NCBI GenBank assembly: GCA_034667725.1
Contig: JAXDQS010000005.1
Location: 64,001-128,000, forward strand
DNA length: 64,000 nt
DNA from: Thermoplasmata archaeon
Lineage (GTDB): Archaea; Thermoplasmatota; E2; JACPAO01; JAHFTW01
Direction: 5' to 3'
Shown: positions 1-64,000 of the stretch, piece after piece
Layout of the letters: each line of letters opens with the position of its first letter
Numbering within the stretch: position 1 is the first letter of the stretch
The notes under the pieces: generated by a model
Databases searched by the model: none
Seen by the model: the letters and a program-made list of their open reading frames with translations, nothing else
Told to the model about the DNA's origin: nothing
Position numbers and translations under genes: made by a program

Positions 1-333
1 CTGGCCGGCGTTGGTGTTGTCGAACACGATGTGCCATTCGCCGGCGTCCAGGGGGCAGGTCCCGCCGCCCGCCCGCGCCGGCGCCTCGCTGCACCCAAGG
101 TAGGTGAACGAATGCTGGCTGGAGAACTGCTGGAAGTTCGCCGCGTCCATCACGAGGGCGTCGATGTTGTGCGCCTGCGTCGAGGAGAAGCTGTAGGTCA
201 GCGTGCCGGCCCGCTTCGCCTCGAAGGCGATCTGGTAGTATTGGTCCTCGTCGATGCCGATGGAGCCGGAGTCGCTGATGCCCGCGCAGCCTGCAAGCAG
301 CACGGCAAGGACCGGCAGAAGTGCCGCACGCAC
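1..333 (-). CDS. Lipoprotein, hypothetical (partial; runs off the window start)
   Basis: Manually translated: GTG at 333, VRAALLPVLAVLLAGCAGISDSG...WHIVFDNTNAGQ. LAGC lipobox; TTTTATC box ~25 bp upstream. Confidence 0.75.
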   Translation of the reverse strand, partial: MRAALLPVLAVLLAGCAGISDSGSIGIDEDQYYQIAFEAKRAGTLTYSFSSTQAHNIDALVMDAANFQQFSSQHSFTYLGCSEAPARAGGGTCPLDAGEWHIVFDNTNAGQ

Positions 334-367
334 GCGGCTGCAGCCGCAGGCCGGGATAAAACGGTGC

Positions 368-940
368 CTAGCCCGTCGTGCCCAGCTTCTTGCCCTGGAT
401 CAGCTCGCCCGTCCACGGGTTGCGGAGGCGGCCGGGCTGGACGACCTCGAGGGGCGTCTCGGCCTTGGGAACCCAGCGCTCGCCGTTGACCAGCAGGCCC
501 AGCACGTCGTCGTGGCCCAAGAGGTAGTCGCCGTGCAGCACGGTGGTGCGGCGGGGCACGGGGATGACGGCGTCGCAGCACTGGCAGCGCCAGCGGGCGA
601 AGCGGTCGTTGAAGATGGTGGCTTCGCGCTCCAGCTCCTTGGCGATCTCCGCCATGAAGAACTCCTCGAAGGTGGCGGGGTCGAAGGCGCCCTTCTGGGC
701 CTCGGCCGGCTTGAACTCGAACTTCTGGTGGCGCAGTTCGCGCAGGATCTCGGCGGCGCGGCGCAGCGACGCCTCGAGCGCGTCGTGCTTCTTCTCGACG
801 GTGGCCGGCTTGGCGCCCTTGAGGATCTGCTTCGCGGTCTGCGGGGCCTTGCTGCGCGTCTTGGGCGTGGCGGCGGGCGCGTCGTGCTTGGCCTCGACCT
901 TCGGCTTGGCCTTGCCCTTCGCGGCCTTCTTGGCGGCCAT
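368..940 (-). CDS. Hypothetical protein with Lys/Ala-rich N-terminus and a CQCC motif
   Basis: MAAKKAAKGKAKPK...; ATG overlaps the stop of the upstream gene; GC3-rich codons. Confidence 0.7.
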   Translation of the reverse strand: MAAKKAAKGKAKPKVEAKHDAPAATPKTRSKAPQTAKQILKGAKPATVEKKHDALEASLRRAAEILRELRHQKFEFKPAEAQKGAFDPATFEEFFMAEIAKELEREATIFNDRFARWRCQCCDAVIPVPRRTTVLHGDYLLGHDDVLGLLVNGERWVPKAETPLEVVQPGRLRNPWTGELIQGKKLGTTG

Positions 941-1308
941 CAGGCGGCCTCCTTGGAGCCGAGGTAGACCTTCAGGGCCAGCTTCATGCCGCGCACGTAC
1001 TCGGGGTCGGCGTGCGGGACGGCGTGCTGGTACTGGGTGACGAAGTTGGTGACGGCGGCGCGGACGTCCCATTCGTTGGACAGCTCGCGGCGCTTGGTGC
1101 GGACGGCTACCAGGACACGGCGGACGCCGTCGGCGACGGGGCCCTCCTCATGGAGGAAGGTCTTGATCTCGTCCTCGTCCTCGAGGGACTTGGCGCCGGC
1201 GGCAACCTGGCCGGGCAGGGGGGGCGTCGTCGGGGGACCCATCTCGATGCGGTTCTGGAAGAACCTGTTGTCCTTGACGCGCCGGCTCGCGGCCAGGGGC
1301 GTATCCAT
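940..1308 (-). CDS. Hypothetical protein
   Basis: 122-aa ORF coupled to the next gene; CTTAAT-like box ~25 bp upstream. Confidence 0.65.
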   Translation of the reverse strand: MDTPLAASRRVKDNRFFQNRIEMGPPTTPPLPGQVAAGAKSLEDEDEIKTFLHEEGPVADGVRRVLVAVRTKRRELSNEWDVRAAVTNFVTQYQHAVPHADPEYVRGMKLALKVYLGSKEAA

Positions 1309-1441
1309 GTTGCGCGGGACGGTGGGCCTCCATTAAGGTTTGGTGCCGAGGGCCGAGGCGCGAACGGGTCCCTTTATCCCGAAAAACGTCCCGTGGAAAC
1401 TATCCGCACCAGACATGTTTGCAAGGGGAAAGCAGCCGGCG

Positions 1442-1681
1442 TCAGTGCAGGTTGACGACGATGACGTCGCGCACGGCCTTGATGGCGGTGAAGGCGAACT
1501 GGAGGCGGCCTTGGCTGTCCAGGTGGAAGCCCTTGGTGTCCAGCTCCTGGGAGGGCTCGACGTGGATGCCGACCAGGTCGCCGGTCTCGACATTGGCCGA
1601 GATGTTGCGGAGGATGCCAAGGTAGCCGCCCTCGGAGGACATCACCGTCTTCCCGCGCAGCTCGGACTCGAAGACCTTCAT
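1442..1681 (-). CDS. PRC-barrel domain protein
   Basis: ELRGKTVMSSEGGYLG...ETGDLVGI...IKAVRDVIVV is a typical archaeal PRC-barrel pattern. Confidence 0.85.
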   Translation of the reverse strand: MKVFESELRGKTVMSSEGGYLGILRNISANVETGDLVGIHVEPSQELDTKGFHLDSQGRLQFAFTAIKAVRDVIVVNLH

Positions 1682-1727
1682 GGGCCGCTCCAGGAGGGAG
1701 GCCGAGATAAGGTTGGCGAAACCAGGC

Positions 1728-2075
1728 TCAGGAGGCGGCCACGCGGACGACCTGGCCCTTCCACGCCACCGTCCACTCCGGGCCGTCCTGCCCCGTCAGG
1801 CGCCGCAGCGCGTCGTGCATCCCCTCCACGCGCCGCCCGAGGGTCTCCTCCGACCCGCCGCGCTCCAAGGCGGTGTCGAGGTGGTCCTCCAGGATCTGCG
1901 ACACGGCGTGCAGCTCGCGCGCGTCGAGCGCCGTGGCGTTGGCGAGGTCGCCGCCCTCGACCCGGGCGAACGCCATGCGGCCGGGCGGGGCGGTCATCTG
2001 GTAGAAGGCGGCGACGAGGAGGCCGAGGGCGAGGACCGCGCCGATGGTGGCTGCGACGACCTTGCCGGACGCCAT
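1728..2075 (-). CDS. Membrane-anchored hypothetical protein
   Basis: MASGKVVAATIGAVLALGLLVAAFY N-terminal hydrophobic helix; start overlaps the GTPase stop. Confidence 0.65.
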   Translation of the reverse strand: MASGKVVAATIGAVLALGLLVAAFYQMTAPPGRMAFARVEGGDLANATALDARELHAVSQILEDHLDTALERGGSEETLGRRVEGMHDALRRLTGQDGPEWTVAWKGQVVRVAAS

Positions 2076-2905
2076 CAGATGGGCTCCCGCTCGGTGTTCT
2101 CCTCGTCCTCGGGGCCCAGGAAGGTGTCGTACTCCGGGGTCGCGTCCTCGGACTGGCCGACGGCGCCTTGCACGAGGGTGTAGAGGTCGTCGATGCCGGT
2201 GCCCGTCATGCTGCTGACCGGGACCAGGACGTTGTCCAGTTTCAGGGTGTCCAACAGGCGCGTCACCTGGGCGGCGAACTCGCGGCTCATGTTGGGCTCC
2301 TCCGAGACGATGTCGGACTCCAGGGCGCTGGTGTCGGCGGCCCAGCCCCGGATGGTCTCCAGCGACTCTGGGTCGACGCGGTCCGACTTGGAGAGCAGGT
2401 AGACCATGGGCTCGTTGAAGCGGAACATGGTGGTGGCGCCCAGCATCAGCTGGCTCGCGAACCCGGTGGCGGTGCGCGCCAGGAACGGATCCATGAGGTA
2501 GGCCAGCACGCTGCGGCCGGGGTTCAGCGACTCGACGATGAACTTGCCCGAGTGCCGGAACACGAACAGCTCGATCTGGCCCGGCGTGTCGATGAGCACC
2601 TGCTCGCCGCGGAAGGCGTTGATCTCCTCCTTGACCTCCTCCAGGTTGAGCGCGATCATGTCGGCCGCCGCGATCTGCGCGCCGTTCGGGCCCAGGCCGT
2701 GCTCCTCCATGATCTCGTCCAGGCGCACCCACTCCCGGATGTCCACGTCCGGCGTGTAGGGCAGCTTCTCCGCGCCGGGGTCCAGGTTCACCAGGACGGT
2801 GCCGATGCCGTGCTGCTTGGCCCACCGGTCGTAGGCCGCCACCATGGTCGACTTGCCGGCGCCGGCGGTGCCGACGAAGTAGATGGTGGTCTCGTTGCCC
2901 GACAT
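2075..2905 (-). CDS. GPN-loop GTPase
   Basis: GTAGAGKST P-loop, NLDPG, GLGPNG, DTPGQIE and SKSD motifs. Confidence 0.93.
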   Translation of the reverse strand: MSGNETTIYFVGTAGAGKSTMVAAYDRWAKQHGIGTVLVNLDPGAEKLPYTPDVDIREWVRLDEIMEEHGLGPNGAQIAAADMIALNLEEVKEEINAFRGEQVLIDTPGQIELFVFRHSGKFIVESLNPGRSVLAYLMDPFLARTATGFASQLMLGATTMFRFNEPMVYLLSKSDRVDPESLETIRGWAADTSALESDIVSEEPNMSREFAAQVTRLLDTLKLDNVLVPVSSMTGTGIDDLYTLVQGAVGQSEDATPEYDTFLGPEDEENTEREPI

Positions 2906-2956
2906 CGCGGGCGCGGACGCGGTGGGGGTTTTCAGGGATTGGGCCCGAGAGGACCG

Positions 2957-5221
2957 TCAGTGCATCGCCGTCTGCCCGCCCTTGACCTCGGCCATGTGCG
3001 CCACGCGCCGCTCCAGCAGCGCCTGCGTGCCGATGTCGTGGCGGACGTAGAGGCGGTCGCCGTGGACGTGCTGCAAGCTCGCCTCGCACACGGTGTTGGC
3101 GGCCTCGATGGTGGGGCCCTCGCCCAGCACGGCCAGCGTGCGGCTCGCCATCGTCACCAACGGCCCCGACATGTGCTGCTCAATGGAACCCAAGTAGACA
3201 GCGCCGCCGCTGCGCTTGATGTTGAAGTCGTCCACTTGGATGAACTGCCCCGCCGCCGGGGTGGGGCCGCCGTAGCCCTGCGGCACGACGTACTTGACGA
3301 CGGTGGCGACGCCGCGGAAGCGGGCCTGGTGCTGGGACAGGGTGCCGGTGGCCATGCCTTCCAGGATGCCGAGGTAGTCGGACTGGAGGGTGTGCAGGAC
3401 GTTCATGGCCTCGGGGTCGCCGAAGCGGGCGTTGACCTCGATGATCTTGGGGCCGTCGGCGGTGAGCATGAACTGGCCGTAGATGGTGCCGACGTAGGGC
3501 GTGCCGTCGTTGCGCAGCGCGTCCACGATGCCTTGCAGAATCTGGGCTGCCGCGGAGTAGTCCTCGACCGCCAGGAACGGGAGCAGGCCGTCGGCTTGGG
3601 TGTAGCTGCCCATGCCGCCGGTGTTGGGGCCTTGGTCGCCTTCCAGCAAGCGCTTGTGGTCCTGGACGGCGGGCATCGGCAGCAGGGTCGTGCCGTCGGT
3701 GAACGCCATCAGGGTGAACTCCTCGCCGCGGGCCAGCTCCTCGAACTGGACGGCGCCGCCTTGGGGGCCGAACAGGGTGCGGACGTAGGCCTTGGCCCCT
3801 TCGACGTCGGCGAAGTGGTCGCCATGGACCTGGACGCCCTTGCCGCCGGTCAATCCCACCGGCTTGACGGCCCAGACGGGGCCGTGCTGGTCGAGGAAGG
3901 CGAGCGCCTCCTCCAGCCGGTTGAAAGGGTGGAACGCGAGCGAGCCCGGCAGGCCGTGACGGCGCATCAGGTCGCGCATGAACACCTTGGAGGTCTCGAT
4001 GCGCGCGGCCGCCTGGGTGGGCGAGGCCACCGCGATGCCGGCGGCCCGGAGCCCGTCGGTCACGCCCGCCTCGAGCGGGGTCTCGGGGCCGACGACGGCG
4101 AGGTGGATCTTCTGCATCCGGGCCCAGGCCACGATGCCGGCGACGTCGCGGTCGTCGAGGATCTTGAACCCGGTGGCGGACTTGGCGATGCCCGGGTTGC
4201 GGTGCTTCATCACCACGAACACTTGGGCGCGTTGGCTGCGGCGGATGGCGAGCGCCATGGCGTGCTCGCGCGCGCCCGACCCGACCAGGAGCACGTTCAG
4301 GACCTGGCCCTTCGGCAGCGGCGCGGCGTGGACCTGGCTCGGCGGCGCGGTGGCCGGCGAGGACCGGGGAGCCACGGTTGGCGACGACGGGCGGGCGCTC
4401 GGGTCGTGGATCTCGGTCTTGCCCGAGGGCCGCGCCGCGGGCGGCAGCGCGGAGGCCGCCATCGGCGTGATGCCGCCGTAGAGCTTCTGCTGGCCGGCCG
4501 GCGGCGCGGCCGTGCCGGCGGCGCCGGCGGGCGGCAGGCCGAGCGACGAGCCGAAGCCGGCCGTGGCCGACGGCTTCTGGTAGGAGATGGAGTCGGAGGT
4601 GTCCTTCTGCGGCAAGTCCCACGGGGCGCGCTTGACGGTGTTGTACTCGGCGAAGTCCTGGCCTTCTTTGCCTTGCTTGGCGGCGCCCAGGCTTCCGCCC
4701 GTGCGCGGCGCGCCGGCCTTCGGCTCCGGCGGCAGCACGCGCTTCGGGGCGGTGATGACCTCGGTGTCGTCGTCGGCCTCGACGGTGGGGCCTGCGGGTT
4801 CGGCGGCCTTCTTGGCGACCGCGGCGATGCCGTCCTCGACGCCGGGGGCGAGGTTCTCCTTGCGGCCGCTCGGGGTCGTCCAGCCGACGGCGGAGTCCCA
4901 GACCTCGGCGTCCTCCTCGACCGACTTGGGGGCCTGGCGGCGGAACTCGGCGTCCGACGCGCCGGCGGGCTCGCCCTTCGGGTTCTCGGAGGTCGGGCCG
5001 CCCTTCTTGGGGCGCGGGCTGCCGGGCAGCTCCATCGTGCCGTCGGCGGCGTGGGCGGGCGGCTGGGTGGCCGGGGCGCCGGCGGCCTTCTTGGTGGAGG
5101 TGTAGATTTCGGCGCCGTCCGGGGCGCGGGCGGCCTCGGCCTTGGCGCGCTCCGCGGCGGCCTTCGTCTTGGGGCTGGTGTACTCCTCCCAGCCGTCGCC
5201 GCCGGTGATGCCGGCGCTCAT
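2957..5221 (-). CDS. purD: Phosphoribosylamine--glycine ligase with ~305-aa low-complexity N-terminal extension
   Basis: VLLVGSGAREHA, VGPETPL, QDHKRLLEGDQGPNTGGMGSY, EVNARFGDPE. Long start overlaps the pyrE stop (ATGA). Confidence 0.95.
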   Translation of the reverse strand: MSAGITGGDGWEEYTSPKTKAAAERAKAEAARAPDGAEIYTSTKKAAGAPATQPPAHAADGTMELPGSPRPKKGGPTSENPKGEPAGASDAEFRRQAPKSVEEDAEVWDSAVGWTTPSGRKENLAPGVEDGIAAVAKKAAEPAGPTVEADDDTEVITAPKRVLPPEPKAGAPRTGGSLGAAKQGKEGQDFAEYNTVKRAPWDLPQKDTSDSISYQKPSATAGFGSSLGLPPAGAAGTAAPPAGQQKLYGGITPMAASALPPAARPSGKTEIHDPSARPSSPTVAPRSSPATAPPSQVHAAPLPKGQVLNVLLVGSGAREHAMALAIRRSQRAQVFVVMKHRNPGIAKSATGFKILDDRDVAGIVAWARMQKIHLAVVGPETPLEAGVTDGLRAAGIAVASPTQAAARIETSKVFMRDLMRRHGLPGSLAFHPFNRLEEALAFLDQHGPVWAVKPVGLTGGKGVQVHGDHFADVEGAKAYVRTLFGPQGGAVQFEELARGEEFTLMAFTDGTTLLPMPAVQDHKRLLEGDQGPNTGGMGSYTQADGLLPFLAVEDYSAAAQILQGIVDALRNDGTPYVGTIYGQFMLTADGPKIIEVNARFGDPEAMNVLHTLQSDYLGILEGMATGTLSQHQARFRGVATVVKYVVPQGYGGPTPAAGQFIQVDDFNIKRSGGAVYLGSIEQHMSGPLVTMASRTLAVLGEGPTIEAANTVCEASLQHVHGDRLYVRHDIGTQALLERRVAHMAEVKGGQTAMH

Positions 5222-5772
5222 GCCAGCGCCCCCAGCGCCTTGCGGGCCTCGGGCGTCTGCAAGAGCTGCGAGACGCGGGCCAGCGGGTGGAGATGCACCT
5301 GGAGGTTGGCGAGCGCCTGCAGGCCGCCGGCCTCGCGGTCCACCACGACGCAGGCGTGCGCCACCTGGGCGCCAGCCTCCCGCAGGACCTGGACGGCCTC
5401 GACGGTGCTGCCGCCCGAGGTGGTGACGTCCTCGACCACGAAGACCCGCAGCCGGGCCGGGTCGCGGCCCTCGATGCGCTTGCCGGTGCCGTGCTTGCGC
5501 TCGCCCTTCCGGATGATGAGCATCGGCAGGCCGGACTCCAGGCTCACGGCGGTGGCGAGCGGGACGGCGCCCAGCTCCATGCCGGCGACGGCGTCGAACG
5601 GGCCGTGCTCACGGGCCACTTCGGCCATGCGGCGCCCGATGACCCGGAGGGTCGCGGGGTCCGTCATGGCGGCCTTCACGTCCACGTAGTACTTCGACTT
5701 GGCACCGGAGGTCAGGGTGAAGTCGCCGAACCGCACAGCGCCGCACGCCAAGAGCGCCTGGGCCACGTCCAT
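5218..5772 (-). CDS. pyrE: Orotate phosphoribosyltransferase
   Basis: FGDFTLTSGAKSKYYVD, IRKGERKHGT, VVEDVTTSGGS PRPP loop. Confidence 0.95.
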   Translation of the reverse strand: MDVAQALLACGAVRFGDFTLTSGAKSKYYVDVKAAMTDPATLRVIGRRMAEVAREHGPFDAVAGMELGAVPLATAVSLESGLPMLIIRKGERKHGTGKRIEGRDPARLRVFVVEDVTTSGGSTVEAVQVLREAGAQVAHACVVVDREAGGLQALANLQVHLHPLARVSQLLQTPEARKALGALA

Positions 5773-5794
5773 GGAGGCATCCAGGAGGGCGCAC

Positions 5795-5800
5795 GATAAA
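5795..5800 (-). promoter_or_regulatory. Putative TATA box (TTTATC) for a leaderless pyrE-purD transcript
   Basis: AT-rich hexamer 23-28 bp upstream of the ATG at 5772; the same spacing recurs at several genes in the window. Confidence 0.5.
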
Positions 5801-5815
5801 GCGGCTCCCCTTTCG

Positions 5816-6580
5816 CTACGCGGCGAGGTAGGTGGCGGCATGGCCGGCGGTGCCGCAGTCGACGAAGTGGGCGTAGGCCGCGCCCTCGGGCACGTCGCCC
5901 GTGACGATGGCGGGGCTGGTCGAGACGAAGTCGCCGCCCTCGACGCGCATGCCGTCGGCGTCGTAGAAGTCGATGGCGACGAACAGCGCGCCGTCGAGGT
6001 CGCCGAAGTCGGCGGTGAACGGCAGGGCGATGGTGGCCTGGTCGATGGCGAGCTCGGCGTACAGGACGCCGGCGGCGGGCGAGCCGGGGATCATGGCGTC
6101 GTAGGGGTCGCCGCAGCCGTAGACGCCGTTGTCCCAGCTCACGGAGGCGGACTGGGACGGGCCGACGACGCCTTGGGGCAGCGCCTTGACGGGGAAGGTG
6201 CGGTTGGCCTGCTTGTCGCCGTCGGAGACGGTGGCGCGGACGGTGAAGTTGCCCGCGCTGGCGAAGGTGTGGCTGAAGGTGGCGGGCAGGGTGCTGCCGG
6301 TCTTGGCGGCGGCGCCGTCGCCGGTCTCCACGGTCCAGGTCAGGGGCTTGCCTTCGGGGTCGCGGGCGTCGAGCGTGAAGTTGACCAGCAGCGGGACGTT
6401 GCCGCCGGCGGTCGAGCCGGTGAAGGTCAGGGTGGGCGCCTTGTTGGCGGCGGGCGGGCCCGTGGTGGTGGGGCTGGTGCCGGAGGTGGTGGTGTCGGAG
6501 GCGCCTGCGTCGTCGCCGGAGCAGCCGGACAGCAGGGACAGGAGCAGGAGGGCCAGGAGGCCGAAGGCGGTGGGTTTCAT
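5816..6580 (-). CDS. PKD-domain lipoprotein (paralog 3)
   Basis: LSGC lipobox, Thr/Ser linker, PLLVNFTLDARDPEG...WTVETGDG...HTFASAGNFTV. Confidence 0.85.
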   Translation of the reverse strand: MKPTAFGLLALLLLSLLSGCSGDDAGASDTTTSGTSPTTTGPPAANKAPTLTFTGSTAGGNVPLLVNFTLDARDPEGKPLTWTVETGDGAAAKTGSTLPATFSHTFASAGNFTVRATVSDGDKQANRTFPVKALPQGVVGPSQSASVSWDNGVYGCGDPYDAMIPGSPAAGVLYAELAIDQATIALPFTADFGDLDGALFVAIDFYDADGMRVEGGDFVSTSPAIVTGDVPEGAAYAHFVDCGTAGHAATYLAA

Positions 6581-7242
6581 GGTGGACCTACGGGAGGGGA
6601 CAGGACGAGCTGGAAGTCGGCGGCGCCGGCCGGGACGGGACAGACCGCGACGCTGTCGGCGCCGGCGGGGATGGTGCCTTCGGCGCCCATGGTGGCAAGC
6701 AGCGTTTCGCCGTCCCACCACTCCGTGGCGAGGGTCGCCTGGGGCGTCGTGGTGGTGGCCTGGAAGGCCCAGGTCCCCGACACGGCCGGGTCGAACCGGA
6801 CGTAGAGCTCAGGGTCGGCGACGAAGCACGCGGCGACCCCGGCCTGGACGCCCACGCCCGAGAACGTCTGGGGCTCGCCGCCGACGGGAGGCGGGGCCGA
6901 CACGAGCACGCGGACGGTCTGGTTGACGGTGGCCTGGCCGTCGCCCAGGACGGCGGTGACGTTGTAGTCGCCGGGCGCCGCGAACGTGTGCGCCACGGTG
7001 GCGGGCAGGCCCGAGCCCGTCTGGGGCGGCGCGCCGGGCACCTGGACGGTCCATTGGAGCGTGCCGTTCTCGGGGTCGCTGCCGCCGAGGGTGAAGTTCA
7101 CCTGCAGCGGCGCCACGCCGGCGGCCGTGTCGGCGGCGAACGCCAGGACGGGCGGCTGGTTGGGCACGGCCGGCGGGGCGTCGTCTTGCGCGCAGCCTGC
7201 AAGCAGGGCGGCAAGGACGATGGCGCCGGCCTGGAGCCTCAC
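6577..7242 (-). CDS. PKD-domain lipoprotein (paralog 2)
   Basis: GTG start, LAGC lipobox, PLQVNFTLGGSDPE...HTFAAPGDYNV. Confidence 0.85.
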   Translation of the reverse strand: MRLQAGAIVLAALLAGCAQDDAPPAVPNQPPVLAFAADTAAGVAPLQVNFTLGGSDPENGTLQWTVQVPGAPPQTGSGLPATVAHTFAAPGDYNVTAVLGDGQATVNQTVRVLVSAPPPVGGEPQTFSGVGVQAGVAACFVADPELYVRFDPAVSGTWAFQATTTTPQATLATEWWDGETLLATMGAEGTIPAGADSVAVCPVPAGAADFQLVLSPPVGPP

Positions 7243-7252
7243 GCGCCCACCC

Positions 7253-8101
7253 CTACGCGACGATCTTGCTGCCCGACTGGTAGGTGACCTCGATGTTGGC
7301 GCCGCCGGTCGAGAACATGTACCCGAAGTCCGATCCCGGAGGGACGACACCCTCGATGACGCCGTAGCCGTCGGCGGTGAAGGTGCCGGCGTACTCCGAG
7401 CAGTCGGAGAGGTTGAAGAAGATGGTCCAGTCGACGACGCCCGCGGTGGAGGCGTCCGTGATGGTCGCCTTGAACGGCAGGCCGATGGTGGCCGGGTCGG
7501 TGGTGAAGGTGTCGTGCGTGACGCCGGCGCCGGGGCCGGGCTCGCAGTTCAGGAACTCGGGGAAGGTGCCCGCGTCGAGGGAGCCGCCGACCCACGCCAG
7601 GTTGATCTCTTGGCCGGGGCCCTCGGAGCCGGGGCCGGTGGCGGGCAGCACCGCGATGACGACGGTCTTGTTGACGTTGTTGTTGCCGTCGGTGACGACC
7701 GCCTTGGCGGTGTGGTTGCCGACGACGGTGTAGTTGTGCGAGAACTTGCTCGGCAGCGTGGTGCCTGACATGGGAGGGCTGCCGTCGCCGAGGTCCACGC
7801 TCCAGGAGATCGACTCGCCCTCGGGGTCCTTGCCGTCGATGGTGAAGTTGACCAAGAGGGGCGCCTGGCCGCTCACGACGGAGGGCAGGAACGTGATGGT
7901 GGGCGCCGGGTCGACGCCGCCGGGCCCGGTGCCGGTGCCCGTGGTGCCCGTGCCCTTGGTGGTCGTGGTCGTCGTCTTGCCGGTGGTCCCGCCGCCGGAG
8001 GTGCCGGTGCCGGAGGTCGAGGACGAGGTGCCGTCGCCCGAGTCGGAGGAGCAGCCGGCAAGCAGGAGGGCCGCGACCAGCGCGGCGACCAAGAGCTTCA
8101 T
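7253..8101 (-). CDS. PKD-domain lipoprotein (paralog 1)
   Basis: LAGC lipobox, G/T-rich linker, PLLVNFTIDGKDPEG...WSVDLGDG. Confidence 0.85.
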   Translation of the reverse strand: MKLLVAALVAALLLAGCSSDSGDGTSSSTSGTGTSGGGTTGKTTTTTTKGTGTTGTGTGPGGVDPAPTITFLPSVVSGQAPLLVNFTIDGKDPEGESISWSVDLGDGSPPMSGTTLPSKFSHNYTVVGNHTAKAVVTDGNNNVNKTVVIAVLPATGPGSEGPGQEINLAWVGGSLDAGTFPEFLNCEPGPGAGVTHDTFTTDPATIGLPFKATITDASTAGVVDWTIFFNLSDCSEYAGTFTADGYGVIEGVVPPGSDFGYMFSTGGANIEVTYQSGSKIVA

Positions 8102-8126
8102 GGGGCTCGGGGGGGAGCCACGGCCC

Positions 8127-8387
8127 TTAATCCTTGTGCTGGCCACCGATCGCCCGCGCAGCCACGTCCGCCAGGCGCACGAGGCCATGCAGCGCGGCGC
8201 GCAGCGTCGACAGGTCCGAGGCCGCGACCTCCAGCACCACCGCCGCGCCGTCGGCCGCCACCGAGGCGGCGGCCCCCTCGGGGCCGTCCGCCGCCTCGGG
8301 GGCGAGGGCCGCGGCGACGGCCTGGGCGGCCGCCGCGTCGCGGGCGGCCAGGCGCAGGCTGGCGCGGTGCGTCGGGGGGACGATCAC
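8127..8387 (-). CDS. pcc1: KEOPS complex subunit Pcc1
   Basis: ALAPE...LEVAASDLSTLRAALHGLVRL; canonical position after rpl37ae-rpoP. Confidence 0.85.
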   Translation of the reverse strand: MIVPPTHRASLRLAARDAAAAQAVAAALAPEAADGPEGAAASVAADGAAVVLEVAASDLSTLRAALHGLVRLADVAARAIGGQHKD

Positions 8388-8521
8388 TCGGAGCGCAGCG
8401 ACTTGGCGACGGTCGGGCGTTCCTTGTAGAATAACTTCGAGCCGCAGTAGGGGCAGCGGATGCCGATGTTCTGGGCGTTGAACTCGACGCGCTTCTTGCA
8501 GACGCCGCACTTGTAGGCCAT
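8384..8521 (-). CDS. rpoP: RNA polymerase subunit P (Rpo12)
   Basis: Not in the ORF track; manual translation MAYKCGVCKKRVEFNAQNIGIRCPYCGSKLFYKERPTVAKSLRSE, a zinc ribbon. Confidence 0.93.
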   Translation of the reverse strand: MAYKCGVCKKRVEFNAQNIGIRCPYCGSKLFYKERPTVAKSLRSE

Positions 8522-8527
8522 GCCGCC

Positions 8528-8827
8528 TTACTCCTGGGCGGGGGCGGTGGACGGGGTCGCCAGCTTGTCCTGCACGGCGCGCAGGGCCTTGTCCGCGCCC
8601 TGGCCGGCGCCGGTCTGGGGGCTGTAGGCGCCGCCGGCGAAGGTGAAGCCGCACTTCTGGCACTCCCAGATGGCGGTGTGGATGCGGTAGACCGAGACGG
8701 CGCCGCAGCGGCTGCAGGCGTGGGCGCCCTTCTGGACCTTCTCGATGTTGCCCACGGTGCGGCGGTGCAAGGCGCCGTAGCGGGGACCGAAGCGGCCTGC
8801 GGATCCGACCTTCTTGGTGTGCGACAT
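8528..8827 (-). CDS. rpl37ae: 50S ribosomal protein L37ae (eL43)
   Basis: [15 protein letters not shown], CxxC...[15 protein letters not shown]. Confidence 0.96.
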
Positions 8828-8972
8828 GGATGGGTCTCCAGGGTGGCGACAGGGATGGCCCTGTCCCCGGTGCAGGGCGGGCCACGCCGGTTTCGATTTA
8901 AGCCCTTTGGCGAGAGGGCGAGGCTGGGCACCGAGCGAGCGGTCCAAGTGGCGGGCGGGGGGTCGGGGCCTC

Positions 8973-9314
8973 ATGCAGCCGCTCACGGTCCTCATCGACG
9001 GCGAATGCGCCCTGTGCAAGCGGGCCGCCGCGTACGGCATGGGCAAGGGCCGGCCGGGGGCGCTGCGGTTCGTGGCCAACACCGACCCGGAGGCCGATGC
9101 CATCCTGGAGCGGTTCCGCCTGCTGCACATCCGCGAGGAGACCATGGTGGCGTTCGACGGAAACCGCGCCTACACGCACTCGGCGGCGGCCGTGCAGGTC
9201 GCGAAGCGGCTGCGGTGGCCGTACCGGGCGCAGGCGGCGGTGTGGCTCGTGCCCAAGCCGGTGCGGGACGTGGGGTATCGGTGGGTGGCGAGGCGGCGGA
9301 AGCGGACGGACTAG
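8973..9314 (+). CDS. DCC1-like thiol-disulfide oxidoreductase (DUF393)
   Basis: IDGECALC and [12 protein letters not shown] motifs. Confidence 0.85.
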
Positions 9315-9315
9315 G

Positions 9316-10668
9316 TCAGTCCAGCAGCACCGCGTCCGTCCTGCTTCCCCGCAACTGGGAATCCAACTCTCGCCCATCGACGGCGTCCACGTCCACGTAG
9401 CCGTTGTCGCCGTGCAACCTCCAAGCCGGGCGGAAGAACACGCCGAGGTGGCGCAGCCGGACCTGCTCGGGCTTGGGCTCGACCTTGCGGCGTTCGGTGT
9501 AGAACAGCGAGTTGTTGGCGTCGGGCACGCGGACCTCGACGGTGCGGGTGTGGCGGGCGACGACGTGGGCCAGGGCGGCGGGATTGGCGCGTTCTTCCTG
9601 GATGCGCAGCACGCGCTCGGTGGACTGGTACGGGTGGTCGGGGGCGAGCAGGCTGGGGCCGTCCGGGTTGCATTGGTCGGGGTCCACTTCGAGCGCGGAC
9701 TTGTCGGAGCCGTGGACCTGGACGCGGCCGTCGCGGGTGTCGCAGGAGATTTTGCCCTCCTGGAGCACGTCGACCTCGTAGTCGAACAGGTGGACGGGGT
9801 GCAGCAACACTTCCGTCATCCGCACCGAGAACAGGCGGTCCTTGACCTTGCGCTTGGCGTCCTCGAGGGTGACGCGGGCCGGCAGCACCGGCCGGGTCGG
9901 CGCCTTGCGCGCGGGCTTCGCCGGCGCGGCGGCGACCGTCGGCGGGCTCCACGGCGCCGCGAAGGGGGTGGCGGGAGCGGCAGCGGGGGCGGGTGCCATC
10001 GGGGGCGCCATCGGGGCGGGCATGGGCATGGCGATCACGGGGGCCGGGGCGGCGACGGGGGCAGCCATGGCCACGGGCGGTGTGGCCAGATGGGGGAACG
10101 GCGCGATGGGGTCCGGCTCCGGCATGGGGGGCAGCTCGGGGATGTCGAGGTCGAGGCGGGGGCTGGCGGCGGTGGGTTCGGCGACCTCCAAGATGGCCTC
10201 CATGGCGTAGGCCGGCTCGGGGTCGGGCGCGGCGGCGCGGAACGCTTCGGGCAGCAGCTCCTCGAAGGTCTCGGCCACGCGGTGGGGCTGTTCCAACGGC
10301 ATCTCGGGGAGCGGGTCGCCGAGGGCTTCGGCGAGGCGGGTCTCGCCCAGGAGGCGCACCAGGGTGGCGCGGTCCCACAGCACGACGTGGCCGGCGGGCT
10401 CGGCGGCCTCCTCGCCCAGGTGCAGCAGGACGCCGCGGTCGGCGCCGACGTCCGCGACGCACCGGGCGAACTCGTCGATGGCGTCGCGCTCCAGGGGGGA
10501 GCCGTCGAGGTGGCCGGACACCACGATGGTGCCCGACTCGGACTCGGCGAGGATGGGGACGGTGTAGACGGCGCCGCTGCGGCCTTCGAGCGCGGCCTCC
10601 GGCGAAACGGTGTACCCGTGCAGGCCAAAGAGCCCGCTCAGGAGGTCGGCGACAGTGCCCATGTGCAT
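9316..10668 (-). CDS. Mrr-like (restriction-endonuclease fold, degenerate) domain + Pro/Ala linker + uncharacterised C-terminal domain
   Basis: LFGLHGYTV...LEGRSGAVY...ADRGVLL...VVLWDRATLVRLLG; no D...ExK catalytic motif visible. Confidence 0.65.
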   Translation of the reverse strand: MHMGTVADLLSGLFGLHGYTVSPEAALEGRSGAVYTVPILAESESGTIVVSGHLDGSPLERDAIDEFARCVADVGADRGVLLHLGEEAAEPAGHVVLWDRATLVRLLGETRLAEALGDPLPEMPLEQPHRVAETFEELLPEAFRAAAPDPEPAYAMEAILEVAEPTAASPRLDLDIPELPPMPEPDPIAPFPHLATPPVAMAAPVAAPAPVIAMPMPAPMAPPMAPAPAAAPATPFAAPWSPPTVAAAPAKPARKAPTRPVLPARVTLEDAKRKVKDRLFSVRMTEVLLHPVHLFDYEVDVLQEGKISCDTRDGRVQVHGSDKSALEVDPDQCNPDGPSLLAPDHPYQSTERVLRIQEERANPAALAHVVARHTRTVEVRVPDANNSLFYTERRKVEPKPEQVRLRHLGVFFRPAWRLHGDNGYVDVDAVDGRELDSQLRGSRTDAVLLD

Positions 10669-10758
10669 CCCGTCGCCTCGACCGGCTCCATCGGAAATGA
10701 ACCCTTCGAGTCGGTTTCGTCCGGCAAACTCCATCCCCATGGCCCGGGTCCAGCGGCC

Positions 10759-11622
10759 GTGGAGGGCTGGGATGACGCGGTGGCCCTGCTCGCGCGTTCC
10801 GCGGGGCGTCGTTCCACGCTCCTCCCGCCAAGCCCTTTGTTCGAGCCCGTTTCCCCGCTCGATCCCGGCCCGGTCGCCGCCGTCGACGGCAGCCACGCGG
10901 TGCTGGTCGACAACGGCGCCGTCTGGGTCGCCGCCGTGCGCGCCGCCGCAACACCTTGGCCCGGGGCCCCCCGTGCCGAGGTTCCCGTCCGGCTGGTCGC
11001 GGCGGCCGCCGCCGACGGGCCCGACCAGGTCGCGCGCGCCTACGAGGCCGCCGGCCTGCTGGCCCCGACCGTGCGCAACGCGGAGGCGTGGGCCGAGGCG
11101 CACCGCGCCCTTGCCGAGCTGGACGCCGCCCACGCCGCGCTCGACGCGCTGCCGACCGGTGGCCTTCTCCTGATGGACGGCGCGCTCCACCAGTTGCCGC
11201 GCGGCCCGCAGCAGGCGGCCGACCGGCTCCTGGCCCAAGCCGGCACGCGCGGCGTCCGCGTGCTGGGCGTCGCCAAGCGCAGCGGCCTCTTGGACCCGGC
11301 CGACCCCGCCCTCGCCGCGGCCCCCCGCTCGGCTTGGCGCCTTCGCTTGGCCGACGGCATCCACGCCTGCCGGCTTCATGGCGCCGCGCCGCACGTGTTC
11401 CGCGTCGATGGCGACGCCGCCGACCTCGGCCGCCTCCTTCCCCTGTCGCGCGACGCGGTCTATGCGGGCTATCCGTACCCGTTGGCGCTGGCGCACAACC
11501 GGGTCGCGATTGCGCAGGCGCACGCCCGCGAGCTTGCCGCCGCGCTCGACGCGCGGCTGCGCTCGGCGGGCGCCTTGCGGGCCATCGCGGACTTCCACGA
11601 GGTCCTGGACCGGAACACTTAG
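10759..11622 (+). CDS. nurA: NurA-family nuclease
   Basis: AAVDGS, LLMDGAL, GVAKRS, GYPYPLALAHNRV. Start approximate. Confidence 0.85.
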   Translation: MEGWDDAVALLARSAGRRSTLLPPSPLFEPVSPLDPGPVAAVDGSHAVLVDNGAVWVAAVRAAATPWPGAPRAEVPVRLVAAAAADGPDQVARAYEAAGLLAPTVRNAEAWAEAHRALAELDAAHAALDALPTGGLLLMDGALHQLPRGPQQAADRLLAQAGTRGVRVLGVAKRSGLLDPADPALAAAPRSAWRLRLADGIHACRLHGAAPHVFRVDGDAADLGRLLPLSRDAVYAGYPYPLALAHNRVAIAQAHARELAAALDARLRSAGALRAIADFHEVLDRNT

Positions 11623-11628
11623 GGGCCG

Positions 11629-13029
11629 CTAGGGGCCGGTGTAGCGCAACACCACGAGGCCGCCGGAGGTCTCGGCGCCGACGACGTGGGTCGGGTCGGC
11701 CCACCAGGCGTCGAAGGCGCTGCCGCCGCCCAGGCCTGCAAGCGGGCCAGGCAAGCCGGTGCCCGCGCCGGCCAGGGGCTTGGCGTAGGCGGTGGTGCGC
11801 GGGTGCAGCAGGTTGGCTTCGTCGTGAACGTCGACGACCCAGAAGCCGCCGGCGTAGTGGGCGAGCGCGACCTTGCCGTGGGCAGCGTCGAGGTAGTGCG
11901 GCCCGCCGGTGGCGCCGCTGGGCGAGTCGCCCGGGATTTTCCAGCTCGAGATGTAGGTGGGGTGCGCGGGGTCGGTGGTGTCGAAGAAGGTGAGGTAGCC
12001 CGAGTCGGGCTGGCCGCTGATCTCCGGCTCCGCGACCGTGACGTGGCGGCCGCCGACGAGGTCGGGGAAGGGGCGCGCCATGTGGATGTCGCCGTAGGGC
12101 GCGGGGCCGAAGTCGTTGGCCTGCCCGACGCGCACAGGGTGGGCGGGGTCGGTCACGTCGAGGATGACGACGCCGAGGTCCCAGTAGGCGACGTAGGCGA
12201 GGGTCCGGCCGGTGATGGGATGCACTTGGACCGAAACGTCATGGGGGAACAGCTCGCCGCTGGCCGGATAGACGTCCGCCTCGGTGGCCTGCGGGTCGCG
12301 GTATTCCGCCAGGGTGTTGAGCCGGGCGACCGGGCCGGAGGCGTCCAGTTCCAGGATCACAAGGCGCTGCTGCTCCGGCGGCGCCACCTGGGCGTAGGCG
12401 TAGGCGAAGGCGTAGGCGCTGGCGAACACGATGTGCCGCCCCGTGATGTTGGCGTAGGTGATGGAGTGCGGGCCGTCGGGCGCGATGGGGGTGAAGCCCG
12501 CCCAGCGCGGGTTGGCCTTGTCGGAGATGTCCACGATGTGGATGCCGTGCGGCAGGTTGGCGCCGGGCTCCATCACGTTCGGGCCTTGCGCGGAGGTGGG
12601 GAAGCGCTGCGTCTCCCAGAACGCCCAGTTGCCGTCGGCGCTGACCTCGATGTCGGGCTCGAAGCCGGCGTCGAGCGCGATGTGGCCCACTTCGACCGGG
12701 TGCTCCACGTCGTGCACGTCGAAGATGACGAGGCCCTGCTCCGGCCCGGTGCGGCACAAGTAGGCGTAGCCGTCCAGCACGGCGCTCTCGACGTAGCCTT
12801 CCGTCGGCTGCGGCGTCCGCCCGGCGGCCCCCGTCACGGCGGCGACCCGCTCCAGGTTCACCTGCTCCGGCACGCCCGGCTCCCAGCCGTCGTCCCCGAT
12901 GGGCCGCCCAATGGTGGCCTCCAAGGCGTCGTAGTCGAAGCGTGGCGCCGGCTCGTCGCAGGCGCACGCCTCAGGGGCCGTGCAGCCCGCCAAAAGGAGA
13001 AGCCCGAGGACAAGAAGCACGCCGCGCAT
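11629..13029 (-). CDS. LVIVD-repeat (beta-propeller) lipoprotein
   Basis: LAGC lipobox; repeated LVIFDVHD, IHIVDISD, VVILDVTDP and FWVVDVHD. Confidence 0.85.
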   Translation of the reverse strand: MRGVLLVLGLLLLAGCTAPEACACDEPAPRFDYDALEATIGRPIGDDGWEPGVPEQVNLERVAAVTGAAGRTPQPTEGYVESAVLDGYAYLCRTGPEQGLVIFDVHDVEHPVEVGHIALDAGFEPDIEVSADGNWAFWETQRFPTSAQGPNVMEPGANLPHGIHIVDISDKANPRWAGFTPIAPDGPHSITYANITGRHIVFASAYAFAYAYAQVAPPEQQRLVILELDASGPVARLNTLAEYRDPQATEADVYPASGELFPHDVSVQVHPITGRTLAYVAYWDLGVVILDVTDPAHPVRVGQANDFGPAPYGDIHMARPFPDLVGGRHVTVAEPEISGQPDSGYLTFFDTTDPAHPTYISSWKIPGDSPSGATGGPHYLDAAHGKVALAHYAGGFWVVDVHDEANLLHPRTTAYAKPLAGAGTGLPGPLAGLGGGSAFDAWWADPTHVVGAETSGGLVVLRYTGP

Positions 13030-13101
13030 CGGATTGCCGACCCCGGGGCGCGTCATGGAGTTTGCCGCCCAGTTGAAGACCGGCGGCCCGGTGCGCGGGG
13101 C

Positions 13102-14020
<919 letters not shown>

Positions 14021-14028
<8 letters not shown>

Positions 14029-14848
14029 CATGGGCAGCATCCTGCATGTGGCCCGCACCCCCGCGGCGCCCAACCGGCCGCCGATGGACGTCTCGTGGCG
14101 CGGCTCGTGGGCGATGGTGCAGCGCAACCGCGACGTGTACCTCAAGACCTGGAAGACCAACTTCCTGCCCCCGCTCCTAGAGCCGCTCTTGTACCTGCTG
14201 TCGATGGGCTTCGGCGTCGGCGCCCTGGTGCGCGAGATCGGCGGCGTCTCCTACGCCCAGTTCATCGCCCCCGCCATCCTGGCCATCACCATGATGCAGG
14301 GCGCGTTCTTCGAGACCACCTACAACTCGTTCGTGCGGATGTATTTCCAGAAGACCTGGGACGCCGTCACCGCGACGCCGACCTCGATCGACGACGTGCT
14401 CTGGGGCGAGATCGTCTGGGCGGCCGCCAAGTCCACCATCAACGCCACCCTGATGGCCGTCGTCATCGCCGCCTTCGGCCTGCTGCCGTGGGCCATGCTC
14501 CTCTTGGTGCCTGTGGTCGCCTTCGTCGCCGGCCTTGCCTTCGGCGGCATCGGCCTCGCCGTGTCCGCCTTGGTGCGCGGCATCGACGGCTTCAGCATCG
14601 CCATCTACCTGTTCGTGACGCCGATGATGCTGTTCTCGGGCACGTTCTTCCCGCTCGCGAACCTGCCCGCCGCCGCGCAGTACGTCGCCAAGGCGCTGCC
14701 GCTCACGCACACGGTCGAGACGGTGCGCGCGCTGGCGGCCGGCGACCCGCTCGCCATCCCGGCCTTCGCCGTGGCGTACCTGCTGGCGGCGGCGGTGCTG
14801 TGCCCGCTGGGGGCGATGCTCCTCATGCGCCGCAAGCTCATCGTGTAG
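14021..14848 (+). CDS. ABC-2 type permease (NodJ-like)
   Basis: About 6 TM; EPLLYLLSMGFG, FSGTFFP, LPLTH. Confidence 0.9.
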
Positions 14849-14853
14849 GCTAA

Positions 14854-16902
14854 ATGACGGCGCCCCCGTCGTCCCGCGTGGCTGCCGGCCGCAACGCCCC
14901 TGGGGACGAAGACGCGCCGTTCGTGCCCGCGAACGTCAGCCTCGCGGAGGTCACCGTCAAGGCCGTCCTCCTCGGCATGGTGCTCTCCGTCGTCCTGGGC
15001 GCCGCCAACACCTACCTGGGCCTCAAGGCGGGCCTGACCGTCGCCGCCGCCATCCCGGCCGCCGTCGTGAGCCTGGGCGTGCTGAAGCTGTTCCGCAAGC
15101 ACAACGTGCTCGAGAACAACATGGTGCAGACCATCGCGTCCGCCGGCACCGCGGTCGCGTCGGGCATCCTGTTCACCATCCCGGCGCTACTGCTTCTCAA
15201 GACCGCCAACGGCCAGCCGGTCTGGGACCACGTCCACTACATGGAGACCACCATCATTGGCCTCGTGGGCGGCATCCTGGGCGTCTTGTTCACGGTGCCG
15301 TTGCGCAAGGCTCTCATCGTCGAGGAGCGGCTGGCGTTCCCCGAGGGCGTCGCGACGGCGGAGGTCCTCAAGGCGGGCACGTCGGGCGGCGGCATCGCGG
15401 CCCTGCTGCTGGGCGGTGGCCTTGGGGCAGCCTACAAGTTCCTCCAGAGCGGCATCAAACTGTTCGACGACTCCATCCTGCACGTCCAGCAGTTCGGCGG
15501 CCGCGTCGTGACCGGCATCGGCACCGTCCTCAGCCCGGCCCTCATGGGGGTCGGCTTCATCATCGGCCTCCGGATCGCGACCCTCGTCTTCGCGGGCGGC
15601 GTCCTCGGCTGGCTCGTTGGGCTTCCCCTTATCACCGGCCTCCTCACGCCGGAGCAGATCGCCGCCGACATCCCCGCCACGAGCGCCTGCAAGGCCGACA
15701 TCCTCTCCGGGGTCGCCGAGAAGGTGGCCGCCTGCGCCGTCGGCTTCGAGGTCCGCTACCTAGGTGTTGGCGCCATGCTGGTGGGCGGCGTCTGGTCGCT
15801 CGTCAAGCTGCGCGGCCCCCTCGTCCGCGCCGTCAAGCAAGGCGTCCAGAGCGCCAAGGGCAGCGCGGGCCCGAAGCAGGAGGTCGTGCGCACCGAGGTC
15901 GAGCTGTCCCCGCTCACGACGTATGCCGGCATCGCCCTGATGCTGGTCCCGATGTTCTTCTTCTACGCCTTCGTCACGGAGTGGAACTGGGGCGTCGCCG
16001 CCATCATGGCGCTCATCATGGCGATCACGGGCTTCCTGTTCTCCGCCGTCGGCGCCTACATGGCCGGCCTGGTGGGCAGCAGCAACAACCCGATCTCCGG
16101 CGTCACCATCCTCACGCTGCTGGTGTCCGCGTTCACCCTCAAGGCCCTCGGCCTGCTGCCCGACATCGGCGCCGCCGCCACCATCTTCGTCGCCGCCATC
16201 ATCGCGGTGGCCGGCAGCATCGCGAGCGACAACCTGCAGGACCTCAAGGCGGGCTACATGCTGGGCGCGACGCCGCGCAAGCAGCAGGCGATGATCGCCA
16301 TCGGCGCCGCCGTGTCCGCCTTCTTCATCGCCCCGGTCATCCAGATCCTGGTCGATGGCTCCACGTGCAAGGTCGGGGACCAGATGATCGCTGGCATCGA
16401 GTGCCTCAAGGCCCCCCAAGCCAACCTGATGGCGAGCATCTCGGGCGGCATCTTCAACCCGGACGTGGCCGGCCTGCCCTACCCCATCATCGGCTTCGGG
16501 ATGCTCATCGCCGTCGCCCTCATCGTGGCCGACATGGTCCAGCAGCGGCGCGGCAGCAGTTTCCGCATCCCCGTCATGGCGGTCGCGGTCGGCATCTACC
16601 TCGGCATCGAGACCACCGCCCCCATCTTCCTCGGCGGCCTGTTCGCCTGGTTCGCCGGCCGCGCCTTCCTTCGCCGCACCGGCACCGAGATGCCTGAAGG
16701 CAACAACCCGGGCGTGCTGTTCGCGTCGGGCTTGATCGCCGGCGAGGCCTTGGTCGGCATCCTGGTGGCGGCGCTGGTCGGGACCGACGTGGTGCTGCGG
16801 ACCCCGGGCGCCCCGTTGCTGGGATTGCCGGGCCTCGTGCTGCTGCTCTACCTTGGGTACGTGATGTACCATGTGGTGATGCGGACGGCGCGGAAGGCCT
16901 AG
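14854..16902 (+). CDS. OPT-family oligopeptide transporter
   Basis: YLGLKAGLTV, ENNMVQTIASAG, FPEGVATAEVL, DNLQDLKAGYMLGATPRKQQ, SGLIAGEAL. Confidence 0.95.
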   Translation: MTAPPSSRVAAGRNAPGDEDAPFVPANVSLAEVTVKAVLLGMVLSVVLGAANTYLGLKAGLTVAAAIPAAVVSLGVLKLFRKHNVLENNMVQTIASAGTAVASGILFTIPALLLLKTANGQPVWDHVHYMETTIIGLVGGILGVLFTVPLRKALIVEERLAFPEGVATAEVLKAGTSGGGIAALLLGGGLGAAYKFLQSGIKLFDDSILHVQQFGGRVVTGIGTVLSPALMGVGFIIGLRIATLVFAGGVLGWLVGLPLITGLLTPEQIAADIPATSACKADILSGVAEKVAACAVGFEVRYLGVGAMLVGGVWSLVKLRGPLVRAVKQGVQSAKGSAGPKQEVVRTEVELSPLTTYAGIALMLVPMFFFYAFVTEWNWGVAAIMALIMAITGFLFSAVGAYMAGLVGSSNNPISGVTILTLLVSAFTLKALGLLPDIGAAATIFVAAIIAVAGSIASDNLQDLKAGYMLGATPRKQQAMIAIGAAVSAFFIAPVIQILVDGSTCKVGDQMIAGIECLKAPQANLMASISGGIFNPDVAGLPYPIIGFGMLIAVALIVADMVQQRRGSSFRIPVMAVAVGIYLGIETTAPIFLGGLFAWFAGRAFLRRTGTEMPEGNNPGVLFASGLIAGEALVGILVAALVGTDVVLRTPGAPLLGLPGLVLLLYLGYVMYHVVMRTARKA

Positions 16903-17225
16903 CGTTCTAGCGTGTCCAAGTGTTGCTGAAGGACGTTGAGGGCAGCCTGCGCCTCGCCAGGGTTCTTGGGGATGAAGTCGCGGGGCGGCCAGGCGGGACG
17001 AGGCGGCGCCGGCATCCGAGTCTCTTGGACCAAGCGTGCCACCAAGGCTTCCCGGACCGAACGCTCTCCCACGCCGCCATCGAGGGAATACTGGATTCCC
17101 TCCAAGGCTTTCGCCATGCGGAAGAAGGTGCGGATGAACAGCACCCACAGGATGAACGCGGCGACCCCGGCCGCCAGCCACAAGATCACGGGCAGGCCCA
17201 AGCTTTCGAATCCGTTGCTTGCCAT
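16899..17225 (-). CDS. Small membrane-anchored hypothetical protein
   Basis: Single N-terminal TM helix; convergent with the OPT gene. Confidence 0.5.
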   Translation of the reverse strand: MASNGFESLGLPVILWLAAGVAAFILWVLFIRTFFRMAKALEGIQYSLDGGVGERSVREALVARLVQETRMPAPPRPAWPPRDFIPKNPGEAQAALNVLQQHLDTLER

Positions 17226-17334
17226 GGAAATCGGAACGGGGTTTGAAGAAATCATTTCGCGTTTCCCATGCGGGAGGACGCCCGGGGTCGGCCGCGCCGA
17301 ACAGGCTTAACGCGCCCCCGCCGCTCCCCGCCCC

Positions 17335-18723
17335 ATGCAGGCCGTCCAGGTCCCCGCCACCGTCCTCGAGCACCTCCGCGCCCACGAGGCCCAGCACCTC
17401 AAGGAGCTCCAGGAGCTGGTGCGCATCCCCAGCGTCTCCGCGGATCCAAAGCACGCCCCTGAGGTGCGGCGGGCGGCGGAGTGGCTGATGGCGCGGCTGC
17501 GGAAGGCGGGCATGGAGAACGTGCGGCTCGTCCCCACCTCCGGCCATCCCGCCATCGTGGCCGACTGGCTGCACGCGGGCGCGAACGCGCCGACGCTCTT
17601 GGTGTACGGCCACTACGACGTGCAGCCGGCGGCCAAGTCGGACGGCTGGAAGTACGAGCCGTTCGACGCGCACGTGGCCGACGGCCGCATCTGGGGGCGG
17701 GGCACGACGGACGACAAGGGCCAGCTCATGTGCCACGTGTTCGCGGCGGAGGCTTGGCTCCAGACCCAGGGCAAGCTGCCGGTGAACCTGAAGCTGGTGT
17801 TCGAGGGCGAGGAGGAGGTCGGCAGCCTGCACTACAACGAGGTGCTGCAGCGCGCGGGCAAGGACCTGAAGGCGGACCTGTTGATCGTGAGCGACTCCCC
17901 GATGCGCGGCGAGGACCAGCCGGCGTTGACGCACACCCTCCGGGGCCTGGCCTACTTCCAGGTGGACGTGCAGGGCCCTAAGTCCGACCTCCATTCGGGC
18001 ACGTTCGGCGGCATCCTGTGGAACCCGAACGAGGCGGTGGCGCACATGCTGGCGGCCTGCAAGGACCCCAAGACGGGCCGCGTGCTGATCCCGGGCTTCT
18101 ACGACGACGTGGTGCCGGCGAGCCGCGACGAGCGCGCCCGGCTTGCGACGGTGGCGGAGTCGGACCAGGCCCTGATGGCGCAGACCGGCGTCGACGCGTT
18201 GTGGGGCGAGCAGGGCTGGACCCCGTACGAGCGCATCGGCGTCCGTCCCACCTTCGAGGTCAACGGCATCTATGGCGGCTACACAGGGGAGGGCGCCAAG
18301 ACCGTCATCCCGGCCCACGCCCACGCGAAGGTGTCGTGCCGCCTCGTGGCCAACCAGGACCCGAAGAAGATGGCCGCCTTGGTGCAGCGCCACCTGGAGT
18401 CGTTGGCGAAGCCGGGCACCAAGGTGACCGTCACCGTCCTGTCCGCGGGCAGCCCTGTGCGCGCCGACCCCGAGCATCCGTTGGTCAAGGCGGTGGAGCG
18501 CGCGCTGGAGGCGACCTGGGGGAAACGGCCGGTGCTGATTCCCGAGGGGGGCAGCATCCCGCCGGTGGCCGACATGCAGCGCGAGCTGGGGGTCGCGGCC
18601 ATCCTGTGCGGCTTCGGCAACCGCGACGAGAACATGCACGCCCCGGAGGAATCGTTCCGCCTGTCGAGCTTCAACAAGGGGCGCGAGGCGTGTGCGCGGA
18701 TGCTGGCGGAATTGGCGCGGTAG
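17335..18723 (+). CDS. M20-family dipeptidase
   Basis: YGHYDVQP, GRGTTDDKGQ, EGEEEVGS, DLHSG, HAPEE; CTTAA box ~27 bp upstream. Confidence 0.95.
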   Translation: MQAVQVPATVLEHLRAHEAQHLKELQELVRIPSVSADPKHAPEVRRAAEWLMARLRKAGMENVRLVPTSGHPAIVADWLHAGANAPTLLVYGHYDVQPAAKSDGWKYEPFDAHVADGRIWGRGTTDDKGQLMCHVFAAEAWLQTQGKLPVNLKLVFEGEEEVGSLHYNEVLQRAGKDLKADLLIVSDSPMRGEDQPALTHTLRGLAYFQVDVQGPKSDLHSGTFGGILWNPNEAVAHMLAACKDPKTGRVLIPGFYDDVVPASRDERARLATVAESDQALMAQTGVDALWGEQGWTPYERIGVRPTFEVNGIYGGYTGEGAKTVIPAHAHAKVSCRLVANQDPKKMAALVQRHLESLAKPGTKVTVTVLSAGSPVRADPEHPLVKAVERALEATWGKRPVLIPEGGSIPPVADMQRELGVAAILCGFGNRDENMHAPEESFRLSSFNKGREACARMLAELAR

Positions 18724-18895
18724 ACGGCAGGCCTGCCGCGCGGGACCGAAGGTCCCGCATGGTCGTCCAGGGGTTCCAAGGGGCGTAGCCCCTGGGACTG
18801 GGAACATGCACGCGCCCGAGGAGTCGTTCCGGCTGTCGAGCTTCAACAAGGGGCGCGAGGCGTGTGCGCGGATGCTGGCGGAGCTGGCGGGCTAG
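18630..18895 (+). repeat. Direct duplication of the last ~94 bp of the M20 gene (18630-18723 and 18802-18895)
   Basis: Both copies encode NMHAPEESFRLSSFNKGREACARMLAELA[R/G]*. Six codons differ synonymously, plus the last sense codon. Confidence 0.95.
18724..18801. mobile_element. REP/MITE-like multi-hairpin element between the duplicated gene ends
   Basis: CGGCAGGCCTGCCG palindrome; GCGGGACC-GAA-GGTCCCGC hairpin; AGGGGC-GTA-GCCCCT hairpin. Confidence 0.5.
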
Positions 18896-19022
18896 AAAGA
18901 CTTGGGACCGTTTGGCAAGGGTGAGAAACCTTCGCCGTTCGGACAGGCCAACGCCTGTGCGAATCCGCCCTCCTGCCGCCATTCCTGATGCGGCTGGCGG
19001 CGTTGCCCGCCTGGAACCGCCC

Positions 19023-19217
19023 ATGCCGCACGACGTCCTATTGGAGTACGACCCCGCGACCCGCCACTACACGGCCACGGTCCCAGGGATGCCAGGCATC
19101 CTTGCCGACGCGCGCACCGAGAAGACCGCGCTCAAGATGGCGGCCGAGGCCATCGCCGCCCACCGGGCCGCGGGCCGGCCCGTGCTGGCCTACCGCATGG
19201 TGCAGGTGGACGCATGA
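19023..19217 (+). CDS. hicB: HicB-like antitoxin (short, no DNA-binding domain)
   Basis: YTATVPGMPGILADARTEKTALKMAAEAI fits the HicB core pattern. Confidence 0.75.
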   Translation: MPHDVLLEYDPATRHYTATVPGMPGILADARTEKTALKMAAEAIAAHRAAGRPVLAYRMVQVDA

Positions 19218-19450
19218 CGCCGGCCAGCCTGCCGCCCACGCTGGAGGCCGCCGCCTTCGTGCGGCTGCTGGCCCGTGCCGGCTGGCAGGTGCGCGGCTGC
19301 CGCAACAGCCACCATCACCTGGTGCATCCGGCCACGGGCCGCCTCCTGGCGGTGGCGTTCCACCAGCGCGTCGGGCGCGCCTCGGCCGAGCGGGCGCTGG
19401 CCCGCGCCGGCGTCCCGCCGGACGCGGGGCCGCGCACCGGCACGGCTTAG
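19214..19450 (+). CDS. hicA: HicA-like toxin
   Basis: RLLARAGWQV..RNSHHHLVHP...AVAFH...LARAG; ATGA-coupled to hicB. Confidence 0.7.
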   Translation: MTPASLPPTLEAAAFVRLLARAGWQVRGCRNSHHHLVHPATGRLLAVAFHQRVGRASAERALARAGVPPDAGPRTGTA

Positions 19451-19473
19451 GGCGCCGCGCCGTTGCAGCCCCA

Positions 19474-21246
19474 ATGCAAGTCCGCGTGGCCTTCGACGTC
19501 CGGCGCCCCGAGACCCATCTGGTGCGGGTGGCGCTGAAGCTGCCGGCGGCGGCGCAGGACCGTCGCAGCCTGCGGATGCCGGCGTGGGTGCCGGGCTCCT
19601 ACAAGATCCGCGACTTCGGGCGGCACGTGCAGGACCTGAAGGCGACGGTGGGCGGGCGGCCGGCGCAGGCCGAGCAGGTCGGCAAGGACGAGTGGGTCTT
19701 GCTGGGCTGCGCCGGCAAGGCAGTGGAGCTGACCTACGACGTCTATTGCCGCGAGCTGACGGTGGACACGAGCCACGTCACGGCGGACCACGCCCATTTG
19801 TTCCCGGTGACGCTGGTGCTGTACGACGCGCACACCCGGGGCTTGCCGCACGTGGTGGAGCTTCGGCTGCCGCGTGGGTGGAAGCATTGGACCGGGTTGG
19901 AGACGGACAAGCTCGACGGCACGTTGGAGGTGGCGGCGGACTACGACCACCTCATCGACTGCCCTATCGAATGCGGCCCGCCGGCGGACTACCATGTGGG
20001 CACGTTCGAGGTGCGCGGCCACACCCATCGCCACGTGGTGTGGCGGCCGCCGCAGGGCGTGGACTGGCGCCGCATCGACCGCGACATGCAGGCCGTGTGC
20101 CGCGAGGCCGTCAAGGTCTGGGGTGAGGCGCCCTATCGGCACTACACGTTCCTGACCCACGTGGCGGCGGACTACGCCGGCGGCCTGGAGCACCGCAACT
20201 CCACCGTGCTGGGCGCAGACCCCGCGCACCTGCAGAACGACGAGAAGGTGATGACGCGCTTCCTGCCCCTGGTCGCGCACGAATACTTCCACGCCTGGAA
20301 CGTCAAGCGGGTGCTGCCGGCGGCGTTCCAGCCGTACCAGTTGCAGACCGAGTCCTACACCGACCTGCTGTGGCTGTTCGAGGGCTTCACAAGTTACTAC
20401 GAGCTGCCCATCCTGCACCGTGCCGCCGTGGCGGACCAGGAGGCGTTCGCCAAGATGGTGGGCGAGGACCTGGAGATGTACGAGAAGGCCTTGGGACGCA
20501 CGCGCACCAGCGTCGCGAAGGCGAGCCGCCTGACCTGGACGCTGCTCTACCAGCCGCACGAGCACAACGTCAACCGCAACGTCAGCTACTACACCAAAGG
20601 GATGTGGGTCGGCCTCTGCCTGGACGCCGAGCTGCGCCGCCGCGGGGTCGCCGATGGCCTCGACGCGGTGATGCGGCACCTGTGGCGCAAGCACGGCCGC
20701 ACCGGCATGGGCCTCACCGAGGACGCGTTCCCCGACGTGGTCGAGCAGGCCACCGGCATCGACCTGCGCCGCACCTTGGAGCACTGGATCCATGGCACGC
20801 AGGAGCTGCCCATCGACAAGGCGCTGCGGACCTTGGGCTTCGACCTGAAGCGCGACTGGAAGGAGCCGAAGAAGAAGGTCGGCCTCGGCGTCGAGTTCAA
20901 GCCCGGCACCAGCGCCATCGCGCGCATCTGGGAGGACGTGCCGGCGTTCAAGGTGCTCCAGCCCGACGACGAACTGGTGGCCGCGGAGGGCTACAAGTGG
21001 AAGGCCGAGCACTTCCACGACCAGGTCGCTGGGCGCAAGGCGGGCGACACCGCCGAGGTCGCCGTGTTCCGCGAGGGCCGGCTGCGCGTGCTGCAAGTGC
21101 CGCTCACCCAGCTTCGTCCCGACAAGTTCGTCATCATGCCGCACAAGGGCGACGCGGTCGCGACCAAGCGAAGGAAGGCGTGGCTGGGCGAGGGCAAGAA
21201 GCCCAAGAAGCCGGTGAAGACCGCGAAGAAGAAGCGGGCCGCCTAG
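19474..21246 (+). CDS. M61 glycyl aminopeptidase with C-terminal PDZ domain
   Basis: MPAWVPGSY, GGLEHRNS, HEYFHAWNVKR, LWLFEGFTSYY, SYYTKG. Confidence 0.93.
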   Translation: MQVRVAFDVRRPETHLVRVALKLPAAAQDRRSLRMPAWVPGSYKIRDFGRHVQDLKATVGGRPAQAEQVGKDEWVLLGCAGKAVELTYDVYCRELTVDTSHVTADHAHLFPVTLVLYDAHTRGLPHVVELRLPRGWKHWTGLETDKLDGTLEVAADYDHLIDCPIECGPPADYHVGTFEVRGHTHRHVVWRPPQGVDWRRIDRDMQAVCREAVKVWGEAPYRHYTFLTHVAADYAGGLEHRNSTVLGADPAHLQNDEKVMTRFLPLVAHEYFHAWNVKRVLPAAFQPYQLQTESYTDLLWLFEGFTSYYELPILHRAAVADQEAFAKMVGEDLEMYEKALGRTRTSVAKASRLTWTLLYQPHEHNVNRNVSYYTKGMWVGLCLDAELRRRGVADGLDAVMRHLWRKHGRTGMGLTEDAFPDVVEQATGIDLRRTLEHWIHGTQELPIDKALRTLGFDLKRDWKEPKKKVGLGVEFKPGTSAIARIWEDVPAFKVLQPDDELVAAEGYKWKAEHFHDQVAGRKAGDTAEVAVFREGRLRVLQVPLTQLRPDKFVIMPHKGDAVATKRRKAWLGEGKKPKKPVKTAKKKRAA

Positions 21247-22139
21247 CGGACCTGGAACTCCTTGTGCCAAGCCTCGAAGCGGAGGCGGCTGGCGGCGAGT
21301 GCGGCGGCGGGGTCGCCGGCGGCTTCGATGGGGCCCAAGGCACCGGCGTCGGGCTTGAGCGGGTGGCTCATGTCCTCGAAGGTGGGACGGCTCGCCTGGA
21401 ACAGCAGGCCGGTGGGGACCTTGCTGCGGTCGTTGGCGACCCGCATCGCGGCGTCCCAGTCGGAGGGGTCGTGGCCGCCGACGGCCTGGGCGTGCTCCTT
21501 GAACCAGTCGTAGGTGTTGACGAGGTTGTAGGTCACGCAGGGGCTCTGGACGTTGACGAAGCTGAAGCCGCGGTGGCGGACGGCCTGCTCCAAGAGGTCG
21601 ACCAGCTCCTTCTGGTTGGCCGAGTAGCCTTGCGCGACGAAGGTGGCGCCAGCCGAGAGCGCGAGGGCGAGCGGGTTGAGCGGGGCGGCAAGCGGGCCGA
21701 GCGGGCTGGCGCGGGTCGTCATGTCGGTCGGCGTCGTGGGCGAGGTCTGGCCCTTGGTGAGGCCGTAGACCTGGTTGTCCATGACGATGTAGGTGAGGTC
21801 GACGTTGCGGCGGGCGGCGTGCAGGAAGTGCCCGAGGCCGATGCCGAAGCCGTCGCCGTCGCCGCCGGCCGCGATCACCGTGAGCGCGGGGTTCGCGACC
21901 TTGACGCCGGTGGCCAGCGGCAGGACGCGGCCGTGGATGCCGTGGATGCCGAAGGTGCGGAAGTAGGCCGTGATGTTGCCGGAGCAGCCGATGCCGGTCG
22001 CAAGCACGGTGCGGTCCGGGTCCAAGCCCAGGTTTGCCGCGGCCTTCTGCATCGCGGTGAGGACGCCGTAGTCGCCGCAGCCGGGGCACCAGTTGGGGTC
22101 CTTGCCCTTGAGGTCCTTCCAGGACTGCACTTGGCTCAC
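21243..22139 (-). CDS. korB: 2-oxoacid:ferredoxin oxidoreductase beta subunit
   Basis: WCPGCGDYG, GIGCSG, GGDGDG, DNQVYGLTKGQTSPT, SPCVTYN. Confidence 0.93.
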   Translation of the reverse strand: MSQVQSWKDLKGKDPNWCPGCGDYGVLTAMQKAAANLGLDPDRTVLATGIGCSGNITAYFRTFGIHGIHGRVLPLATGVKVANPALTVIAAGGDGDGFGIGLGHFLHAARRNVDLTYIVMDNQVYGLTKGQTSPTTPTDMTTRASPLGPLAAPLNPLALALSAGATFVAQGYSANQKELVDLLEQAVRHRGFSFVNVQSPCVTYNLVNTYDWFKEHAQAVGGHDPSDWDAAMRVANDRSKVPTGLLFQASRPTFEDMSHPLKPDAGALGPIEAAGDPAAALAASRLRFEAWHKEFQVR

Positions 22140-22363
22140 GGCTCCTCCTCCAAGTGCTTCGGCCAAGGCCCGGCGACCGCGAACTTGTAGCACAAGGCGC
22201 CCGTCACGATGACCAGGACGCCGGCGCTGCCCACGAGGTAGCCCAGCATCGGCTGGTCGATGCCGGCCGCGACCAGGCTGCCGACCAGCAGCAACGCCAA
22301 GCCCACGGGGAGCTGCACGATGGCCCACAGCCGCATCCGGCGCGACCACTCGCGGCGCGTCAT
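22136..22363 (-). CDS. Small 2-TM membrane protein between the oxidoreductase subunits
   Basis: MTRREWSRRMRLWAIVQLPVGLALLLVG...; 4-bp overlaps with both neighbours. Confidence 0.7.
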   Translation of the reverse strand: MTRREWSRRMRLWAIVQLPVGLALLLVGSLVAAGIDQPMLGYLVGSAGVLVIVTGALCYKFAVAGPWPKHLEEEP

Positions 22364-24126
22364 TGCGCGGCCTCCACGGCGTGGACAACCGGGTCGCTCG
22401 ACATCGTCCGCCCGTCGTACTGCAGCACGCTCTTGGTGCGCGCGTGCACCGGGATCTCGGACTTCAGCAGGCGGGCAAGCTGCCCGAGCGCGTTGGCCTC
22501 CACCACGAACACCGGCAGGCTGGAGCCCAGCGCGGCCTCGACCGCCTCGCGCGGGAACGGCCACAGCAGCCGGATGGCGACGACCCGCACCGGGAGGCCC
22601 CGGCCCGCGAGCCGCTCGGCGGCCTCGCGGCAAGCCTCGACGGTGCTGCCCCACGACACCAGCACCGCCTTCGCAGTTGCAAGGTCGGCGCCCTCGACGA
22701 CGACGGGGCGGTCCACGTCGGCGGGGATCGCGGCCAGGCGGGCGAGGCGGCGCTCCACCATCTGGACCCGGAGCCGCGGCTCCTCGGTGGTGAAGCCACC
22801 AGGCGAATGCTCGGTGGAGTTGTTGTAGTAGCGGCCGCCAGGCTCGCCCGGCAACGCGACGCGATGCGGCTGCGCGCCGGGGTCGCCGTACGGCTTGTAG
22901 GTGCCTTCCCAGGAAGTGGAGCCGGGCGCGGCGGGGCTCGGGCCGCGGGGAACGTGCTGGGCCGCCAAGGCGTCGAGCGCAAAGGGCGGCACGGTCTGCT
23001 TGAACAGGCTCGCCTGCTGGTCGAGCGCGACGAACACCGGCGACCGCCACCGCTCCGCGAGCCGGAAGGCCTCGCCGGTCGTCGCGAACGCATCGGCCAC
23101 GTCGGTCGGCGCCAGCACGATGCGCACGAACTCGCCATGGCCGCCATGCACCAGGTGCCAGAGATCCTCCTGGCCGTGCTTCGTCGGCATCCCGGTCGAA
23201 GGGCCAGGGCGCTGGCAATCGACGATGACGCACGGAGTCTCGCACGAACCCGCCATCCCGATGGCCTCCGTCATCAGCGACAAGCCCGGGCCCGACGTCG
23301 CCGTGATCGCCTTGGCGCCCGCGAAGCCCGCGCCTGCCAGGACGTTGACCGCCGCCAGCTCGTCCTCCATCTGGAGCGCCGTGCCGCCCAACTGCTGAAG
23401 TCGCGGCATCAGATACTCAAGAATGTCGCTGGCCGGAGTGATGGGATACGCGGCGGCGACCCGGCAGCCGGCCGCCAACGCGCCAAGGGCCGCGGCCTCG
23501 TTGCCCGAGAGGAACAACGCAGGCGCGGCGCGGGGCCGCGGCATCGCGAAGCGCGGCTCCACGCCGAAACGCGCCACCGCCTCCTTGTGGCCCGCGTGCA
23601 GCGCCGCCCGGTTCTGCTCCACCACCTTCTCGCCCTTCGAAAGGAACTGGTCCGCGACGCTGCGGTCCAGCGCGGCGAGGTCGACGCCGAGCAGGGCCGC
23701 GGAAGCGCCGAGCGCCACCATGTTCTTCGCCCGCTCGAACCCCACCGACTTCGCAAGGCCCGTGAACGGAAACGCCTCCAGCCTCGCGCCCGACGCGGCC
23801 ACGTACTTGCTCGCGACCGACTCGTCGACCAGGAGGAGGCCTTCCGGACCCATGCGGGCGTCGACGCGCGGCAACACCGTCTCGTTGAACGCCAACGCCA
23901 ACTCGATCCTTTCTGGCGGAACCAAGCGGCCGTCCGGGGTGAGGCGCACGGTGAAGGTGGTGTCCCCACCCCTGATCCGACTCGGGAAATCACGCTGCGT
24001 GGTAGGCCGGAAGCCAAGGCTTGCCAAGGCGCGCGCGAACGTCTCCCCGCCCGCCTCAAGGCCCTCGCCCGCGGTGCCCGCGATGAGCCACGCGACCCCA
24101 TGGCGGGACAACGGCAGACGCGGCAC
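22360..24126 (-). CDS. korA: 2-oxoacid:ferredoxin oxidoreductase alpha(-gamma) subunit
   Basis: AGEG, SRIRGG, YPITPAS, QMEDE, ATSGPGLSLM, QRPGPSTGMPT. Confidence 0.93.
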   Translation of the reverse strand: MPRLPLSRHGVAWLIAGTAGEGLEAGGETFARALASLGFRPTTQRDFPSRIRGGDTTFTVRLTPDGRLVPPERIELALAFNETVLPRVDARMGPEGLLLVDESVASKYVAASGARLEAFPFTGLAKSVGFERAKNMVALGASAALLGVDLAALDRSVADQFLSKGEKVVEQNRAALHAGHKEAVARFGVEPRFAMPRPRAAPALFLSGNEAAALGALAAGCRVAAAYPITPASDILEYLMPRLQQLGGTALQMEDELAAVNVLAGAGFAGAKAITATSGPGLSLMTEAIGMAGSCETPCVIVDCQRPGPSTGMPTKHGQEDLWHLVHGGHGEFVRIVLAPTDVADAFATTGEAFRLAERWRSPVFVALDQQASLFKQTVPPFALDALAAQHVPRGPSPAAPGSTSWEGTYKPYGDPGAQPHRVALPGEPGGRYYNNSTEHSPGGFTTEEPRLRVQMVERRLARLAAIPADVDRPVVVEGADLATAKAVLVSWGSTVEACREAAERLAGRGLPVRVVAIRLLWPFPREAVEAALGSSLPVFVVEANALGQLARLLKSEIPVHARTKSVLQYDGRTMSSDPVVHAVEAAQ

Positions 24127-24205
24127 AGGCTCGGCACCACCGGTTGGTTCTTATGAACAACCCATGTGGCGCGACTGCTAAGCCGGGTGCAAGCCCGGTC
24201 CATCC

Positions 24206-24280
24206 AGCGGGGTGGGGTAGCCAGGAGATCCCGACGGGCTCATAACCCGTAGATCAGTCGTTCAAATCGACTCCCCGCTA
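24206..24280 (+). tRNA. Initiator tRNA-Met (CAT)
   Basis: AGCGGGG/CCCCGCT acceptor stem with A1-U72; anticodon arm ACGGG-CTCATAA-CCCGT with three G-C pairs; TTCAAAT T-loop; CCA not encoded. Confidence 0.95.
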
Positions 24281-24673
24281 TTCAGTCTTCGGGCGACTTG
24301 TTCGTGATCGTTGCTGCGCTGGGGCCAGTCGAACGCCCGAACGCGAGCGCTTGGTCGGCGTCTCGTCGCGCAACACCTGGTCCAGTCTTGCGAAGTTCTC
24401 GTCCCATTGGCGCTGGAACTCGGTCAGGTACGCGACTGCCTTCTCGATGGGCTCCCCCCTCAACCTGGCGTACCGCCTTGGCATGGCGCGGCGCCGCACG
24501 ACGATCCCGGCGTCCTCAAGCACCTTCAGGTGCTTCGATACGGCAGGCTGCGAGATTGGAAGGGGATTGGTCAACTCCTGCACCGTCGCCTCCCCTTGCG
24601 CCAACCTGGCCAGGATGAGTCGCCTGGTCGGGTCCGCGAGGGCACGGAACGTCAGGGTGAGAGCATCAGGCAT
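24278..24673 (-). CDS. ArsR/SmtB-family transcriptional regulator
   Basis: FRALADPTRRLIL...SQPAVSKHLKVLEDAG; stop codon lies in the antisense of the tRNA 3' end. Confidence 0.9.
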   Translation of the reverse strand: MPDALTLTFRALADPTRRLILARLAQGEATVQELTNPLPISQPAVSKHLKVLEDAGIVVRRRAMPRRYARLRGEPIEKAVAYLTEFQRQWDENFARLDQVLRDETPTKRSRSGVRLAPAQQRSRTSRPKTE

Positions 24674-24678
24674 GCGTG

Positions 24679-25161
24679 TCAAGCCATGTTCGACAGGAAG
24701 CTGTCCAAGCGCGCGAAGCCCTCGTCCATGCCGGCCTGCACGTCCATCCCCAGGAGTTCGTCGCGCAGTTGCTTCGTGGCCGTCGTGATGAGGATGGTGA
24801 CCGTTGTGCGGCCGCCCGCCTCGGTGAAGGTGTGGCTGCGGACTTCGGGGGTCGGGTCCGGGTCGCGGCTTTCCATGACAAGGAGGCGGGGTTTCTCGAC
24901 GTCGTGGAACACGCCGCCCGTCATGAAGGTGGAGCCGTTGGGCCCCCAGCCCCAGCGGAACTTGCCATTGGGTCGGACGTCCATCTCGCAGATTGTCATC
25001 GGGTGGGCAGCGAGGCCGTACCACTTGGGGACGAGCTTGGGGTCGGTGAAGGCGCGCCACACAAGGTCGCGTGGGGCCGCGAAGGAGCGCACGAGTTGGA
25101 TGGTGGTGTCGGAAGGCAGGGTGAGGGTGGAGCCGACGGGGGAGACCGTGGGGCGGGCCAT
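24679..25161 (-). CDS. SRPBCC/AHSA1-like domain protein
   Basis: RSFAAPRDLVWRAFTDPKLVPKW, DVRPNGKFRW, GMDEGFARLD. Confidence 0.9.
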   Translation of the reverse strand: MARPTVSPVGSTLTLPSDTTIQLVRSFAAPRDLVWRAFTDPKLVPKWYGLAAHPMTICEMDVRPNGKFRWGWGPNGSTFMTGGVFHDVEKPRLLVMESRDPDPTPEVRSHTFTEAGGRTTVTILITTATKQLRDELLGMDVQAGMDEGFARLDSFLSNMA

Positions 25162-25180
25162 GCTGGTGGATGGGGCGCTT

Positions 25181-25206
25181 CAATCATAACCGTTTGGTTA
25201 TGGTTG
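25181..25206. promoter_or_regulatory. Putative ArsR operator palindrome CATAACC-GTTT-GGTTATG
   Basis: Perfect 7-bp arms, extending to 11 bp with one mismatch, 20-45 bp upstream of the SRPBCC-ArsR operon. Confidence 0.7.
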
Positions 25207-25280
25207 GGCGGTTCACGAGGCACGACCGTTTCCGATTTCGGCGCCCATTTTCTAGGCGAGGGGTCCAACACGACTCCCCG

Positions 25281-25484
25281 CTATGCACGAAGTGCGACAG
25301 GCTGGAGGGCCTCCGCGAGCAGACCGCGGTCGAGTTCCTGGTCGAGTTCCTGCTGGGAGACGAGGCCGCGCCGGAACTGGAGGTACAGCCCGCTGATGCG
25401 CTCCGTGACGCTCCGCGAGGCCGCCTCGGGCCCCCACCAGGAGGTCGCGGGGTCGACTTGCGTGATCGCGACGAGCTTTCGCAC
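25281..25484 (-). pseudogene. Short or chimeric ORF, possibly a remnant RibD-C/DHFR-like N-terminus
   Basis: VRKLVAITQV start after a G-rich RBS, then unrelated sequence; stop lies within the att repeat. Confidence 0.3.
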
Positions 25485-25494
25485 CGTCCCCCCT

Positions 25495-25830
25495 CTACGT
25501 GGCCGCCTTGCGCACCATGGCGGCCCCGTGCGCTTCGGCGGCGGCATCGAGCCCTTCGAAGGCCCAAGCCACGGGCACCATGGTCTCCTTGCCTTGCCGC
25601 ATGCGTGCGGCGTCTTCGTTGGTGCCGAAGATCATGGCCTTCTCGCTGGACTTGAGGTAGCAGGCGTCCTGGCCGTCCTTGCGGTAGAACGCGAGGCCCC
25701 AACGCCAGACCGGTTCGAGGTCGGGGGCCGTCTTGAGGATCAAGTCGTGCAGGCGTGTTCCCATCTCGTTGTGGGGGGCGCGCATCTTGGCGATCTTGCT
25801 GCGGACCTTGGCGGACGCTTTCTCGTTCAT
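25495..25830 (-). CDS. DUF1801 (YdhG-like) protein
   Basis: LHDLILKTAPDLEPVWRWGLAFY. Confidence 0.75.
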   Translation of the reverse strand: MNEKASAKVRSKIAKMRAPHNEMGTRLHDLILKTAPDLEPVWRWGLAFYRKDGQDACYLKSSEKAMIFGTNEDAARMRQGKETMVPVAWAFEGLDAAAEAHGAAMVRKAAT

Positions 25831-25840
25831 GGTGTGGCCT

Positions 25841-26233
25841 CTACATCCGCTTGGGCTGGAGCATGCTGACGCGGTTGCCCTCGGAGTCCGCGAACGAGAC
25901 CCAAGTGCCGATGCCGGGAATCTCGTCGGGGTCGCGCAGGATCTTGCCGCCGTTCTTCGTGACGGCCTTCATGCTGGCCTGGATGTCCTTCACGGCGATG
26001 ACGACGGACGGGCGCTGCGACAGCGGGTCTTCCGTGGGGCTGTAGAAGCCGCCGTTGATGTTCCCCGGCGTCTTCACCATGCCTTGCGCGTCGGTCTCGG
26101 TCGTGTGCGCGATGAGGTATTCGCCCATCTCGGGGCCCAGTTGCTGCAGCTTCCATCCGAAGACGGTGGAGTAGAACTTGCTGGCGCGCTTCTTGTCCTT
26201 GGCAGGCATCTCGAAGTGGGTGACGGGGTCCAT
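25841..26233 (-). CDS. VOC/glyoxalase-family protein
   Basis: VTHFEMPA...FYSTVFGW...INGG...IPGIG...FADSEGNRVSMLQP. Confidence 0.9.
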   Translation of the reverse strand: MDPVTHFEMPAKDKKRASKFYSTVFGWKLQQLGPEMGEYLIAHTTETDAQGMVKTPGNINGGFYSPTEDPLSQRPSVVIAVKDIQASMKAVTKNGGKILRDPDEIPGIGTWVSFADSEGNRVSMLQPKRM

Positions 26234-26429
26234 GTCGGGCCTCGGCCCCGACACGGGTTGCGCCACAAAAAGCAAGGGGTGGACCCGTGGAGCGAAGTCC
26301 CAAGCCTCTGGCCGTTGCCATGGGCGCCGAACGCCTCAGCGCGGCTCCTGCGCGAGGCGATGAGGATTCCTATGCGCCTGTGCTTGGCGTCCGGAGACCT
26401 GGAAATAGAGGAGAGGGGAAAGGGTCGAT

Positions 26430-26458
26430 TTCGCCTCGGTTTCGTCCGCGATGTCGCG
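26430..26458 (+). repeat. 29-bp direct repeat, copy 1 (TTCGCCTCGGTTTCGTCCGCGATGTCGCG)
   Basis: 26/29 identical to 32401-32429; both copies follow a purine-rich run. Confidence 0.8.
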
Positions 26459-26475
26459 CTCGATTTCCGGGGAAA

Positions 26476-26566
26476 CTACCACGTGCAGCGGCTCGCGGCG
26501 GCGGGGCAGGTGACGGTGGTGCGGGACGGCCGCGCGGTGCGGCTGCATCCGGCTGGAGCGGCGTGA
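26476..26566 (+). pseudogene. 3' remnant of a winged-HTH gene
   Basis: YHVQRLAAAGQVTVVRDGRAVRLHP resembles YHLGVLVRSRQLVCRRDGRDLRHY in the regulator at 31759-32253. Confidence 0.45.
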
Positions 26567-26627
26567 CGCAGGGGTCTCAGCTTCGGGATGCCTGCCAGGT
26601 CGCGGCTGCGTTGGGCGAGGGCGCCGT

Positions 26628-29600
26628 CTAGCCGACCACCCGCAGCACGCCCCATGCCCCCGCTTCCTGGAAGGCAAGCCGCTGGTTCCCCCAGAGGTAG
26701 TCGCCGGCGCCGCCGGGCCCTGCCGCCGGAATCCAGGCGTTGTGGGCTTCGCCGGGGCCGAGGGGCGTGGTGGCGGCGAGGTTCCGGCCGCAGGCGGGGC
26801 CGAGGGGCCGGCAGCCGGGCTGGAGGGCGTCGTCGGCCCACCAGTGGCCGTCGATGCCGTGGGCTGCGAGCTGGTCGCCGGCGCCGCCGAGGGTGCGCAC
26901 GACCAAGGGTTGGCCGCGCGTGGCGAGCAGGACCGGGGTCTCGGGCTCGCGGAGGGCTTGCGCGAACGGCAGCGCAGGGTGGCGGACGTCGAGCTGCGCG
27001 AGCTGGAGGGTGCAGGCGTTGGGGTCTTGGGCGCAGCCGTCCACCAGGAAGGCCTGGAGGGGCTCCGTGCGGTAGTTCACCATCGTGTTGCCGCCCACTT
27101 GGCGCTTGTAGCTCATGGCGCTGGCGTCGTAGAGCGGGTCGTTGCTGGCGTAGAGCAGCACGTGCTCCGTGGCTTGGGTGCCGTCGGCGAGCGTGAGGGT
27201 CGCGTGGGTCCCGGTGGCGGGCGCGAAGGCGGCGCCGGCGGGCTCGACGACGATGGCGCCGTAGAGGCCGCGGAGGCTGGGGTCGGTGGCGGCGAACGGG
27301 GTCTGGAGCGCCGCGTGGGACGAGACGCGGGCGATGCCCAGCTCGCGGTCGGCGCGGTACTGGTAGGTCGCCGTGCCGCCTGGCGGGACCGTGGTGCCGT
27401 TGGTGTCGCCGACCCGGATGCCGAGGTCCGCCGCCGTCTCGGGCAGCAGGAGGCCGGCGTGGAACGCCACGGGGATCGGCAGGTGGTTGGCAAGGTTCAC
27501 GGTGAGCCGCTCGCCGGCGGCCATGCGCAGCACCAGCGGCTCGGGGCGCAGCGTGCCGGCCAGGATGGCGGCCTCGTCGCTGGCGAGCGCGTAGATGTCC
27601 ATGGTGGCCGTGAGGCCGAGGCGTTGGTTCAGGGTCACGGGGACGCGCAGCGCCACGACGTCGTAGGCGCGCACCGGGCCGGCCGCCACCGGGGCGGGCG
27701 CCCGGTTGCTGGGCAGGGGCGCCACGCCGGCCGTGCCGTTGGGCAGGACGCGCAGGATGCCCCAGGCGCCGCGGTCGCGCACCTCGGGCTGCGTCATGCC
27801 GTACAGGTAGTCGCCGGGCGTGCCGAGGCAGCCGCCGGCGCCGCACTCCAGCACCAGGCTGTGCTGGTCGCTGATGCCGAGGCTCAGCGTGTCCAGCGGC
27901 TGGGCGGCGGGGTCGTGGTGGCCGAGGGTGAAGCGGTGGCCGGTGACGCCGAAGGTGGCCAGCCCGCGGCTCATCGTCTGCCCGGCGTAGAGCAGGCGGA
28001 GGGTCGTCGGGTCGCCGGCGTGCGCCACCAGCATGGGCGTCTGCGGGTCGCCTTGCGGGACGCCGTCGGCGAGCGCGTCGCTCAGGAACGGGTCTGCCAC
28101 GGCGCGGCTGCGCAACGGGGCGCTCCGGAGGTTGAAGGCGGCGGGCTCGCCGAACCGGCTGGGCACCAGCGGGAAGGGGCCGCCGGAGGTGCAGGACGGC
28201 GTGCAGGCGCGGTCCTGGAACTGCAGCACCATCTCGCGGAAGGTGTGGTCGCCGGCGGCCATGTGGGCGGCGTGGCTGGCGACGATGTCGGCGACGTGGC
28301 CTTCCGCCATCGTCCAGCCCGTGCAGTCGGCAAGGGCGGCAGCGGGGCGGTCGGGGCGGCACCATTGGGAGCCGTTCGGCTCCACCACGAGGCCGCCGAA
28401 CAGGCCGTGCGCCCAGGAGTGGAGGCCGTCGACGTGGTCGTGCCAGTACACCATGCCGAGCTCGACGTCGGCGAACCAGCGGTAGCGCACGAACTCGGCG
28501 CCGACGCGGGCGCCGGCCGGATGCGCTTGGGCCAGCGGCGCGTCCAGGGTCGCCGTGGCGCCGGTGACGGCCAGGACCTTGCGGATCTCGGCGCCCGGCC
28601 CGGTGAGGCCGATGCCGACCAGGGTGCCGACGCGGACGGCGGCGGGGTCTGCGAGGGTGACAGTGGTGGCGCCTGGGGCGACGGCCGCGGCCAGGGCGGT
28701 GCCGGTCGCGGTGGCGGGGCGGACGCTCTGCTCGTAGTTGTGGCCGGTCACGACGCCGTCGGAGCCCTGCACGTCGAACTGCACGAGGTGGATGTGCATG
28801 TTCACCTTCTCGTCGAGCCGGCTGGTGAGCAGGACGTCCACGCAGTCGCCCTGGTTGGCGCGGATGTTGAGGCTGGTGGCGGGCTTGGTGCCGGAGGCGA
28901 TGGCGGCGACGTCTTCGGCCAGCGCGAAGACGCGGCCGTTCGGGTCGGCGTGGGTGGAGTCGTAGGCGACGGCGGTGGGCATGGCGACGACGTCGTAGGC
29001 GATGCCGCGCGCCGAGGCGGGGCAAAGGGCGTCGGGGCCGCCGGGGCCAAGGTGCGGGGCGGGCCCGTGGCCCGGAGCGAAGGGCGGCCGCTTCGCCAGG
29101 TGCGGCTCCAGGAAAGGGTACGCGAGGCGGCCGTCGCGCGGGTCGAAGCCGACCGCCGGTCGCGAGGACGCGCTGGCGGCATGGTTCGGCCATGCGACCG
29201 GGTCGCCCGGCTCGCCGAGGGCGGTGAGCCCCTTCCACGCCCAGTCCCACACGGCGGCCTCGCCGGGCGCGGGGACTCCTTGGGGCGGGAGGTGGGCCTC
29301 CACCCACGGCTTCAGGTTCGTGGCCGTGAGCAGGGTGCCGTCGGGCATGGTGCGGCCCAGGAGCCCTTTGGAGTCCACGGCCCGCGGCGGCGGGACCCGG
29401 TCGGGCAAGGGGGCAAGGCCGGGCTGCCGCGTGTTGTGGACCCGCCAGATGCCCCACATGCCGGCCAGGTAGTGCTCCACGATGTGGCAGTGGTAGAGGA
29501 AGTCGCCGACGGACTGCTGCACGCCGCCCGCGCCGCCCTCGATCTCGGCCGTGAAGGCGTCGCCGGGCGCGAGGTCCTGGACGTCCACGCGGCGGCTGTC

Positions 29601-30860
29601 GCTTTGCACGTGCGGATTGGCCTTGACGAGGCCGTCGTCGAACTGGGTGTCGTCCGTGTGCGGGTCGTGGCGCCACCGGTCGCCGCCGCCGTGCAGATGG
29701 TGGACGTGCCCTTGGCCGGGGCCGGCGTTGACGAGGCGGAACTTGGTGGGGTCGCCCAGGTAGGCGCGGGGCAGGAAGGTGGCGGGGTCGCCGTAGGCGT
29801 AGCTGCTGAGCGCCAGCGACTTGTCGTAGGGCCGGTCGGTGCGGTTGGCCGCGAAGGCCGCCTCGGCGAACGCCTTGCGGTCATGGAACGGCTCGGTGCG
29901 CAGGTTCACGGCCTTCGTTCCCGGCCCATACTCGTTGCTATGGGTGCCCAGGATGGGCATCGGCTTCAGGAGGTGGGTGTAGAGGAGCGCCTCGTCGTGG
30001 TACAGGACGACGAACTCGCGGAAGTCGGCGCCGTGCGGGTCCGCCACGATGGCCTCAGGCCCCGACGTGGCCGGCGTGCCGGCCGGGGTGAGCCAGCGGG
30101 TGTGCCGCGGCTCCGCGACGATGGCGCCGAACAGGCCGTGGCTGGTCTGGCGGCGCGCGTCGGCGTGGCTGTGCAGGAAATGCGCCCCTTCCATCCCGGG
30201 CAGGTCGGGGACGAAGAAGCGGAATGGGACGGCCGTGCCCGGCATCGCGTAGTCGGGCGCCTGGGTGCCGAGCGCCATGCCCTGCCCTGGCTCCGTCTGG
30301 AGGCCGTGGGCGTGCAGGCCCACGGGGGCCGCCAGCAGGTTCAGCACCCGCACCTCCACGCAGTCGCCCAAGTGGGCGCGCACCACGTACGGCCGTGCCA
30401 GCGGGCTGGGCGCCAGCCGCGGCGAGGCCAGGCCAAGGACGTTCTCCACGACGGCGTCCCGCGCGCCGACCTGCGCCGGCGTCCGGGCAAGGTCGGCGGC
30501 GAAGGCGTCCAGCCGCGCCTGGAGCGCGGCGGCCGCCTCCTGCGGGTCGCCGGCGGCGAGGTCCGAGGCCAGGGCGGCCACGGCGGCCGACAGGCCCGCC
30601 TGGCCGGCCTGCGCCAGCTTGCCGGCCACGTCCGCCAGCAGGGCGGGCAGCTCCTCGTCCGGGACAAGAAGCTGGCCGAGCGGGTCGAAGTCGCCCCAGG
30701 CGTTGTAGCTCACGGGGAGGCCGACGGCGGTGGCGGCGTAGTGGCGCAGCGGGGCGCCGGCGGGGCAGGGGCCGGCGAGCGCCTCGGCCACCAGGCCGGG
30801 AAGGGGCCCGCCTTGCGCTTGCAGGCCGCCCAGGAGGGCGACGACGAGGAGGGCGGACAC
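26628..30860 (-). CDS. Large secreted multicopper oxidase, MnxG-like (~1410 aa)
   Basis: Hydrophobic signal; HAHG, HSH, HVHHLHG, YHCHIVEHYLAGMWG, MHIHLVQFDVQGSDG, YRWFADVELGMVYWHDH. Start uncertain (GTG 30860 or TTG 30893). Confidence 0.85.
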   Translation of the reverse strand: MSALLVVALLGGLQAQGGPLPGLVAEALAGPCPAGAPLRHYAATAVGLPVSYNAWGDFDPLGQLLVPDEELPALLADVAGKLAQAGQAGLSAAVAALASDLAAGDPQEAAAALQARLDAFAADLARTPAQVGARDAVVENVLGLASPRLAPSPLARPYVVRAHLGDCVEVRVLNLLAAPVGLHAHGLQTEPGQGMALGTQAPDYAMPGTAVPFRFFVPDLPGMEGAHFLHSHADARRQTSHGLFGAIVAEPRHTRWLTPAGTPATSGPEAIVADPHGADFREFVVLYHDEALLYTHLLKPMPILGTHSNEYGPGTKAVNLRTEPFHDRKAFAEAAFAANRTDRPYDKSLALSSYAYGDPATFLPRAYLGDPTKFRLVNAGPGQGHVHHLHGGGDRWRHDPHTDDTQFDDGLVKANPHVQSDSRRVDVQDLAPGDAFTAEIEGGAGGVQQSVGDFLYHCHIVEHYLAGMWGIWRVHNTRQPGLAPLPDRVPPPRAVDSKGLLGRTMPDGTLLTATNLKPWVEAHLPPQGVPAPGEAAVWDWAWKGLTALGEPGDPVAWPNHAASASSRPAVGFDPRDGRLAYPFLEPHLAKRPPFAPGHGPAPHLGPGGPDALCPASARGIAYDVVAMPTAVAYDSTHADPNGRVFALAEDVAAIASGTKPATSLNIRANQGDCVDVLLTSRLDEKVNMHIHLVQFDVQGSDGVVTGHNYEQSVRPATATGTALAAAVAPGATTVTLADPAAVRVGTLVGIGLTGPGAEIRKVLAVTGATATLDAPLAQAHPAGARVGAEFVRYRWFADVELGMVYWHDHVDGLHSWAHGLFGGLVVEPNGSQWCRPDRPAAALADCTGWTMAEGHVADIVASHAAHMAAGDHTFREMVLQFQDRACTPSCTSGGPFPLVPSRFGEPAAFNLRSAPLRSRAVADPFLSDALADGVPQGDPQTPMLVAHAGDPTTLRLLYAGQTMSRGLATFGVTGHRFTLGHHDPAAQPLDTLSLGISDQHSLVLECGAGGCLGTPGDYLYGMTQPEVRDRGAWGILRVLPNGTAGVAPLPSNRAPAPVAAGPVRAYDVVALRVPVTLNQRLGLTATMDIYALASDEAAILAGTLRPEPLVLRMAAGERLTVNLANHLPIPVAFHAGLLLPETAADLGIRVGDTNGTTVPPGGTATYQYRADRELGIARVSSHAALQTPFAATDPSLRGLYGAIVVEPAGAAFAPATGTHATLTLADGTQATEHVLLYASNDPLYDASAMSYKRQVGGNTMVNYRTEPLQAFLVDGCAQDPNACTLQLAQLDVRHPALPFAQALREPETPVLLATRGQPLVVRTLGGAGDQLAAHGIDGHWWADDALQPGCRPLGPACGRNLAATTPLGPGEAHNAWIPAAGPGGAGDYLWGNQRLAFQEAGAWGVLRVVG

Positions 30861-30941
30861 GCTGAGGGGAGCGGAACGGGACGGGGAGACCAACGGGACC
30901 ACCGGGACCAGACGGGACGGCAAAGAGAAGGACGACCCGAC

Positions 30942-30981
30942 GAGGAAGAAGGGGAAAGGGGAGAAAGGATGGGGCGAGGGG
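30942..30981 (-). terminator. Pyrimidine-rich putative terminator/attenuator
   Basis: Long C/T tract directly after the stop of the 30983-31702 gene. Confidence 0.4.
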
Positions 30982-30982
30982 C

Positions 30983-31702
30983 CTAGATGCAGCCGACGCC
31001 AATGGGCCCGCCGACCGGCAGCGGGATGGGCAGCAGGTTGGGGCCGACCAGGGGGAAGACCTGGATCTGGCCGAAGCCGTAGGGCATGGTGGCGGGCGGG
31101 TACACGATGGTCGAGTACGACTCGAGCAGGGGCAGCGAGCCCGGGTCGGGGACGTTGGTCCAGGCCATGCCGCCGAGCGTGCCGCCGGCGAAGTGGTCCC
31201 ACTGGTCGATGTTGCCGTCCGGCGGGCCGACGAAGCCGGGGGAGCCGGGGATCGAGGAGGGCATGGCGCCCCAGGGCGGGGCGCCGCCGCCGGGCGGCGC
31301 GCTGGCGAGGTCCCAGCCGGCGACGATGCCGGTCAGGTTGACGCCCAGGTTCTCGTACACGGTGCAGATCCACATGCCGCCCGTGGTCGGCGACGTGGGG
31401 GAGGTCGTGACGGGGCCGCACCATTCTCCCGGCTGGGAGACGGTCATGAGGGGCACCGGGCACGGCGCGAGCGTGTTGAAGACGAAGTCAGGGCCGGAGC
31501 AGTGGTCGACGCGCTGCTCCTTCACGGTCGTCGGGTAGGGGCCGACGATGACGTCCTGCTGGGGCGCCTTCATCGGGGCAGGCCCGGTCGGGGGGTAGCC
31601 ACAGACCTGCGCTGCCGCGCCGGCGGGGCCAGGCAGCAGGACGGTCAGGGTGAGCACGGCGGCGGCTAGGATTGCGGGGAGTTTGGTGTCGATGGGGACC
31701 AC
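30983..31702 (-). CDS. Secreted Pro/Gly/Cys-rich hypothetical protein
   Basis: Signal peptide ending AGAAA; six Cys; directly upstream of the oxidase. Confidence 0.75.
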   Translation of the reverse strand: MVPIDTKLPAILAAAVLTLTVLLPGPAGAAAQVCGYPPTGPAPMKAPQQDVIVGPYPTTVKEQRVDHCSGPDFVFNTLAPCPVPLMTVSQPGEWCGPVTTSPTSPTTGGMWICTVYENLGVNLTGIVAGWDLASAPPGGGAPPWGAMPSSIPGSPGFVGPPDGNIDQWDHFAGGTLGGMAWTNVPDPGSLPLLESYSTIVYPPATMPYGFGQIQVFPLVGPNLLPIPLPVGGPIGVGCI

Positions 31703-31758
31703 CCGGCGTGCGATTCACCATCCCCCACTTAGCCTGGCCCGCGATTTTGCAGAAATCA

Positions 31759-32253
31759 CTACGGCTGCCCGTCGGGAGGGCTCCGCACCTGCTCCCGCAG
31801 ACGCGCCGCCTGCGCCGGCTCCAGGCGGACCGCGTAGCGCGAGTTGCGGCGGGTGAGCTGCAGGTAGCCTTCGTCGCCGAGGCCGCCCAGGATGCGCTTG
31901 ACGACGCCGAAGCCCAGCCCGGTCGCGCGCGCCACCTGGTTCAGGCTCAACCCGTCCAGCGGGCCCTCCACGAGGAACGCCAGCAGGGCCCGCCGTCGCG
32001 GGTCGCGCACGAGGGCCGCGACCCCCGAGGGCTGGACCCCGGCGGCATAGTGGCGCAGGTCCCGGCCGTCCCGTCGGCACACGAGCTGGCGGGAGCGCAC
32101 AAGGACGCCGAGATGGTAGGTGGCCGTCGAATGGCTGATGAGCAGCTGCTGCGCAACGTCGCGGATCCTGCAGCCCGGGTTGCGCGCGACGAAGGCCCGC
32201 ACCGCCTCTTGGTTCCCCATTGCATCGACCTCGATCACGGGACCGACCACCAT
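31759..32253 (-). CDS. Tandem winged-HTH transcriptional regulator
   Basis: NPGCRIRDVAQQLLISHSTATYHL and LSLNQVARATGLGFGVVKRIL. Confidence 0.8.
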   Translation of the reverse strand: MVVGPVIEVDAMGNQEAVRAFVARNPGCRIRDVAQQLLISHSTATYHLGVLVRSRQLVCRRDGRDLRHYAAGVQPSGVAALVRDPRRRALLAFLVEGPLDGLSLNQVARATGLGFGVVKRILGGLGDEGYLQLTRRNSRYAVRLEPAQAARLREQVRSPPDGQP

Positions 32254-32400
32254 GCGTCCACGGCCCGAGGCCTACTTGAGGAACGCCAAGGCCTGGCTGA
32301 AGGCGTCCCCTGGAGGCGGTCGGCCCTAAGCCATCGTGGCCTTGCCATCGCTCTGGGGCATCGCATCAAAAAATGGGGAAAAAGGAGGTGAAGGGGCCGG

Positions 32401-32429
32401 TTCGGCTCGGTTTCGTCCACGATTTCGCG
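32401..32429 (+). repeat. 29-bp direct repeat, copy 2 (TTCGGCTCGGTTTCGTCCACGATTTCGCG)
   Basis: 26/29 identical to 26430-26458. Confidence 0.8.
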
Positions 32430-32661
32430 GTCCTCGTTTCTCAAGCGCTCGCTCAAAAACCGAGTCCATGGATGGGGGATGCGATCCACGGGCAAGACAG
32501 CTTTGAAAATCGGACTCGGCATCGACGATGCTTCAGGTGCGGCTCGCCGGCGCCTGGAGCGCGTCGGCCTGCTCCGCCGCGACGGCACGGGGCGCTTGCA
32601 GGCCGCAGGGCCGCCCGAGTCGTGAAATAGGCCGGCCCCGGTCGTTTGGCGGGTCCCCCCA

Positions 32662-33060
32662 ATGGCACACGACCACAGCCACGCTCCCGTCCTTGCGGCG
32701 GCGGTGCGGCAAATGCAGAACCTGTTCGCGACGTCGCAGCAGGCCATGTACGTCTACCTCGATGACGCCAACAAGGCGTGCAACGCGCGCTTCGCCGACC
32801 TGCTGGGGTACAGCGACCCTGCGGCGTGGGCGGCGGTCAAGCAGCCGTTCCCTTCGGCCTTCGTCGCGCCGGAGAGCCAGGAGGACCTGGTCGGCACGTT
32901 CCAGGACGCGATGGAGCACGGCGCCGGCGGCGTGACCCCGGTCATGTGGAAGCGCAAGGACGGCAAGACCGTGGAGTCCGACGTCATCCTCGTGCCCTTC
33001 GAAGTGGAAGGACACCGCCTCGCGCTGCATTTCGTCGAGCCGGTCGAGGACGAGGAGTAG
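32662..33060 (+). CDS. Stand-alone PAS domain protein
   Basis: CNARFADLLGYS, FVAPESQE, KRKDGKTV. Confidence 0.8.
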   Translation: MAHDHSHAPVLAAAVRQMQNLFATSQQAMYVYLDDANKACNARFADLLGYSDPAAWAAVKQPFPSAFVAPESQEDLVGTFQDAMEHGAGGVTPVMWKRKDGKTVESDVILVPFEVEGHRLALHFVEPVEDEE

Positions 33061-33114
33061 GCCTCGGGCTCGCCCGCAAGCAGCCTTTTCCCGCCCTTCC
33101 CTCCTCGCCGGCCC

Positions 33115-34458
33115 ATGCGCCTCCCGCTTGCCGTCGTGGCCGTCGCCTTGCTTCTGGCCGGCTGCTCCCAGCAATCCTCTGACACGACGACGTCCTCGTC
33201 CCCGACGCAGCCGCCGGCCGCGGTGCCGATGGCGTTCGCGACCCATGTCCTTCCCGCCGTCCACGCAGGCCACGGCCTGTACGAGCCGACCATCGACGTC
33301 TCGGGCTCCGGCGTCCTCTACGTGAGCGCCCACTCGACGGGCGTGGACGTGCAGGGCGCGCCGGCCTTCTTCAGCGTGGACGATGGCGTGACGTGGAGCA
33401 ACCTGCCGCTTCCGGGCTCCCCTGCCGGGGCGCCGGGCGAGGCGCAGGCGGGCACGACGCCGCCGAGCGACGAGATCTTCATCGTGGCGGGCACGGACGG
33501 CACGGCGTGGGGCGTCGACGTCACGCTGTTCGCGTTCCCGGTGAGCGGCTGGTGCAACGACGGCGCCGAGAACTGCTTCTACAGCCCGAACGCCTACGAC
33601 CGGGCGGCCACCACGTGCGCGCCGTCGAGCCTGAACGACCGGCCGTGGGCGGCGTACGCCAACGGCACGCTGCTGATGGTCAACAACCCTGGCGGCGGCC
33701 CCGTCCAGGTGGGCGCCATGAAGGTGCCGCCGTCCGAGCCCCTCGGGGTCGGCAACCCCGCCACGGGCCCGCAGTGGAACATGTGCGCGGGCGAAGGGGG
33801 CGGCTCCATCCCCGGCATCCCCGACATGCGGGAGGACCTGTTCTTCGCCGTGCCGCAGGTGCAGGGCGGGAAGCTGGTGGTCGTGACCGGCAACGCGGCC
33901 GACGTGGGCCAAGTGGAGCAGCATGACGTCCTGGACCAGTCGACGGTCGGCGTGTCCCAGATCGGCGATTCGGGCCAGGTGGCGTTCGACAAGACGGGCA
34001 CGATGTTCGTGGCCACCATGAACAACACGGCCGCCTCCGGCGCCGGCTCGGGCGCCTTCCAGGTCGCCTTCAGCACGGACGACGGAGCGTCGTTCACGGT
34101 GGGCCGCTGGTCCTTCGACCTGCCGGTGAGCTCGGTCTACATCGACGGCAACAAGTTCGGGCCCGGCCTTCTGGTCAACTGGGGCCTGGTCGACCAGGCG
34201 GGCACGGACTGGTACTTCGCGCACGCCTTCGTCGAGGACGGCCAACTCGTCCTGCGGGACGTCAGCCTCGCCGTCGACGACGGCCCCGAGGCGTCGCGCC
34301 ACGTCCAGGGCGCCGCGGCCGGCCCCGACGGCCGTGCCTACATGATCATGTCCGAGGTGTCGGGCAACGACGACGCCGCCATGGCCGCCGCCGTGGGCAC
34401 GATGCCGCTTTCGGTCGTGGTCCAGCAGGCGGGCCCGACGTTGCCCGTCGAGGCTTGA
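33115..34458 (+). CDS. Lipoprotein with Asp-box/BNR repeats (sialidase-like propeller)
   Basis: LAGC; SVDDGVTW, STDDGASF, DRPW. Confidence 0.8.
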   Translation: MRLPLAVVAVALLLAGCSQQSSDTTTSSSPTQPPAAVPMAFATHVLPAVHAGHGLYEPTIDVSGSGVLYVSAHSTGVDVQGAPAFFSVDDGVTWSNLPLPGSPAGAPGEAQAGTTPPSDEIFIVAGTDGTAWGVDVTLFAFPVSGWCNDGAENCFYSPNAYDRAATTCAPSSLNDRPWAAYANGTLLMVNNPGGGPVQVGAMKVPPSEPLGVGNPATGPQWNMCAGEGGGSIPGIPDMREDLFFAVPQVQGGKLVVVTGNAADVGQVEQHDVLDQSTVGVSQIGDSGQVAFDKTGTMFVATMNNTAASGAGSGAFQVAFSTDDGASFTVGRWSFDLPVSSVYIDGNKFGPGLLVNWGLVDQAGTDWYFAHAFVEDGQLVLRDVSLAVDDGPEASRHVQGAAAGPDGRAYMIMSEVSGNDDAAMAAAVGTMPLSVVVQQAGPTLPVEA

Positions 34459-34546
34459 CCGGCGCCCCGTCGCGCGCTGGTTTTGGCCGTTTCAAAAAGG
34501 GGGCGTTTGGCAAAGCTACTAGTACCGCCCGCCTTCAGCGGCATTC

Positions 34547-34873
34547 GTGAAATCGGTCTTGGTGGTCGAGGACGACCCCGACACCATGGAGTCGCTCGTG
34601 ACCGTGCTGCGCGGCGAAGGCTGGCTGCCCCATCAAGCCACCAACGTCCACCAGGCGACCGTGACCCTGCACAGCCACAGCCTGGACGCCGTGGTGGCGG
34701 ACAACTGGCTGCCGGACGGCAAGGGCAGCCAGTTCCTGCGGCTCGCGGCCGCGTTGCAGCCCTCGGCCCGCCGCATCCTCTACACGGGGCAGGAGGCGGA
34801 CCCGGCGGGCACGTACCGCATCATCCGCAAGCCGGCCATCGACAAGCTGCTGGCCAACCTGCGCGGCGACTAG
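34547..34873 (+). CDS. Stand-alone response regulator receiver domain
   Basis: VLVVEDD, DAVVADNWLPDGKG, YTG, RKP. Confidence 0.85.
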   Translation: MKSVLVVEDDPDTMESLVTVLRGEGWLPHQATNVHQATVTLHSHSLDAVVADNWLPDGKGSQFLRLAAALQPSARRILYTGQEADPAGTYRIIRKPAIDKLLANLRGD

Positions 34874-34875
34874 CC

Positions 34876-36165
34876 TCAGGTCCAGACGATGGTCGGGCCG
34901 GTGACGTTGGCACCAGTGGCGTCGTAGGCGCGGAACGCCACGGGCGCGCCGTTGGGCGCGTGCAGGCTCTTGGCCCAAGTGCCCCAGCTGGTGGCGGGCA
35001 GCGTGGTCCAGGCGCCGTCCGCAACCCGGGCCTCGACCTTCGCCACGGGCTTGGTCGCGGTGACGGCGGCCTCGATCCACCAGTCGTTGCCGACGGCGCG
35101 CGGCTGGAAGGTGGCCGCGAAGCCGGGGTCCTGGAACAGGAACCGGCTGGAGGCGGCGTTCCAGTGGGTCGCGAGGTAGCTGCCGGCCGGCGGGCTGGTG
35201 TGGTAGTAGTCGTCGTGGTTGCAGTCCAGGAAGCGCTCCTGGGTGGAGGCGCACCGGGTCAGCATGGTTTGGCCGGCCTTCAGCTTCCCGTCGTTGTAGC
35301 ACATGCGGTCGGCGTCGTCGACGCAGTGGGCGCCGTTGGTGGCGCGCGGGGCCGAGGCCTGGACGCCGCCGAGGTTGTGCATGAGCTCGTGGGCCTCGAC
35401 GCTGTTCTGCAAGCCCCAGCAGCCGGAGTCGATCCGGGCGTACATGGCGCTCTTGCCGTCGTTGGCGTTCACGGTGCCGTCGCCTTGCGGCGAGTCGTCG
35501 TTGTAGAAGTAGCCGATGCCGCAGTAGACGGTGGCGTCGGCCCACACCAGGTACTTGCGGGCGGCGGAGTTGTAGCCCAGCGCCTGCAACGCGCTGCGCA
35601 TCGTCGAGATCGAGGCTAGGCTGCCGGGCGGCAGGGCCGCGACCTGGACCAGCAGGTGGCATTGGCTGTCGGTCACCCAGCGCACGTGGCGGGTGCCGCC
35701 GGTCTGGGCAGCACTCAGGGCGTAGGTGGCCTCGACGTTGCCGGCGTAGACCGGGAACGAGGTGGCGTAGGTGGCGTAGCGGTTGGGCTTCCCCTGCTCG
35801 TAGGCGTAGATGGCCTGCACCCGCATCCCGGAGCTTCCGTCCTCGCCCGGGGGGCATCGGATGGGGGTCGCCGCGGCGATGGCGGCGGCGGTGGCGGGGG
35901 CGACGGCCGCCGCGACGTTGGCCTCGGCGGGGGCCGCGTCGGGGCCGTGGGTGCAGCCGGCGGCGGCGATCTCCAGCAGGCCTTGGCACAAGGTGCCGGC
36001 CTTGCCGGGCGACAGGCCGTCGAAGACCCGCCCCCGCGCCCGGTCGTTGGCGGGCACTTCTTGGAAGCCCGAATGGGCGTCCACGGCGGCCGGCGGCAGC
36101 GCCATGGCGGCCAGCCCGGAGGTGGTCAAGGTCAGGAGGGCCAAGATGGCCCAGGCAGACTTCAT
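34876..36165 (-). CDS. Secreted zinc metallopeptidase-like protein with a Trp-rich C-terminal module
   Basis: Signal peptide; AHELMHNLGGV; DRMCY; C-terminal GNDWWIE...WGTWAKS. Confidence 0.8.
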   Translation of the reverse strand: MKSAWAILALLTLTTSGLAAMALPPAAVDAHSGFQEVPANDRARGRVFDGLSPGKAGTLCQGLLEIAAAGCTHGPDAAPAEANVAAAVAPATAAAIAAATPIRCPPGEDGSSGMRVQAIYAYEQGKPNRYATYATSFPVYAGNVEATYALSAAQTGGTRHVRWVTDSQCHLLVQVAALPPGSLASISTMRSALQALGYNSAARKYLVWADATVYCGIGYFYNDDSPQGDGTVNANDGKSAMYARIDSGCWGLQNSVEAHELMHNLGGVQASAPRATNGAHCVDDADRMCYNDGKLKAGQTMLTRCASTQERFLDCNHDDYYHTSPPAGSYLATHWNAASSRFLFQDPGFAATFQPRAVGNDWWIEAAVTATKPVAKVEARVADGAWTTLPATSWGTWAKSLHAPNGAPVAFRAYDATGANVTGPTIVWT

Positions 36166-36333
36166 CGGGCGAAACTGGGGTTCCTCTGTCTTGAGCGGCC
36201 CGGCCAGCTTTTACGTCGCAGGGGCCCGGGGAGGCTTGCTACAAGAGGGGGACGGAAGGGGCCGCCCTCCTGAACATGTTTGGGCGGGCAGGCGGTCAAG
36301 TCCTCGCGCCGCCAGAAGATAAGGCGTGATTGC

Positions 36334-37416
36334 ATGCGCCCGGCCACCGTCGTCTTGGGGACGGTCCTCCTGGCGGCCGTCCTGACCGCCATCCTTGCGG
36401 ACCAACAGCCTTGGGCGCCCAGCACGCCCGTGGACCCGACCCGGCCCCAACCGAACCGGACCGCGCCGCCGCGGCTTCCTGACCTCGTCGAGACCCCGGC
36501 GGTCCAGCCCTTGGCGTTCGGCGGCGACGGCGACGGCCTGGCGGAACTGGCCCGGCTCGGCATCCCGGCGGACTACGGCACGGTCTGGGTCGGCGATTGG
36601 ACGCTCCATTGGGGCTGGAAGGAGCCCGACGTCGCGCTGCGGGGCCTGCGCGCCGCCAACGTCACCCCTGTCGTCCACTTTTACTATTGGGGCGACGACC
36701 TCGCGCGCGCCTGCTTCGACCACGGCTGCGCCGGCAAGACCCAGGCGGGCTGGGACCAGTTGGCGACGGAGCTGGCCACGCACCTGAACGACACGATGGG
36801 CGGAGCGCCGTCGCTGGTGCTGCTGGAAACCGAGTTCAACAAGGCGGACGTGGCCCGCCACAAGCCGCTCGACGCCTTGCTGGCCCAGAAGGCCACGGCG
36901 CTCGGGGCCGTCCCCGGCGTCCAGGTCGTGCTGCCGCTGGGCAACTGGAACGTGCCGGCCTGGCCGACCTGGGCCGCCGCAGCCAACGCCAGCGACTTCG
37001 TCGGGCTGCAGGCGCTGGCCGGCTCCACCCGCGACAGCCCGGAGGCGGCGGCCGCCTTGGCCGAGCGGACCCTGGCGGGCGCGCAGCAGCTCCAAGCCAC
37101 CTTCCACAAGCCGATCCTGCTGCACGACCTGGCGGTGTCCTCCTACCCGGAGCCGGAATGGCGGGCCACCCAGGCGGACACGGTGGCCAGCATCTTCGGC
37201 TGCCTGGCGCCGCTCAAGGCCGCCGGCGTGGAGGCGTTGCTCTACCGCAGCCTGCACGACGTCCCGACCATGGACCTCAAGAACCACTACGGGGAGGCGG
37301 AGCGCCATTTCGGCTTGGCGGACGATGCTGGCCTGAAGCCGGCCGGCCGCGCCTGGCTCGACGGCGTCCTGCGCGAGCGGGCCTTCCCTGCCGCCGCCGC
37401 AGAGACCGCATGTTGA
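36334..37416 (+). CDS. Secreted glycoside-hydrolase-like (TIM barrel) protein
   Basis: Signal peptide; LETEFN, DFVGLQ, KPILLHD, HFGL...GLKPA. Confidence 0.6.
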   Translation: MRPATVVLGTVLLAAVLTAILADQQPWAPSTPVDPTRPQPNRTAPPRLPDLVETPAVQPLAFGGDGDGLAELARLGIPADYGTVWVGDWTLHWGWKEPDVALRGLRAANVTPVVHFYYWGDDLARACFDHGCAGKTQAGWDQLATELATHLNDTMGGAPSLVLLETEFNKADVARHKPLDALLAQKATALGAVPGVQVVLPLGNWNVPAWPTWAAAANASDFVGLQALAGSTRDSPEAAAALAERTLAGAQQLQATFHKPILLHDLAVSSYPEPEWRATQADTVASIFGCLAPLKAAGVEALLYRSLHDVPTMDLKNHYGEAERHFGLADDAGLKPAGRAWLDGVLRERAFPAAAAETAC

Positions 37417-37673
37417 CGAGGGGCGGCGAGCGCCGACCGCAGCGCCGCCGTGGTGCGGCTGCCGCGCCAGCACGCCAGCACCGCCTCGGCGGCCTTGCGG
37501 TCGTCCGGGGCCAGCAGGTGACCGTTGGTGTATTCCAGCAGCGTGCGCAGCCGGGCGGCCCGGGCGCGCATCAGGCCGTCGGCGCCGGCGCGGCCGCGCA
37601 GCTTCTGCTCCACTGTGGAGAGGGCCTTGAGCAGCAGCCGCAAGTCCGTGGTCCCGATGGCAGGGACGGGCAT
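37287..37673 (-). CDS. Hypothetical protein (3' end overlaps the convergent gene)
   Basis: Helical-looking ORF filling 37417-37673; 130-bp antisense overlap. Confidence 0.35.
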   Translation of the reverse strand: MPVPAIGTTDLRLLLKALSTVEQKLRGRAGADGLMRARAARLRTLLEYTNGHLLAPDDRKAAEAVLACWRGSRTTAALRSALAAPRQHAVSAAAAGKARSRRTPSSQARPAGFRPASSAKPKWRSASP

Positions 37674-37818
37674 CAGGGGGTTTTCTGCCGTGGGACCCTG
37701 AAAACCCGGCCGGGACCCCAACATGTTGGCAGGCGCTAGGTCGCGCCCCTTTTGCTGGCCCGTCGCTGACCGCCGCCAGCCCAAGCACGATTTATGCCTG
37801 CCCGGCCTTGGCCGGCGG

Positions 37819-38511
37819 GTGTTCGGGGCTTGGCTGAACGCGGCCGCCACGGGGATCGCCGCCCTTGCCTACGCCGGCGCCGCCCGGTCGGCGCTGCGCC
37901 GGGGCAGGCGGCGCGCCGTCCCGACCCTGTTCGGCCTGATCGCGGTCTTCCTGGTGCTGGCGTCGCTGCGCCAGGTGGCCGCGGCGCTCTCGGAGGACCC
38001 GTGGTTCGCGGAGGCCGACCGCCAACTGTTCTTCCTGCTCTTGGTCCCGGCCGCCACCACCATCCTGCCGCTGGTGCACCTGCTAGGCAGCATCCTCTCG
38101 GACGACCCCCGCGTCCCGCGCCTGGCCACCGGGGTCGCCGCGCTGCCCATCGCCGTCGGCCTCTACTTCGCGTTCGCGGAGGGCGTCCACGGCCCCATCG
38201 TCTCCTGGTACGGCACCGACTGGGAGCTGGTGAGCCCCGTCACCAAGGCGATCCTGGTGGGCGTCATCCTGCTGCCCGCCACCGTGGGGTCGGCGTGGCT
38301 CATCCGGCTGGCGCGGGAGCCGGCGGTCCCGTCCCGCCGCATCCTGCTCGTCGGCGTGTCGTCGCTGGTGTTCTTCGTGCTGTTCGTGCTGGACGCCTTG
38401 ACGCTCCCGGGCCCGCTGTTGATCCTGGCGCGCCTCGGCACCGCCGCCGCCGGGGTCGTGGCCTGGGTCGCGTACGCCAAGTCGCCGCCGGAGCCCGCTG
38501 AGGCCGCATGA
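37819..38511 (+). CDS. Polytopic (~7 TM) membrane protein
   Basis: About seven hydrophobic stretches; ATGA-coupled to the antiporter. Confidence 0.7.
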   Translation: MFGAWLNAAATGIAALAYAGAARSALRRGRRRAVPTLFGLIAVFLVLASLRQVAAALSEDPWFAEADRQLFFLLLVPAATTILPLVHLLGSILSDDPRVPRLATGVAALPIAVGLYFAFAEGVHGPIVSWYGTDWELVSPVTKAILVGVILLPATVGSAWLIRLAREPAVPSRRILLVGVSSLVFFVLFVLDALTLPGPLLILARLGTAAAGVVAWVAYAKSPPEPAEAA

Positions 38512-39776
38512 CGGTGGGGGTCGGACCCGTCCTCCTGGACATCGCCATCCTGGTGCTGGCGGCCAAGCTGGCGGGCGAGCTGTTCGAGCGGATGCGGCAG
38601 CCCGCCGTCGTGGGCGAGCTCCTGGTGGGCGCCGTCCTGGGCGCCTCCCTGCTCGGCCCCTCCATCGGCCTGCCCGACCTCGCCGACGGCCACGGCGCCA
38701 AGGCCGTCGTGCTGGAGACCTTGGCCGGCCTCGGCGCCATCCTGCTGCTGTTCAGCGTCGGCCTGGAGAGCGACGTCAAGCGCCTCGGCAAGGTCGGCGC
38801 CAGCAGCCTGCTGGTGGCGGCCATCGGGGTCGTGGCCAGCTTCGTCGTCGGCTTCGCCGCCAGCCTCGGCCTGTCCCGAGTCTGGGGCGCGTGGCCTTCC
38901 GACGTGCTGCTGCACGTGTTCGTCGGCGCCGCCCTCACCGCCACCAGCGTCGGCATCACGGCGCGCGTGCTGGCCGACCTGGGCCGGCTCCAGACCGCCG
39001 AGGCGCGCACCATCCTGGGCGCCGCCGTCCTCGACGACGTGGCCGGCCTCATCCTCCTCGCCGTGGTCGCGGCCCTCGTCGAAGGCGACGGCTTCTCCGC
39101 GCTCGGCTTGGCGCGCGTCGCCGGCATCGCCATCGCGTTCCTGCTTGTGGCCGTCGTGGGAGGCCTCCGCGTGGTGCCGCGGGCCTACGACGCCTTGGTG
39201 GACCGGTTCCGCGTGTCGGGCTTCCCCGTGGCGCTCGCCGTCGGCTTCGCGCTGCTGATGGCCTACGCCGCGAGCCTCGCGGGCCTGGCCGACATCGTCG
39301 GCGCCTTCGCCGCCGGCCTGCTCTTGGCCCAGACCCGGCACGCCCACCGCATCTTCGAGGACGCCAAGCCCATCGCCGCCCTGCTGGTCGGGCTGTTCTT
39401 CGTCACCATCGGCATGAAGGTGGACCTGCGCGTGTTCGCGGCGGACCCGTGGCCCATCCTAGGGGCCGGGCTGGCGCTTGCCGTCGTGGCGGTGGCCGCC
39501 AAGCTGGCTTGCGGGCTGGGGGTCGTGCGCAACCAGGCCCGGCGGCTGCCGGTGGGCGTCGGCATGGTGCCGCGCGGCGAGGTGGGCCTCATCTTCGCGA
39601 GCCTTGGCCTGGCCACCGGGCTGCTCAATGGCACGCTGTACGCCACGGTGGTGCTGGCGGTGCTGCTCACGACCCTGGTGGCGCCCTTCTGGCTGGCGCG
39701 GCTGCGGGACGGCTTCACGCCGGACGCCGAGGACGACGCGGGCCGCGAGAACCTGGCTCGCGTGCTCGAGGCCTAG
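38508..39776 (+). CDS. CPA2-family cation:proton antiporter (NapA/KefB-like)
   Basis: QPAVVGELLVG, LFSVGLE, ATSVGITARVL, GAAVLDD, GMVPRGEVGLI. Confidence 0.93.
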   Translation: MTVGVGPVLLDIAILVLAAKLAGELFERMRQPAVVGELLVGAVLGASLLGPSIGLPDLADGHGAKAVVLETLAGLGAILLLFSVGLESDVKRLGKVGASSLLVAAIGVVASFVVGFAASLGLSRVWGAWPSDVLLHVFVGAALTATSVGITARVLADLGRLQTAEARTILGAAVLDDVAGLILLAVVAALVEGDGFSALGLARVAGIAIAFLLVAVVGGLRVVPRAYDALVDRFRVSGFPVALAVGFALLMAYAASLAGLADIVGAFAAGLLLAQTRHAHRIFEDAKPIAALLVGLFFVTIGMKVDLRVFAADPWPILGAGLALAVVAVAAKLACGLGVVRNQARRLPVGVGMVPRGEVGLIFASLGLATGLLNGTLYATVVLAVLLTTLVAPFWLARLRDGFTPDAEDDAGRENLARVLEA

Positions 39777-40111
39777 GCGACGGCCGCCTCCTTTGCCACG
39801 ACGGCCAGGATGTCGGCGCCGTAGGTCTCGGCCTTGGTGGCGCCGACGCCGCGGACGGCGCGCAGTTCGTCGAGGCTGGCGGGCCGGGCCTCCTCGATGG
39901 CGCGCAGCACGGCGTCGGTGGCGATGACGTAGGGCGGCAGCTGCTTGGCGCGGGCCTGCTCGGAGCGCCAGCGGCGCAGCGCTTCGAACACGGGGCCGCC
40001 GCCGGCGCGGACGCCGCTTGCGCGCAAGGCGTCCTTGAACGCGGCGAGGGCGGTCTCGAGGTTGGCGGTGGCTTGCGCCAGGTCGGGCTTCGGAATGCCA
40101 TCGGGAGGCAT
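39773..40111 (-). CDS. Stand-alone HRDC domain protein
   Basis: FEALRRWRSEQA...PPYVIATDAVL...VRGVGATKAETYGADIL. Confidence 0.85.
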   Translation of the reverse strand: MPPDGIPKPDLAQATANLETALAAFKDALRASGVRAGGGPVFEALRRWRSEQARAKQLPPYVIATDAVLRAIEEARPASLDELRAVRGVGATKAETYGADILAVVAKEAAVA

Positions 40112-40321
40112 GAAGGGCAGGAAGCGCGGGGCGGCCTTGGAGGGGCTCGGACGGGCCTTGGCCTGCAAGAAAAGGAGATGGACCCTGGGGCGCGCTGGCC
40201 CCAGGGGGGTTGCGTAACACCTTGCCGCAGGGAGCGGCACTCCAAACCTTGGCGCTCCTGGTTCATGACGGTTGCCCGCGGGAGGCGCGGCCGGTCGGCT
40301 TGAAAACGGCGCCTTCGTGGC

Positions 40322-41119
40322 GTGGGCGTGGGCGCGCGCCTCGGCCAGCATTTCCTCCGGGACGAGCGCGTGCTGGACGCCGTTGTGGCCGCGGCGGGGC
40401 TCCAGCAGGGCCAACGGGTGCTGGAGATCGGCCCCGGGCCGGGCAACCTGACGGAGCGGCTGGCCGCCGCCGTCGGGCCGTCCGGGCGGGTCGTGGCCAT
40501 CGAGGCGGACCCGATGCTGGCGCGGGCGTTGCAGGGCCGGTGGCCGCAAGTGGACCTGGTGGTCGGCGACGCCGTGCAGACGGACCTGGCGGCCCTCGGC
40601 CCGTTCGACCGCATCGTCGCCAACCTGCCTTACCTGATCAGCGGCCCCATCACGGTCGCGTTCCTGGCGCTGGTGCGGAATCCCGCCACCCGCTGGGGCC
40701 GGGCCGTGCTGATGTACCAGGCCGAGTTCGCCGAGCGCCTGCTGGCCCCGCCCGGCTCCGGCGCGTACGGCCGCCTCACGGTCCACGCCTCCCGCTGGGT
40801 CGAGGTCCGCCACGTCCGCGACGTGCCGCCCGGCGCCTTCGACCCGCCGCCCGCCGTCGACTCGATGGTGGTGGCCCTGGTGCCGCATCCCGCCGCGCCG
40901 TTCGCCGTCGCCGACGAGCGCCTGTGGACCGCGGTGGTGGACGGGTCGTTCCAGCAGCGCCGCAAGCAGCTGCGCAACACGGTCCCGCCCGCCGTCGCCG
41001 CGCTTGGGGTCTCGAAGGAGAAAGCCTTGGCCGCGCTGGAGGCGATGGGGTTGTCCTCCGAACGCCCCGAGCAGGTGGCGCCGGCGCGGTTCGCCGAGCT
41101 GGTGGGGCGGCTGGCGTGA
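40322..41119 (+). CDS. rsmA: 16S rRNA adenine dimethyltransferase
   Basis: LGQHFL, LEIGPGPG, ANLPY, QAEFAERL, FQQRRKQLRN. Confidence 0.95.
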   Translation: MGVGARLGQHFLRDERVLDAVVAAAGLQQGQRVLEIGPGPGNLTERLAAAVGPSGRVVAIEADPMLARALQGRWPQVDLVVGDAVQTDLAALGPFDRIVANLPYLISGPITVAFLALVRNPATRWGRAVLMYQAEFAERLLAPPGSGAYGRLTVHASRWVEVRHVRDVPPGAFDPPPAVDSMVVALVPHPAAPFAVADERLWTAVVDGSFQQRRKQLRNTVPPAVAALGVSKEKALAALEAMGLSSERPEQVAPARFAELVGRLA

Positions 41120-41721
41120 AGGTCCCCACGCCCGACGGCGGCACGCTGTTCATCGCGACCCATCCCGAGGTCTACGTCCCAAGCGACGACACCCTGCTGC
41201 TGGCCCGCGCCGTCCACGCCGAGGCCCGGCCGGGCCAAGCCTTCCTGGAGGTCGGCTGCGGCGCCGGCTACGTGGCGCTCGTGGCCGCCCGCGCGGGGGC
41301 CCGCGTGACGGGCACCGACCTGAACCCGCACGCCGTCGAGGTGGCCCGCCACAACGCCCGCGAGAACGGCCTGCGGGCCACGTTCGTCGCGGCGGACCTG
41401 CTGGCGGGCCTCGCCGGGCCGTTCGACCTGGTGGCGTTCAACCCGCCCTACCTGCCCACGGCGCCGGACGAGGTCGTGCCCGGCCCGCTGAACCTTGCGT
41501 TCGACGGCGGCCTCGACGGCAACGGCACGGTGCTGCGCTTCGCCGGCCAGCTTGGGGCGCTGCGGCCGCGGCCCGCCACCGTCCTAGTGGTGCACAGCAG
41601 CCTGTCGGACCCGCGCCCGCTGGCCGACGCCATGGCGGCGCTCGGCTACAGCATGGACGTGGCCATCTCGGAGCGGCTCGCCTTCGAGGAGCTGACGGTG
41701 CGCCGCTTCAGGCTGGCCTGA
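41116..41721 (+). CDS. HemK2/N6AMT1-like protein methyltransferase
   Basis: VYVPSDDTLLL, LEVGCGAG, FNPPYLP, DGGLDG. Confidence 0.9.
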   Translation: MKVPTPDGGTLFIATHPEVYVPSDDTLLLARAVHAEARPGQAFLEVGCGAGYVALVAARAGARVTGTDLNPHAVEVARHNARENGLRATFVAADLLAGLAGPFDLVAFNPPYLPTAPDEVVPGPLNLAFDGGLDGNGTVLRFAGQLGALRPRPATVLVVHSSLSDPRPLADAMAALGYSMDVAISERLAFEELTVRRFRLA

Positions 41722-42629
41722 GCGGCAAGGCCCGCGAGCACCAGCCAGAGCGGGGCCGCCGGGCTGTCCTTCGGCGCGACGGCGGGGCTGGCCGGGCCCG
41801 GAGCGGGCGTCGTCGCGGCCGGGGTGGTGCGTGCGGGCTCCTCGGCGGCGGGGGCCGGCGCCGGCTCGCTCGTGGGCGGCGCCTGGGTCTCGGCCGGCGG
41901 GGGCGGGGCCTGGGCGACGGCGGCCGCCAAGGCGGGCAGCAGCAGGTCGGCGGCGTAGCCGGCGTCGGGCATCCGGTCCCAGCCGTCGGGCGCGAAGCCC
42001 GCCTGCGTGGGGCGCGGCACGCCGCTGCACGGCGACAGCACCGTGCCGTAGGTCGGGACGGCCGGCAGCTCGCTCTGGGTCTGGCAGGCCTGCGGCGAGT
42101 CGTAGGCGAACGCCCGCGTGACCCGGTAGCCCGTCGCGGTGGTCTCGGGCATGTTCAGGATGGCGTGGTCGCGCGGGACCGAGAACAGGACCACGTTCCC
42201 GTCCACCGTGACGGTGGGCGCGCCGTCGAAGGCCAGCACGTCCTCGTCGTCGATCCAGCCCATCTGGGCGCGCAGGGCGGGATCCTCGGCGCCATGCCGG
42301 TACACCACGTAGGAGGTGTTGTAGCCGGCCTGGGCGGGGGCGGGCGCGCCGTCGTCGCGCTCGACCCGGAACTCGACGCGGAACGACACGGTGGCGCTGG
42401 CGCAGCCGTCCGGGCAGGCGGACTGGTCGGCGGGCGGCTCGGGGAGGGCCTTCACCTGGAGCGCGACCTGGAGGTGGGTGGCGTTGGCGGCGAGCCAGAG
42501 CTTCTGGAGGTCCATGCTGTCGTGGCCGGCGTCGTCGTCGGGGTCGGTGGCGTTGGGGTCCCCGTCGGGGGCGGCAAGGGCTGCTGGCAGGGCAAGCAGG
42601 AGGCCCAAGAGCAGGGCGATGCGGCGCAT
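41646..42629 (-). CDS. Secreted protein with a C-terminal DSPxxPL-TM-basic anchor
   Basis: Signal peptide; DPDDDAG..MDL; Pro/Thr linker; KDSPAAPLWLVLAGLAAQASLKRR. Confidence 0.75.
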   Translation of the reverse strand: MRRIALLLGLLLALPAALAAPDGDPNATDPDDDAGHDSMDLQKLWLAANATHLQVALQVKALPEPPADQSACPDGCASATVSFRVEFRVERDDGAPAPAQAGYNTSYVVYRHGAEDPALRAQMGWIDDEDVLAFDGAPTVTVDGNVVLFSVPRDHAILNMPETTATGYRVTRAFAYDSPQACQTQSELPAVPTYGTVLSPCSGVPRPTQAGFAPDGWDRMPDAGYAADLLLPALAAAVAQAPPPPAETQAPPTSEPAPAPAAEEPARTTPAATTPAPGPASPAVAPKDSPAAPLWLVLAGLAAQASLKRRTVSSSKASRSEMATSML

Positions 42630-42703
42630 GGCAGGGACGCGGCGCGGGGAGTATTTGTGGAGCCTGGCCGCTTCGCTGGAAGGTTCGGGGAAGCGACAAG
42701 AGC

Positions 42704-42736
42704 GGAAGGAGGGAAGGAGGGAGGAAGGAGAAGGGG
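42704..42736 (-). terminator. Pyrimidine-rich putative terminator
   Basis: C/T tract right after the stop at 42742. Confidence 0.45.
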
Positions 42737-42741
42737 CCGGG

Positions 42742-43980
42742 CTACGCGAGGCGGCGGCGGGTCACGAAGACCATCGCGGCCAGCATCGTGACCAGCTCGA
42801 CCAGCGGCATGTCCGGCGAGTCCTGGCTGGACTGGGTGCCGCCGTCCGTGATGTCGAACGACGCCGTCGTGCTGGTGTCGCTGCCGCCGGTGCCGCCGGT
42901 CCCGCCCGTGCCGCCGGTGCCGCCCGGGCCGCCGGTGCCCGACACGGTCTTGGGGGCCACGTTGAGCTTCATGACGCCCTTGAAGTTGGTGTACTTCAGG
43001 GTGATGTGGAACAGGCCGGCCTTGGCGGGGACGCTCTGGGGCGTGGTCGAGGTGGCGTTCTTGTTGAGGGTGCCCGAGGCCAGCGTCTTGTTGGTGCTGT
43101 CCTTGATGGTGTAGGTCACGGTGCCGTTCGCGACCGTCGCGTTGTAGGACACGTCGACCACGGTGGCCGTCGAGGTCCAGTTGTAGACGTAGGTGTCCGA
43201 CGACGGGCTGGTGAAGGTGTGCGTGATCGCGACCGCGCTGCCGGTGGCGTTCTGGTAGATGGTCTTGGTGCCGGTCGGGACCACGGTGCCGGACTGGTAG
43301 GTGAAGGTCACGGCCGACGCGTAGTCGGGGCTGTCGTAGTAGAACAGCCAGGTGGGGCCGCCGAGGACGGTGTCGACCTCGACCTCGACCGTCAGCTTGG
43401 AGGTGGCGGGGACCACCAGGTTGCCGGAGGGCGACAGCACGACGCCGAGGTCCGCGCTGGAGGCGTCGGGCGTCTGGTCGTCGATGAACTGGTTGATGGC
43501 CACCTGGGCGTCCTTGCACTGCGGCGCGTTGGCGGGCAGGTCAAGGTCGTTGGTGAGGCGGGAGCCGACGGTGGCGCCGTCCAGCTTGACCGTCACGAGG
43601 ACGCGGGGGACGAAGGCCGACTGGGTGGTCTCGCTGACGCAGTAGTGGACGGTGAAGGCGTCGGTCTCGGGGCCGGAGGTGCTGAAGTCGCCGTCGCCGA
43701 TCTCGCCGGACTGGGCGAAGCCGTCCTTCATGGGGAAGACGACGGGGTTCTCGACGATGCCGGCGCCGGCGCTGTGGGAGACGATGATGCGAGGCTCGCT
43801 GCCCGAGGGGGCCGTGGCGTCCAGCCAGGTGTCGCCCGCCGCGGCGGTGTTGTCGAACACCGGCTCGGTGCCGTGGAAGTACAGCGTCATGGCCGTGCCG
43901 GCTTGGGCCGTGGCCGTCGGGACAGGTGCGGCCGCCAAGGCGGCCAGGACAAGCATGGAAGCAACCAGCGTTCCTCGCAT
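42742..43980 (-). CDS. Secreted surface glycoprotein with a C-terminal sorting-like signal
   Basis: Signal peptide; several N-x-T sequons; GGT repeats; QDSPDMPLVELVTMLAAMVFVTRRRLA. Confidence 0.85.
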   Translation of the reverse strand: MRGTLVASMLVLAALAAAPVPTATAQAGTAMTLYFHGTEPVFDNTAAAGDTWLDATAPSGSEPRIIVSHSAGAGIVENPVVFPMKDGFAQSGEIGDGDFSTSGPETDAFTVHYCVSETTQSAFVPRVLVTVKLDGATVGSRLTNDLDLPANAPQCKDAQVAINQFIDDQTPDASSADLGVVLSPSGNLVVPATSKLTVEVEVDTVLGGPTWLFYYDSPDYASAVTFTYQSGTVVPTGTKTIYQNATGSAVAITHTFTSPSSDTYVYNWTSTATVVDVSYNATVANGTVTYTIKDSTNKTLASGTLNKNATSTTPQSVPAKAGLFHITLKYTNFKGVMKLNVAPKTVSGTGGPGGTGGTGGTGGTGGSDTSTTASFDITDGGTQSSQDSPDMPLVELVTMLAAMVFVTRRRLA

Positions 43981-44038
43981 GGGCCATCGACCAACCCTCG
44001 GTGCTGATAGACGTTGCGTCGCGGCGGCCGCCGCCCGA

Positions 44039-45199
44039 TCACACCGTCAGGCGGTGCTGCACGACCACGCTGGCCACCGCGAAGGCCGCCGCCCCGATCC
44101 GGGCCTCGCCCTGCGCCTGGGTCATGCGCGGCCCGGTGATGGCAAGGCCCACCGGCCGGTCGAACCGCAGCGCCAGGTCCACCAGGGCGCGGGCGGTGGC
44201 GTCGGCGATGACGACGTCGTGGCCGGTCTCGCCCTGGATGATGCAGCCGATCACCACGACGGCGTCCACGTCGGCGCGCTGCAGCAGGCGCTGGACGGCA
44301 AGCGGCGTGTCGAAGGCGCCCGGCACCTTGGCGTGCGCCACGACGACGGCGCCCAGCCGCTCGGCCTCCTCCTTGGCGGCCGCCGCCATGGCCGACGTGA
44401 TGCCGAGGTTGAACTCGGCCTGCACGAGGCCGATGCGGCAGGCCTTGCCCGGGTCGGGGGCGGGGCGGGGCGCGTCGCTCGTGTGCGGCTGGCGCGCGGC
44501 GGCGGCCTTGGGCGGGCCCGGCAAGGCGGGCGGGACCTCGGGGATCGGGGCGAACAGGTCGTCGTCCTCGTGGTGCACGACCGTCTGGAGCGGCCCGTTG
44601 GCCGTCGGGTTGGACATGACGGCGCCCCGGCTGGCGGCGGCGACGTCGCTGGCGGCGTCCAGGAGGGCCTGGTCGTCCTCCACCTGGGCTTCCTGGGTGG
44701 CCGGGCGGTCGGGGCGGGGCGGCAGCACGCCGAAGCGGCGCGGGGTGGCGACCTGGATGTCGGGCTCCTTCCACTTGGCCAGGATGTCCTGGGCCTTGGG
44801 CTGGGGCGGCGGGTCGGCACGCAGGCCGCGCCCGGTGCGCGGGTGGACGTCGAGGTCGGGCCGGCGGTACTCCTCGAACAGGGCGTCCTCCGTGACCTTG
44901 ACGGCAGGCGCGCCCTCCGCGGGCTGGGCGGGCTGCTGGCCCGGCAGCGCCGGCACCGGCCAGTCGCGCGCCGCCGCTGGCTGGGCGCGGGGAATCTCGG
45001 GCACGCCGAGGCCCTTGGCGAGGTTGGCCTTGGTGAGCGGGACGTTGGGGTCCGGCGGCGGGAACTGGTAGCCGGCCGCGCGCAAGCCCTTGGCGCGAGG
45101 GACGGGGTTGCCCTGCTCGTCGGTGCGCGGCGGGGCGGTGTACTCCTCGAACTCCTCGGTCGCATCGACCTTCGGCTCGTTCGGCTCCGCCATGGGCAT
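44039..45199 (-). CDS. ribH: 6,7-dimethyl-8-ribityllumazine synthase with ~250-aa low-complexity N-terminal extension
   Basis: RIGLVQAEFN, VPGAFDTPL, GCIIQGETGHD, PVGLAITGP in the last ~135 aa. Confidence 0.92.
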   Translation of the reverse strand: MPMAEPNEPKVDATEEFEEYTAPPRTDEQGNPVPRAKGLRAAGYQFPPPDPNVPLTKANLAKGLGVPEIPRAQPAAARDWPVPALPGQQPAQPAEGAPAVKVTEDALFEEYRRPDLDVHPRTGRGLRADPPPQPKAQDILAKWKEPDIQVATPRRFGVLPPRPDRPATQEAQVEDDQALLDAASDVAAASRGAVMSNPTANGPLQTVVHHEDDDLFAPIPEVPPALPGPPKAAAARQPHTSDAPRPAPDPGKACRIGLVQAEFNLGITSAMAAAAKEEAERLGAVVVAHAKVPGAFDTPLAVQRLLQRADVDAVVVIGCIIQGETGHDVVIADATARALVDLALRFDRPVGLAITGPRMTQAQGEARIGAAAFAVASVVVQHRLTV

Positions 45200-45254
45200 C
45201 CCAGTTGCGGGGCACGGTTTCCACTAATGAATGCTTTTGGACCGGGCCATGGAC

Positions 45255-47123
45255 CTAATTCAGGCCCTCGGCGGTGCCCAGGCGCACGACGATGGTCGGG
45301 CCGGTCGGCAGCCAGAGGTCGCAGCGGAACGTGGCGCCGGGCAAGAGGGGCGGGAAGGCGCACGTGTCACGGGCCATCGCCGTCTCGCCGGTCTCGTCCG
45401 CCTGCATGAAGGCCAAGAGCTCGCCGCGCAGCGTGTCGCGGCGGCCGGTGTTGGCGACCTCGACCGAGAGGTGCTGCACGCCGTTCTCGTCCTCGACGGG
45501 GTCCAGGTCGAGGGTCAGCTTGGTGCGCGAGGAGACGTCGACCGGCTCGGGGCGGGGGCGCTTGGGGTCGGGCAGCCCGAGGGCGGGGCCGCCGGGCGTG
45601 GGCTCGGCCTGCCAGTAGCGGACGTTCTGGAGGCTGACGGTGCCGCCGGGCGAGGTGCCGTTGAGGGCGACGCCGACGGAGGTGTGGCGGTCGCCGCGCA
45701 GCAGGATGACGTCCTGGCCGAGCGCGTCGAGCAGGGAGGCCAGCAGGACCGCGTTGTCCTCGGAGTCGCCGCCGTCGGCCGCCAGCGTCATGGCGGGGCT
45801 GCGCAGGAAGCGGTCGTCGGGGCGCGAGGCCGGGAAGCCGTCCTTGAGGGACTGGACGAACGAGAGCGCGAGGGCCGCCAGCTCGGGGTCGGTCATGCCT
45901 TCCGCGTCCGCGACCTCGAGGAGCTGGTCGGCGACCTGGCCGACGACGGTGGCGGTGCGGGCGTCGTGGATCAAGAGGTCGTAGGCCGGGCCCAAGGCGT
46001 TGCGCGGGATGATGCGGGCCTCGTCGCGGCGCAGCAAGGCGTCGGGGATGCTGGCCGTCACCTTGCGGGCGGTGCCGGCGTGGGTCCAGGAGTAGCTCTT
46101 CTCGACGACGTTCGGGTCCTCGTCGATCACGGGCGGGATGGCCTCGTCGGCCAGGTAGTCCTGGAGGAGCGTGACGTTGGTGCGGCTCCAGTTGTCGTAG
46201 ACCCGGAACTGGCTGGCCTCGCCGTAGGTGACGAACCAGACGTCGCCGTCGTCGACGATGCCGGCCTTGCCGAGGTCGACGACCTCGATGGTGCCGGCGG
46301 CGGTCTCGGAGCGGGTGGGCATGGGGACGCTCTGGGCGACGCTGCCGTCGGTGGCCAGGAAGCGGAAGCGCAGGTCGCTGTAGCGGCTGCCGGGGCTGAT
46401 GGGCTGGATGCGCAGCGCGTGGGTGTCGCCGACCACGATCTCCACGTAGCGCAGGAAGGCTTCCGGCTTGGAGGCCACGGGGACGTCGGGCAGGGCCGGC
46501 TTGGCGCTGTATTTGACGGACCCGCTGGTCTCGGAGGCGCTCTCGGTGAAGGTGGCCTCCAGGAAGGTGCCGTTGTCGCCAAAGCGCCAGCGCTCGCGGA
46601 TGCCGCCCGATTCGCGCAGCAGCACGTGGACGGTCTTGCCGGCCTCCTGCACGCAGGTGGCGGCGAACAGGTGGCTCGGGGTGCCGAAGAAGCTGCTGGC
46701 GTCGCTGTCGGCCAGCCCGCCCAGGGCGTAGTCGTGCAGGCGCTGGGAGAACGCCGGGTCGGCCAGGTCGCGGTGGCGGGTGGCGTTGCCGGTGGCGTTG
46801 ACGGAGTAGAACTCGTTGCCGTAGACGAAGTCGGTGCCGTTCTGGTAGGCCCAGCTGAACGCCTCGCGGGCCGGGTCGGCGGCGTAGACGTTGGTGGTGT
46901 TCTTGCCGGCCACGGTGCTGCGCACCTCGAGGGTCCCGCTGGCGAACCGCAGCACGTCGAGGCGGTCCTGCAGCGCGTTCTCGGCCAGGCAGGCCGGCGG
47001 CGCGGCGGTGGTGCTGCTGGACGTGGTGGTGGACGACGAGGCGGTGCTCGAGTCGGGGCCGTCGCCTGAGCAGCCGGCCAGAAGCAGGAGCGCCAGGACG
47101 GCCGTCGTGGGCAGGATGCGCAC
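45255..47123 (-). CDS. Lipoprotein with a transglutaminase-like domain (Cys replaced by Ser)
   Basis: LAGC; LSFVQSL, GDSEDNAVLLASLL, HTSVGV, YWQAEPT. Confidence 0.75.
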   Translation of the reverse strand: MRILPTTAVLALLLLAGCSGDGPDSSTASSSTTTSSSTTAAPPACLAENALQDRLDVLRFASGTLEVRSTVAGKNTTNVYAADPAREAFSWAYQNGTDFVYGNEFYSVNATGNATRHRDLADPAFSQRLHDYALGGLADSDASSFFGTPSHLFAATCVQEAGKTVHVLLRESGGIRERWRFGDNGTFLEATFTESASETSGSVKYSAKPALPDVPVASKPEAFLRYVEIVVGDTHALRIQPISPGSRYSDLRFRFLATDGSVAQSVPMPTRSETAAGTIEVVDLGKAGIVDDGDVWFVTYGEASQFRVYDNWSRTNVTLLQDYLADEAIPPVIDEDPNVVEKSYSWTHAGTARKVTASIPDALLRRDEARIIPRNALGPAYDLLIHDARTATVVGQVADQLLEVADAEGMTDPELAALALSFVQSLKDGFPASRPDDRFLRSPAMTLAADGGDSEDNAVLLASLLDALGQDVILLRGDRHTSVGVALNGTSPGGTVSLQNVRYWQAEPTPGGPALGLPDPKRPRPEPVDVSSRTKLTLDLDPVEDENGVQHLSVEVANTGRRDTLRGELLAFMQADETGETAMARDTCAFPPLLPGATFRCDLWLPTGPTIVVRLGTAEGLN

Positions 47124-47185
47124 GGAGGCACCACAACGGGGTGGTTTTTAGGGTTGGCCAAGCAAAAGCGGCCGGCCGGGGGCGC

Positions 47186-47830
47186 TCAGGCCTTCCCGGG
47201 GCGCAGGTGGGAGCCGTCGCCGCGCCTCGGGTCGGCGGGGCCGGCGTCCTGGAAGCCCTGGCGCTGGCCGGTGCCGGCGCGGGCCACCAGCTCGTGCGGC
47301 CGCTCCACCAGCCAGACGGCGTTGACGGCGTGCTCGGCGGTGCGGTTGCGGGCCACCTCGATGAGCTCGGCGTCGCTCTTGGCCTCGTCCATGTGGACGA
47401 AGACCTCCAGCACGTGCGTGCTCGTCATGAGCTGCGCCTGCGCGATCGCCATCGAGGCCTCGTGGCCGCACTGCTTGTCGATGGGCTCCGGGCCGACCAT
47501 GCCGCAGGCGACGACGATGGCGCAGCCGTCGCGCTCGACCATGCGCTTGGCGGCCACGGCGAGATCCTTGAAGCCAGGCACGGTGCGGCGCAGGATGCGC
47601 GCCTCGGGGATGCCCTGGCCGCGCAGCGCCTCGACCGCCACGGCGCCCATGTCCACGGTGCTGAAGGTGGTGTCCACGACGCCGTAGCGCACCCCGGCGG
47701 GCGGCTTGGACGTCGTCTCCTCGTAGCCGAGCGAGCGCGACTGCGCCGGCTGCGGCCGCTCGGCGCCGCGGTTCACGATGACCTTGGGCTGGGCGCGGTC
47801 CGGGTCGTCGGGTCTCCAGATGAGGCTCAT
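47186..47830 (-). CDS. ribC: Archaeal riboflavin synthase with ~45-aa N-terminal extension
   Basis: GVVDTTFSTVDMG, TVPGFKDLAVA, LEVFVHMDE, GQRQG. Confidence 0.92.
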   Translation of the reverse strand: MSLIWRPDDPDRAQPKVIVNRGAERPQPAQSRSLGYEETTSKPPAGVRYGVVDTTFSTVDMGAVAVEALRGQGIPEARILRRTVPGFKDLAVAAKRMVERDGCAIVVACGMVGPEPIDKQCGHEASMAIAQAQLMTSTHVLEVFVHMDEAKSDAELIEVARNRTAEHAVNAVWLVERPHELVARAGTGQRQGFQDAGPADPRRGDGSHLRPGKA

Positions 47831-47896
47831 CCTGGCTCCGGCCCTTCGACTCGGGGCGGCCGGTTCAAGGTTCCGGATGGCGGCGGGGGGTGCCGC

Positions 47897-48520
47897 TCAG
47901 GTCTGCTGGACCGGGCTCTGGGTGTTGAAGTAACGCGACGCCTGGGGGGACACCACGAGCGCGATGATGATGATGTCCAGGAACAGGTTCACCAGGTCGC
48001 CGTAGGTGCCGTCGACGATGCGGTAGAGCGAGTAGGCGGCCTCGCAGCCGGCGGCCGTGATGAGCGCGATGCGGCTCCAGCCTTGGCGGGACACGGCGCC
48101 GATGCCGCCGAGCACCATGCCGACGGCGAACAGCAGGTTGCCGATGCCGTGGAACATCGCCTTGGTGGCGTAGCTGCCCGTCGAGATGCCGACATCGTTG
48201 ACGTCGCCGGCGAATTCGCTGGTGGTGAACCAGAAGATGGCGGCGATGACGCACATGCCGGCGGCGATGAAGCCGAGCACGGCGGCGGCGGTCACGAGGC
48301 CGGGGCGGGCCCAGCTGGGCTTGGCCTGGACGATGATGGGGGCGGGGCCGCCGAGGGACGCGTAGCCGGGGTCGTAGGCGATCTGGCGCTGGATGGGCTG
48401 GGCGGGGACGGTGCGCACCGCGACCTTGTGGGAGGCCTGCTTGGGGGCGGCGGCCTTGCGCACCGGCGTGGGCTGGGAGGTGGCGGGGCGGGGGCGCTGG
48501 ACAGGAGGTTGGGCAGGCAT
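47897..48520 (-). CDS. 4-TM membrane protein with a Pro-rich N-terminus
   Basis: Four hydrophobic helices ending SPQASRYF. Confidence 0.7.
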   Translation of the reverse strand: MPAQPPVQRPRPATSQPTPVRKAAAPKQASHKVAVRTVPAQPIQRQIAYDPGYASLGGPAPIIVQAKPSWARPGLVTAAAVLGFIAAGMCVIAAIFWFTTSEFAGDVNDVGISTGSYATKAMFHGIGNLLFAVGMVLGGIGAVSRQGWSRIALITAAGCEAAYSLYRIVDGTYGDLVNLFLDIIIIALVVSPQASRYFNTQSPVQQT

Positions 48521-48567
48521 CGGCGACGTTGCCCACGTGAGGGGCCCTTTATGGATTTGTCTAGCCG

Positions 48568-48768
48568 TCAGGTGTCTTCCTCGCCGGGGCGAAGGACGTA
48601 CTGGCCGTCGCGCTGCTCCTGGGTGAGGTTCAGCAGCAGCAACAGCACCAGGAACATCACTGTGGGGATCAGCCCGACCACGACGTGGACCGTGGCCGTC
48701 AGCACCACTTGGGCGGACAGGGCGACGGCCAGCAGGGCGAGCAGGAGGTAGGTTCGTTGGCGGTTCAT
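48568..48768 (-). CDS. Small 2-TM membrane protein
   Basis: MNRQRTYLLLALLAVAL...; ATGA-coupled to ribL. Confidence 0.6.
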   Translation of the reverse strand: MNRQRTYLLLALLAVALSAQVVLTATVHVVVGLIPTVMFLVLLLLLNLTQEQRDGQYVLRPGEEDT

Positions 48769-49250
48769 GCGGGGCCCTTCCGGTAGAGGCTCTGCTCGGC
48801 GGCGCGCTCGGCGACGCGCTCGATGATCTTGCGGGTGCCGTCCAGGTCGGAGACGACGTGGGGGAGGCGGACGACCTTGCATTTGTGGCCGCGGCGGGCG
48901 CATTCGGCCTCGACGTCGGCCTCGGCGTACTTCTGGTCGTAGCCGAGGGCGACGATGTCGGGGCGGAGCTCGGTGACGATGCGGTAGTAGTCGCCGAGGT
49001 GGCCGAGGACGGCGCGGTCCACGGGCTTGAGGGCCTCGACCATGGCGCGGCGGTGCTCCTCGGGCGTGATGGGGCGGTGCTTCTCCTTCTCGGCGGAGGC
49101 GTCGCGGGCGATGACGACCACGAGCTCGTCGCCGAGCTTCTTGGCCTCCTCCAGCATCCGGAGGTGGCCGGGGTGCAGCAGGTCGAACACGCCGGTCGTC
49201 ATGACGCGGATGTGCGGACGCAGCGCCCCTTCTGGGGTGAGCGCCGTCAC
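48765..49250 (-). CDS. ribL: Archaeal FAD synthase
   Basis: TGVFDLLHPGH, LGDELVVVIARD, PDIVALGYDQ; context in the rib operon. Confidence 0.88.
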   Translation of the reverse strand: MTALTPEGALRPHIRVMTTGVFDLLHPGHLRMLEEAKKLGDELVVVIARDASAEKEKHRPITPEEHRRAMVEALKPVDRAVLGHLGDYYRIVTELRPDIVALGYDQKYAEADVEAECARRGHKCKVVRLPHVVSDLDGTRKIIERVAERAAEQSLYRKGPA

Positions 49251-49963
49251 GCCACCGGGATTGCCATGCGGCTCGACCATGCGGACAGGACATCCTGGCC
49301 CGTGAGGAACACGAGGCCGTTGCGCTCCGCGTAGGCTTGGGCGTCCTTTTTAGGGAGCGCCCTGCCGCTCTGGGGGTCGAGCATCTCGCAGATGGTGGTG
49401 CTGGGGACGAGGCCGGCCATGCGGGCAAGCTCCAGCGACAGCTCGGTGTGGCCTTGGCGCTTGGTGAGGCCGCCGTCGGCGCCGTTGAGGAGGATGACGT
49501 GGCCGGGGGCGCGGAACGCGGCGCCGAAGCGGGCGCGGGCCTCGGCGTCGGGGAGCCCGGCGAGGCCGCCCAGGAAGCGGGCCAGCTCGGTGATGGTGAG
49601 GCTGCGGTCGGCGTCCGGGATGCCCGTGAACGTCTTGCGGTGGTTCACGGTGAGGCCGAAGCTGGACTTCGAGGCGTCGTAGCGCAGGTCGTGGGCGCGC
49701 ATCTCGGCGAGGACCGGGTGCTGGCGGGCGGCGTCGGCCAAGAGGTCGGCCAGGAACGGCAGGCCCAGCGCCTTGTGGTGCTCGGGGGCGACGGTGGTGC
49801 AGAGCAGGCCGCCCGCCTCGGTGCGCAGCAGGCGGACCAGGTCCGGGGTGGCGTGCTCGCTTGCGACCACCAGGTCGGTCTCGCCTTCGCGGCCGTCGGA
49901 GTCGTAGAGAAGGACGGGACGGCCGGCGCGCAGGTCGCGCAGCGCGGCTTGCAGGATGCTCAC
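49247..49963 (-). CDS. ribB: 3,4-dihydroxy-2-butanone 4-phosphate synthase
   Basis: YDSDGREGETD, FTGIPDADR, FRAPGHV, RQGHTEL, ICEM. Confidence 0.95.
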   Translation of the reverse strand: MSILQAALRDLRAGRPVLLYDSDGREGETDLVVASEHATPDLVRLLRTEAGGLLCTTVAPEHHKALGLPFLADLLADAARQHPVLAEMRAHDLRYDASKSSFGLTVNHRKTFTGIPDADRSLTITELARFLGGLAGLPDAEARARFGAAFRAPGHVILLNGADGGLTKRQGHTELSLELARMAGLVPSTTICEMLDPQSGRALPKKDAQAYAERNGLVFLTGQDVLSAWSSRMAIPVA

Positions 49964-50075
49964 AAGTGGCGCATGGCGCCGCGGAATATCAAGAACGGGT
50001 TTCTACCACAAATCGGGTGAGCCGGTCCAGCGGCGTTGCACCGGGGCTGGACTTCTCTCGTGGAGAACGGGAGGC

Positions 50076-50309
50076 TTACGCGGCAGGCGCGGCGTCGAGC
50101 TCGGCGGCCTCGACGGTGGCGGCTTCCCAGTTCTTGCGGTAGGTGGTGACGTACCCCGCGATGCGGTTGCGGAAGACGGTGGTCTTCACGTCGGTGAGCT
50201 GGGCCACGACCTTCTTGTTGTGCTCGAAGTCGCCCGAGAACTGGTCGTTGTACTTCTTGACCAGGTCGATCGCGACGCGCTTGATGTAGGTCTGCCGAAT
50301 GTTGCCCAA
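50076..50309 (-). CDS. rps17e: 30S ribosomal protein S17e
   Basis: [11 protein letters not shown]...FEHNKK...RNRIAGYVT. Confidence 0.96.
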
Positions 50310-50383
50310 GTGGTCACCGGTGCAGGTCGGCGTGAGCCGAAGCGGGATATAACGTTGACCGCGGTGGCCGAGGGGGCGGGCGG

Positions 50384-51043
50384 TCAGCCTAGCAACCGCC
50401 CCCCCTCCAACCGCCGCGTCGTGAACCCCGGCCCCGGGAACGCGGGGTCATGCCCCACAACGACCACGGCCGCCCCCGTCGCCGCCGCGTCCTGCACCAT
50501 CTCGGCGACCCGCGCCGTGCTGTCGGCGTCCAGCCCGGTCGAAGGCTCGTCCAGCAGCAGCAACCCCGGCTCGTGCAGCAGCGCGCGCGCCAGCGCCACC
50601 CTGCGCCGCTCGCCGCCCGACATGGCCGCCGGCAGGTGGTGGAGGCGCCGGCCGAGGCCGGCGCGCTCCAACAGCCGGCGCGGGCGGTCGGCGGGCGTGC
50701 CGGGCAGGGCGCGCGCCACCAGCTCCAGGTTCTCCAGGGCGTTGAGGGAAGGGACCAGATGCAGGTCCTGGAACGCGAAGCCCACCCGGCGCAGCCGGAT
50801 GGCGGCGCGCTCGGGCTCGGCAAGGTCGCGCACTTCTTGGCCGTCGAAGGCGTAGCTGCCGTCGTAGCCGGCGTCCAGCAGGCCGAGCACCGCGACCAGG
50901 GTGGACTTGCCGGCGCCGGAGGGGCCGAGGATGCGCAGGCGGTCGCCGGGGGCCACGTCGAGGTCGAGGCCGGCGAGGGCGGCGACGGGGCCGTCGGGGC
51001 CGGGGAAGGTGCGCGCGACCCCGCGCAGCCGGCACGTCGCCAC
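50384..51043 (-). CDS. ABC ATP-binding protein (LolD/MacB-like)
   Basis: [37 protein letters not shown]. Confidence 0.88.
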
Positions 51044-51089
51044 GCCGCGCCAGCCGGGGCGGTTGGCAAGAACCTTATGATTCCCGTAG

Positions 51090-52340
51090 GTGGAGCTTCG
51101 CGTGCCGGCCCGCCTGCTGTTGCGCGGCCAGTGGCGCCGCCGCGCCGGTCGCCAGCTCTGGCTGGGCGCCGCGCTGGCCCTCGGCCTGCTGGCGTTCTTC
51201 CTCGTGGGCATGGCCTTGGCGGGCGCCGAGGAGTCGGTGGTGGAGCCGTTGCGGGCCACCGTCGTGGGCGACGTGCGCGTGACGCAAGGCAGCGTGGACA
51301 TGGCGGGCGGCGAGGCCTGGCCGGACGCGCGCGGCGTGCTGGAGCGCCTGCGGGCGCCGGGCGTGGTGGCGGCGCCGCGCCTGGAGGCGAGCCACGTCAC
51401 GGTGCGCGAGGACCAGCAGGACAACTGGACCGCCGGGCTCCTGCTGGGGATCGACGCGCGGCTGCCGGCCGAGCAGGCGGCGCTGGCCGACCGCCTGGTC
51501 TGGGGCACGGTGCTGCCGGCGGGCTCGCTGTTGGCGCCGGACGGCCGCGCGGTCGTGCCGCTGCTGCTGGGCGAGCCGGCGGCGCGCCGCCTCGGCGTCG
51601 TGGGGCCCGGCCCGGACTTCGCGCATCCGTTGAAGCTCTCCAGCGGCCGGTTCGCCGGCCGCGACGCGCTGCCGATCACGGCGGACGCGGTCGTGGTGGG
51701 CGTCTACCGCAGCGGCCTGGAGCCGCTCGACCGCTTCACCGCGTTCGCGCCCATCGGCGACGTGCGCCACCTGGTGGGCGGCAACGCCGGCGACCCGAGC
51801 GCCAACGCCATCGTGCTGCACGGCGCCGGCGCGGACGCGGGCCAGGCCGAGGCCGCGCTCGCCGGCCTGCCCGGCATCCAGGTGCAAGGGGCCCGCGCGT
51901 TCGCCCAAGGCTACATGGGCGGCCTGTTGGCGGTGCTCGGCATCGCCGGCGGCTTGGCGCTGGCGCTGTTCACCGTCGTCCTCGGCGTCTGGCTGCTGCA
52001 TGAGGTCGCGACCCAGCTGTCGCGGGACGCCGGCGTCGTGGCCGGGCTGCGCGCCATCGGGCTGCCGTTCCGCTCCATCGTGGCGGCCTACGCCGGCCTG
52101 TCGGTGGCGACCGTCGGCGCCGCGGCGCTGGCGGCGGCCGTCGTGGCGGTGCTGGTGTCCTGGCTGGCGCCAAGCGTCTCCGTCGAGACCGGCGGGTTGC
52201 AGGTCACGGTGGCTTGGCGGCTGCGGGCGGTGGACTTGGCGTGGAGCTTGCTTGCGGCGGTCGCGCTGGCGGCGGCGGCGACTTGGCTGGCGGCCCGCCG
52301 GCTGGCGCGCGTCAACGTCGCCGAGGCGCTGCGGTCCTGA
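51090..52340 (+). CDS. ABC permease (LolE/FtsX/MacB-like)
   Basis: One TM + large extracytoplasmic domain + three TM; LRAIG and VAEALRS. Confidence 0.8.
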   Translation: MELRVPARLLLRGQWRRRAGRQLWLGAALALGLLAFFLVGMALAGAEESVVEPLRATVVGDVRVTQGSVDMAGGEAWPDARGVLERLRAPGVVAAPRLEASHVTVREDQQDNWTAGLLLGIDARLPAEQAALADRLVWGTVLPAGSLLAPDGRAVVPLLLGEPAARRLGVVGPGPDFAHPLKLSSGRFAGRDALPITADAVVVGVYRSGLEPLDRFTAFAPIGDVRHLVGGNAGDPSANAIVLHGAGADAGQAEAALAGLPGIQVQGARAFAQGYMGGLLAVLGIAGGLALALFTVVLGVWLLHEVATQLSRDAGVVAGLRAIGLPFRSIVAAYAGLSVATVGAAALAAAVVAVLVSWLAPSVSVETGGLQVTVAWRLRAVDLAWSLLAAVALAAAATWLAARRLARVNVAEALRS

Positions 52341-52343
52341 GGG

Positions 52344-53879
52344 CTAGTAGTTGCTGCCCATGAGGGACACGGCGCCCAGCAAGGGCACCAGGCGGGCGGC
52401 GCCCACGCCGACGATGGCGGCGGTCGCGAAGTCGCCGCCGTAGGCCGTCATGCGCTGGGTCGCCTCGGTCGTGAAGACCATGGTGGCGCCCTCGGGGATG
52501 ACGGGCAGCTCGACGCCCTCCATGCCGCGCAGGAACGAGAGGGCGTTCTCGAGCGAGGCGCCGTCGAAGGTCTGCTGGATCTTGGACTGGGCGTACACGG
52601 GCAGGTTGGTGGCGAGGTCGACCCAGTAGGTCAGCTCGACCTTGTGCTCCTTGGCGACGGTGGCGCCTTCGAGCATCCGGAGCGAGAAGGTGTCCGCGAC
52701 CTTGAAGGCGGGGCGGTCCTGGCCGCCGACGGTGCGGTCCTCGACGCCGAGCACCTGGGAGACGTAGCGCATGCTGACACTCTTGCCGAGGTCGTCGACG
52801 GGGCCGGTGGCCTCCAGGCGGATTTCGTCGCCCTCGGCGATGTCGAGGGCGTAAGCGGCCGTGAGGAACTGCACGAGGGTCTTGTCGGGCGCCTGGGTGC
52901 CGAGCGCCAGCGGGTAGGTCTTGCGGGGCTCGGTCTGCTCCATCCAGGGGTGCTGCTGGGGCGGCTCGGCGCCGGGGAAGCCCTCGACGTCCACGTCGCC
53001 ATCGAGGACGAAGTGGTTGGCGTAGGCGACGCTCTTGATCTCGCGCTTGGCGTTGAAGGCCATGTCGAAGGTGGCGGTGGCGTCGAGGCTGGCGGTGCCG
53101 ACGACGGTGCCGTCGATGTCCGCGTCCGGCGTGGTGGCGTCGAACAGGACGTCCACGTCGTAGTCGAGGCCGGCGGACATGTCGAAGTTGACGGCCTCCG
53201 GGCTGGCCTCCACCGAGAGCTTGCCCTCGATGTCCACGCCGAGGTCGATGCGGGCGTGGTTGATGTGGCCGGACGGCTCAGAGACCTCTCGGCAGTCGTA
53301 GTCGTCGCACTCGTAGCGGCTCGAGTCGGGGAGCTCCATGTCGCGGACCTCCGCCTTGAGGCTGCCCTCGGCGTCCATCTCCCAGGTGGTGGTGCCGGCC
53401 TCGGAGGCGGCCAGCGGGATGGGGTGGTTGGCGACGGTGAACCAGTTCTCCACGGCGCCGGAGCGGGCGGACAGGACCTCGCCGGCCGTGTTGACGACCT
53501 TGACGGGGCCGAAGACGCCGGCGGCGGGGCTGGGCTGGATCTTCACCAGGTCGCCGTCGCGCAGGGTGGGGCGGGTGGTGAACTTGGAGAGGGGGGCGGA
53601 GCCGGGGGTGCCGCTCACCAGGGTGTACTGGAAGGTCAGGTCGGCCGGGGCGACGGGGTCGCCGGTGTGGGTGTACTCGTACCAGACGGTCGCGAACGAC
53701 GCCATGGCGGCCTCGATGCTGCCGGCGCGCTCCGCCATGTGGACGCGGTCCTGGTTGATGTCGGCCACGATGTGGCGGACCAGGCCGCTCTTGCCGGGCT
53801 GGGACTCGGCCTCGGGGCTCGTGCAGCCGGACAACAGCAGCGCGGCGACGGCGGCGACGGCGAACAGGGACGACCTCAT
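52344..53879 (-). CDS. Lipoprotein, hypothetical, with a hydrophobic C-terminus
   Basis: LSGC lipobox; beta-rich sequence. Confidence 0.8.
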   Translation of the reverse strand: MRSSLFAVAAVAALLLSGCTSPEAESQPGKSGLVRHIVADINQDRVHMAERAGSIEAAMASFATVWYEYTHTGDPVAPADLTFQYTLVSGTPGSAPLSKFTTRPTLRDGDLVKIQPSPAAGVFGPVKVVNTAGEVLSARSGAVENWFTVANHPIPLAASEAGTTTWEMDAEGSLKAEVRDMELPDSSRYECDDYDCREVSEPSGHINHARIDLGVDIEGKLSVEASPEAVNFDMSAGLDYDVDVLFDATTPDADIDGTVVGTASLDATATFDMAFNAKREIKSVAYANHFVLDGDVDVEGFPGAEPPQQHPWMEQTEPRKTYPLALGTQAPDKTLVQFLTAAYALDIAEGDEIRLEATGPVDDLGKSVSMRYVSQVLGVEDRTVGGQDRPAFKVADTFSLRMLEGATVAKEHKVELTYWVDLATNLPVYAQSKIQQTFDGASLENALSFLRGMEGVELPVIPEGATMVFTTEATQRMTAYGGDFATAAIVGVGAARLVPLLGAVSLMGSNY

Positions 53880-53939
53880 GCGGGACCATCCGCTTCCACG
53901 ATCCTCCGATATTTGGAGTTTGGCAGCGATGCCGTGCCT

Positions 53940-54311
53940 TCAACGCCCGCAGCCGACAGGAGTGCCGGCGCCGGCCCCGAACTCCACGGACCACGCGGGT
54001 TCGCCGCGGTGCGCGACGGCCAGGGCGTGCACCACGTCGCGCTCCGCGGCCTCGAAGCCGAAGCGGCTGCCGGCACGCACGGGCCCTGCGGGCTCCCATG
54101 CCAGCGCGATGGGCGTGCCGTCGAGGGTCGCGGTGACGTTGGCCGTGTCCCAGCCGGTGGGCGCGCGCGTGACGCACCACACTTCGTGGTAGCCCGTGCG
54201 GTCCGGCCGGGAGTCGAAATGGGTGGCCTCGAACGTCGCCTCCGTCTGGAAGGCGGGCCACGCCAGGCCGAGCAGCAGGACCCCGAGGGCCGCGGCGGCG
54301 GCAGCGCGCAC
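53940..54311 (-). CDS. Small secreted/anchored protein
   Basis: Hydrophobic N-terminus; ATTAAG box ~25 bp upstream. Confidence 0.55.
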   Translation of the reverse strand: MRAAAAAALGVLLLGLAWPAFQTEATFEATHFDSRPDRTGYHEVWCVTRAPTGWDTANVTATLDGTPIALAWEPAGPVRAGSRFGFEAAERDVVHALAVAHRGEPAWSVEFGAGAGTPVGCGR

Positions 54312-54465
54312 GCCACCGCCAGCCGCGGCCTGGGTCTTAATGGCCGCTCTCCAAATCTGGTCAGGATTCCGGACCGGCGCGGGCCGACCGGACTCGGTGT
54401 CGGCCTCCTTGATTCCGGTCGCCCCTCGTGCTCCGGAATGTCCTGCCCAAATTCTGCGAGCGGCT

Positions 54466-57400
54466 TTAGCCGAGCCGGTTCACCTGGCCTTGCAGCGGCG
54501 CCACCAGCGGCGCGGCCGGGGTCGTGGCGGCCGTGCCGAGCACGCCGCCGACGGTCGCGACCGCGGTGGCCTCGGCGCCGGCGACGGTGCCGTCGGGCAG
54601 CACCGCGTAGACGCCATCGACCATCGCCTCGACAAGGCCGCCGTCCTCGAGCGCCTCGTCGGCGGGCTCGGCGGCCGGGTCGACCTCGTCGAACACGGGG
54701 TCGATGACCGGCAGCAGCAGCGAGCCGTCGAGCTCGTGGCGCAGCTCCTCGGTGAGGCCGGTCTCGCGCACGGGGCGGGCCGTGAAGCTCGCCTGGACGC
54801 GCACCAGGGCCGCGCCCCAGTCGTTGCTGGGGCAGGTCGTGATGGTCGAGTCGGTGTAGACGCGCTCGACAGCGCGGAGGCCGACGGCGAAGTTGCGGGC
54901 GACGTTGCCGCAGACGCTCGCGTCGGAGGCGCCGAAGCCGCGCAGCAGGATCGCCGTCGTCTGCGGGTCGTTGGTGCGCACCGTGCCGAACGAGGCCAGC
55001 GTGCCGCCGGCGCCGTCGGGGTCGGTGCGGGCCTGCTGCATCAAGGCGCGCAGGTCGGCGCCGCTGGAGGCGAACTCGCGCGGCACGACGAAGACGGCGT
55101 TGTCCTCGATGGCGACGGTGCCGGTCTCGACGTCGTTGAGCTGGATGGCGGCGAAGCCGTGGCCGCCGCCCGACATGGCGCGGTCGTAGAGGAACACGAC
55201 GTTGTCCTTGAGGTCGATCCAGCCGTCGTTGGCGACGGGGTGGCTGTTGATGCGCTCGGCGCCCAGGTGCTCGATGGCGTCGACGATCTCGTCGGTGACG
55301 GGGTCGCGCTCGACCTCGCTGAAGTCGTCGCTCCAGATCTCGATGCCCGGGGCGTTGAACACGTCCACCCACAGCTTGCCGAGGATGTCGTTGCCGGTGA
55401 CGGCGATGTGGGTCTGGTGGAAGTGCTGCTTCTCCAGCTCCCACATGTCCTCGGAGGCGGCGGTGCGGTCGTCGCCGGCGTGGTCGCGGTCCTCGTAGCG
55501 GAGGCCGTAGCCTTGCGGGTCGATGATGGTGTTGTCCGTGAACGACACCGAGGTCCAGCGCTTGGTGTGGTCGTGGTGCGGCAGCATCCGGCCGTTGGCG
55601 TCCGTCATGTAGGTGCCGTCAGGGTTCTTCATGAAGGCGACCCCGTAGTCGGAGCCGTGGTAGTGCGACTCGCGGGCGAAGAAGCCGGGCGAGTGGTGGT
55701 GGCCGTGCAGGTCGAGGTCCACGGCGCCGTAGATGATGTTGTTGTGGAAGTCGGCCTCGTTGAAGCCGTCGGCGTTGATGGCGCGCTCGCTGGGCGGCGG
55801 GTTGGCGGAGGCGGCCTCGCGCAGGTGGATGCGGCGGCCGACCTCGTTGTTGCGGAACTCGCCGTCGAAGTGGCGGATCTGGCCGATGGTGTAGAACCGG
55901 TTCTCCTCCAGCAATCCGCCGGTGGCGGCGCCGGTGCGGCGGTTGTTGCGGTTGACCCGGAGGTCGTCCACGACGTTGTTGTAGGCGTTGACGCAGATGC
56001 CGTTCCAGTCGAGGATGAGGCGGCCCGCGTTGGCGGGGTCCAGCACGTCGATGGCGGCGTCCAGGACATGGTCCACGAGCGCCTGGAGGGTCGCGAACAC
56101 CAGGCCGGCGTACGCGAAGCGGCCCTCGGCCATGCTCGCGGCGGCGGCCATGGCGGCGCGCTCGGCCTCGGCCACGGCAAGCGCCTGGCCGGCGATGTCG
56201 TCGCGCAGCCCGTCGAGCGCCTCGAGCTGGGGCGCGGCCTCGCGGGCGGCCTCGTCCACGGCCTCGGCGGCCGCGGCGGCGGCCCGGGTGGCCTCGCCGA
56301 ACTTGTCGGTGGCCTCGGCCAGCTTCGCGGCCAGCACCTCGACCTCGGAGTCGGCGGCGGCCTCGGCGGTCTCGGCCTCCGTCACGGCGGCAACAGCCGC
56401 GTCGGCGCTCGCCTCGGCGGCGGCAGCCGCGGACTCGGCGGCGGCCAGCTCGCTCTCCGCGCCGGCAGCGGCGGCGGCCGCGTCGGCGGCGGCGCCGGCG
56501 GCGGCCTCGACGTCCGACCGCAGGCCTGAGAGCACCGCCGCGTAGGCGGCGTAGTCCTCCATGTAGGCCTCGTAGGCGGCGCCGACCTCGTCGGCCACCG
56601 GCTCGGCCTCGTCCAGGAAGGTGGTGTAGGAGGAGGCGAAGCCCACGAGCGCCGGCGGCAGGTCCGCGGCCCCGTGGTGCGTGTCCGGCGGCGGCGCCGG
56701 CACGGCGTAGGCCGCCACGAACGCCTCGAAGTCGTCGGTGAAGGCGTCCAGGCTGTCGCGCAGCGCGGCCACGTCGGCCAGCGCCGCGTCGCGCTCCGTC
56801 CGGGCCGCGTCCGCCGCGGCGGCGGCCACGGGCACCTCGGCGGCGACGGCGTCGGCCGCGGCGACGGCCGCGTCGGCGGCAGCCAGCGCGGCGTCGGCCT
56901 CCGACGCGCGCGCGTCGCGCTGCGCGCTGGCCTCGTCGAGCGCGGCTTGCGCCGCGTCGCGGGCGGCGCGGGCGGCGCCGACCTCGGCGTCGGCGGCCGC
57001 GAGGGCGGCCTCGGCCTCGTCCAGCTTCGCCTCGGCGGCCGCGGCGGCGGCCTCGGCGGCGGGCAGGCCGTCCGTCAGGGCGGCGAGGTCCGCCTCGGCG
57101 GCGGCGAGCGCGGCCTCGGCGTCGGCCAGGACGTCGGCGAGGTCCACGATGTCGGCGGGGTCCACGAGGGGGCCCTGGATGGCGAGCGCCTGGACGACGT
57201 TGTGCCGCACCACGACGCACTTCGAGGTGTCGCGGATCTCCAGCACGTTGCGGATCAGGTAGCCCTCGATGACGTAGGGGTCGGCGGCGGTGCCGTGGCC
57301 GGGGAGGCCCATGGCGGCAAGCGCCGCGTCGCCGACGATGACCATGTCCTTCTGCTCGTGCAGGGCGGCGACGGGCAGCTGGAACGCCTCCTCGCGGTTG

Positions 57401-57756
57401 GCGACGTAGGTGGTGGCGCCGCCGGCGGAGCCGACGACGGCGGTGGCGAGCGGGACCTCGTCGATGGCCGGCTGGTCGGTGAAGGTGTAGGTCTTGAGGC
57501 CGGCCTGGTCGCACGGGTCGTGCAGGACGTCCGCGTGGGTGTGGCCGACCGGCATCAGGGTGCCGCCGTGGCTATGCGCCGTCGTCGCAGGTCCCAGGTG
57601 GTGGTAGTGGGCGTGCCCATCGTCCTCGGAGTGGGCGTGGGGGTCGCCGTAGATGGCGCAGTCCTCGTGCCGCGTGCCGTGGTTGAACAGGTGGGCGCTG
57701 GCGGGGATCGACACCAGGAGGAGGGCCGCGGCCAGGACGGCCGATGCGACGCGCAT
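54466..57756 (-). CDS. Large secreted protein: His-rich N-terminus, beta-helix-like region interrupted by an Ala-rich coiled coil
   Basis: Signal ending PASA; GHGTAADPYVIEGY; ~370-aa A/E/D-rich segment; Asn-ladder-like repeats; HGHHH. Confidence 0.8.
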   Translation of the reverse strand: MRVASAVLAAALLLVSIPASAHLFNHGTRHEDCAIYGDPHAHSEDDGHAHYHHLGPATTAHSHGGTLMPVGHTHADVLHDPCDQAGLKTYTFTDQPAIDEVPLATAVVGSAGGATTYVANREEAFQLPVAALHEQKDMVIVGDAALAAMGLPGHGTAADPYVIEGYLIRNVLEIRDTSKCVVVRHNVVQALAIQGPLVDPADIVDLADVLADAEAALAAAEADLAALTDGLPAAEAAAAAAEAKLDEAEAALAAADAEVGAARAARDAAQAALDEASAQRDARASEADAALAAADAAVAAADAVAAEVPVAAAAADAARTERDAALADVAALRDSLDAFTDDFEAFVAAYAVPAPPPDTHHGAADLPPALVGFASSYTTFLDEAEPVADEVGAAYEAYMEDYAAYAAVLSGLRSDVEAAAGAAADAAAAAAGAESELAAAESAAAAAEASADAAVAAVTEAETAEAAADSEVEVLAAKLAEATDKFGEATRAAAAAAEAVDEAAREAAPQLEALDGLRDDIAGQALAVAEAERAAMAAAASMAEGRFAYAGLVFATLQALVDHVLDAAIDVLDPANAGRLILDWNGICVNAYNNVVDDLRVNRNNRRTGAATGGLLEENRFYTIGQIRHFDGEFRNNEVGRRIHLREAASANPPPSERAINADGFNEADFHNNIIYGAVDLDLHGHHHSPGFFARESHYHGSDYGVAFMKNPDGTYMTDANGRMLPHHDHTKRWTSVSFTDNTIIDPQGYGLRYEDRDHAGDDRTAASEDMWELEKQHFHQTHIAVTGNDILGKLWVDVFNAPGIEIWSDDFSEVERDPVTDEIVDAIEHLGAERINSHPVANDGWIDLKDNVVFLYDRAMSGGGHGFAAIQLNDVETGTVAIEDNAVFVVPREFASSGADLRALMQQARTDPDGAGGTLASFGTVRTNDPQTTAILLRGFGASDASVCGNVARNFAVGLRAVERVYTDSTITTCPSNDWGAALVRVQASFTARPVRETGLTEELRHELDGSLLLPVIDPVFDEVDPAAEPADEALEDGGLVEAMVDGVYAVLPDGTVAGAEATAVATVGGVLGTAATTPAAPLVAPLQGQVNRLG

Positions 57757-57956
57757 GGCAGCCGAAGCGGGAACACGGCATTTCCGTCTTTCGCGTCCCA
57801 CGGGCCTTTCCAACGTCCATTTTCGTGCAAAATGCCGGTTTTTGGCCAATGGGCCCGCGGCTTGGCGCTAGGTGGTTCGGCGAAACGACGGGCTCCGTCG
57901 CAAATCCAGGCCAAATCCGCGGCAAGGCGCACGGCACAGGTGCGGCACTTGGCGTC

Positions 57957-57987
57957 GAAAAAACAGGATGGGAAAGAAGAGGAGGAG
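57957..57987 (-). terminator. Pyrimidine/T-rich putative terminator
   Basis: CTCCTCCTCTTCTTTCCCATCCTGTTTTTT downstream of the stop at 58017. Confidence 0.45.
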
Positions 57988-58016
57988 CGGACTCTTGCCG
58001 GGTTTGTGCCGCCCGC

Positions 58017-58310
58017 TTACGGGATGCGGCGGTACTTGGTCGAGCGGTTGCCCTCGATGAGGTCACCGATCCAAGCGCCCAGGATGAACACGACCGTCAA
58101 GATGACCACCGTGAGCACCGTGCCCACGATGCCGGTGCCCACAGGCAACGGGTTCGCGTTCAGCGCGCCGCCCAACAGGGCCAGCAGCACGGCCAGGATC
58201 AGACCGATCACAAGCCCGTTCATGAACAGCCGGCTCTTGTCCTGGCGCCCAGGCGTAAGCCAACCATACAGCAGTCCTACCACGAAGATCAACAGTCCCC
58301 ACATGGTCAT
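58017..58310 (-). CDS. Small 3-TM membrane protein
   Basis: GLLYGWLTPGRQDK...FILGAWIGDLIE. Confidence 0.75.
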   Translation of the reverse strand: MTMWGLLIFVVGLLYGWLTPGRQDKSRLFMNGLVIGLILAVLLALLGGALNANPLPVGTGIVGTVLTVVILTVVFILGAWIGDLIEGNRSTKYRRIP

Positions 58311-58505
58311 TCACCCTACCCAAACTTCGACGCCGCAGGTCATGTGCCTTTCCCTCGGCCCGGGGCGCGGGCTTCTTCAGGGTGGGAGCGGGTTTTCGGG
58401 GGCCGTCCAGGAGAGGCTGGCGAAGGGTTCTCGTCGGCTTGGGTCGGGACCGGCCCGGAGCATAGCGGGCTTTGCGAAGCGCGGCCCACGCGGCGCCCCT
58501 CCACG

Positions 58506-58512
58506 TTTTTAA
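58506..58512 (+). promoter_or_regulatory. Putative TATA box for the proteasome/exosome operon
   Basis: TTTTTAA, the only strong AT-rich box, ~140 bp upstream of the psmA ATG. Confidence 0.5.
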
Positions 58513-58651
58513 CCATCGCCCGCCTCGCGCCGGCCACGGAACCGAAGGCCGGACCCGCCCTTGGAGGCGTCCGGAAGCCTCCCCGTCCCGGCAACCTGTC
58601 GCCGGGGCCATGGGCGGCGAGCCTAGGTCCACCCAACGGGTGAACCCGCAC

Positions 58652-59386
58652 ATGCAGCCCACCGCCGCGACCAACTACGACCGCGCCATCACCGTCTTCA
58701 GCCCCGACGGGCGCCTGTTCCAGGTCGAGTATGCCCGCGAGGCCGTCAAGCGCGGCACCACCGCCGTCGGCGTCCGCGCCAAGCACGGGGTCGCGCTCCT
58801 GGTCGACAAGCGCATCAGCAGCAAGCTGGTGGTCTCCGCCTCCATCGAGAAGATCTTCGCCATCGACAGCCACGTCGGCTGCGCGACCTCCGGCCTGGTG
58901 GCCGACGCCCGCGCCCTCGTGGACCGCGCCCGCGTCGAGGCCCAGATGAACCGCGTCAGCTACGACGAGCCCATCCCGGTGGACACGCTCGCCAAGCGCA
59001 TCTGCGACTACAAGCAGTCCTACACCCAGTACGGCGGCGGCCGGCCCTTCGGCACCGCGCTCCTGGTGGCCGGCATCGACACCTCCGGCCCGCGCCTGTT
59101 CGAGACCGACCCCTCCGGGGCGCTCATCGAGTACAAGGCGAGCGCCGTCGGCTCCGGCCGCACGCCCGCCCTGGAGGTCCTCGAGGCCGGCTTCAAGGAG
59201 GGCCTCAGCCTGGACGCCGCCATCCACCTCGGCATCAAGGCGCTGCACGCGGCCACCGACAACAAGCTCAACGCGGACGCCTTGGAGATCGCCGTCGTGG
59301 AGCCCGCCCTGGACGGCGGCCTCGGCGGCTTCCGGCGCCTGCCCGACGAGGCGGTCAAGGCCGCCCTCAAGGGGAAGGTCGAGTAG
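58652..59386 (+). CDS. psmA: Proteasome subunit alpha
   Basis: YDRAITVFSPDGRLFQVEYAREAVKRG, TQYGGGRPFG, TDPSG. Confidence 0.97.
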   Translation: MQPTAATNYDRAITVFSPDGRLFQVEYAREAVKRGTTAVGVRAKHGVALLVDKRISSKLVVSASIEKIFAIDSHVGCATSGLVADARALVDRARVEAQMNRVSYDEPIPVDTLAKRICDYKQSYTQYGGGRPFGTALLVAGIDTSGPRLFETDPSGALIEYKASAVGSGRTPALEVLEAGFKEGLSLDAAIHLGIKALHAATDNKLNADALEIAVVEPALDGGLGGFRRLPDEAVKAALKGKVE

Positions 59387-59387
59387 G

Positions 59388-60104
59388 ATGGTCAGCCTGG
59401 AGAAGGCGGTGGTGGCCCGCCTCAGCCGGTTCGGCACCCACTACGAGGTCCTGGTGGACCCCGACCTGGCGGAGGCGGCGCGCGCCAAGCTGGTCGCCAA
59501 CGAGAAGATCTCCCCCGACGAGTTCCGCAAGGTCACCGCCGTGGACACCGTGTTCACGCACTGGTCCGACGGCAAGAAGGCCAGCGAGGAGCAGCTCACC
59601 AAGGCGTTCGAGACCACCGACTTTTCGGCCATCGCGCGCCGCATCCTGCTCGAAGGCGAGGTGCAGCTCACCGCCGAGCAGCGCAAGAAGATGGCCGAGC
59701 AGAAGCACAAGCGCATCGTCGAGACCATCCTCCGGAACGCCTGGAACCCCCAGACCAAGACGCCGCACCCCCGCGACCGCATCGAGCGCGCCCTGGAGGA
59801 GGCCAAGTTCAAGGTGGACCCCCAGCGGCACGTCGAGGAGCAGGTCGAGGCCGCGATGAAGCTGCTGCGCCCCCTGCTCCCGATCGCGTTCGAGCGCGTC
59901 CGCATCGCCATCAAGGTCCCCGCCGAGCACGCGGGCCACACCTTCGGCGTCATCAAGTCCCTCGGCGAGCTGCAGAAGGACGAGTGGCAGCCCGACGGCT
60001 CCCTCGTCTGCATCATCGAGATCCCGGCCGGCATGCAGCCCGAGGTCTACGACCGCCTCAACTCGACGACCCACGGCCACGTCGAGACCAAGCTGCTGAC
60101 CTGA
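59388..60104 (+). CDS. Ribosome maturation factor SBDS/SDO1
   Basis: VVARL..GTHYEVLVDP, GEVQLTAEQR, PQTKTPHP, IEIPAGMQ. Confidence 0.95.
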   Translation: MVSLEKAVVARLSRFGTHYEVLVDPDLAEAARAKLVANEKISPDEFRKVTAVDTVFTHWSDGKKASEEQLTKAFETTDFSAIARRILLEGEVQLTAEQRKKMAEQKHKRIVETILRNAWNPQTKTPHPRDRIERALEEAKFKVDPQRHVEEQVEAAMKLLRPLLPIAFERVRIAIKVPAEHAGHTFGVIKSLGELQKDEWQPDGSLVCIIEIPAGMQPEVYDRLNSTTHGHVETKLLT

Positions 60105-60123
60105 CATTCCAAGGAGAAACACA

Positions 60124-60921
60124 ATGAGCAAACAAGTGGAAGAACGCAAGCTGGTGCTGCCCGGCGACAAGGTGGGCGACAAGCGCTCCGTCGCGGGCGC
60201 TGGCACCAAGAAGGTCGGCGACGCTTTGGTCGCCACCACCGCCGGCCTGCTGCAGGCCCAAGGCGAGAAGGTCCACATCCTGCCGATGAACGGCTGCTAC
60301 GACCCGCGCCCCGGCGACCAGGTCGTCGGCATCATCCACGAGGCCAATACCGGCAACTGGATCGTCGACATCCGCGCCCCCTGGCTCGCCCCGATGCACG
60401 TGAGCGAAGTGCCCTGGCGCGTCGACTTCGGCGAGACCACGCAGTACCTCAAGGTCGGCGACGCCGTGCTGTGCAAGGTGCTGTTCGTGGACGAGCAGAA
60501 GAAGGTCCAGGTCACCCTCAAGGACCGCAACCTCTCCAAGCTGGAGGGCGGCGAGATCCTCGAGGTGCCGCCGTCGAAGGTGGCCCGCGTCATCGGCAAG
60601 AACGGCTCGATGCTGAACCTGCTGAAGGAGTACGTCGAGGCCTGGATGTTCGTCGGCCAGAACGGCCGCATCTGGCTCAACGGCGAGCCCAAGGAGATCC
60701 TGCTGGCGCGCGACGCCATCGAGGCCGTGTGCGCCTCGGCCCACCTGCCCGGCGTGACGGAGCGCGTCAAGGCCCTCTTGGAGGAGCGCAAGCCCGGCGG
60801 CATCGACGCCGGCATCAAGGTCGAGCGCGTGCGGCCGCAGCGCAACAACGAGGCCGCGAAGGAAGCCGCCGAGGGCGGCGAGACGGCACCGTCGGGCCAG
60901 GCCGACGGCACGGAGGAGTGA
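60124..60921 (+). CDS. rrp4: Exosome RNA-binding protein Rrp4
   Basis: LVLPGD, YDPRPGDQVVG, VARVIGKNGSM, VGQNGRIW. Confidence 0.95.
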   Translation: MSKQVEERKLVLPGDKVGDKRSVAGAGTKKVGDALVATTAGLLQAQGEKVHILPMNGCYDPRPGDQVVGIIHEANTGNWIVDIRAPWLAPMHVSEVPWRVDFGETTQYLKVGDAVLCKVLFVDEQKKVQVTLKDRNLSKLEGGEILEVPPSKVARVIGKNGSMLNLLKEYVEAWMFVGQNGRIWLNGEPKEILLARDAIEAVCASAHLPGVTERVKALLEERKPGGIDAGIKVERVRPQRNNEAAKEAAEGGETAPSGQADGTEE

Positions 60922-60923
60922 AC

Positions 60924-61685
60924 ATGGGCGTCCCCGACCCCACCAAGGAACTTGTCAACAAGAAAGGCGTCCGTCTCGACGGGCGGAAGGCGAACGACAT
61001 CCGGCCGATCCACATCGAGGCCGGCGTGCTGCACCGGGCCGACGGCTCGGCGTACCTCGAGTGGGGCAGCAACAAGGTCATCTGCGCGGTCTACGGGCCG
61101 CGCGAGCTGAACCCGAAGCGCTTCCAGGAGTCCGACAAGGCCGTCGTCCAGGTCCGCTACGGCATGAGCGCCTTCAGCACCTCCGACCGCAAGCGCCCCG
61201 GCCCCGACCGCCGCAGCCAGGAGATCAGCAAGGTCATCGCGGACGCGTTCGAGAACGTCGTCCTCACCGAGAAGTACCCGCGCGGCGCCATCGACGTCAA
61301 CATCACCGTGCTGGAGGCCAACGCCGGCACCCGCTGCGCCGCCTTGGCGTGCGCGGCCGTCGCCCTCGCCGACGCGGGCATCCCGATGAAGGGGCTCGTG
61401 TCCGCGGTCGCGGCCGGCAAGGCCAACGAGCACGTCATCCTCGACCTCGACCAGATGGAGGACAACTACGGCAACGCCGACCTCCCCATCGGCGTCAACC
61501 ACACCACCGGCGAGGTCGTGCTGTTCCAGATGGACGGCCACCTCACCCCGGACCAGTTCGAGAAGGCGCTCGACATGGCCGTCGAGGGCAACAAGCTCGT
61601 CGTCGAGGCGCAGCGCAAAGCCCTGCTGGCGCGGTTCAACGCCACCCTCGATTCCGAGGAGAAGGGCGAGAAGGGAGGCCGCTGA
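60924..61685 (+). CDS. rrp41: Exosome exonuclease Rrp41
   Basis: RLDGRK, ADGSAYLEWG, DRRSQEISKVI, AGTRCA, LFQMDG. Confidence 0.96.
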   Translation: MGVPDPTKELVNKKGVRLDGRKANDIRPIHIEAGVLHRADGSAYLEWGSNKVICAVYGPRELNPKRFQESDKAVVQVRYGMSAFSTSDRKRPGPDRRSQEISKVIADAFENVVLTEKYPRGAIDVNITVLEANAGTRCAALACAAVALADAGIPMKGLVSAVAAGKANEHVILDLDQMEDNYGNADLPIGVNHTTGEVVLFQMDGHLTPDQFEKALDMAVEGNKLVVEAQRKALLARFNATLDSEEKGEKGGR

Positions 61686-61686
61686 C

Positions 61687-62520
61687 ATGGAAGACAACCC
61701 CCTGTCGCTCATCAAGAAGGACTTCATCCGCACCCTGGTCCGCGACGGCAAGCGCGAGGACGGCCGCGGCCCCGACGACCACCGCCCCCTGGACATCCAG
61801 GTCGGCTTCGTCAGCCGCGCCCAAGGCTCGGCCCGCATCAAGCTCGGCAAGACCCAGGTCGTCGCCGGCGTCAAGGTGCAGGTCGAGACGCCCTACCCGG
61901 ACACGCCGAACCGTGGCAACTTCATGACCTCGGCCGAGCTGAACCCGATGGCGAGCCCGCACTTCGAGCCCGGCCCGCCCCGCATCGAGGCCATCGAGCT
62001 GGCCCGCGTCACCGACCGCGCCTTGCGCGAGTCGGGCGTCATCGACTTCGAGGCCTTGTGCATCGAGCCCGGCCAGAAGGCCTGGGCGGTGTTCGTGGAC
62101 CTGGAGATCCTGGACTACGACGGCAACCTGTTCGACGCCTGCAGCATCGCGGGCCTGGCGGCGGTGCTGTCGGCCAAGCTGCCGGCGGTCTGCCCCAAGA
62201 CCAAGTACGTCGCCTACGCGGACGGCAAGGACCGCCCGCTGCCGGTGAAGGTCGAGAACGCCACCTTCAGCACGACCTTCGTCAAGCTGGAGGGCAAGAC
62301 CCTGGTCGACCCCCACCTGCACGAGGAGCTCATCGCCGACACCCGCGTCACCTTCGGCCTGGACCCCCAGGGCAACGTCCGCAGCGGCCAGAAGGGCGGC
62401 TACGGCTCCTGGACCGTCGAGGAGCTCAAAGAGTGCCGCCGCAAGGCGCAGAAGCTCGGCACCAAGGTCTTCGACAAGATCCAGAAGGCCGTCAAGACCG
62501 GGCACTACGCCGACAAGTAG
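61687..62520 (+). CDS. rrp42: Exosome subunit Rrp42
   Basis: GKREDGR, PYPDTPNRG, FEPGPP, ELARVTDRALRES, DGNLFDA, QKGG. Confidence 0.96.
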   Translation: MEDNPLSLIKKDFIRTLVRDGKREDGRGPDDHRPLDIQVGFVSRAQGSARIKLGKTQVVAGVKVQVETPYPDTPNRGNFMTSAELNPMASPHFEPGPPRIEAIELARVTDRALRESGVIDFEALCIEPGQKAWAVFVDLEILDYDGNLFDACSIAGLAAVLSAKLPAVCPKTKYVAYADGKDRPLPVKVENATFSTTFVKLEGKTLVDPHLHEELIADTRVTFGLDPQGNVRSGQKGGYGSWTVEELKECRRKAQKLGTKVFDKIQKAVKTGHYADK

Positions 62521-62530
62521 CCGCACGGCC

Positions 62531-62580
62531 CCTCTCCCCGTCTCTTCCTTCCTTTTCCTTCCTTCTTCCCCATTTTTTGT
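62531..62580 (+). terminator. Pyrimidine-rich terminator after rrp42
   Basis: ~50-nt almost pure C/T tract ending in T6. Confidence 0.6.
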
Positions 62581-62657
62581 CCGGCCAGGAGTCGCGGATA
62601 CAGGCAGCAGGCCTTATCGCCAAGCCGGGGGTTTCGGCGGTGTCCTGGAGCCCCAGC

Positions 62658-63662
62658 ATGACGGAACCGAACTGCCGAGCCACCGTTGTGCTGGCCCTCG
62701 CCCTCGTGCTCGCGGCCGCCGCCGGCGGATGCGTCGGACAGGCGCAAGAAGGGGTCGTCCGGCTCGGCTACTTCCCCAACCTGACGCACGCCCAGGCCCT
62801 CCTCGGCACCGCCACCGGCTCCTACCAGGCGGCCTTGGGCGACACCAAGCTGGAGACCTCGGTGTTCAACGCCGGCCCGTCCGCGCTGGAGGCCCTCCTC
62901 GGCGGCCGGGTGGACGTCGTGTACGTCGGCCCGAGCCCGACCATCAACGCCGTCGAGAAGGCTGGCCTCGACAAGCTGGTCGTCATCGCAGGAGCCGCCT
63001 CCGGCGGCGCCCTGTTCGTGCTGCGCGACGGCGTCCGGCTGGAAAGCGACGCGGACTACGCCGGCAAGACGTTCGCGACCCCGCAGCTCGGCAACACCCA
63101 GGACGTCGCGCTCAAGCACCACCTCAAGGAGCACGGCCACACCACCACGGACCAAGGCGGCGACGTCGAGGTCGTCAACGCCCAGAACCCGGACATCGTG
63201 TCCCAGTTCGCGCTCGGCCGCATCGACGGCGCATGGCTTCCCGAGCCCTGGGCAAGCCGCCTGGTGCTGGAGAACGGCGGCCAAGTGTTCCTCGACGAGT
63301 CCGACGCCTGGCCCGGCGGCCGCTTCGTCACCGCCCACATCGTCACCACCCGCGCCTTCCTGGCCAGCCACCGCGCCGACCTGGACCGCCTCCTGGGCGC
63401 CCACCAGAACGCCACCCGCCAGCTCCAGAACGCGACCGCCGCCACCTTGGACGCCGTCAACCGCGGCATCGAGATCGCGACCGGCAAGCGCATCGGGGAC
63501 GCCATCGTCGTGGCGGCCATGCGGAACATCGTGTTCACCGACGACCCGCTCGCGTCGACCTTCGAACGGCAGTACGCCATGTCGAACGAGCTGGGCTTCG
63601 TGGGCCCGCCGCCCGCCGACCTGTCCCGGCTTTGGGACCTGGGCCTGCTGAGGAACCCATGA
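62658..63662 (+). CDS. ABC substrate-binding protein (sulfonate/nitrate/taurine family), lipoprotein
   Basis: AGGC; RLGYFPNLTHA, FNAGP, YVGPSP, TPQLGNTQD, PEPW. Confidence 0.92.
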   Translation: MTEPNCRATVVLALALVLAAAAGGCVGQAQEGVVRLGYFPNLTHAQALLGTATGSYQAALGDTKLETSVFNAGPSALEALLGGRVDVVYVGPSPTINAVEKAGLDKLVVIAGAASGGALFVLRDGVRLESDADYAGKTFATPQLGNTQDVALKHHLKEHGHTTTDQGGDVEVVNAQNPDIVSQFALGRIDGAWLPEPWASRLVLENGGQVFLDESDAWPGGRFVTAHIVTTRAFLASHRADLDRLLGAHQNATRQLQNATAATLDAVNRGIEIATGKRIGDAIVVAAMRNIVFTDDPLASTFERQYAMSNELGFVGPPPADLSRLWDLGLLRNP

Positions 63663-64000
63663 GCGGCGCACGGGTCACGCTGCGCGGCATCCACCATACC
63701 TTCCAAGGCGCGCGCGGCCACACCGAGGCGGTGCGCGGCATGGACCTGGAGGCCCAGCCCGGCGAGTTCGTCGCCATCGTCGGCCCCAGCGGCTGCGGCA
63801 AGTCCACGCTGCTGCACTTCGTCGCCGGCCTCGACCGCCCCCAGCAGGGCACCGTCGAGGTGGACGGCAAGCCGGTGACCGGGCCGCACGCGTCGCGCAT
63901 CCTGGTGTTCCAGCAGGCGGCGCTGTTCCCCTGGCTGGACGTGGCCGGCAACGTCGGCTTCGGCCTGCGCGCCGCCCGCGTGCCCGGCGCCGAGCGCCAG
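63659..64000 (+). CDS. ABC ATP-binding protein (SsuB/NrtD-like), partial
   Basis: GEFVAIVGPSGCGKST, VFQQAALFPWL. Confidence 0.9.
   Translation, partial: MSGARVTLRGIHHTFQGARGHTEAVRGMDLEAQPGEFVAIVGPSGCGKSTLLHFVAGLDRPQQGTVEVDGKPVTGPHASRILVFQQAALFPWLDVAGNVGFGLRAARVPGAERQ

Follow-up and report, generated by a model that had tools for sequence, protein, structure and literature searches.

Three enzymes of purine and flavin synthesis, PurD, RibH and RibC, are encoded within a stretch of 64,000 nucleotides (the window) from an uncultured Thermoplasmata archaeon, and each of them begins ahead of its catalytic domain. A preliminary description of this DNA had proposed that the N-terminal tails carry one shared short motif that tags all three enzymes. 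Are these tails real protein, and do they belong to one common system?

The enzymes and their N-terminal extensions

The source genome is of high GC content (71% GC), 90% complete and has a coding density of 90%. The enzyme identities proposed earlier are borne out by equivalog and Pfam matches, and all the short strings that had been quoted from the tails were found on the minus strand at the positions reported for them. The purD gene (2957..5221, minus strand), whose ATG overlaps the stop codon of an upstream phosphoribosyltransferase gene (ATGA), encodes 754 amino acids, a 308-aa N-terminal tail followed by a GAR synthetase in which the GARS_N, GARS_A and GARS_C domains are present in order and residues 308-735 match TIGR00877 with 391.8 bits (cut-off 288). 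The ribH product (44039..45199, minus strand; 386 aa) consists of a 253-aa tail and a lumazine synthase (LS) core that matches TIGR00114 over residues 255-371 (105.9 bits, cut-off 84.6) and Pfam DMRL_synthase (PF00885, 103.4 bits); from about residue 254 its AF2 model alternates strand and helix elements with pLDDT above 90. The ribC gene (47186..47830, minus strand) encodes an archaeal riboflavin synthase (RS) of 214 aa, including a 45-aa N-terminal extension, and matches TIGR01506 (ribC_arch) over residues 50-198 with 175.7 bits (cut-off 100.55). There is nothing unusual about the three catalytic cores, each of which exceeds its equivalog cut-off. In the window ribC and ribH lie within a ribB-ribL-ribC-ribH cluster interspersed with unrelated genes, and in relatives the two genes adjoin. 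The long tails described for all three enzymes are indeed found on PurD (308 aa) and RibH (253 aa), but RibC has just 45 aa.

It might be argued that the tails are untranslated upstream sequence, open by chance in a GC-rich genome, since long spurious open frames arise in such genomes and many are seen on the other frames of the window. We regard this as scarcely credible. Codon periodicity persists through the tails of all three genes, with GC3 of 0.95-1.0 against GC2 of about 0.5-0.7, and the frame is that of the enzyme throughout. A codon-likelihood gene caller chooses the long forms, the gap upstream of the long starts is 55-66 nt, and public gene calls also take the long forms, PurD there being 699-791 aa. 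Amino-acid conservation is seen as well: dN/dS is 0.12-0.40 in the PurD and RibH tails (0.15-0.40 in that of PurD) and 0.10-0.32 in the cores, and the aligned PurD orthologues have no conserved internal start codon. Outside the genus, PurD orthologues begin at the core, about 5 residues ahead of its first strand, and the frame upstream there is Arg-rich, out-of-frame junk, which shows what a spurious extension looks like. Coding signal and constraint together show the three tails to be genuine N-terminal extensions, of predicted translation, and those of PurD and RibH are conserved and, by the dN/dS estimates, under purifying selection. The PurD tail is predicted to be largely disordered and the RibH tail partly so, and both contain short conserved islands between fast-evolving flanks. 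Islands of 3-12 residues that stay conserved amid diverging, predicted-disordered sequence are the signature of putative short linear motifs.

The site in RibC is not conserved in this way. Within its extension (47696..47830, minus strand) the genus has kept the start, MSLIWRP (47810-47830), and YEETTSK (47705-47725) is common to two other species alone, as GYEVL..KP, so that among the genomes of the genus where RibC was found just 3 have the site. A motif model derived from RibH gives RibC a score of 2.9 (P 0.012), and the RibC orthologues are not significant. These results show that the RibC extension is short and variable and that its putative motif is without detectable constraint.

The lumazine synthase tail

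The RibH tail (residues 1-253; 44441..45199, minus strand) is rich in Pro, Ala and Glu, has a net charge of -10, is partly ordered in the AF2 model and gave no match to Pfam or the PDB. Near its N-terminus, on a variable Pro/Ala/Glu linker, stands an acidic-aromatic motif, [DE]F[ED][EV][YF]xRP (e.g. TDEFEVYERP), in which the aromatic pair is invariant and is flanked by acidic and basic residues. This motif is present, in 1-3 copies each and often after an N-terminal amphipathic helix, in all RibH tails of two families of the order (f1 and f3) whose N-terminus is intact; the linkers there are unalignable and vary in length, at about 150-440 aa. The N-terminal helix seen in most relatives has been lost from the source-genome RibH. 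Its first motif copy, FEEYTAP (residues 17-23; 45131..45151, minus strand; PSSM 29.7), is the local version of the N-terminal motif found across the order, [TD][DE][EQ]F[ED][EV][YF]x[RA]P, and the second, FEEYRRP (residues 108-114; 44858..44878, minus strand; PSSM 25.7), has the genus consensus LFEEYQRPDL and is among the most conserved islands. Two further conserved islands, KGLRAAGYQFPP (45056-45091) and LTKANLAKGLGV (45002-45037), together spanning 45002..45091 on the minus strand, have pLDDT of 70-78, the range that the AF2 monomer gives for residues 21-60 and about 111-140; in this model such stretches are hinting at folding upon binding.

When the DNA of 32 genomes of the family was searched for EFEV[YF]ER, 12 of 12 matches fell in ribH, and a control pattern gave 0. 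A profile of the RibH N-terminal module, run against 5.8 billion proteins, retrieved lumazine synthases or fragments thereof in 54 of its 54 matches. The distribution over f1 and f3 shows the RibH tail to be old and, as judged from these comparisons, an order-level feature. Elsewhere, a long tail is on RibC in two genera of f2 and in three metagenome proteins, and it is on neither enzyme in one f2 genome and in five outgroup genomes of the class; the outgroup open frames without a tail are 145-151 aa for RibH and 153-178 aa for RibC. In the sister family, as this shows, a tail of comparable kind is carried by RibC, a riboflavin synthase paralogous to RibH and encoded next to it, and RibH there is without one. 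Between the f2 RibC tails and the RibH tails hhalign detects no significant similarity (P 0.4), and thus the view that the tail moved between the paralogues draws on position, composition and a loose EF..RPKGL resemblance.

Such tails might instead be non-specific disordered bristles that serve solubility or spacing, or the result of tolerated start-codon drift at 71% GC with few stops, the islands then being local constraints; we consider this unlikely, although it still deserves serious weight. The lineage is rich in low-complexity tails, some of which may be without specific function. A hydrophobic-poor stretch of at least 60 aa occurs in 251 of 2143 predicted proteins, tails are also found on HisIE, PurL, FtsY, ScpB, aIF5B and secretion ATPases, linker length and sequence vary freely, and the PurD tail is predicted to be fully disordered. 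However, dN/dS is well below 1 over the whole tails, and a motif of 7-10 residues that is exclusive to one enzyme family has been kept across two families of the order amid changing surroundings. Metabolic enzymes seldom have tails of 250-300 aa, even in the source genome, where an N-terminal hydrophobic-poor stretch of at least 100 aa occurs in 14 proteins by a strict contiguous measure (127 aa for PurD by the same measure) and where, by a looser segment measure, PurD 1-309 is the longest N-terminal stretch on any recognised enzyme.

It is also conceivable, but very unlikely, that the motifs are regulatory marks acting in cis, either as autoinhibitory or assembly-controlling contacts with the core or as modification or degradation sites (Tyr or Lys near acidic residues). 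The medium AF2 confidence (70-78) for parts of the RibH tail in the monomer model and the invariant aromatic pair with its flanking acidic and basic residues would agree with such a role, but a contact within the same chain needs no very long, variable linker, no kinase, ligase or protease was linked to the motifs, and the sister family has the tail on RibC instead of RibH.

The PurD tail and its similarity to the RibH motif

The PurD tail (residues 1-308; 4298..5221, minus strand) is rich in Ala, Pro, Lys and Glu, has a net charge of -2, is predicted to be disordered, with AF2 pLDDT of 31-61 over residues 1-290, and matches nothing in Pfam or the PDB. It is found in 9 of 12 genomes of the same genus and in none outside the genus, and it is exclusive to PurD (18/18). 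Three sites in it had been put forward as variants of the motif. Site 1, WEEYTSP (residues 11-17; 5171..5191, minus strand), scores 6.7 with the RibH-derived PSSM and reads W-D-L-Y-V-[NK]-P-K-K in orthologues (e.g. WDLYVNPKK), in which the 'EE' is not conserved. Site 2, EIYTSTK (residues 38-44; 5090..5110, minus strand), is DGTE[LM]TVNPK or TELYVKPK in orthologues, and site 3, FAEYNT (residues 190-195; 4637..4654, minus strand), represents the genus consensus DF[QE]EY[QV][RK]P in degenerate form; of the PurD sites this is the one most like the RibH motif. The best match of the source-genome PurD to the RibH-derived model is TEVITAPKR (residues 153-161; 4739..4765, minus strand), a strongly conserved island preceded by DDD. 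VEEDAEVW (residues 101-108; 4898..4921, minus strand) and ELPGSPRPK (5006-5032, minus strand) belong to the best-conserved islands in this tail, and the conserved islands sit where pLDDT is below 50. The tail holds several related sites of the type [DE]-E-[VIL]-[YTI]-x-x-P-[KR], and its related sites number 5-8 in all. These data show the PurD tail to be a disordered arm of more recent, genus-level origin, with conserved islands of its own and some RibH-like sites. The motif that the preliminary description had read across the three enzymes is conserved in orthologues of RibH (f1 and f3) and partly in those of PurD, but not in those of RibC.

How far the PurD sites resemble the RibH motif was assessed with a PSSM built solely from RibH of other genomes. 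It gives the source-genome PurD 8.0 at ADDDTEVITAPK, where P against shuffles of the same tail is 0.007, and 6.7 at GGDGWEEYTSPK, and P against own shuffles is 0.0003-0.013 in the PurD tails of 8 of 11 species; proteome-wide, the source-genome PurD sites score at background level. Of the matches to the pattern F[EDQ][EV]Yx[RK]P in 13 genomes of the genus, 14 fall in RibH tails, 6 in PurD tails and 5 in folded domains or out of frame (control pattern, 3). The PurD tails of the genus carry a site, F[QE]EYxRP, that is near-identical to the second RibH motif. Profile-profile comparison of PurD and RibH tails is marginal (hhalign P 0.04-0.05) and aligns the motif sites alone, which agrees with the earlier statement that the tails are otherwise unalignable, and whole-tail HMMs retrieve only themselves. 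Since orthologues are not independent, the sharing between PurD and RibH is effectively one evolutionary event.

These results bear on the original proposal that a single aromatic-acidic motif docks the three enzymes on one partner common to them, or that it gives rise to a shared condensate or metabolon joining purine and flavin synthesis. The regular expression behind this proposal is strongly enriched, with 4 matches observed against 0.0002 in shuffled tails and 5 against 0.3 in the proteome, but this enrichment is post hoc because the expression was written from those four sites. For a looser aromatic-acid-x-aromatic pattern the enrichment in hydrophobic-poor regions is no more than weak (77 against 57.6 +/- 7.5). 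What speaks for shared docking is that F[QE]EYxRP is so close to the second RibH motif, that the pattern in disordered context is restricted to PurD and RibH in 13 genomes, that the RibH-derived PSSM ranks PurD tails over their own shuffles and that hhalign aligns the motif sites alone; several related sites would also make PurD multivalent. Nevertheless, we judge it improbable. No more than 3 species of the genus have the RibC site, which is not significant in orthologues, the PurD tail occurs in one genus and the RibH motif is far older, and beyond the genus only RibH has the motif. In addition, the source-genome PurD sites do not rise above the proteome background, and the most conserved islands of PurD are different sequences. 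A scan of the genome's proteome found no other protein with the motif in a disordered region, and no further pathway enzyme carries it. The purine-to-flavin logic receives no specific support. Other enzymes (HisIE, PurL and an epimerase) also have N-terminal tails, which are of a different, basic kind. Nor are the tails one shared tag, because each long tail is enzyme-specific (54/54 for the RibH module, 18/18 for the PurD tail) and they differ in age, RibH being order-level, PurD genus-level and RibC short and variable.

A possible docking role and comparison with known systems

The explanation that we tentatively prefer, while giving it somewhat less than an even chance, is that the lumazine/riboflavin synthase pair uses flexible tethers bearing docking motifs, and that PurD acquired its own arm later and separately, with similar motifs. 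The RibH tail would act as a flexible tether and dock, by its tip, on a protein surface relevant to the last two riboflavin steps, a function proposed from the conservation pattern. The likeliest dock would be the lumazine synthase/riboflavin synthase oligomers themselves, through self-crosslinking or LS-RS association, which would make the tail an archaeal counterpart of the bacterial anchoring of RS to LS through a terminal peptide. The same surface might also serve PurD. The stronger statement, that the last two riboflavin enzymes of the order are held together or clustered via a docking motif on an LS- or RS-borne arm, joined in one genus by the PurD arm, we consider rather doubtful.

Lumazine synthase serves as a model for protein cages and as a scaffold for vaccines, and the tailed RibH would be a natural 'hairy' lumazine synthase particle. 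A docking-like motif that has been kept long in evolution on an arm of free length would offer a testable handle on enzyme clustering in archaea and, if the stronger statement is true, a tail-based archaeal solution to the substrate channelling that bacteria solve by caging RS inside LS. Even if inert, the tails cleanly illustrate how archaeal genomes of high GC content acquire long translated extensions that come under selection.

Canonical archaeal RibH, RibC and PurD from other Thermoplasmata of the class have the same ordinary cores without tails. The association of LS and RS has been explained for bacteria only recently (PMC13376624). There, the cage-localisation signal (CLS) of RS, known from Aquifex aeolicus and from the 'heavy riboflavin synthase' of Bacillus subtilis, is likewise a short terminal peptide on one of the last two riboflavin enzymes; it anchors RS at LS interfaces, and it is likewise evolutionarily labile and modular, gained or lost by lineage (PMC13376624). 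In bacteria, however, the signal takes the form of a C-terminal amphipathic helix, its carrier being a trimeric RS that is unrelated to archaeal RibC, and it sits at the pentamer-pentamer interface inside a 60-mer LS cage, whereas the element in the source order is N-terminal and acidic-aromatic, at the tip of a disordered linker of 100-350 aa, and is carried by LS or, in the sister family, by the LS-like archaeal RS, its docking being proposed from conservation. Its N-terminal position and acidic-aromatic character, along with an RS that is an archaeal RibC of the pentameric type, set it apart from the bacterial signal. The bacterial study predicted no CLS-type complex for any archaeon that it covered (PMC13376624).

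The cargo of family 2 encapsulins, the SrpI cysteine desulfurase, is also a metabolic enzyme with a poorly conserved disordered N-terminal domain (about 225 aa) that contains two short conserved motifs and is not needed for catalysis (PMC8049743). The SrpI tail, however, loads the enzyme into an HK97-fold shell encoded adjacent (PMC8049743), and its motifs differ from those of RibH and PurD. Judged by shell genes of the Linocin_M18 type, the tails described here do not qualify as encapsulin cargo-targeting domains: a search with the PF04454 model alone found no such encapsulin in the 90%-complete genome, with controls matched, and no neighbour of ribH, ribC or purD is shell-like.

CsoS2, CcmM and EPYC1 are linker proteins with repeated motifs that cluster the oligomeric enzyme Rubisco. 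They are separate scaffolds with regular repeats and demonstrated binding, whereas the motifs here are irregular and lie on the enzymes themselves, with clustering only proposed. The likeness is that several short motifs on a disordered chain could crosslink a symmetric oligomer, and RibH, in comparison, would display at least 5 tails per particle.

Genes, setting and translation of the extensions

The purD, ribH and ribC genes all lie on the minus strand of the window, which is C5:64001-128000 of the G000 assembly (2.32 Mb in 26 contigs, 90% complete, about 71% GC), and by profile matching the identities of the three enzymes are ordinary. PurD carries GARS_N/A/C domains and matches TIGR00877 at aa 308-735 (391.8 bits), RibH is a lumazine synthase (LS; TIGR00114, 105.9 bits, aa 255-371) and RibC is an archaeal riboflavin synthase (RS; TIGR01506, 175.7 bits, aa 50-198). 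The ATG of purD overlaps the stop codon of the phosphoribosyltransferase gene upstream, and directly upstream of this pyrE-purD pair there are three tandem genes for secreted lipobox proteins (5816-8101, minus strand) that have in common a PKD-like motif, LVNFT[LI]D..DPEG. The other two genes belong to a ribB-ribL-ribC-ribH cluster, in which ribH and ribC start 55-66 nt after the preceding genes and in which a predicted membrane protein, a 66-aa ORF and a secreted DUF7537 protein intervene. The membrane protein, between ribL and ribC (47897-48463, minus strand), has a Pro/Ala/Gln-rich N-terminal tail and a weak DUF7144 match, and may be either a transporter connected with flavins or unrelated to them. 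A 622-aa lipobox protein with a weak DUF7537 match (45255-47123, minus strand) separates ribC from ribH, which are adjacent in relatives, and downstream of ribH lies the gene of a secreted protein of 404 aa that has a stalk rich in Gly and Thr and is membrane-anchored at its C-terminus (42742-43956, minus strand).

Codon usage and substitution patterns indicate that the N-terminal tails of PurD, RibH and RibC are real, translated extensions, so that the preliminary description holds in this respect, although the RibC 'tail' is a mere 45 aa. In blocks of 60 codons, GC3 is 0.95-1.0 throughout the PurD and RibH tails and 0.98 in the first block of RibC, GC2 of the tails is 0.5-0.7, and the frame is that of the catalytic parts. 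A simple gene caller based on codon likelihoods, with long G000 ORFs as its training set (2143 genes, 89.6% coding), picks the long form in all three cases. Between close species pairs the dN/dS of the tails (0.12-0.40) is slightly higher than that of the cores (0.10-0.32). The suggestion that the tails are untranslated is rejected because of this codon periodicity and these dN/dS values. The tail-less PurD of other genera shows what a spurious extension looks like in these genomes: its upstream open frame is Arg-rich, out-of-frame junk, and a Met stands immediately before the first strand. No known domain was matched in the tails in Pfam or among PDB chains. AF2 with orthologue alignments gave pLDDT values of 31-61 for PurD aa 1-290 and a mixed picture for the RibH tail, with values of 70-78 at aa 21-60, bumps at 111-140 and a helix at 169-190.

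Distribution of long N-terminal tails

Within the genus, the PurD tail was found in nine of the 12 other genomes (40-49% identity); none was found in 28 genomes from outside the genus. PurD open frames of the genus measure 681-918 aa; in the rest of the order most are about 450-500 aa, and the longer outliers, which reach 806 aa, are spurious. A search of 5.8 billion proteins with the PurD tail returned 18 matches, all of them PurD of MAGs of this kind and, except for one 470-aa partial sequence, 699-791 aa long. The RibH tail, about 60% identical within the genus, is found in almost every genus of the family and also in a second family of the order, f3, and is absent from the sister family, f2, and from five well-assembled genomes of other families in the class, where RibH frames are 145-151 aa. 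The RibC extension is 25-70 aa long within the genus, with a conserved MSLIWKP-like start, is a short helix in the other genera of the family and is missing in outgroups. Two f2 genera have a RibC with a tail of 190-260 aa together with a tail-less RibH, and RibC tails of this length are also present on three metagenome proteins. Thus, in the genomes examined a long tail occurs on RibH, on RibC or on neither, never on both.

The f2 RibC tails (loci L166, at G029:C71 about 450-1094, and L168, at G025:C135; proteins P0055, P0056 and P0059) are acidic at the start and contain EF[KE][RP]PKGL once or twice, along with regularly repeated units of the type DGPVEV[VF]KP or LGTPE[VI][QR]FQKG..GGPKPK. 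Their EF..RPKGL resemblance to the RibH tails is loose (hhalign P 0.4); homology to RibH or PurD tails is not significant, and those genomes have no paralogous tails. In the other genera of the family, RibC (L068-L079) starts with a short LEEIALQWADRQ-like helix resembling the LDEDALEAMLRRQ-like helix at the N-terminus of RibH, and the two helices may form a matching pair. Three metagenome proteins of 322-326 aa from another lineage (P0060, P0061 and P0062), with LS-like and archaeal-type RS domains in one chain, appear to be natural LS-RS fusions.

Long tails are not peculiar to these enzymes. By a strict measure, a contiguous N-terminal hydrophobic-poor stretch of at least 100 aa, 14 of the 2143 proteins pass, and other long stretches of this kind are found on HisIE, PurL (922 aa), FtsY, ScpB, aIF5B, two secretion ATPases, an NAD-binding epimerase and a hemerythrin. 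None of these tails has the motif, and in composition they are Lys/Arg/Ala- or Pro/Ala-rich. The N-terminal extension of PurL (C3:168937-171705, L155) is Lys/Arg-rich and about 150 aa long; the 385-aa HisIE (C10:445739-446896, L147) has a tail of about 200 aa with two VHKF[PS]G[RK]R sites and one AWEDFEDDD site; and a 1285-aa protein (C1:314006-317863, L145) has 238 hydrophobic-poor residues at its N-terminus and after them an eCIS core domain (PF13699, 98 bits). A general aromatic-acid-x-aromatic tag was set aside, its enrichment in disordered regions being weak and the disorder mask loose enough to take in a third of the proteome. Tails arise easily in this lineage, and it is conceivable, if unlikely, that the tails of PurD, RibH and RibC are likewise inert or non-specific extensions; the motif conserved in the RibH tails speaks for a more specific role. 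With long stretches present on unrelated enzymes, the proposed link between purine and flavin synthesis is not demonstrable.

A short motif in RibH and its partial counterpart in PurD

Wherever the N-terminus of a RibH tail is intact, the tail carries one to three copies of [TD][DE][EQ]F[ED][EV][YF]x[RA]P; examples are TDEFEVYERP, STDEFEVYTRK (f3) and, from G000, ATEEFEEYTAPP and ALFEEYRRPD. The first copy lies 15-50 residues from the start and is preceded in most genomes by an amphipathic, LDEDALEAMLRRQ-like helix, which is lost in G000. Behind the motif comes a linker rich in Pro, Ala and Glu that cannot be aligned, and whole tails range from about 150 to 440 aa. In the DNA of 32 family genomes EFEV[YF]ER matches 12 sites (reversed control, 0), 11 of which are in located ribH tails; the twelfth, 1.8 kb downstream of ribC where the contig ends, is consistent with a ribH split across contigs. 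A profile of the RibH N-terminal module matched 54 proteins among 5.8 billion, of which all with a Pfam domain are lumazine synthases and the other four are short (119-183 aa). A functional short linear motif would be expected to show such a pattern, and the motif is specific to RibH.

The preliminary description had assigned one motif, [FWY]EE[YT][TR]x[PK], to all three tails. This expression gives five matches in the proteome against 0.3 in shuffles, and four against 0.0002 in shuffled tails; the test is circular, and we discount the enrichment because the expression had been fitted to those same four sites. Its sole independent match is inside a folded-looking protein. In RibC the claim fails: GYEETTSKP has counterparts (GYEVL..KP) in two species and unrelated sequence elsewhere in the genus, and PSSM scores of the orthologues against shuffles are not significant.

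For PurD the claim survives in part. The PurD tails of most species in the genus include DF[QE]EY[QV][RK]P, near-identical to the second RibH copy, LFEEY[QH]RP, and several looser acid-E-[VLI]-[YTI]-x-x-P-[KR] sites (WDLYVNPKK, TELTVNPK, DDDTEVITAPKR). Across 13 genomes F[EDQ][EV]Yx[RK]P has 25 matches (control, 3): 14 in RibH tails, six in PurD tails, four in folded domains of two other proteins and one out of frame. This pattern was written post hoc, with both proteins already in view, and we therefore used a second model, built from RibH of other genomes alone. Against each tail's own shuffles it reaches P <= 0.013 in eight of 11 PurD tails (minimum 0.0003). Among the PurD sites of G000, ADDDTEVITAPK scores highest (8.0 bits, P 0.007) and GWEEYTSPK comes second (6.7 bits), while FAEYNT is a degenerate copy interrupted by an insertion; proteome-wide these scores are background, and only the two RibH sites (29.7 and 25.7 bits) stand out. 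Whole-tail HMMs gave self-matches only in hmmsearch, with no PurD-RibH cross-match, and hhalign of the two tail profiles is marginal, aligning the motif sites alone (P 0.041, 0.047 and 0.32); in the absence of whole-tail homology a tail duplication is rejected. The islands of highest conservation in PurD differ from the motif (ELPGSPRPK, VEEDAEVW, TTPSG and DDDTEV). Since orthologues are not independent, the sharing counts as one evolutionary event, and the RibH motif seems to be only partly common to PurD. A system common to the three enzymes, to which this partial sharing would lend some weight and the RibC results none, is in our view improbable; the part worth following is the RibH tail and motif, together with the RibC tail of the sister family.

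A candidate docking tether and its parallels

The RibH motif, exclusive to lumazine synthase, is carried at the end of a leash that has no fixed length, and in f2 a comparable tail is borne by the neighbouring paralogue, RibC. The simplest reading is that the RibH tail would act as a tether, docking on a surface that matters to the LS/RS pair, most probably on the LS/RS oligomers themselves, with LS-RS association or the crosslinking of particles as the outcome. We put this forward tentatively, from sequence comparison, as a possibility somewhat short of even. A complex prediction with two RibC cores, two RibH cores and RibH tail residues 1-130 scored 0.00 and counts neither way.

Two known systems invite comparison. 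Bacterial riboflavin synthase has a cage-localisation peptide (PMC13376624), and family 2 encapsulin cargo has a disordered N-terminal domain of 225 poorly conserved residues in which two motifs are conserved (PMC8049743). The RibH tail is a member of neither: its element is N-terminal and acidic-aromatic and the RS here is of the archaeal type, which place it outside the bacterial system, and the encapsulin-cargo idea is set aside because no Linocin_M18 gene was found in the 90%-complete G000. The tether, as proposed, would work as the bacterial cage-localisation peptide does, and in its layout the RibH tail resembles the disordered cargo domain of the family 2 encapsulins.
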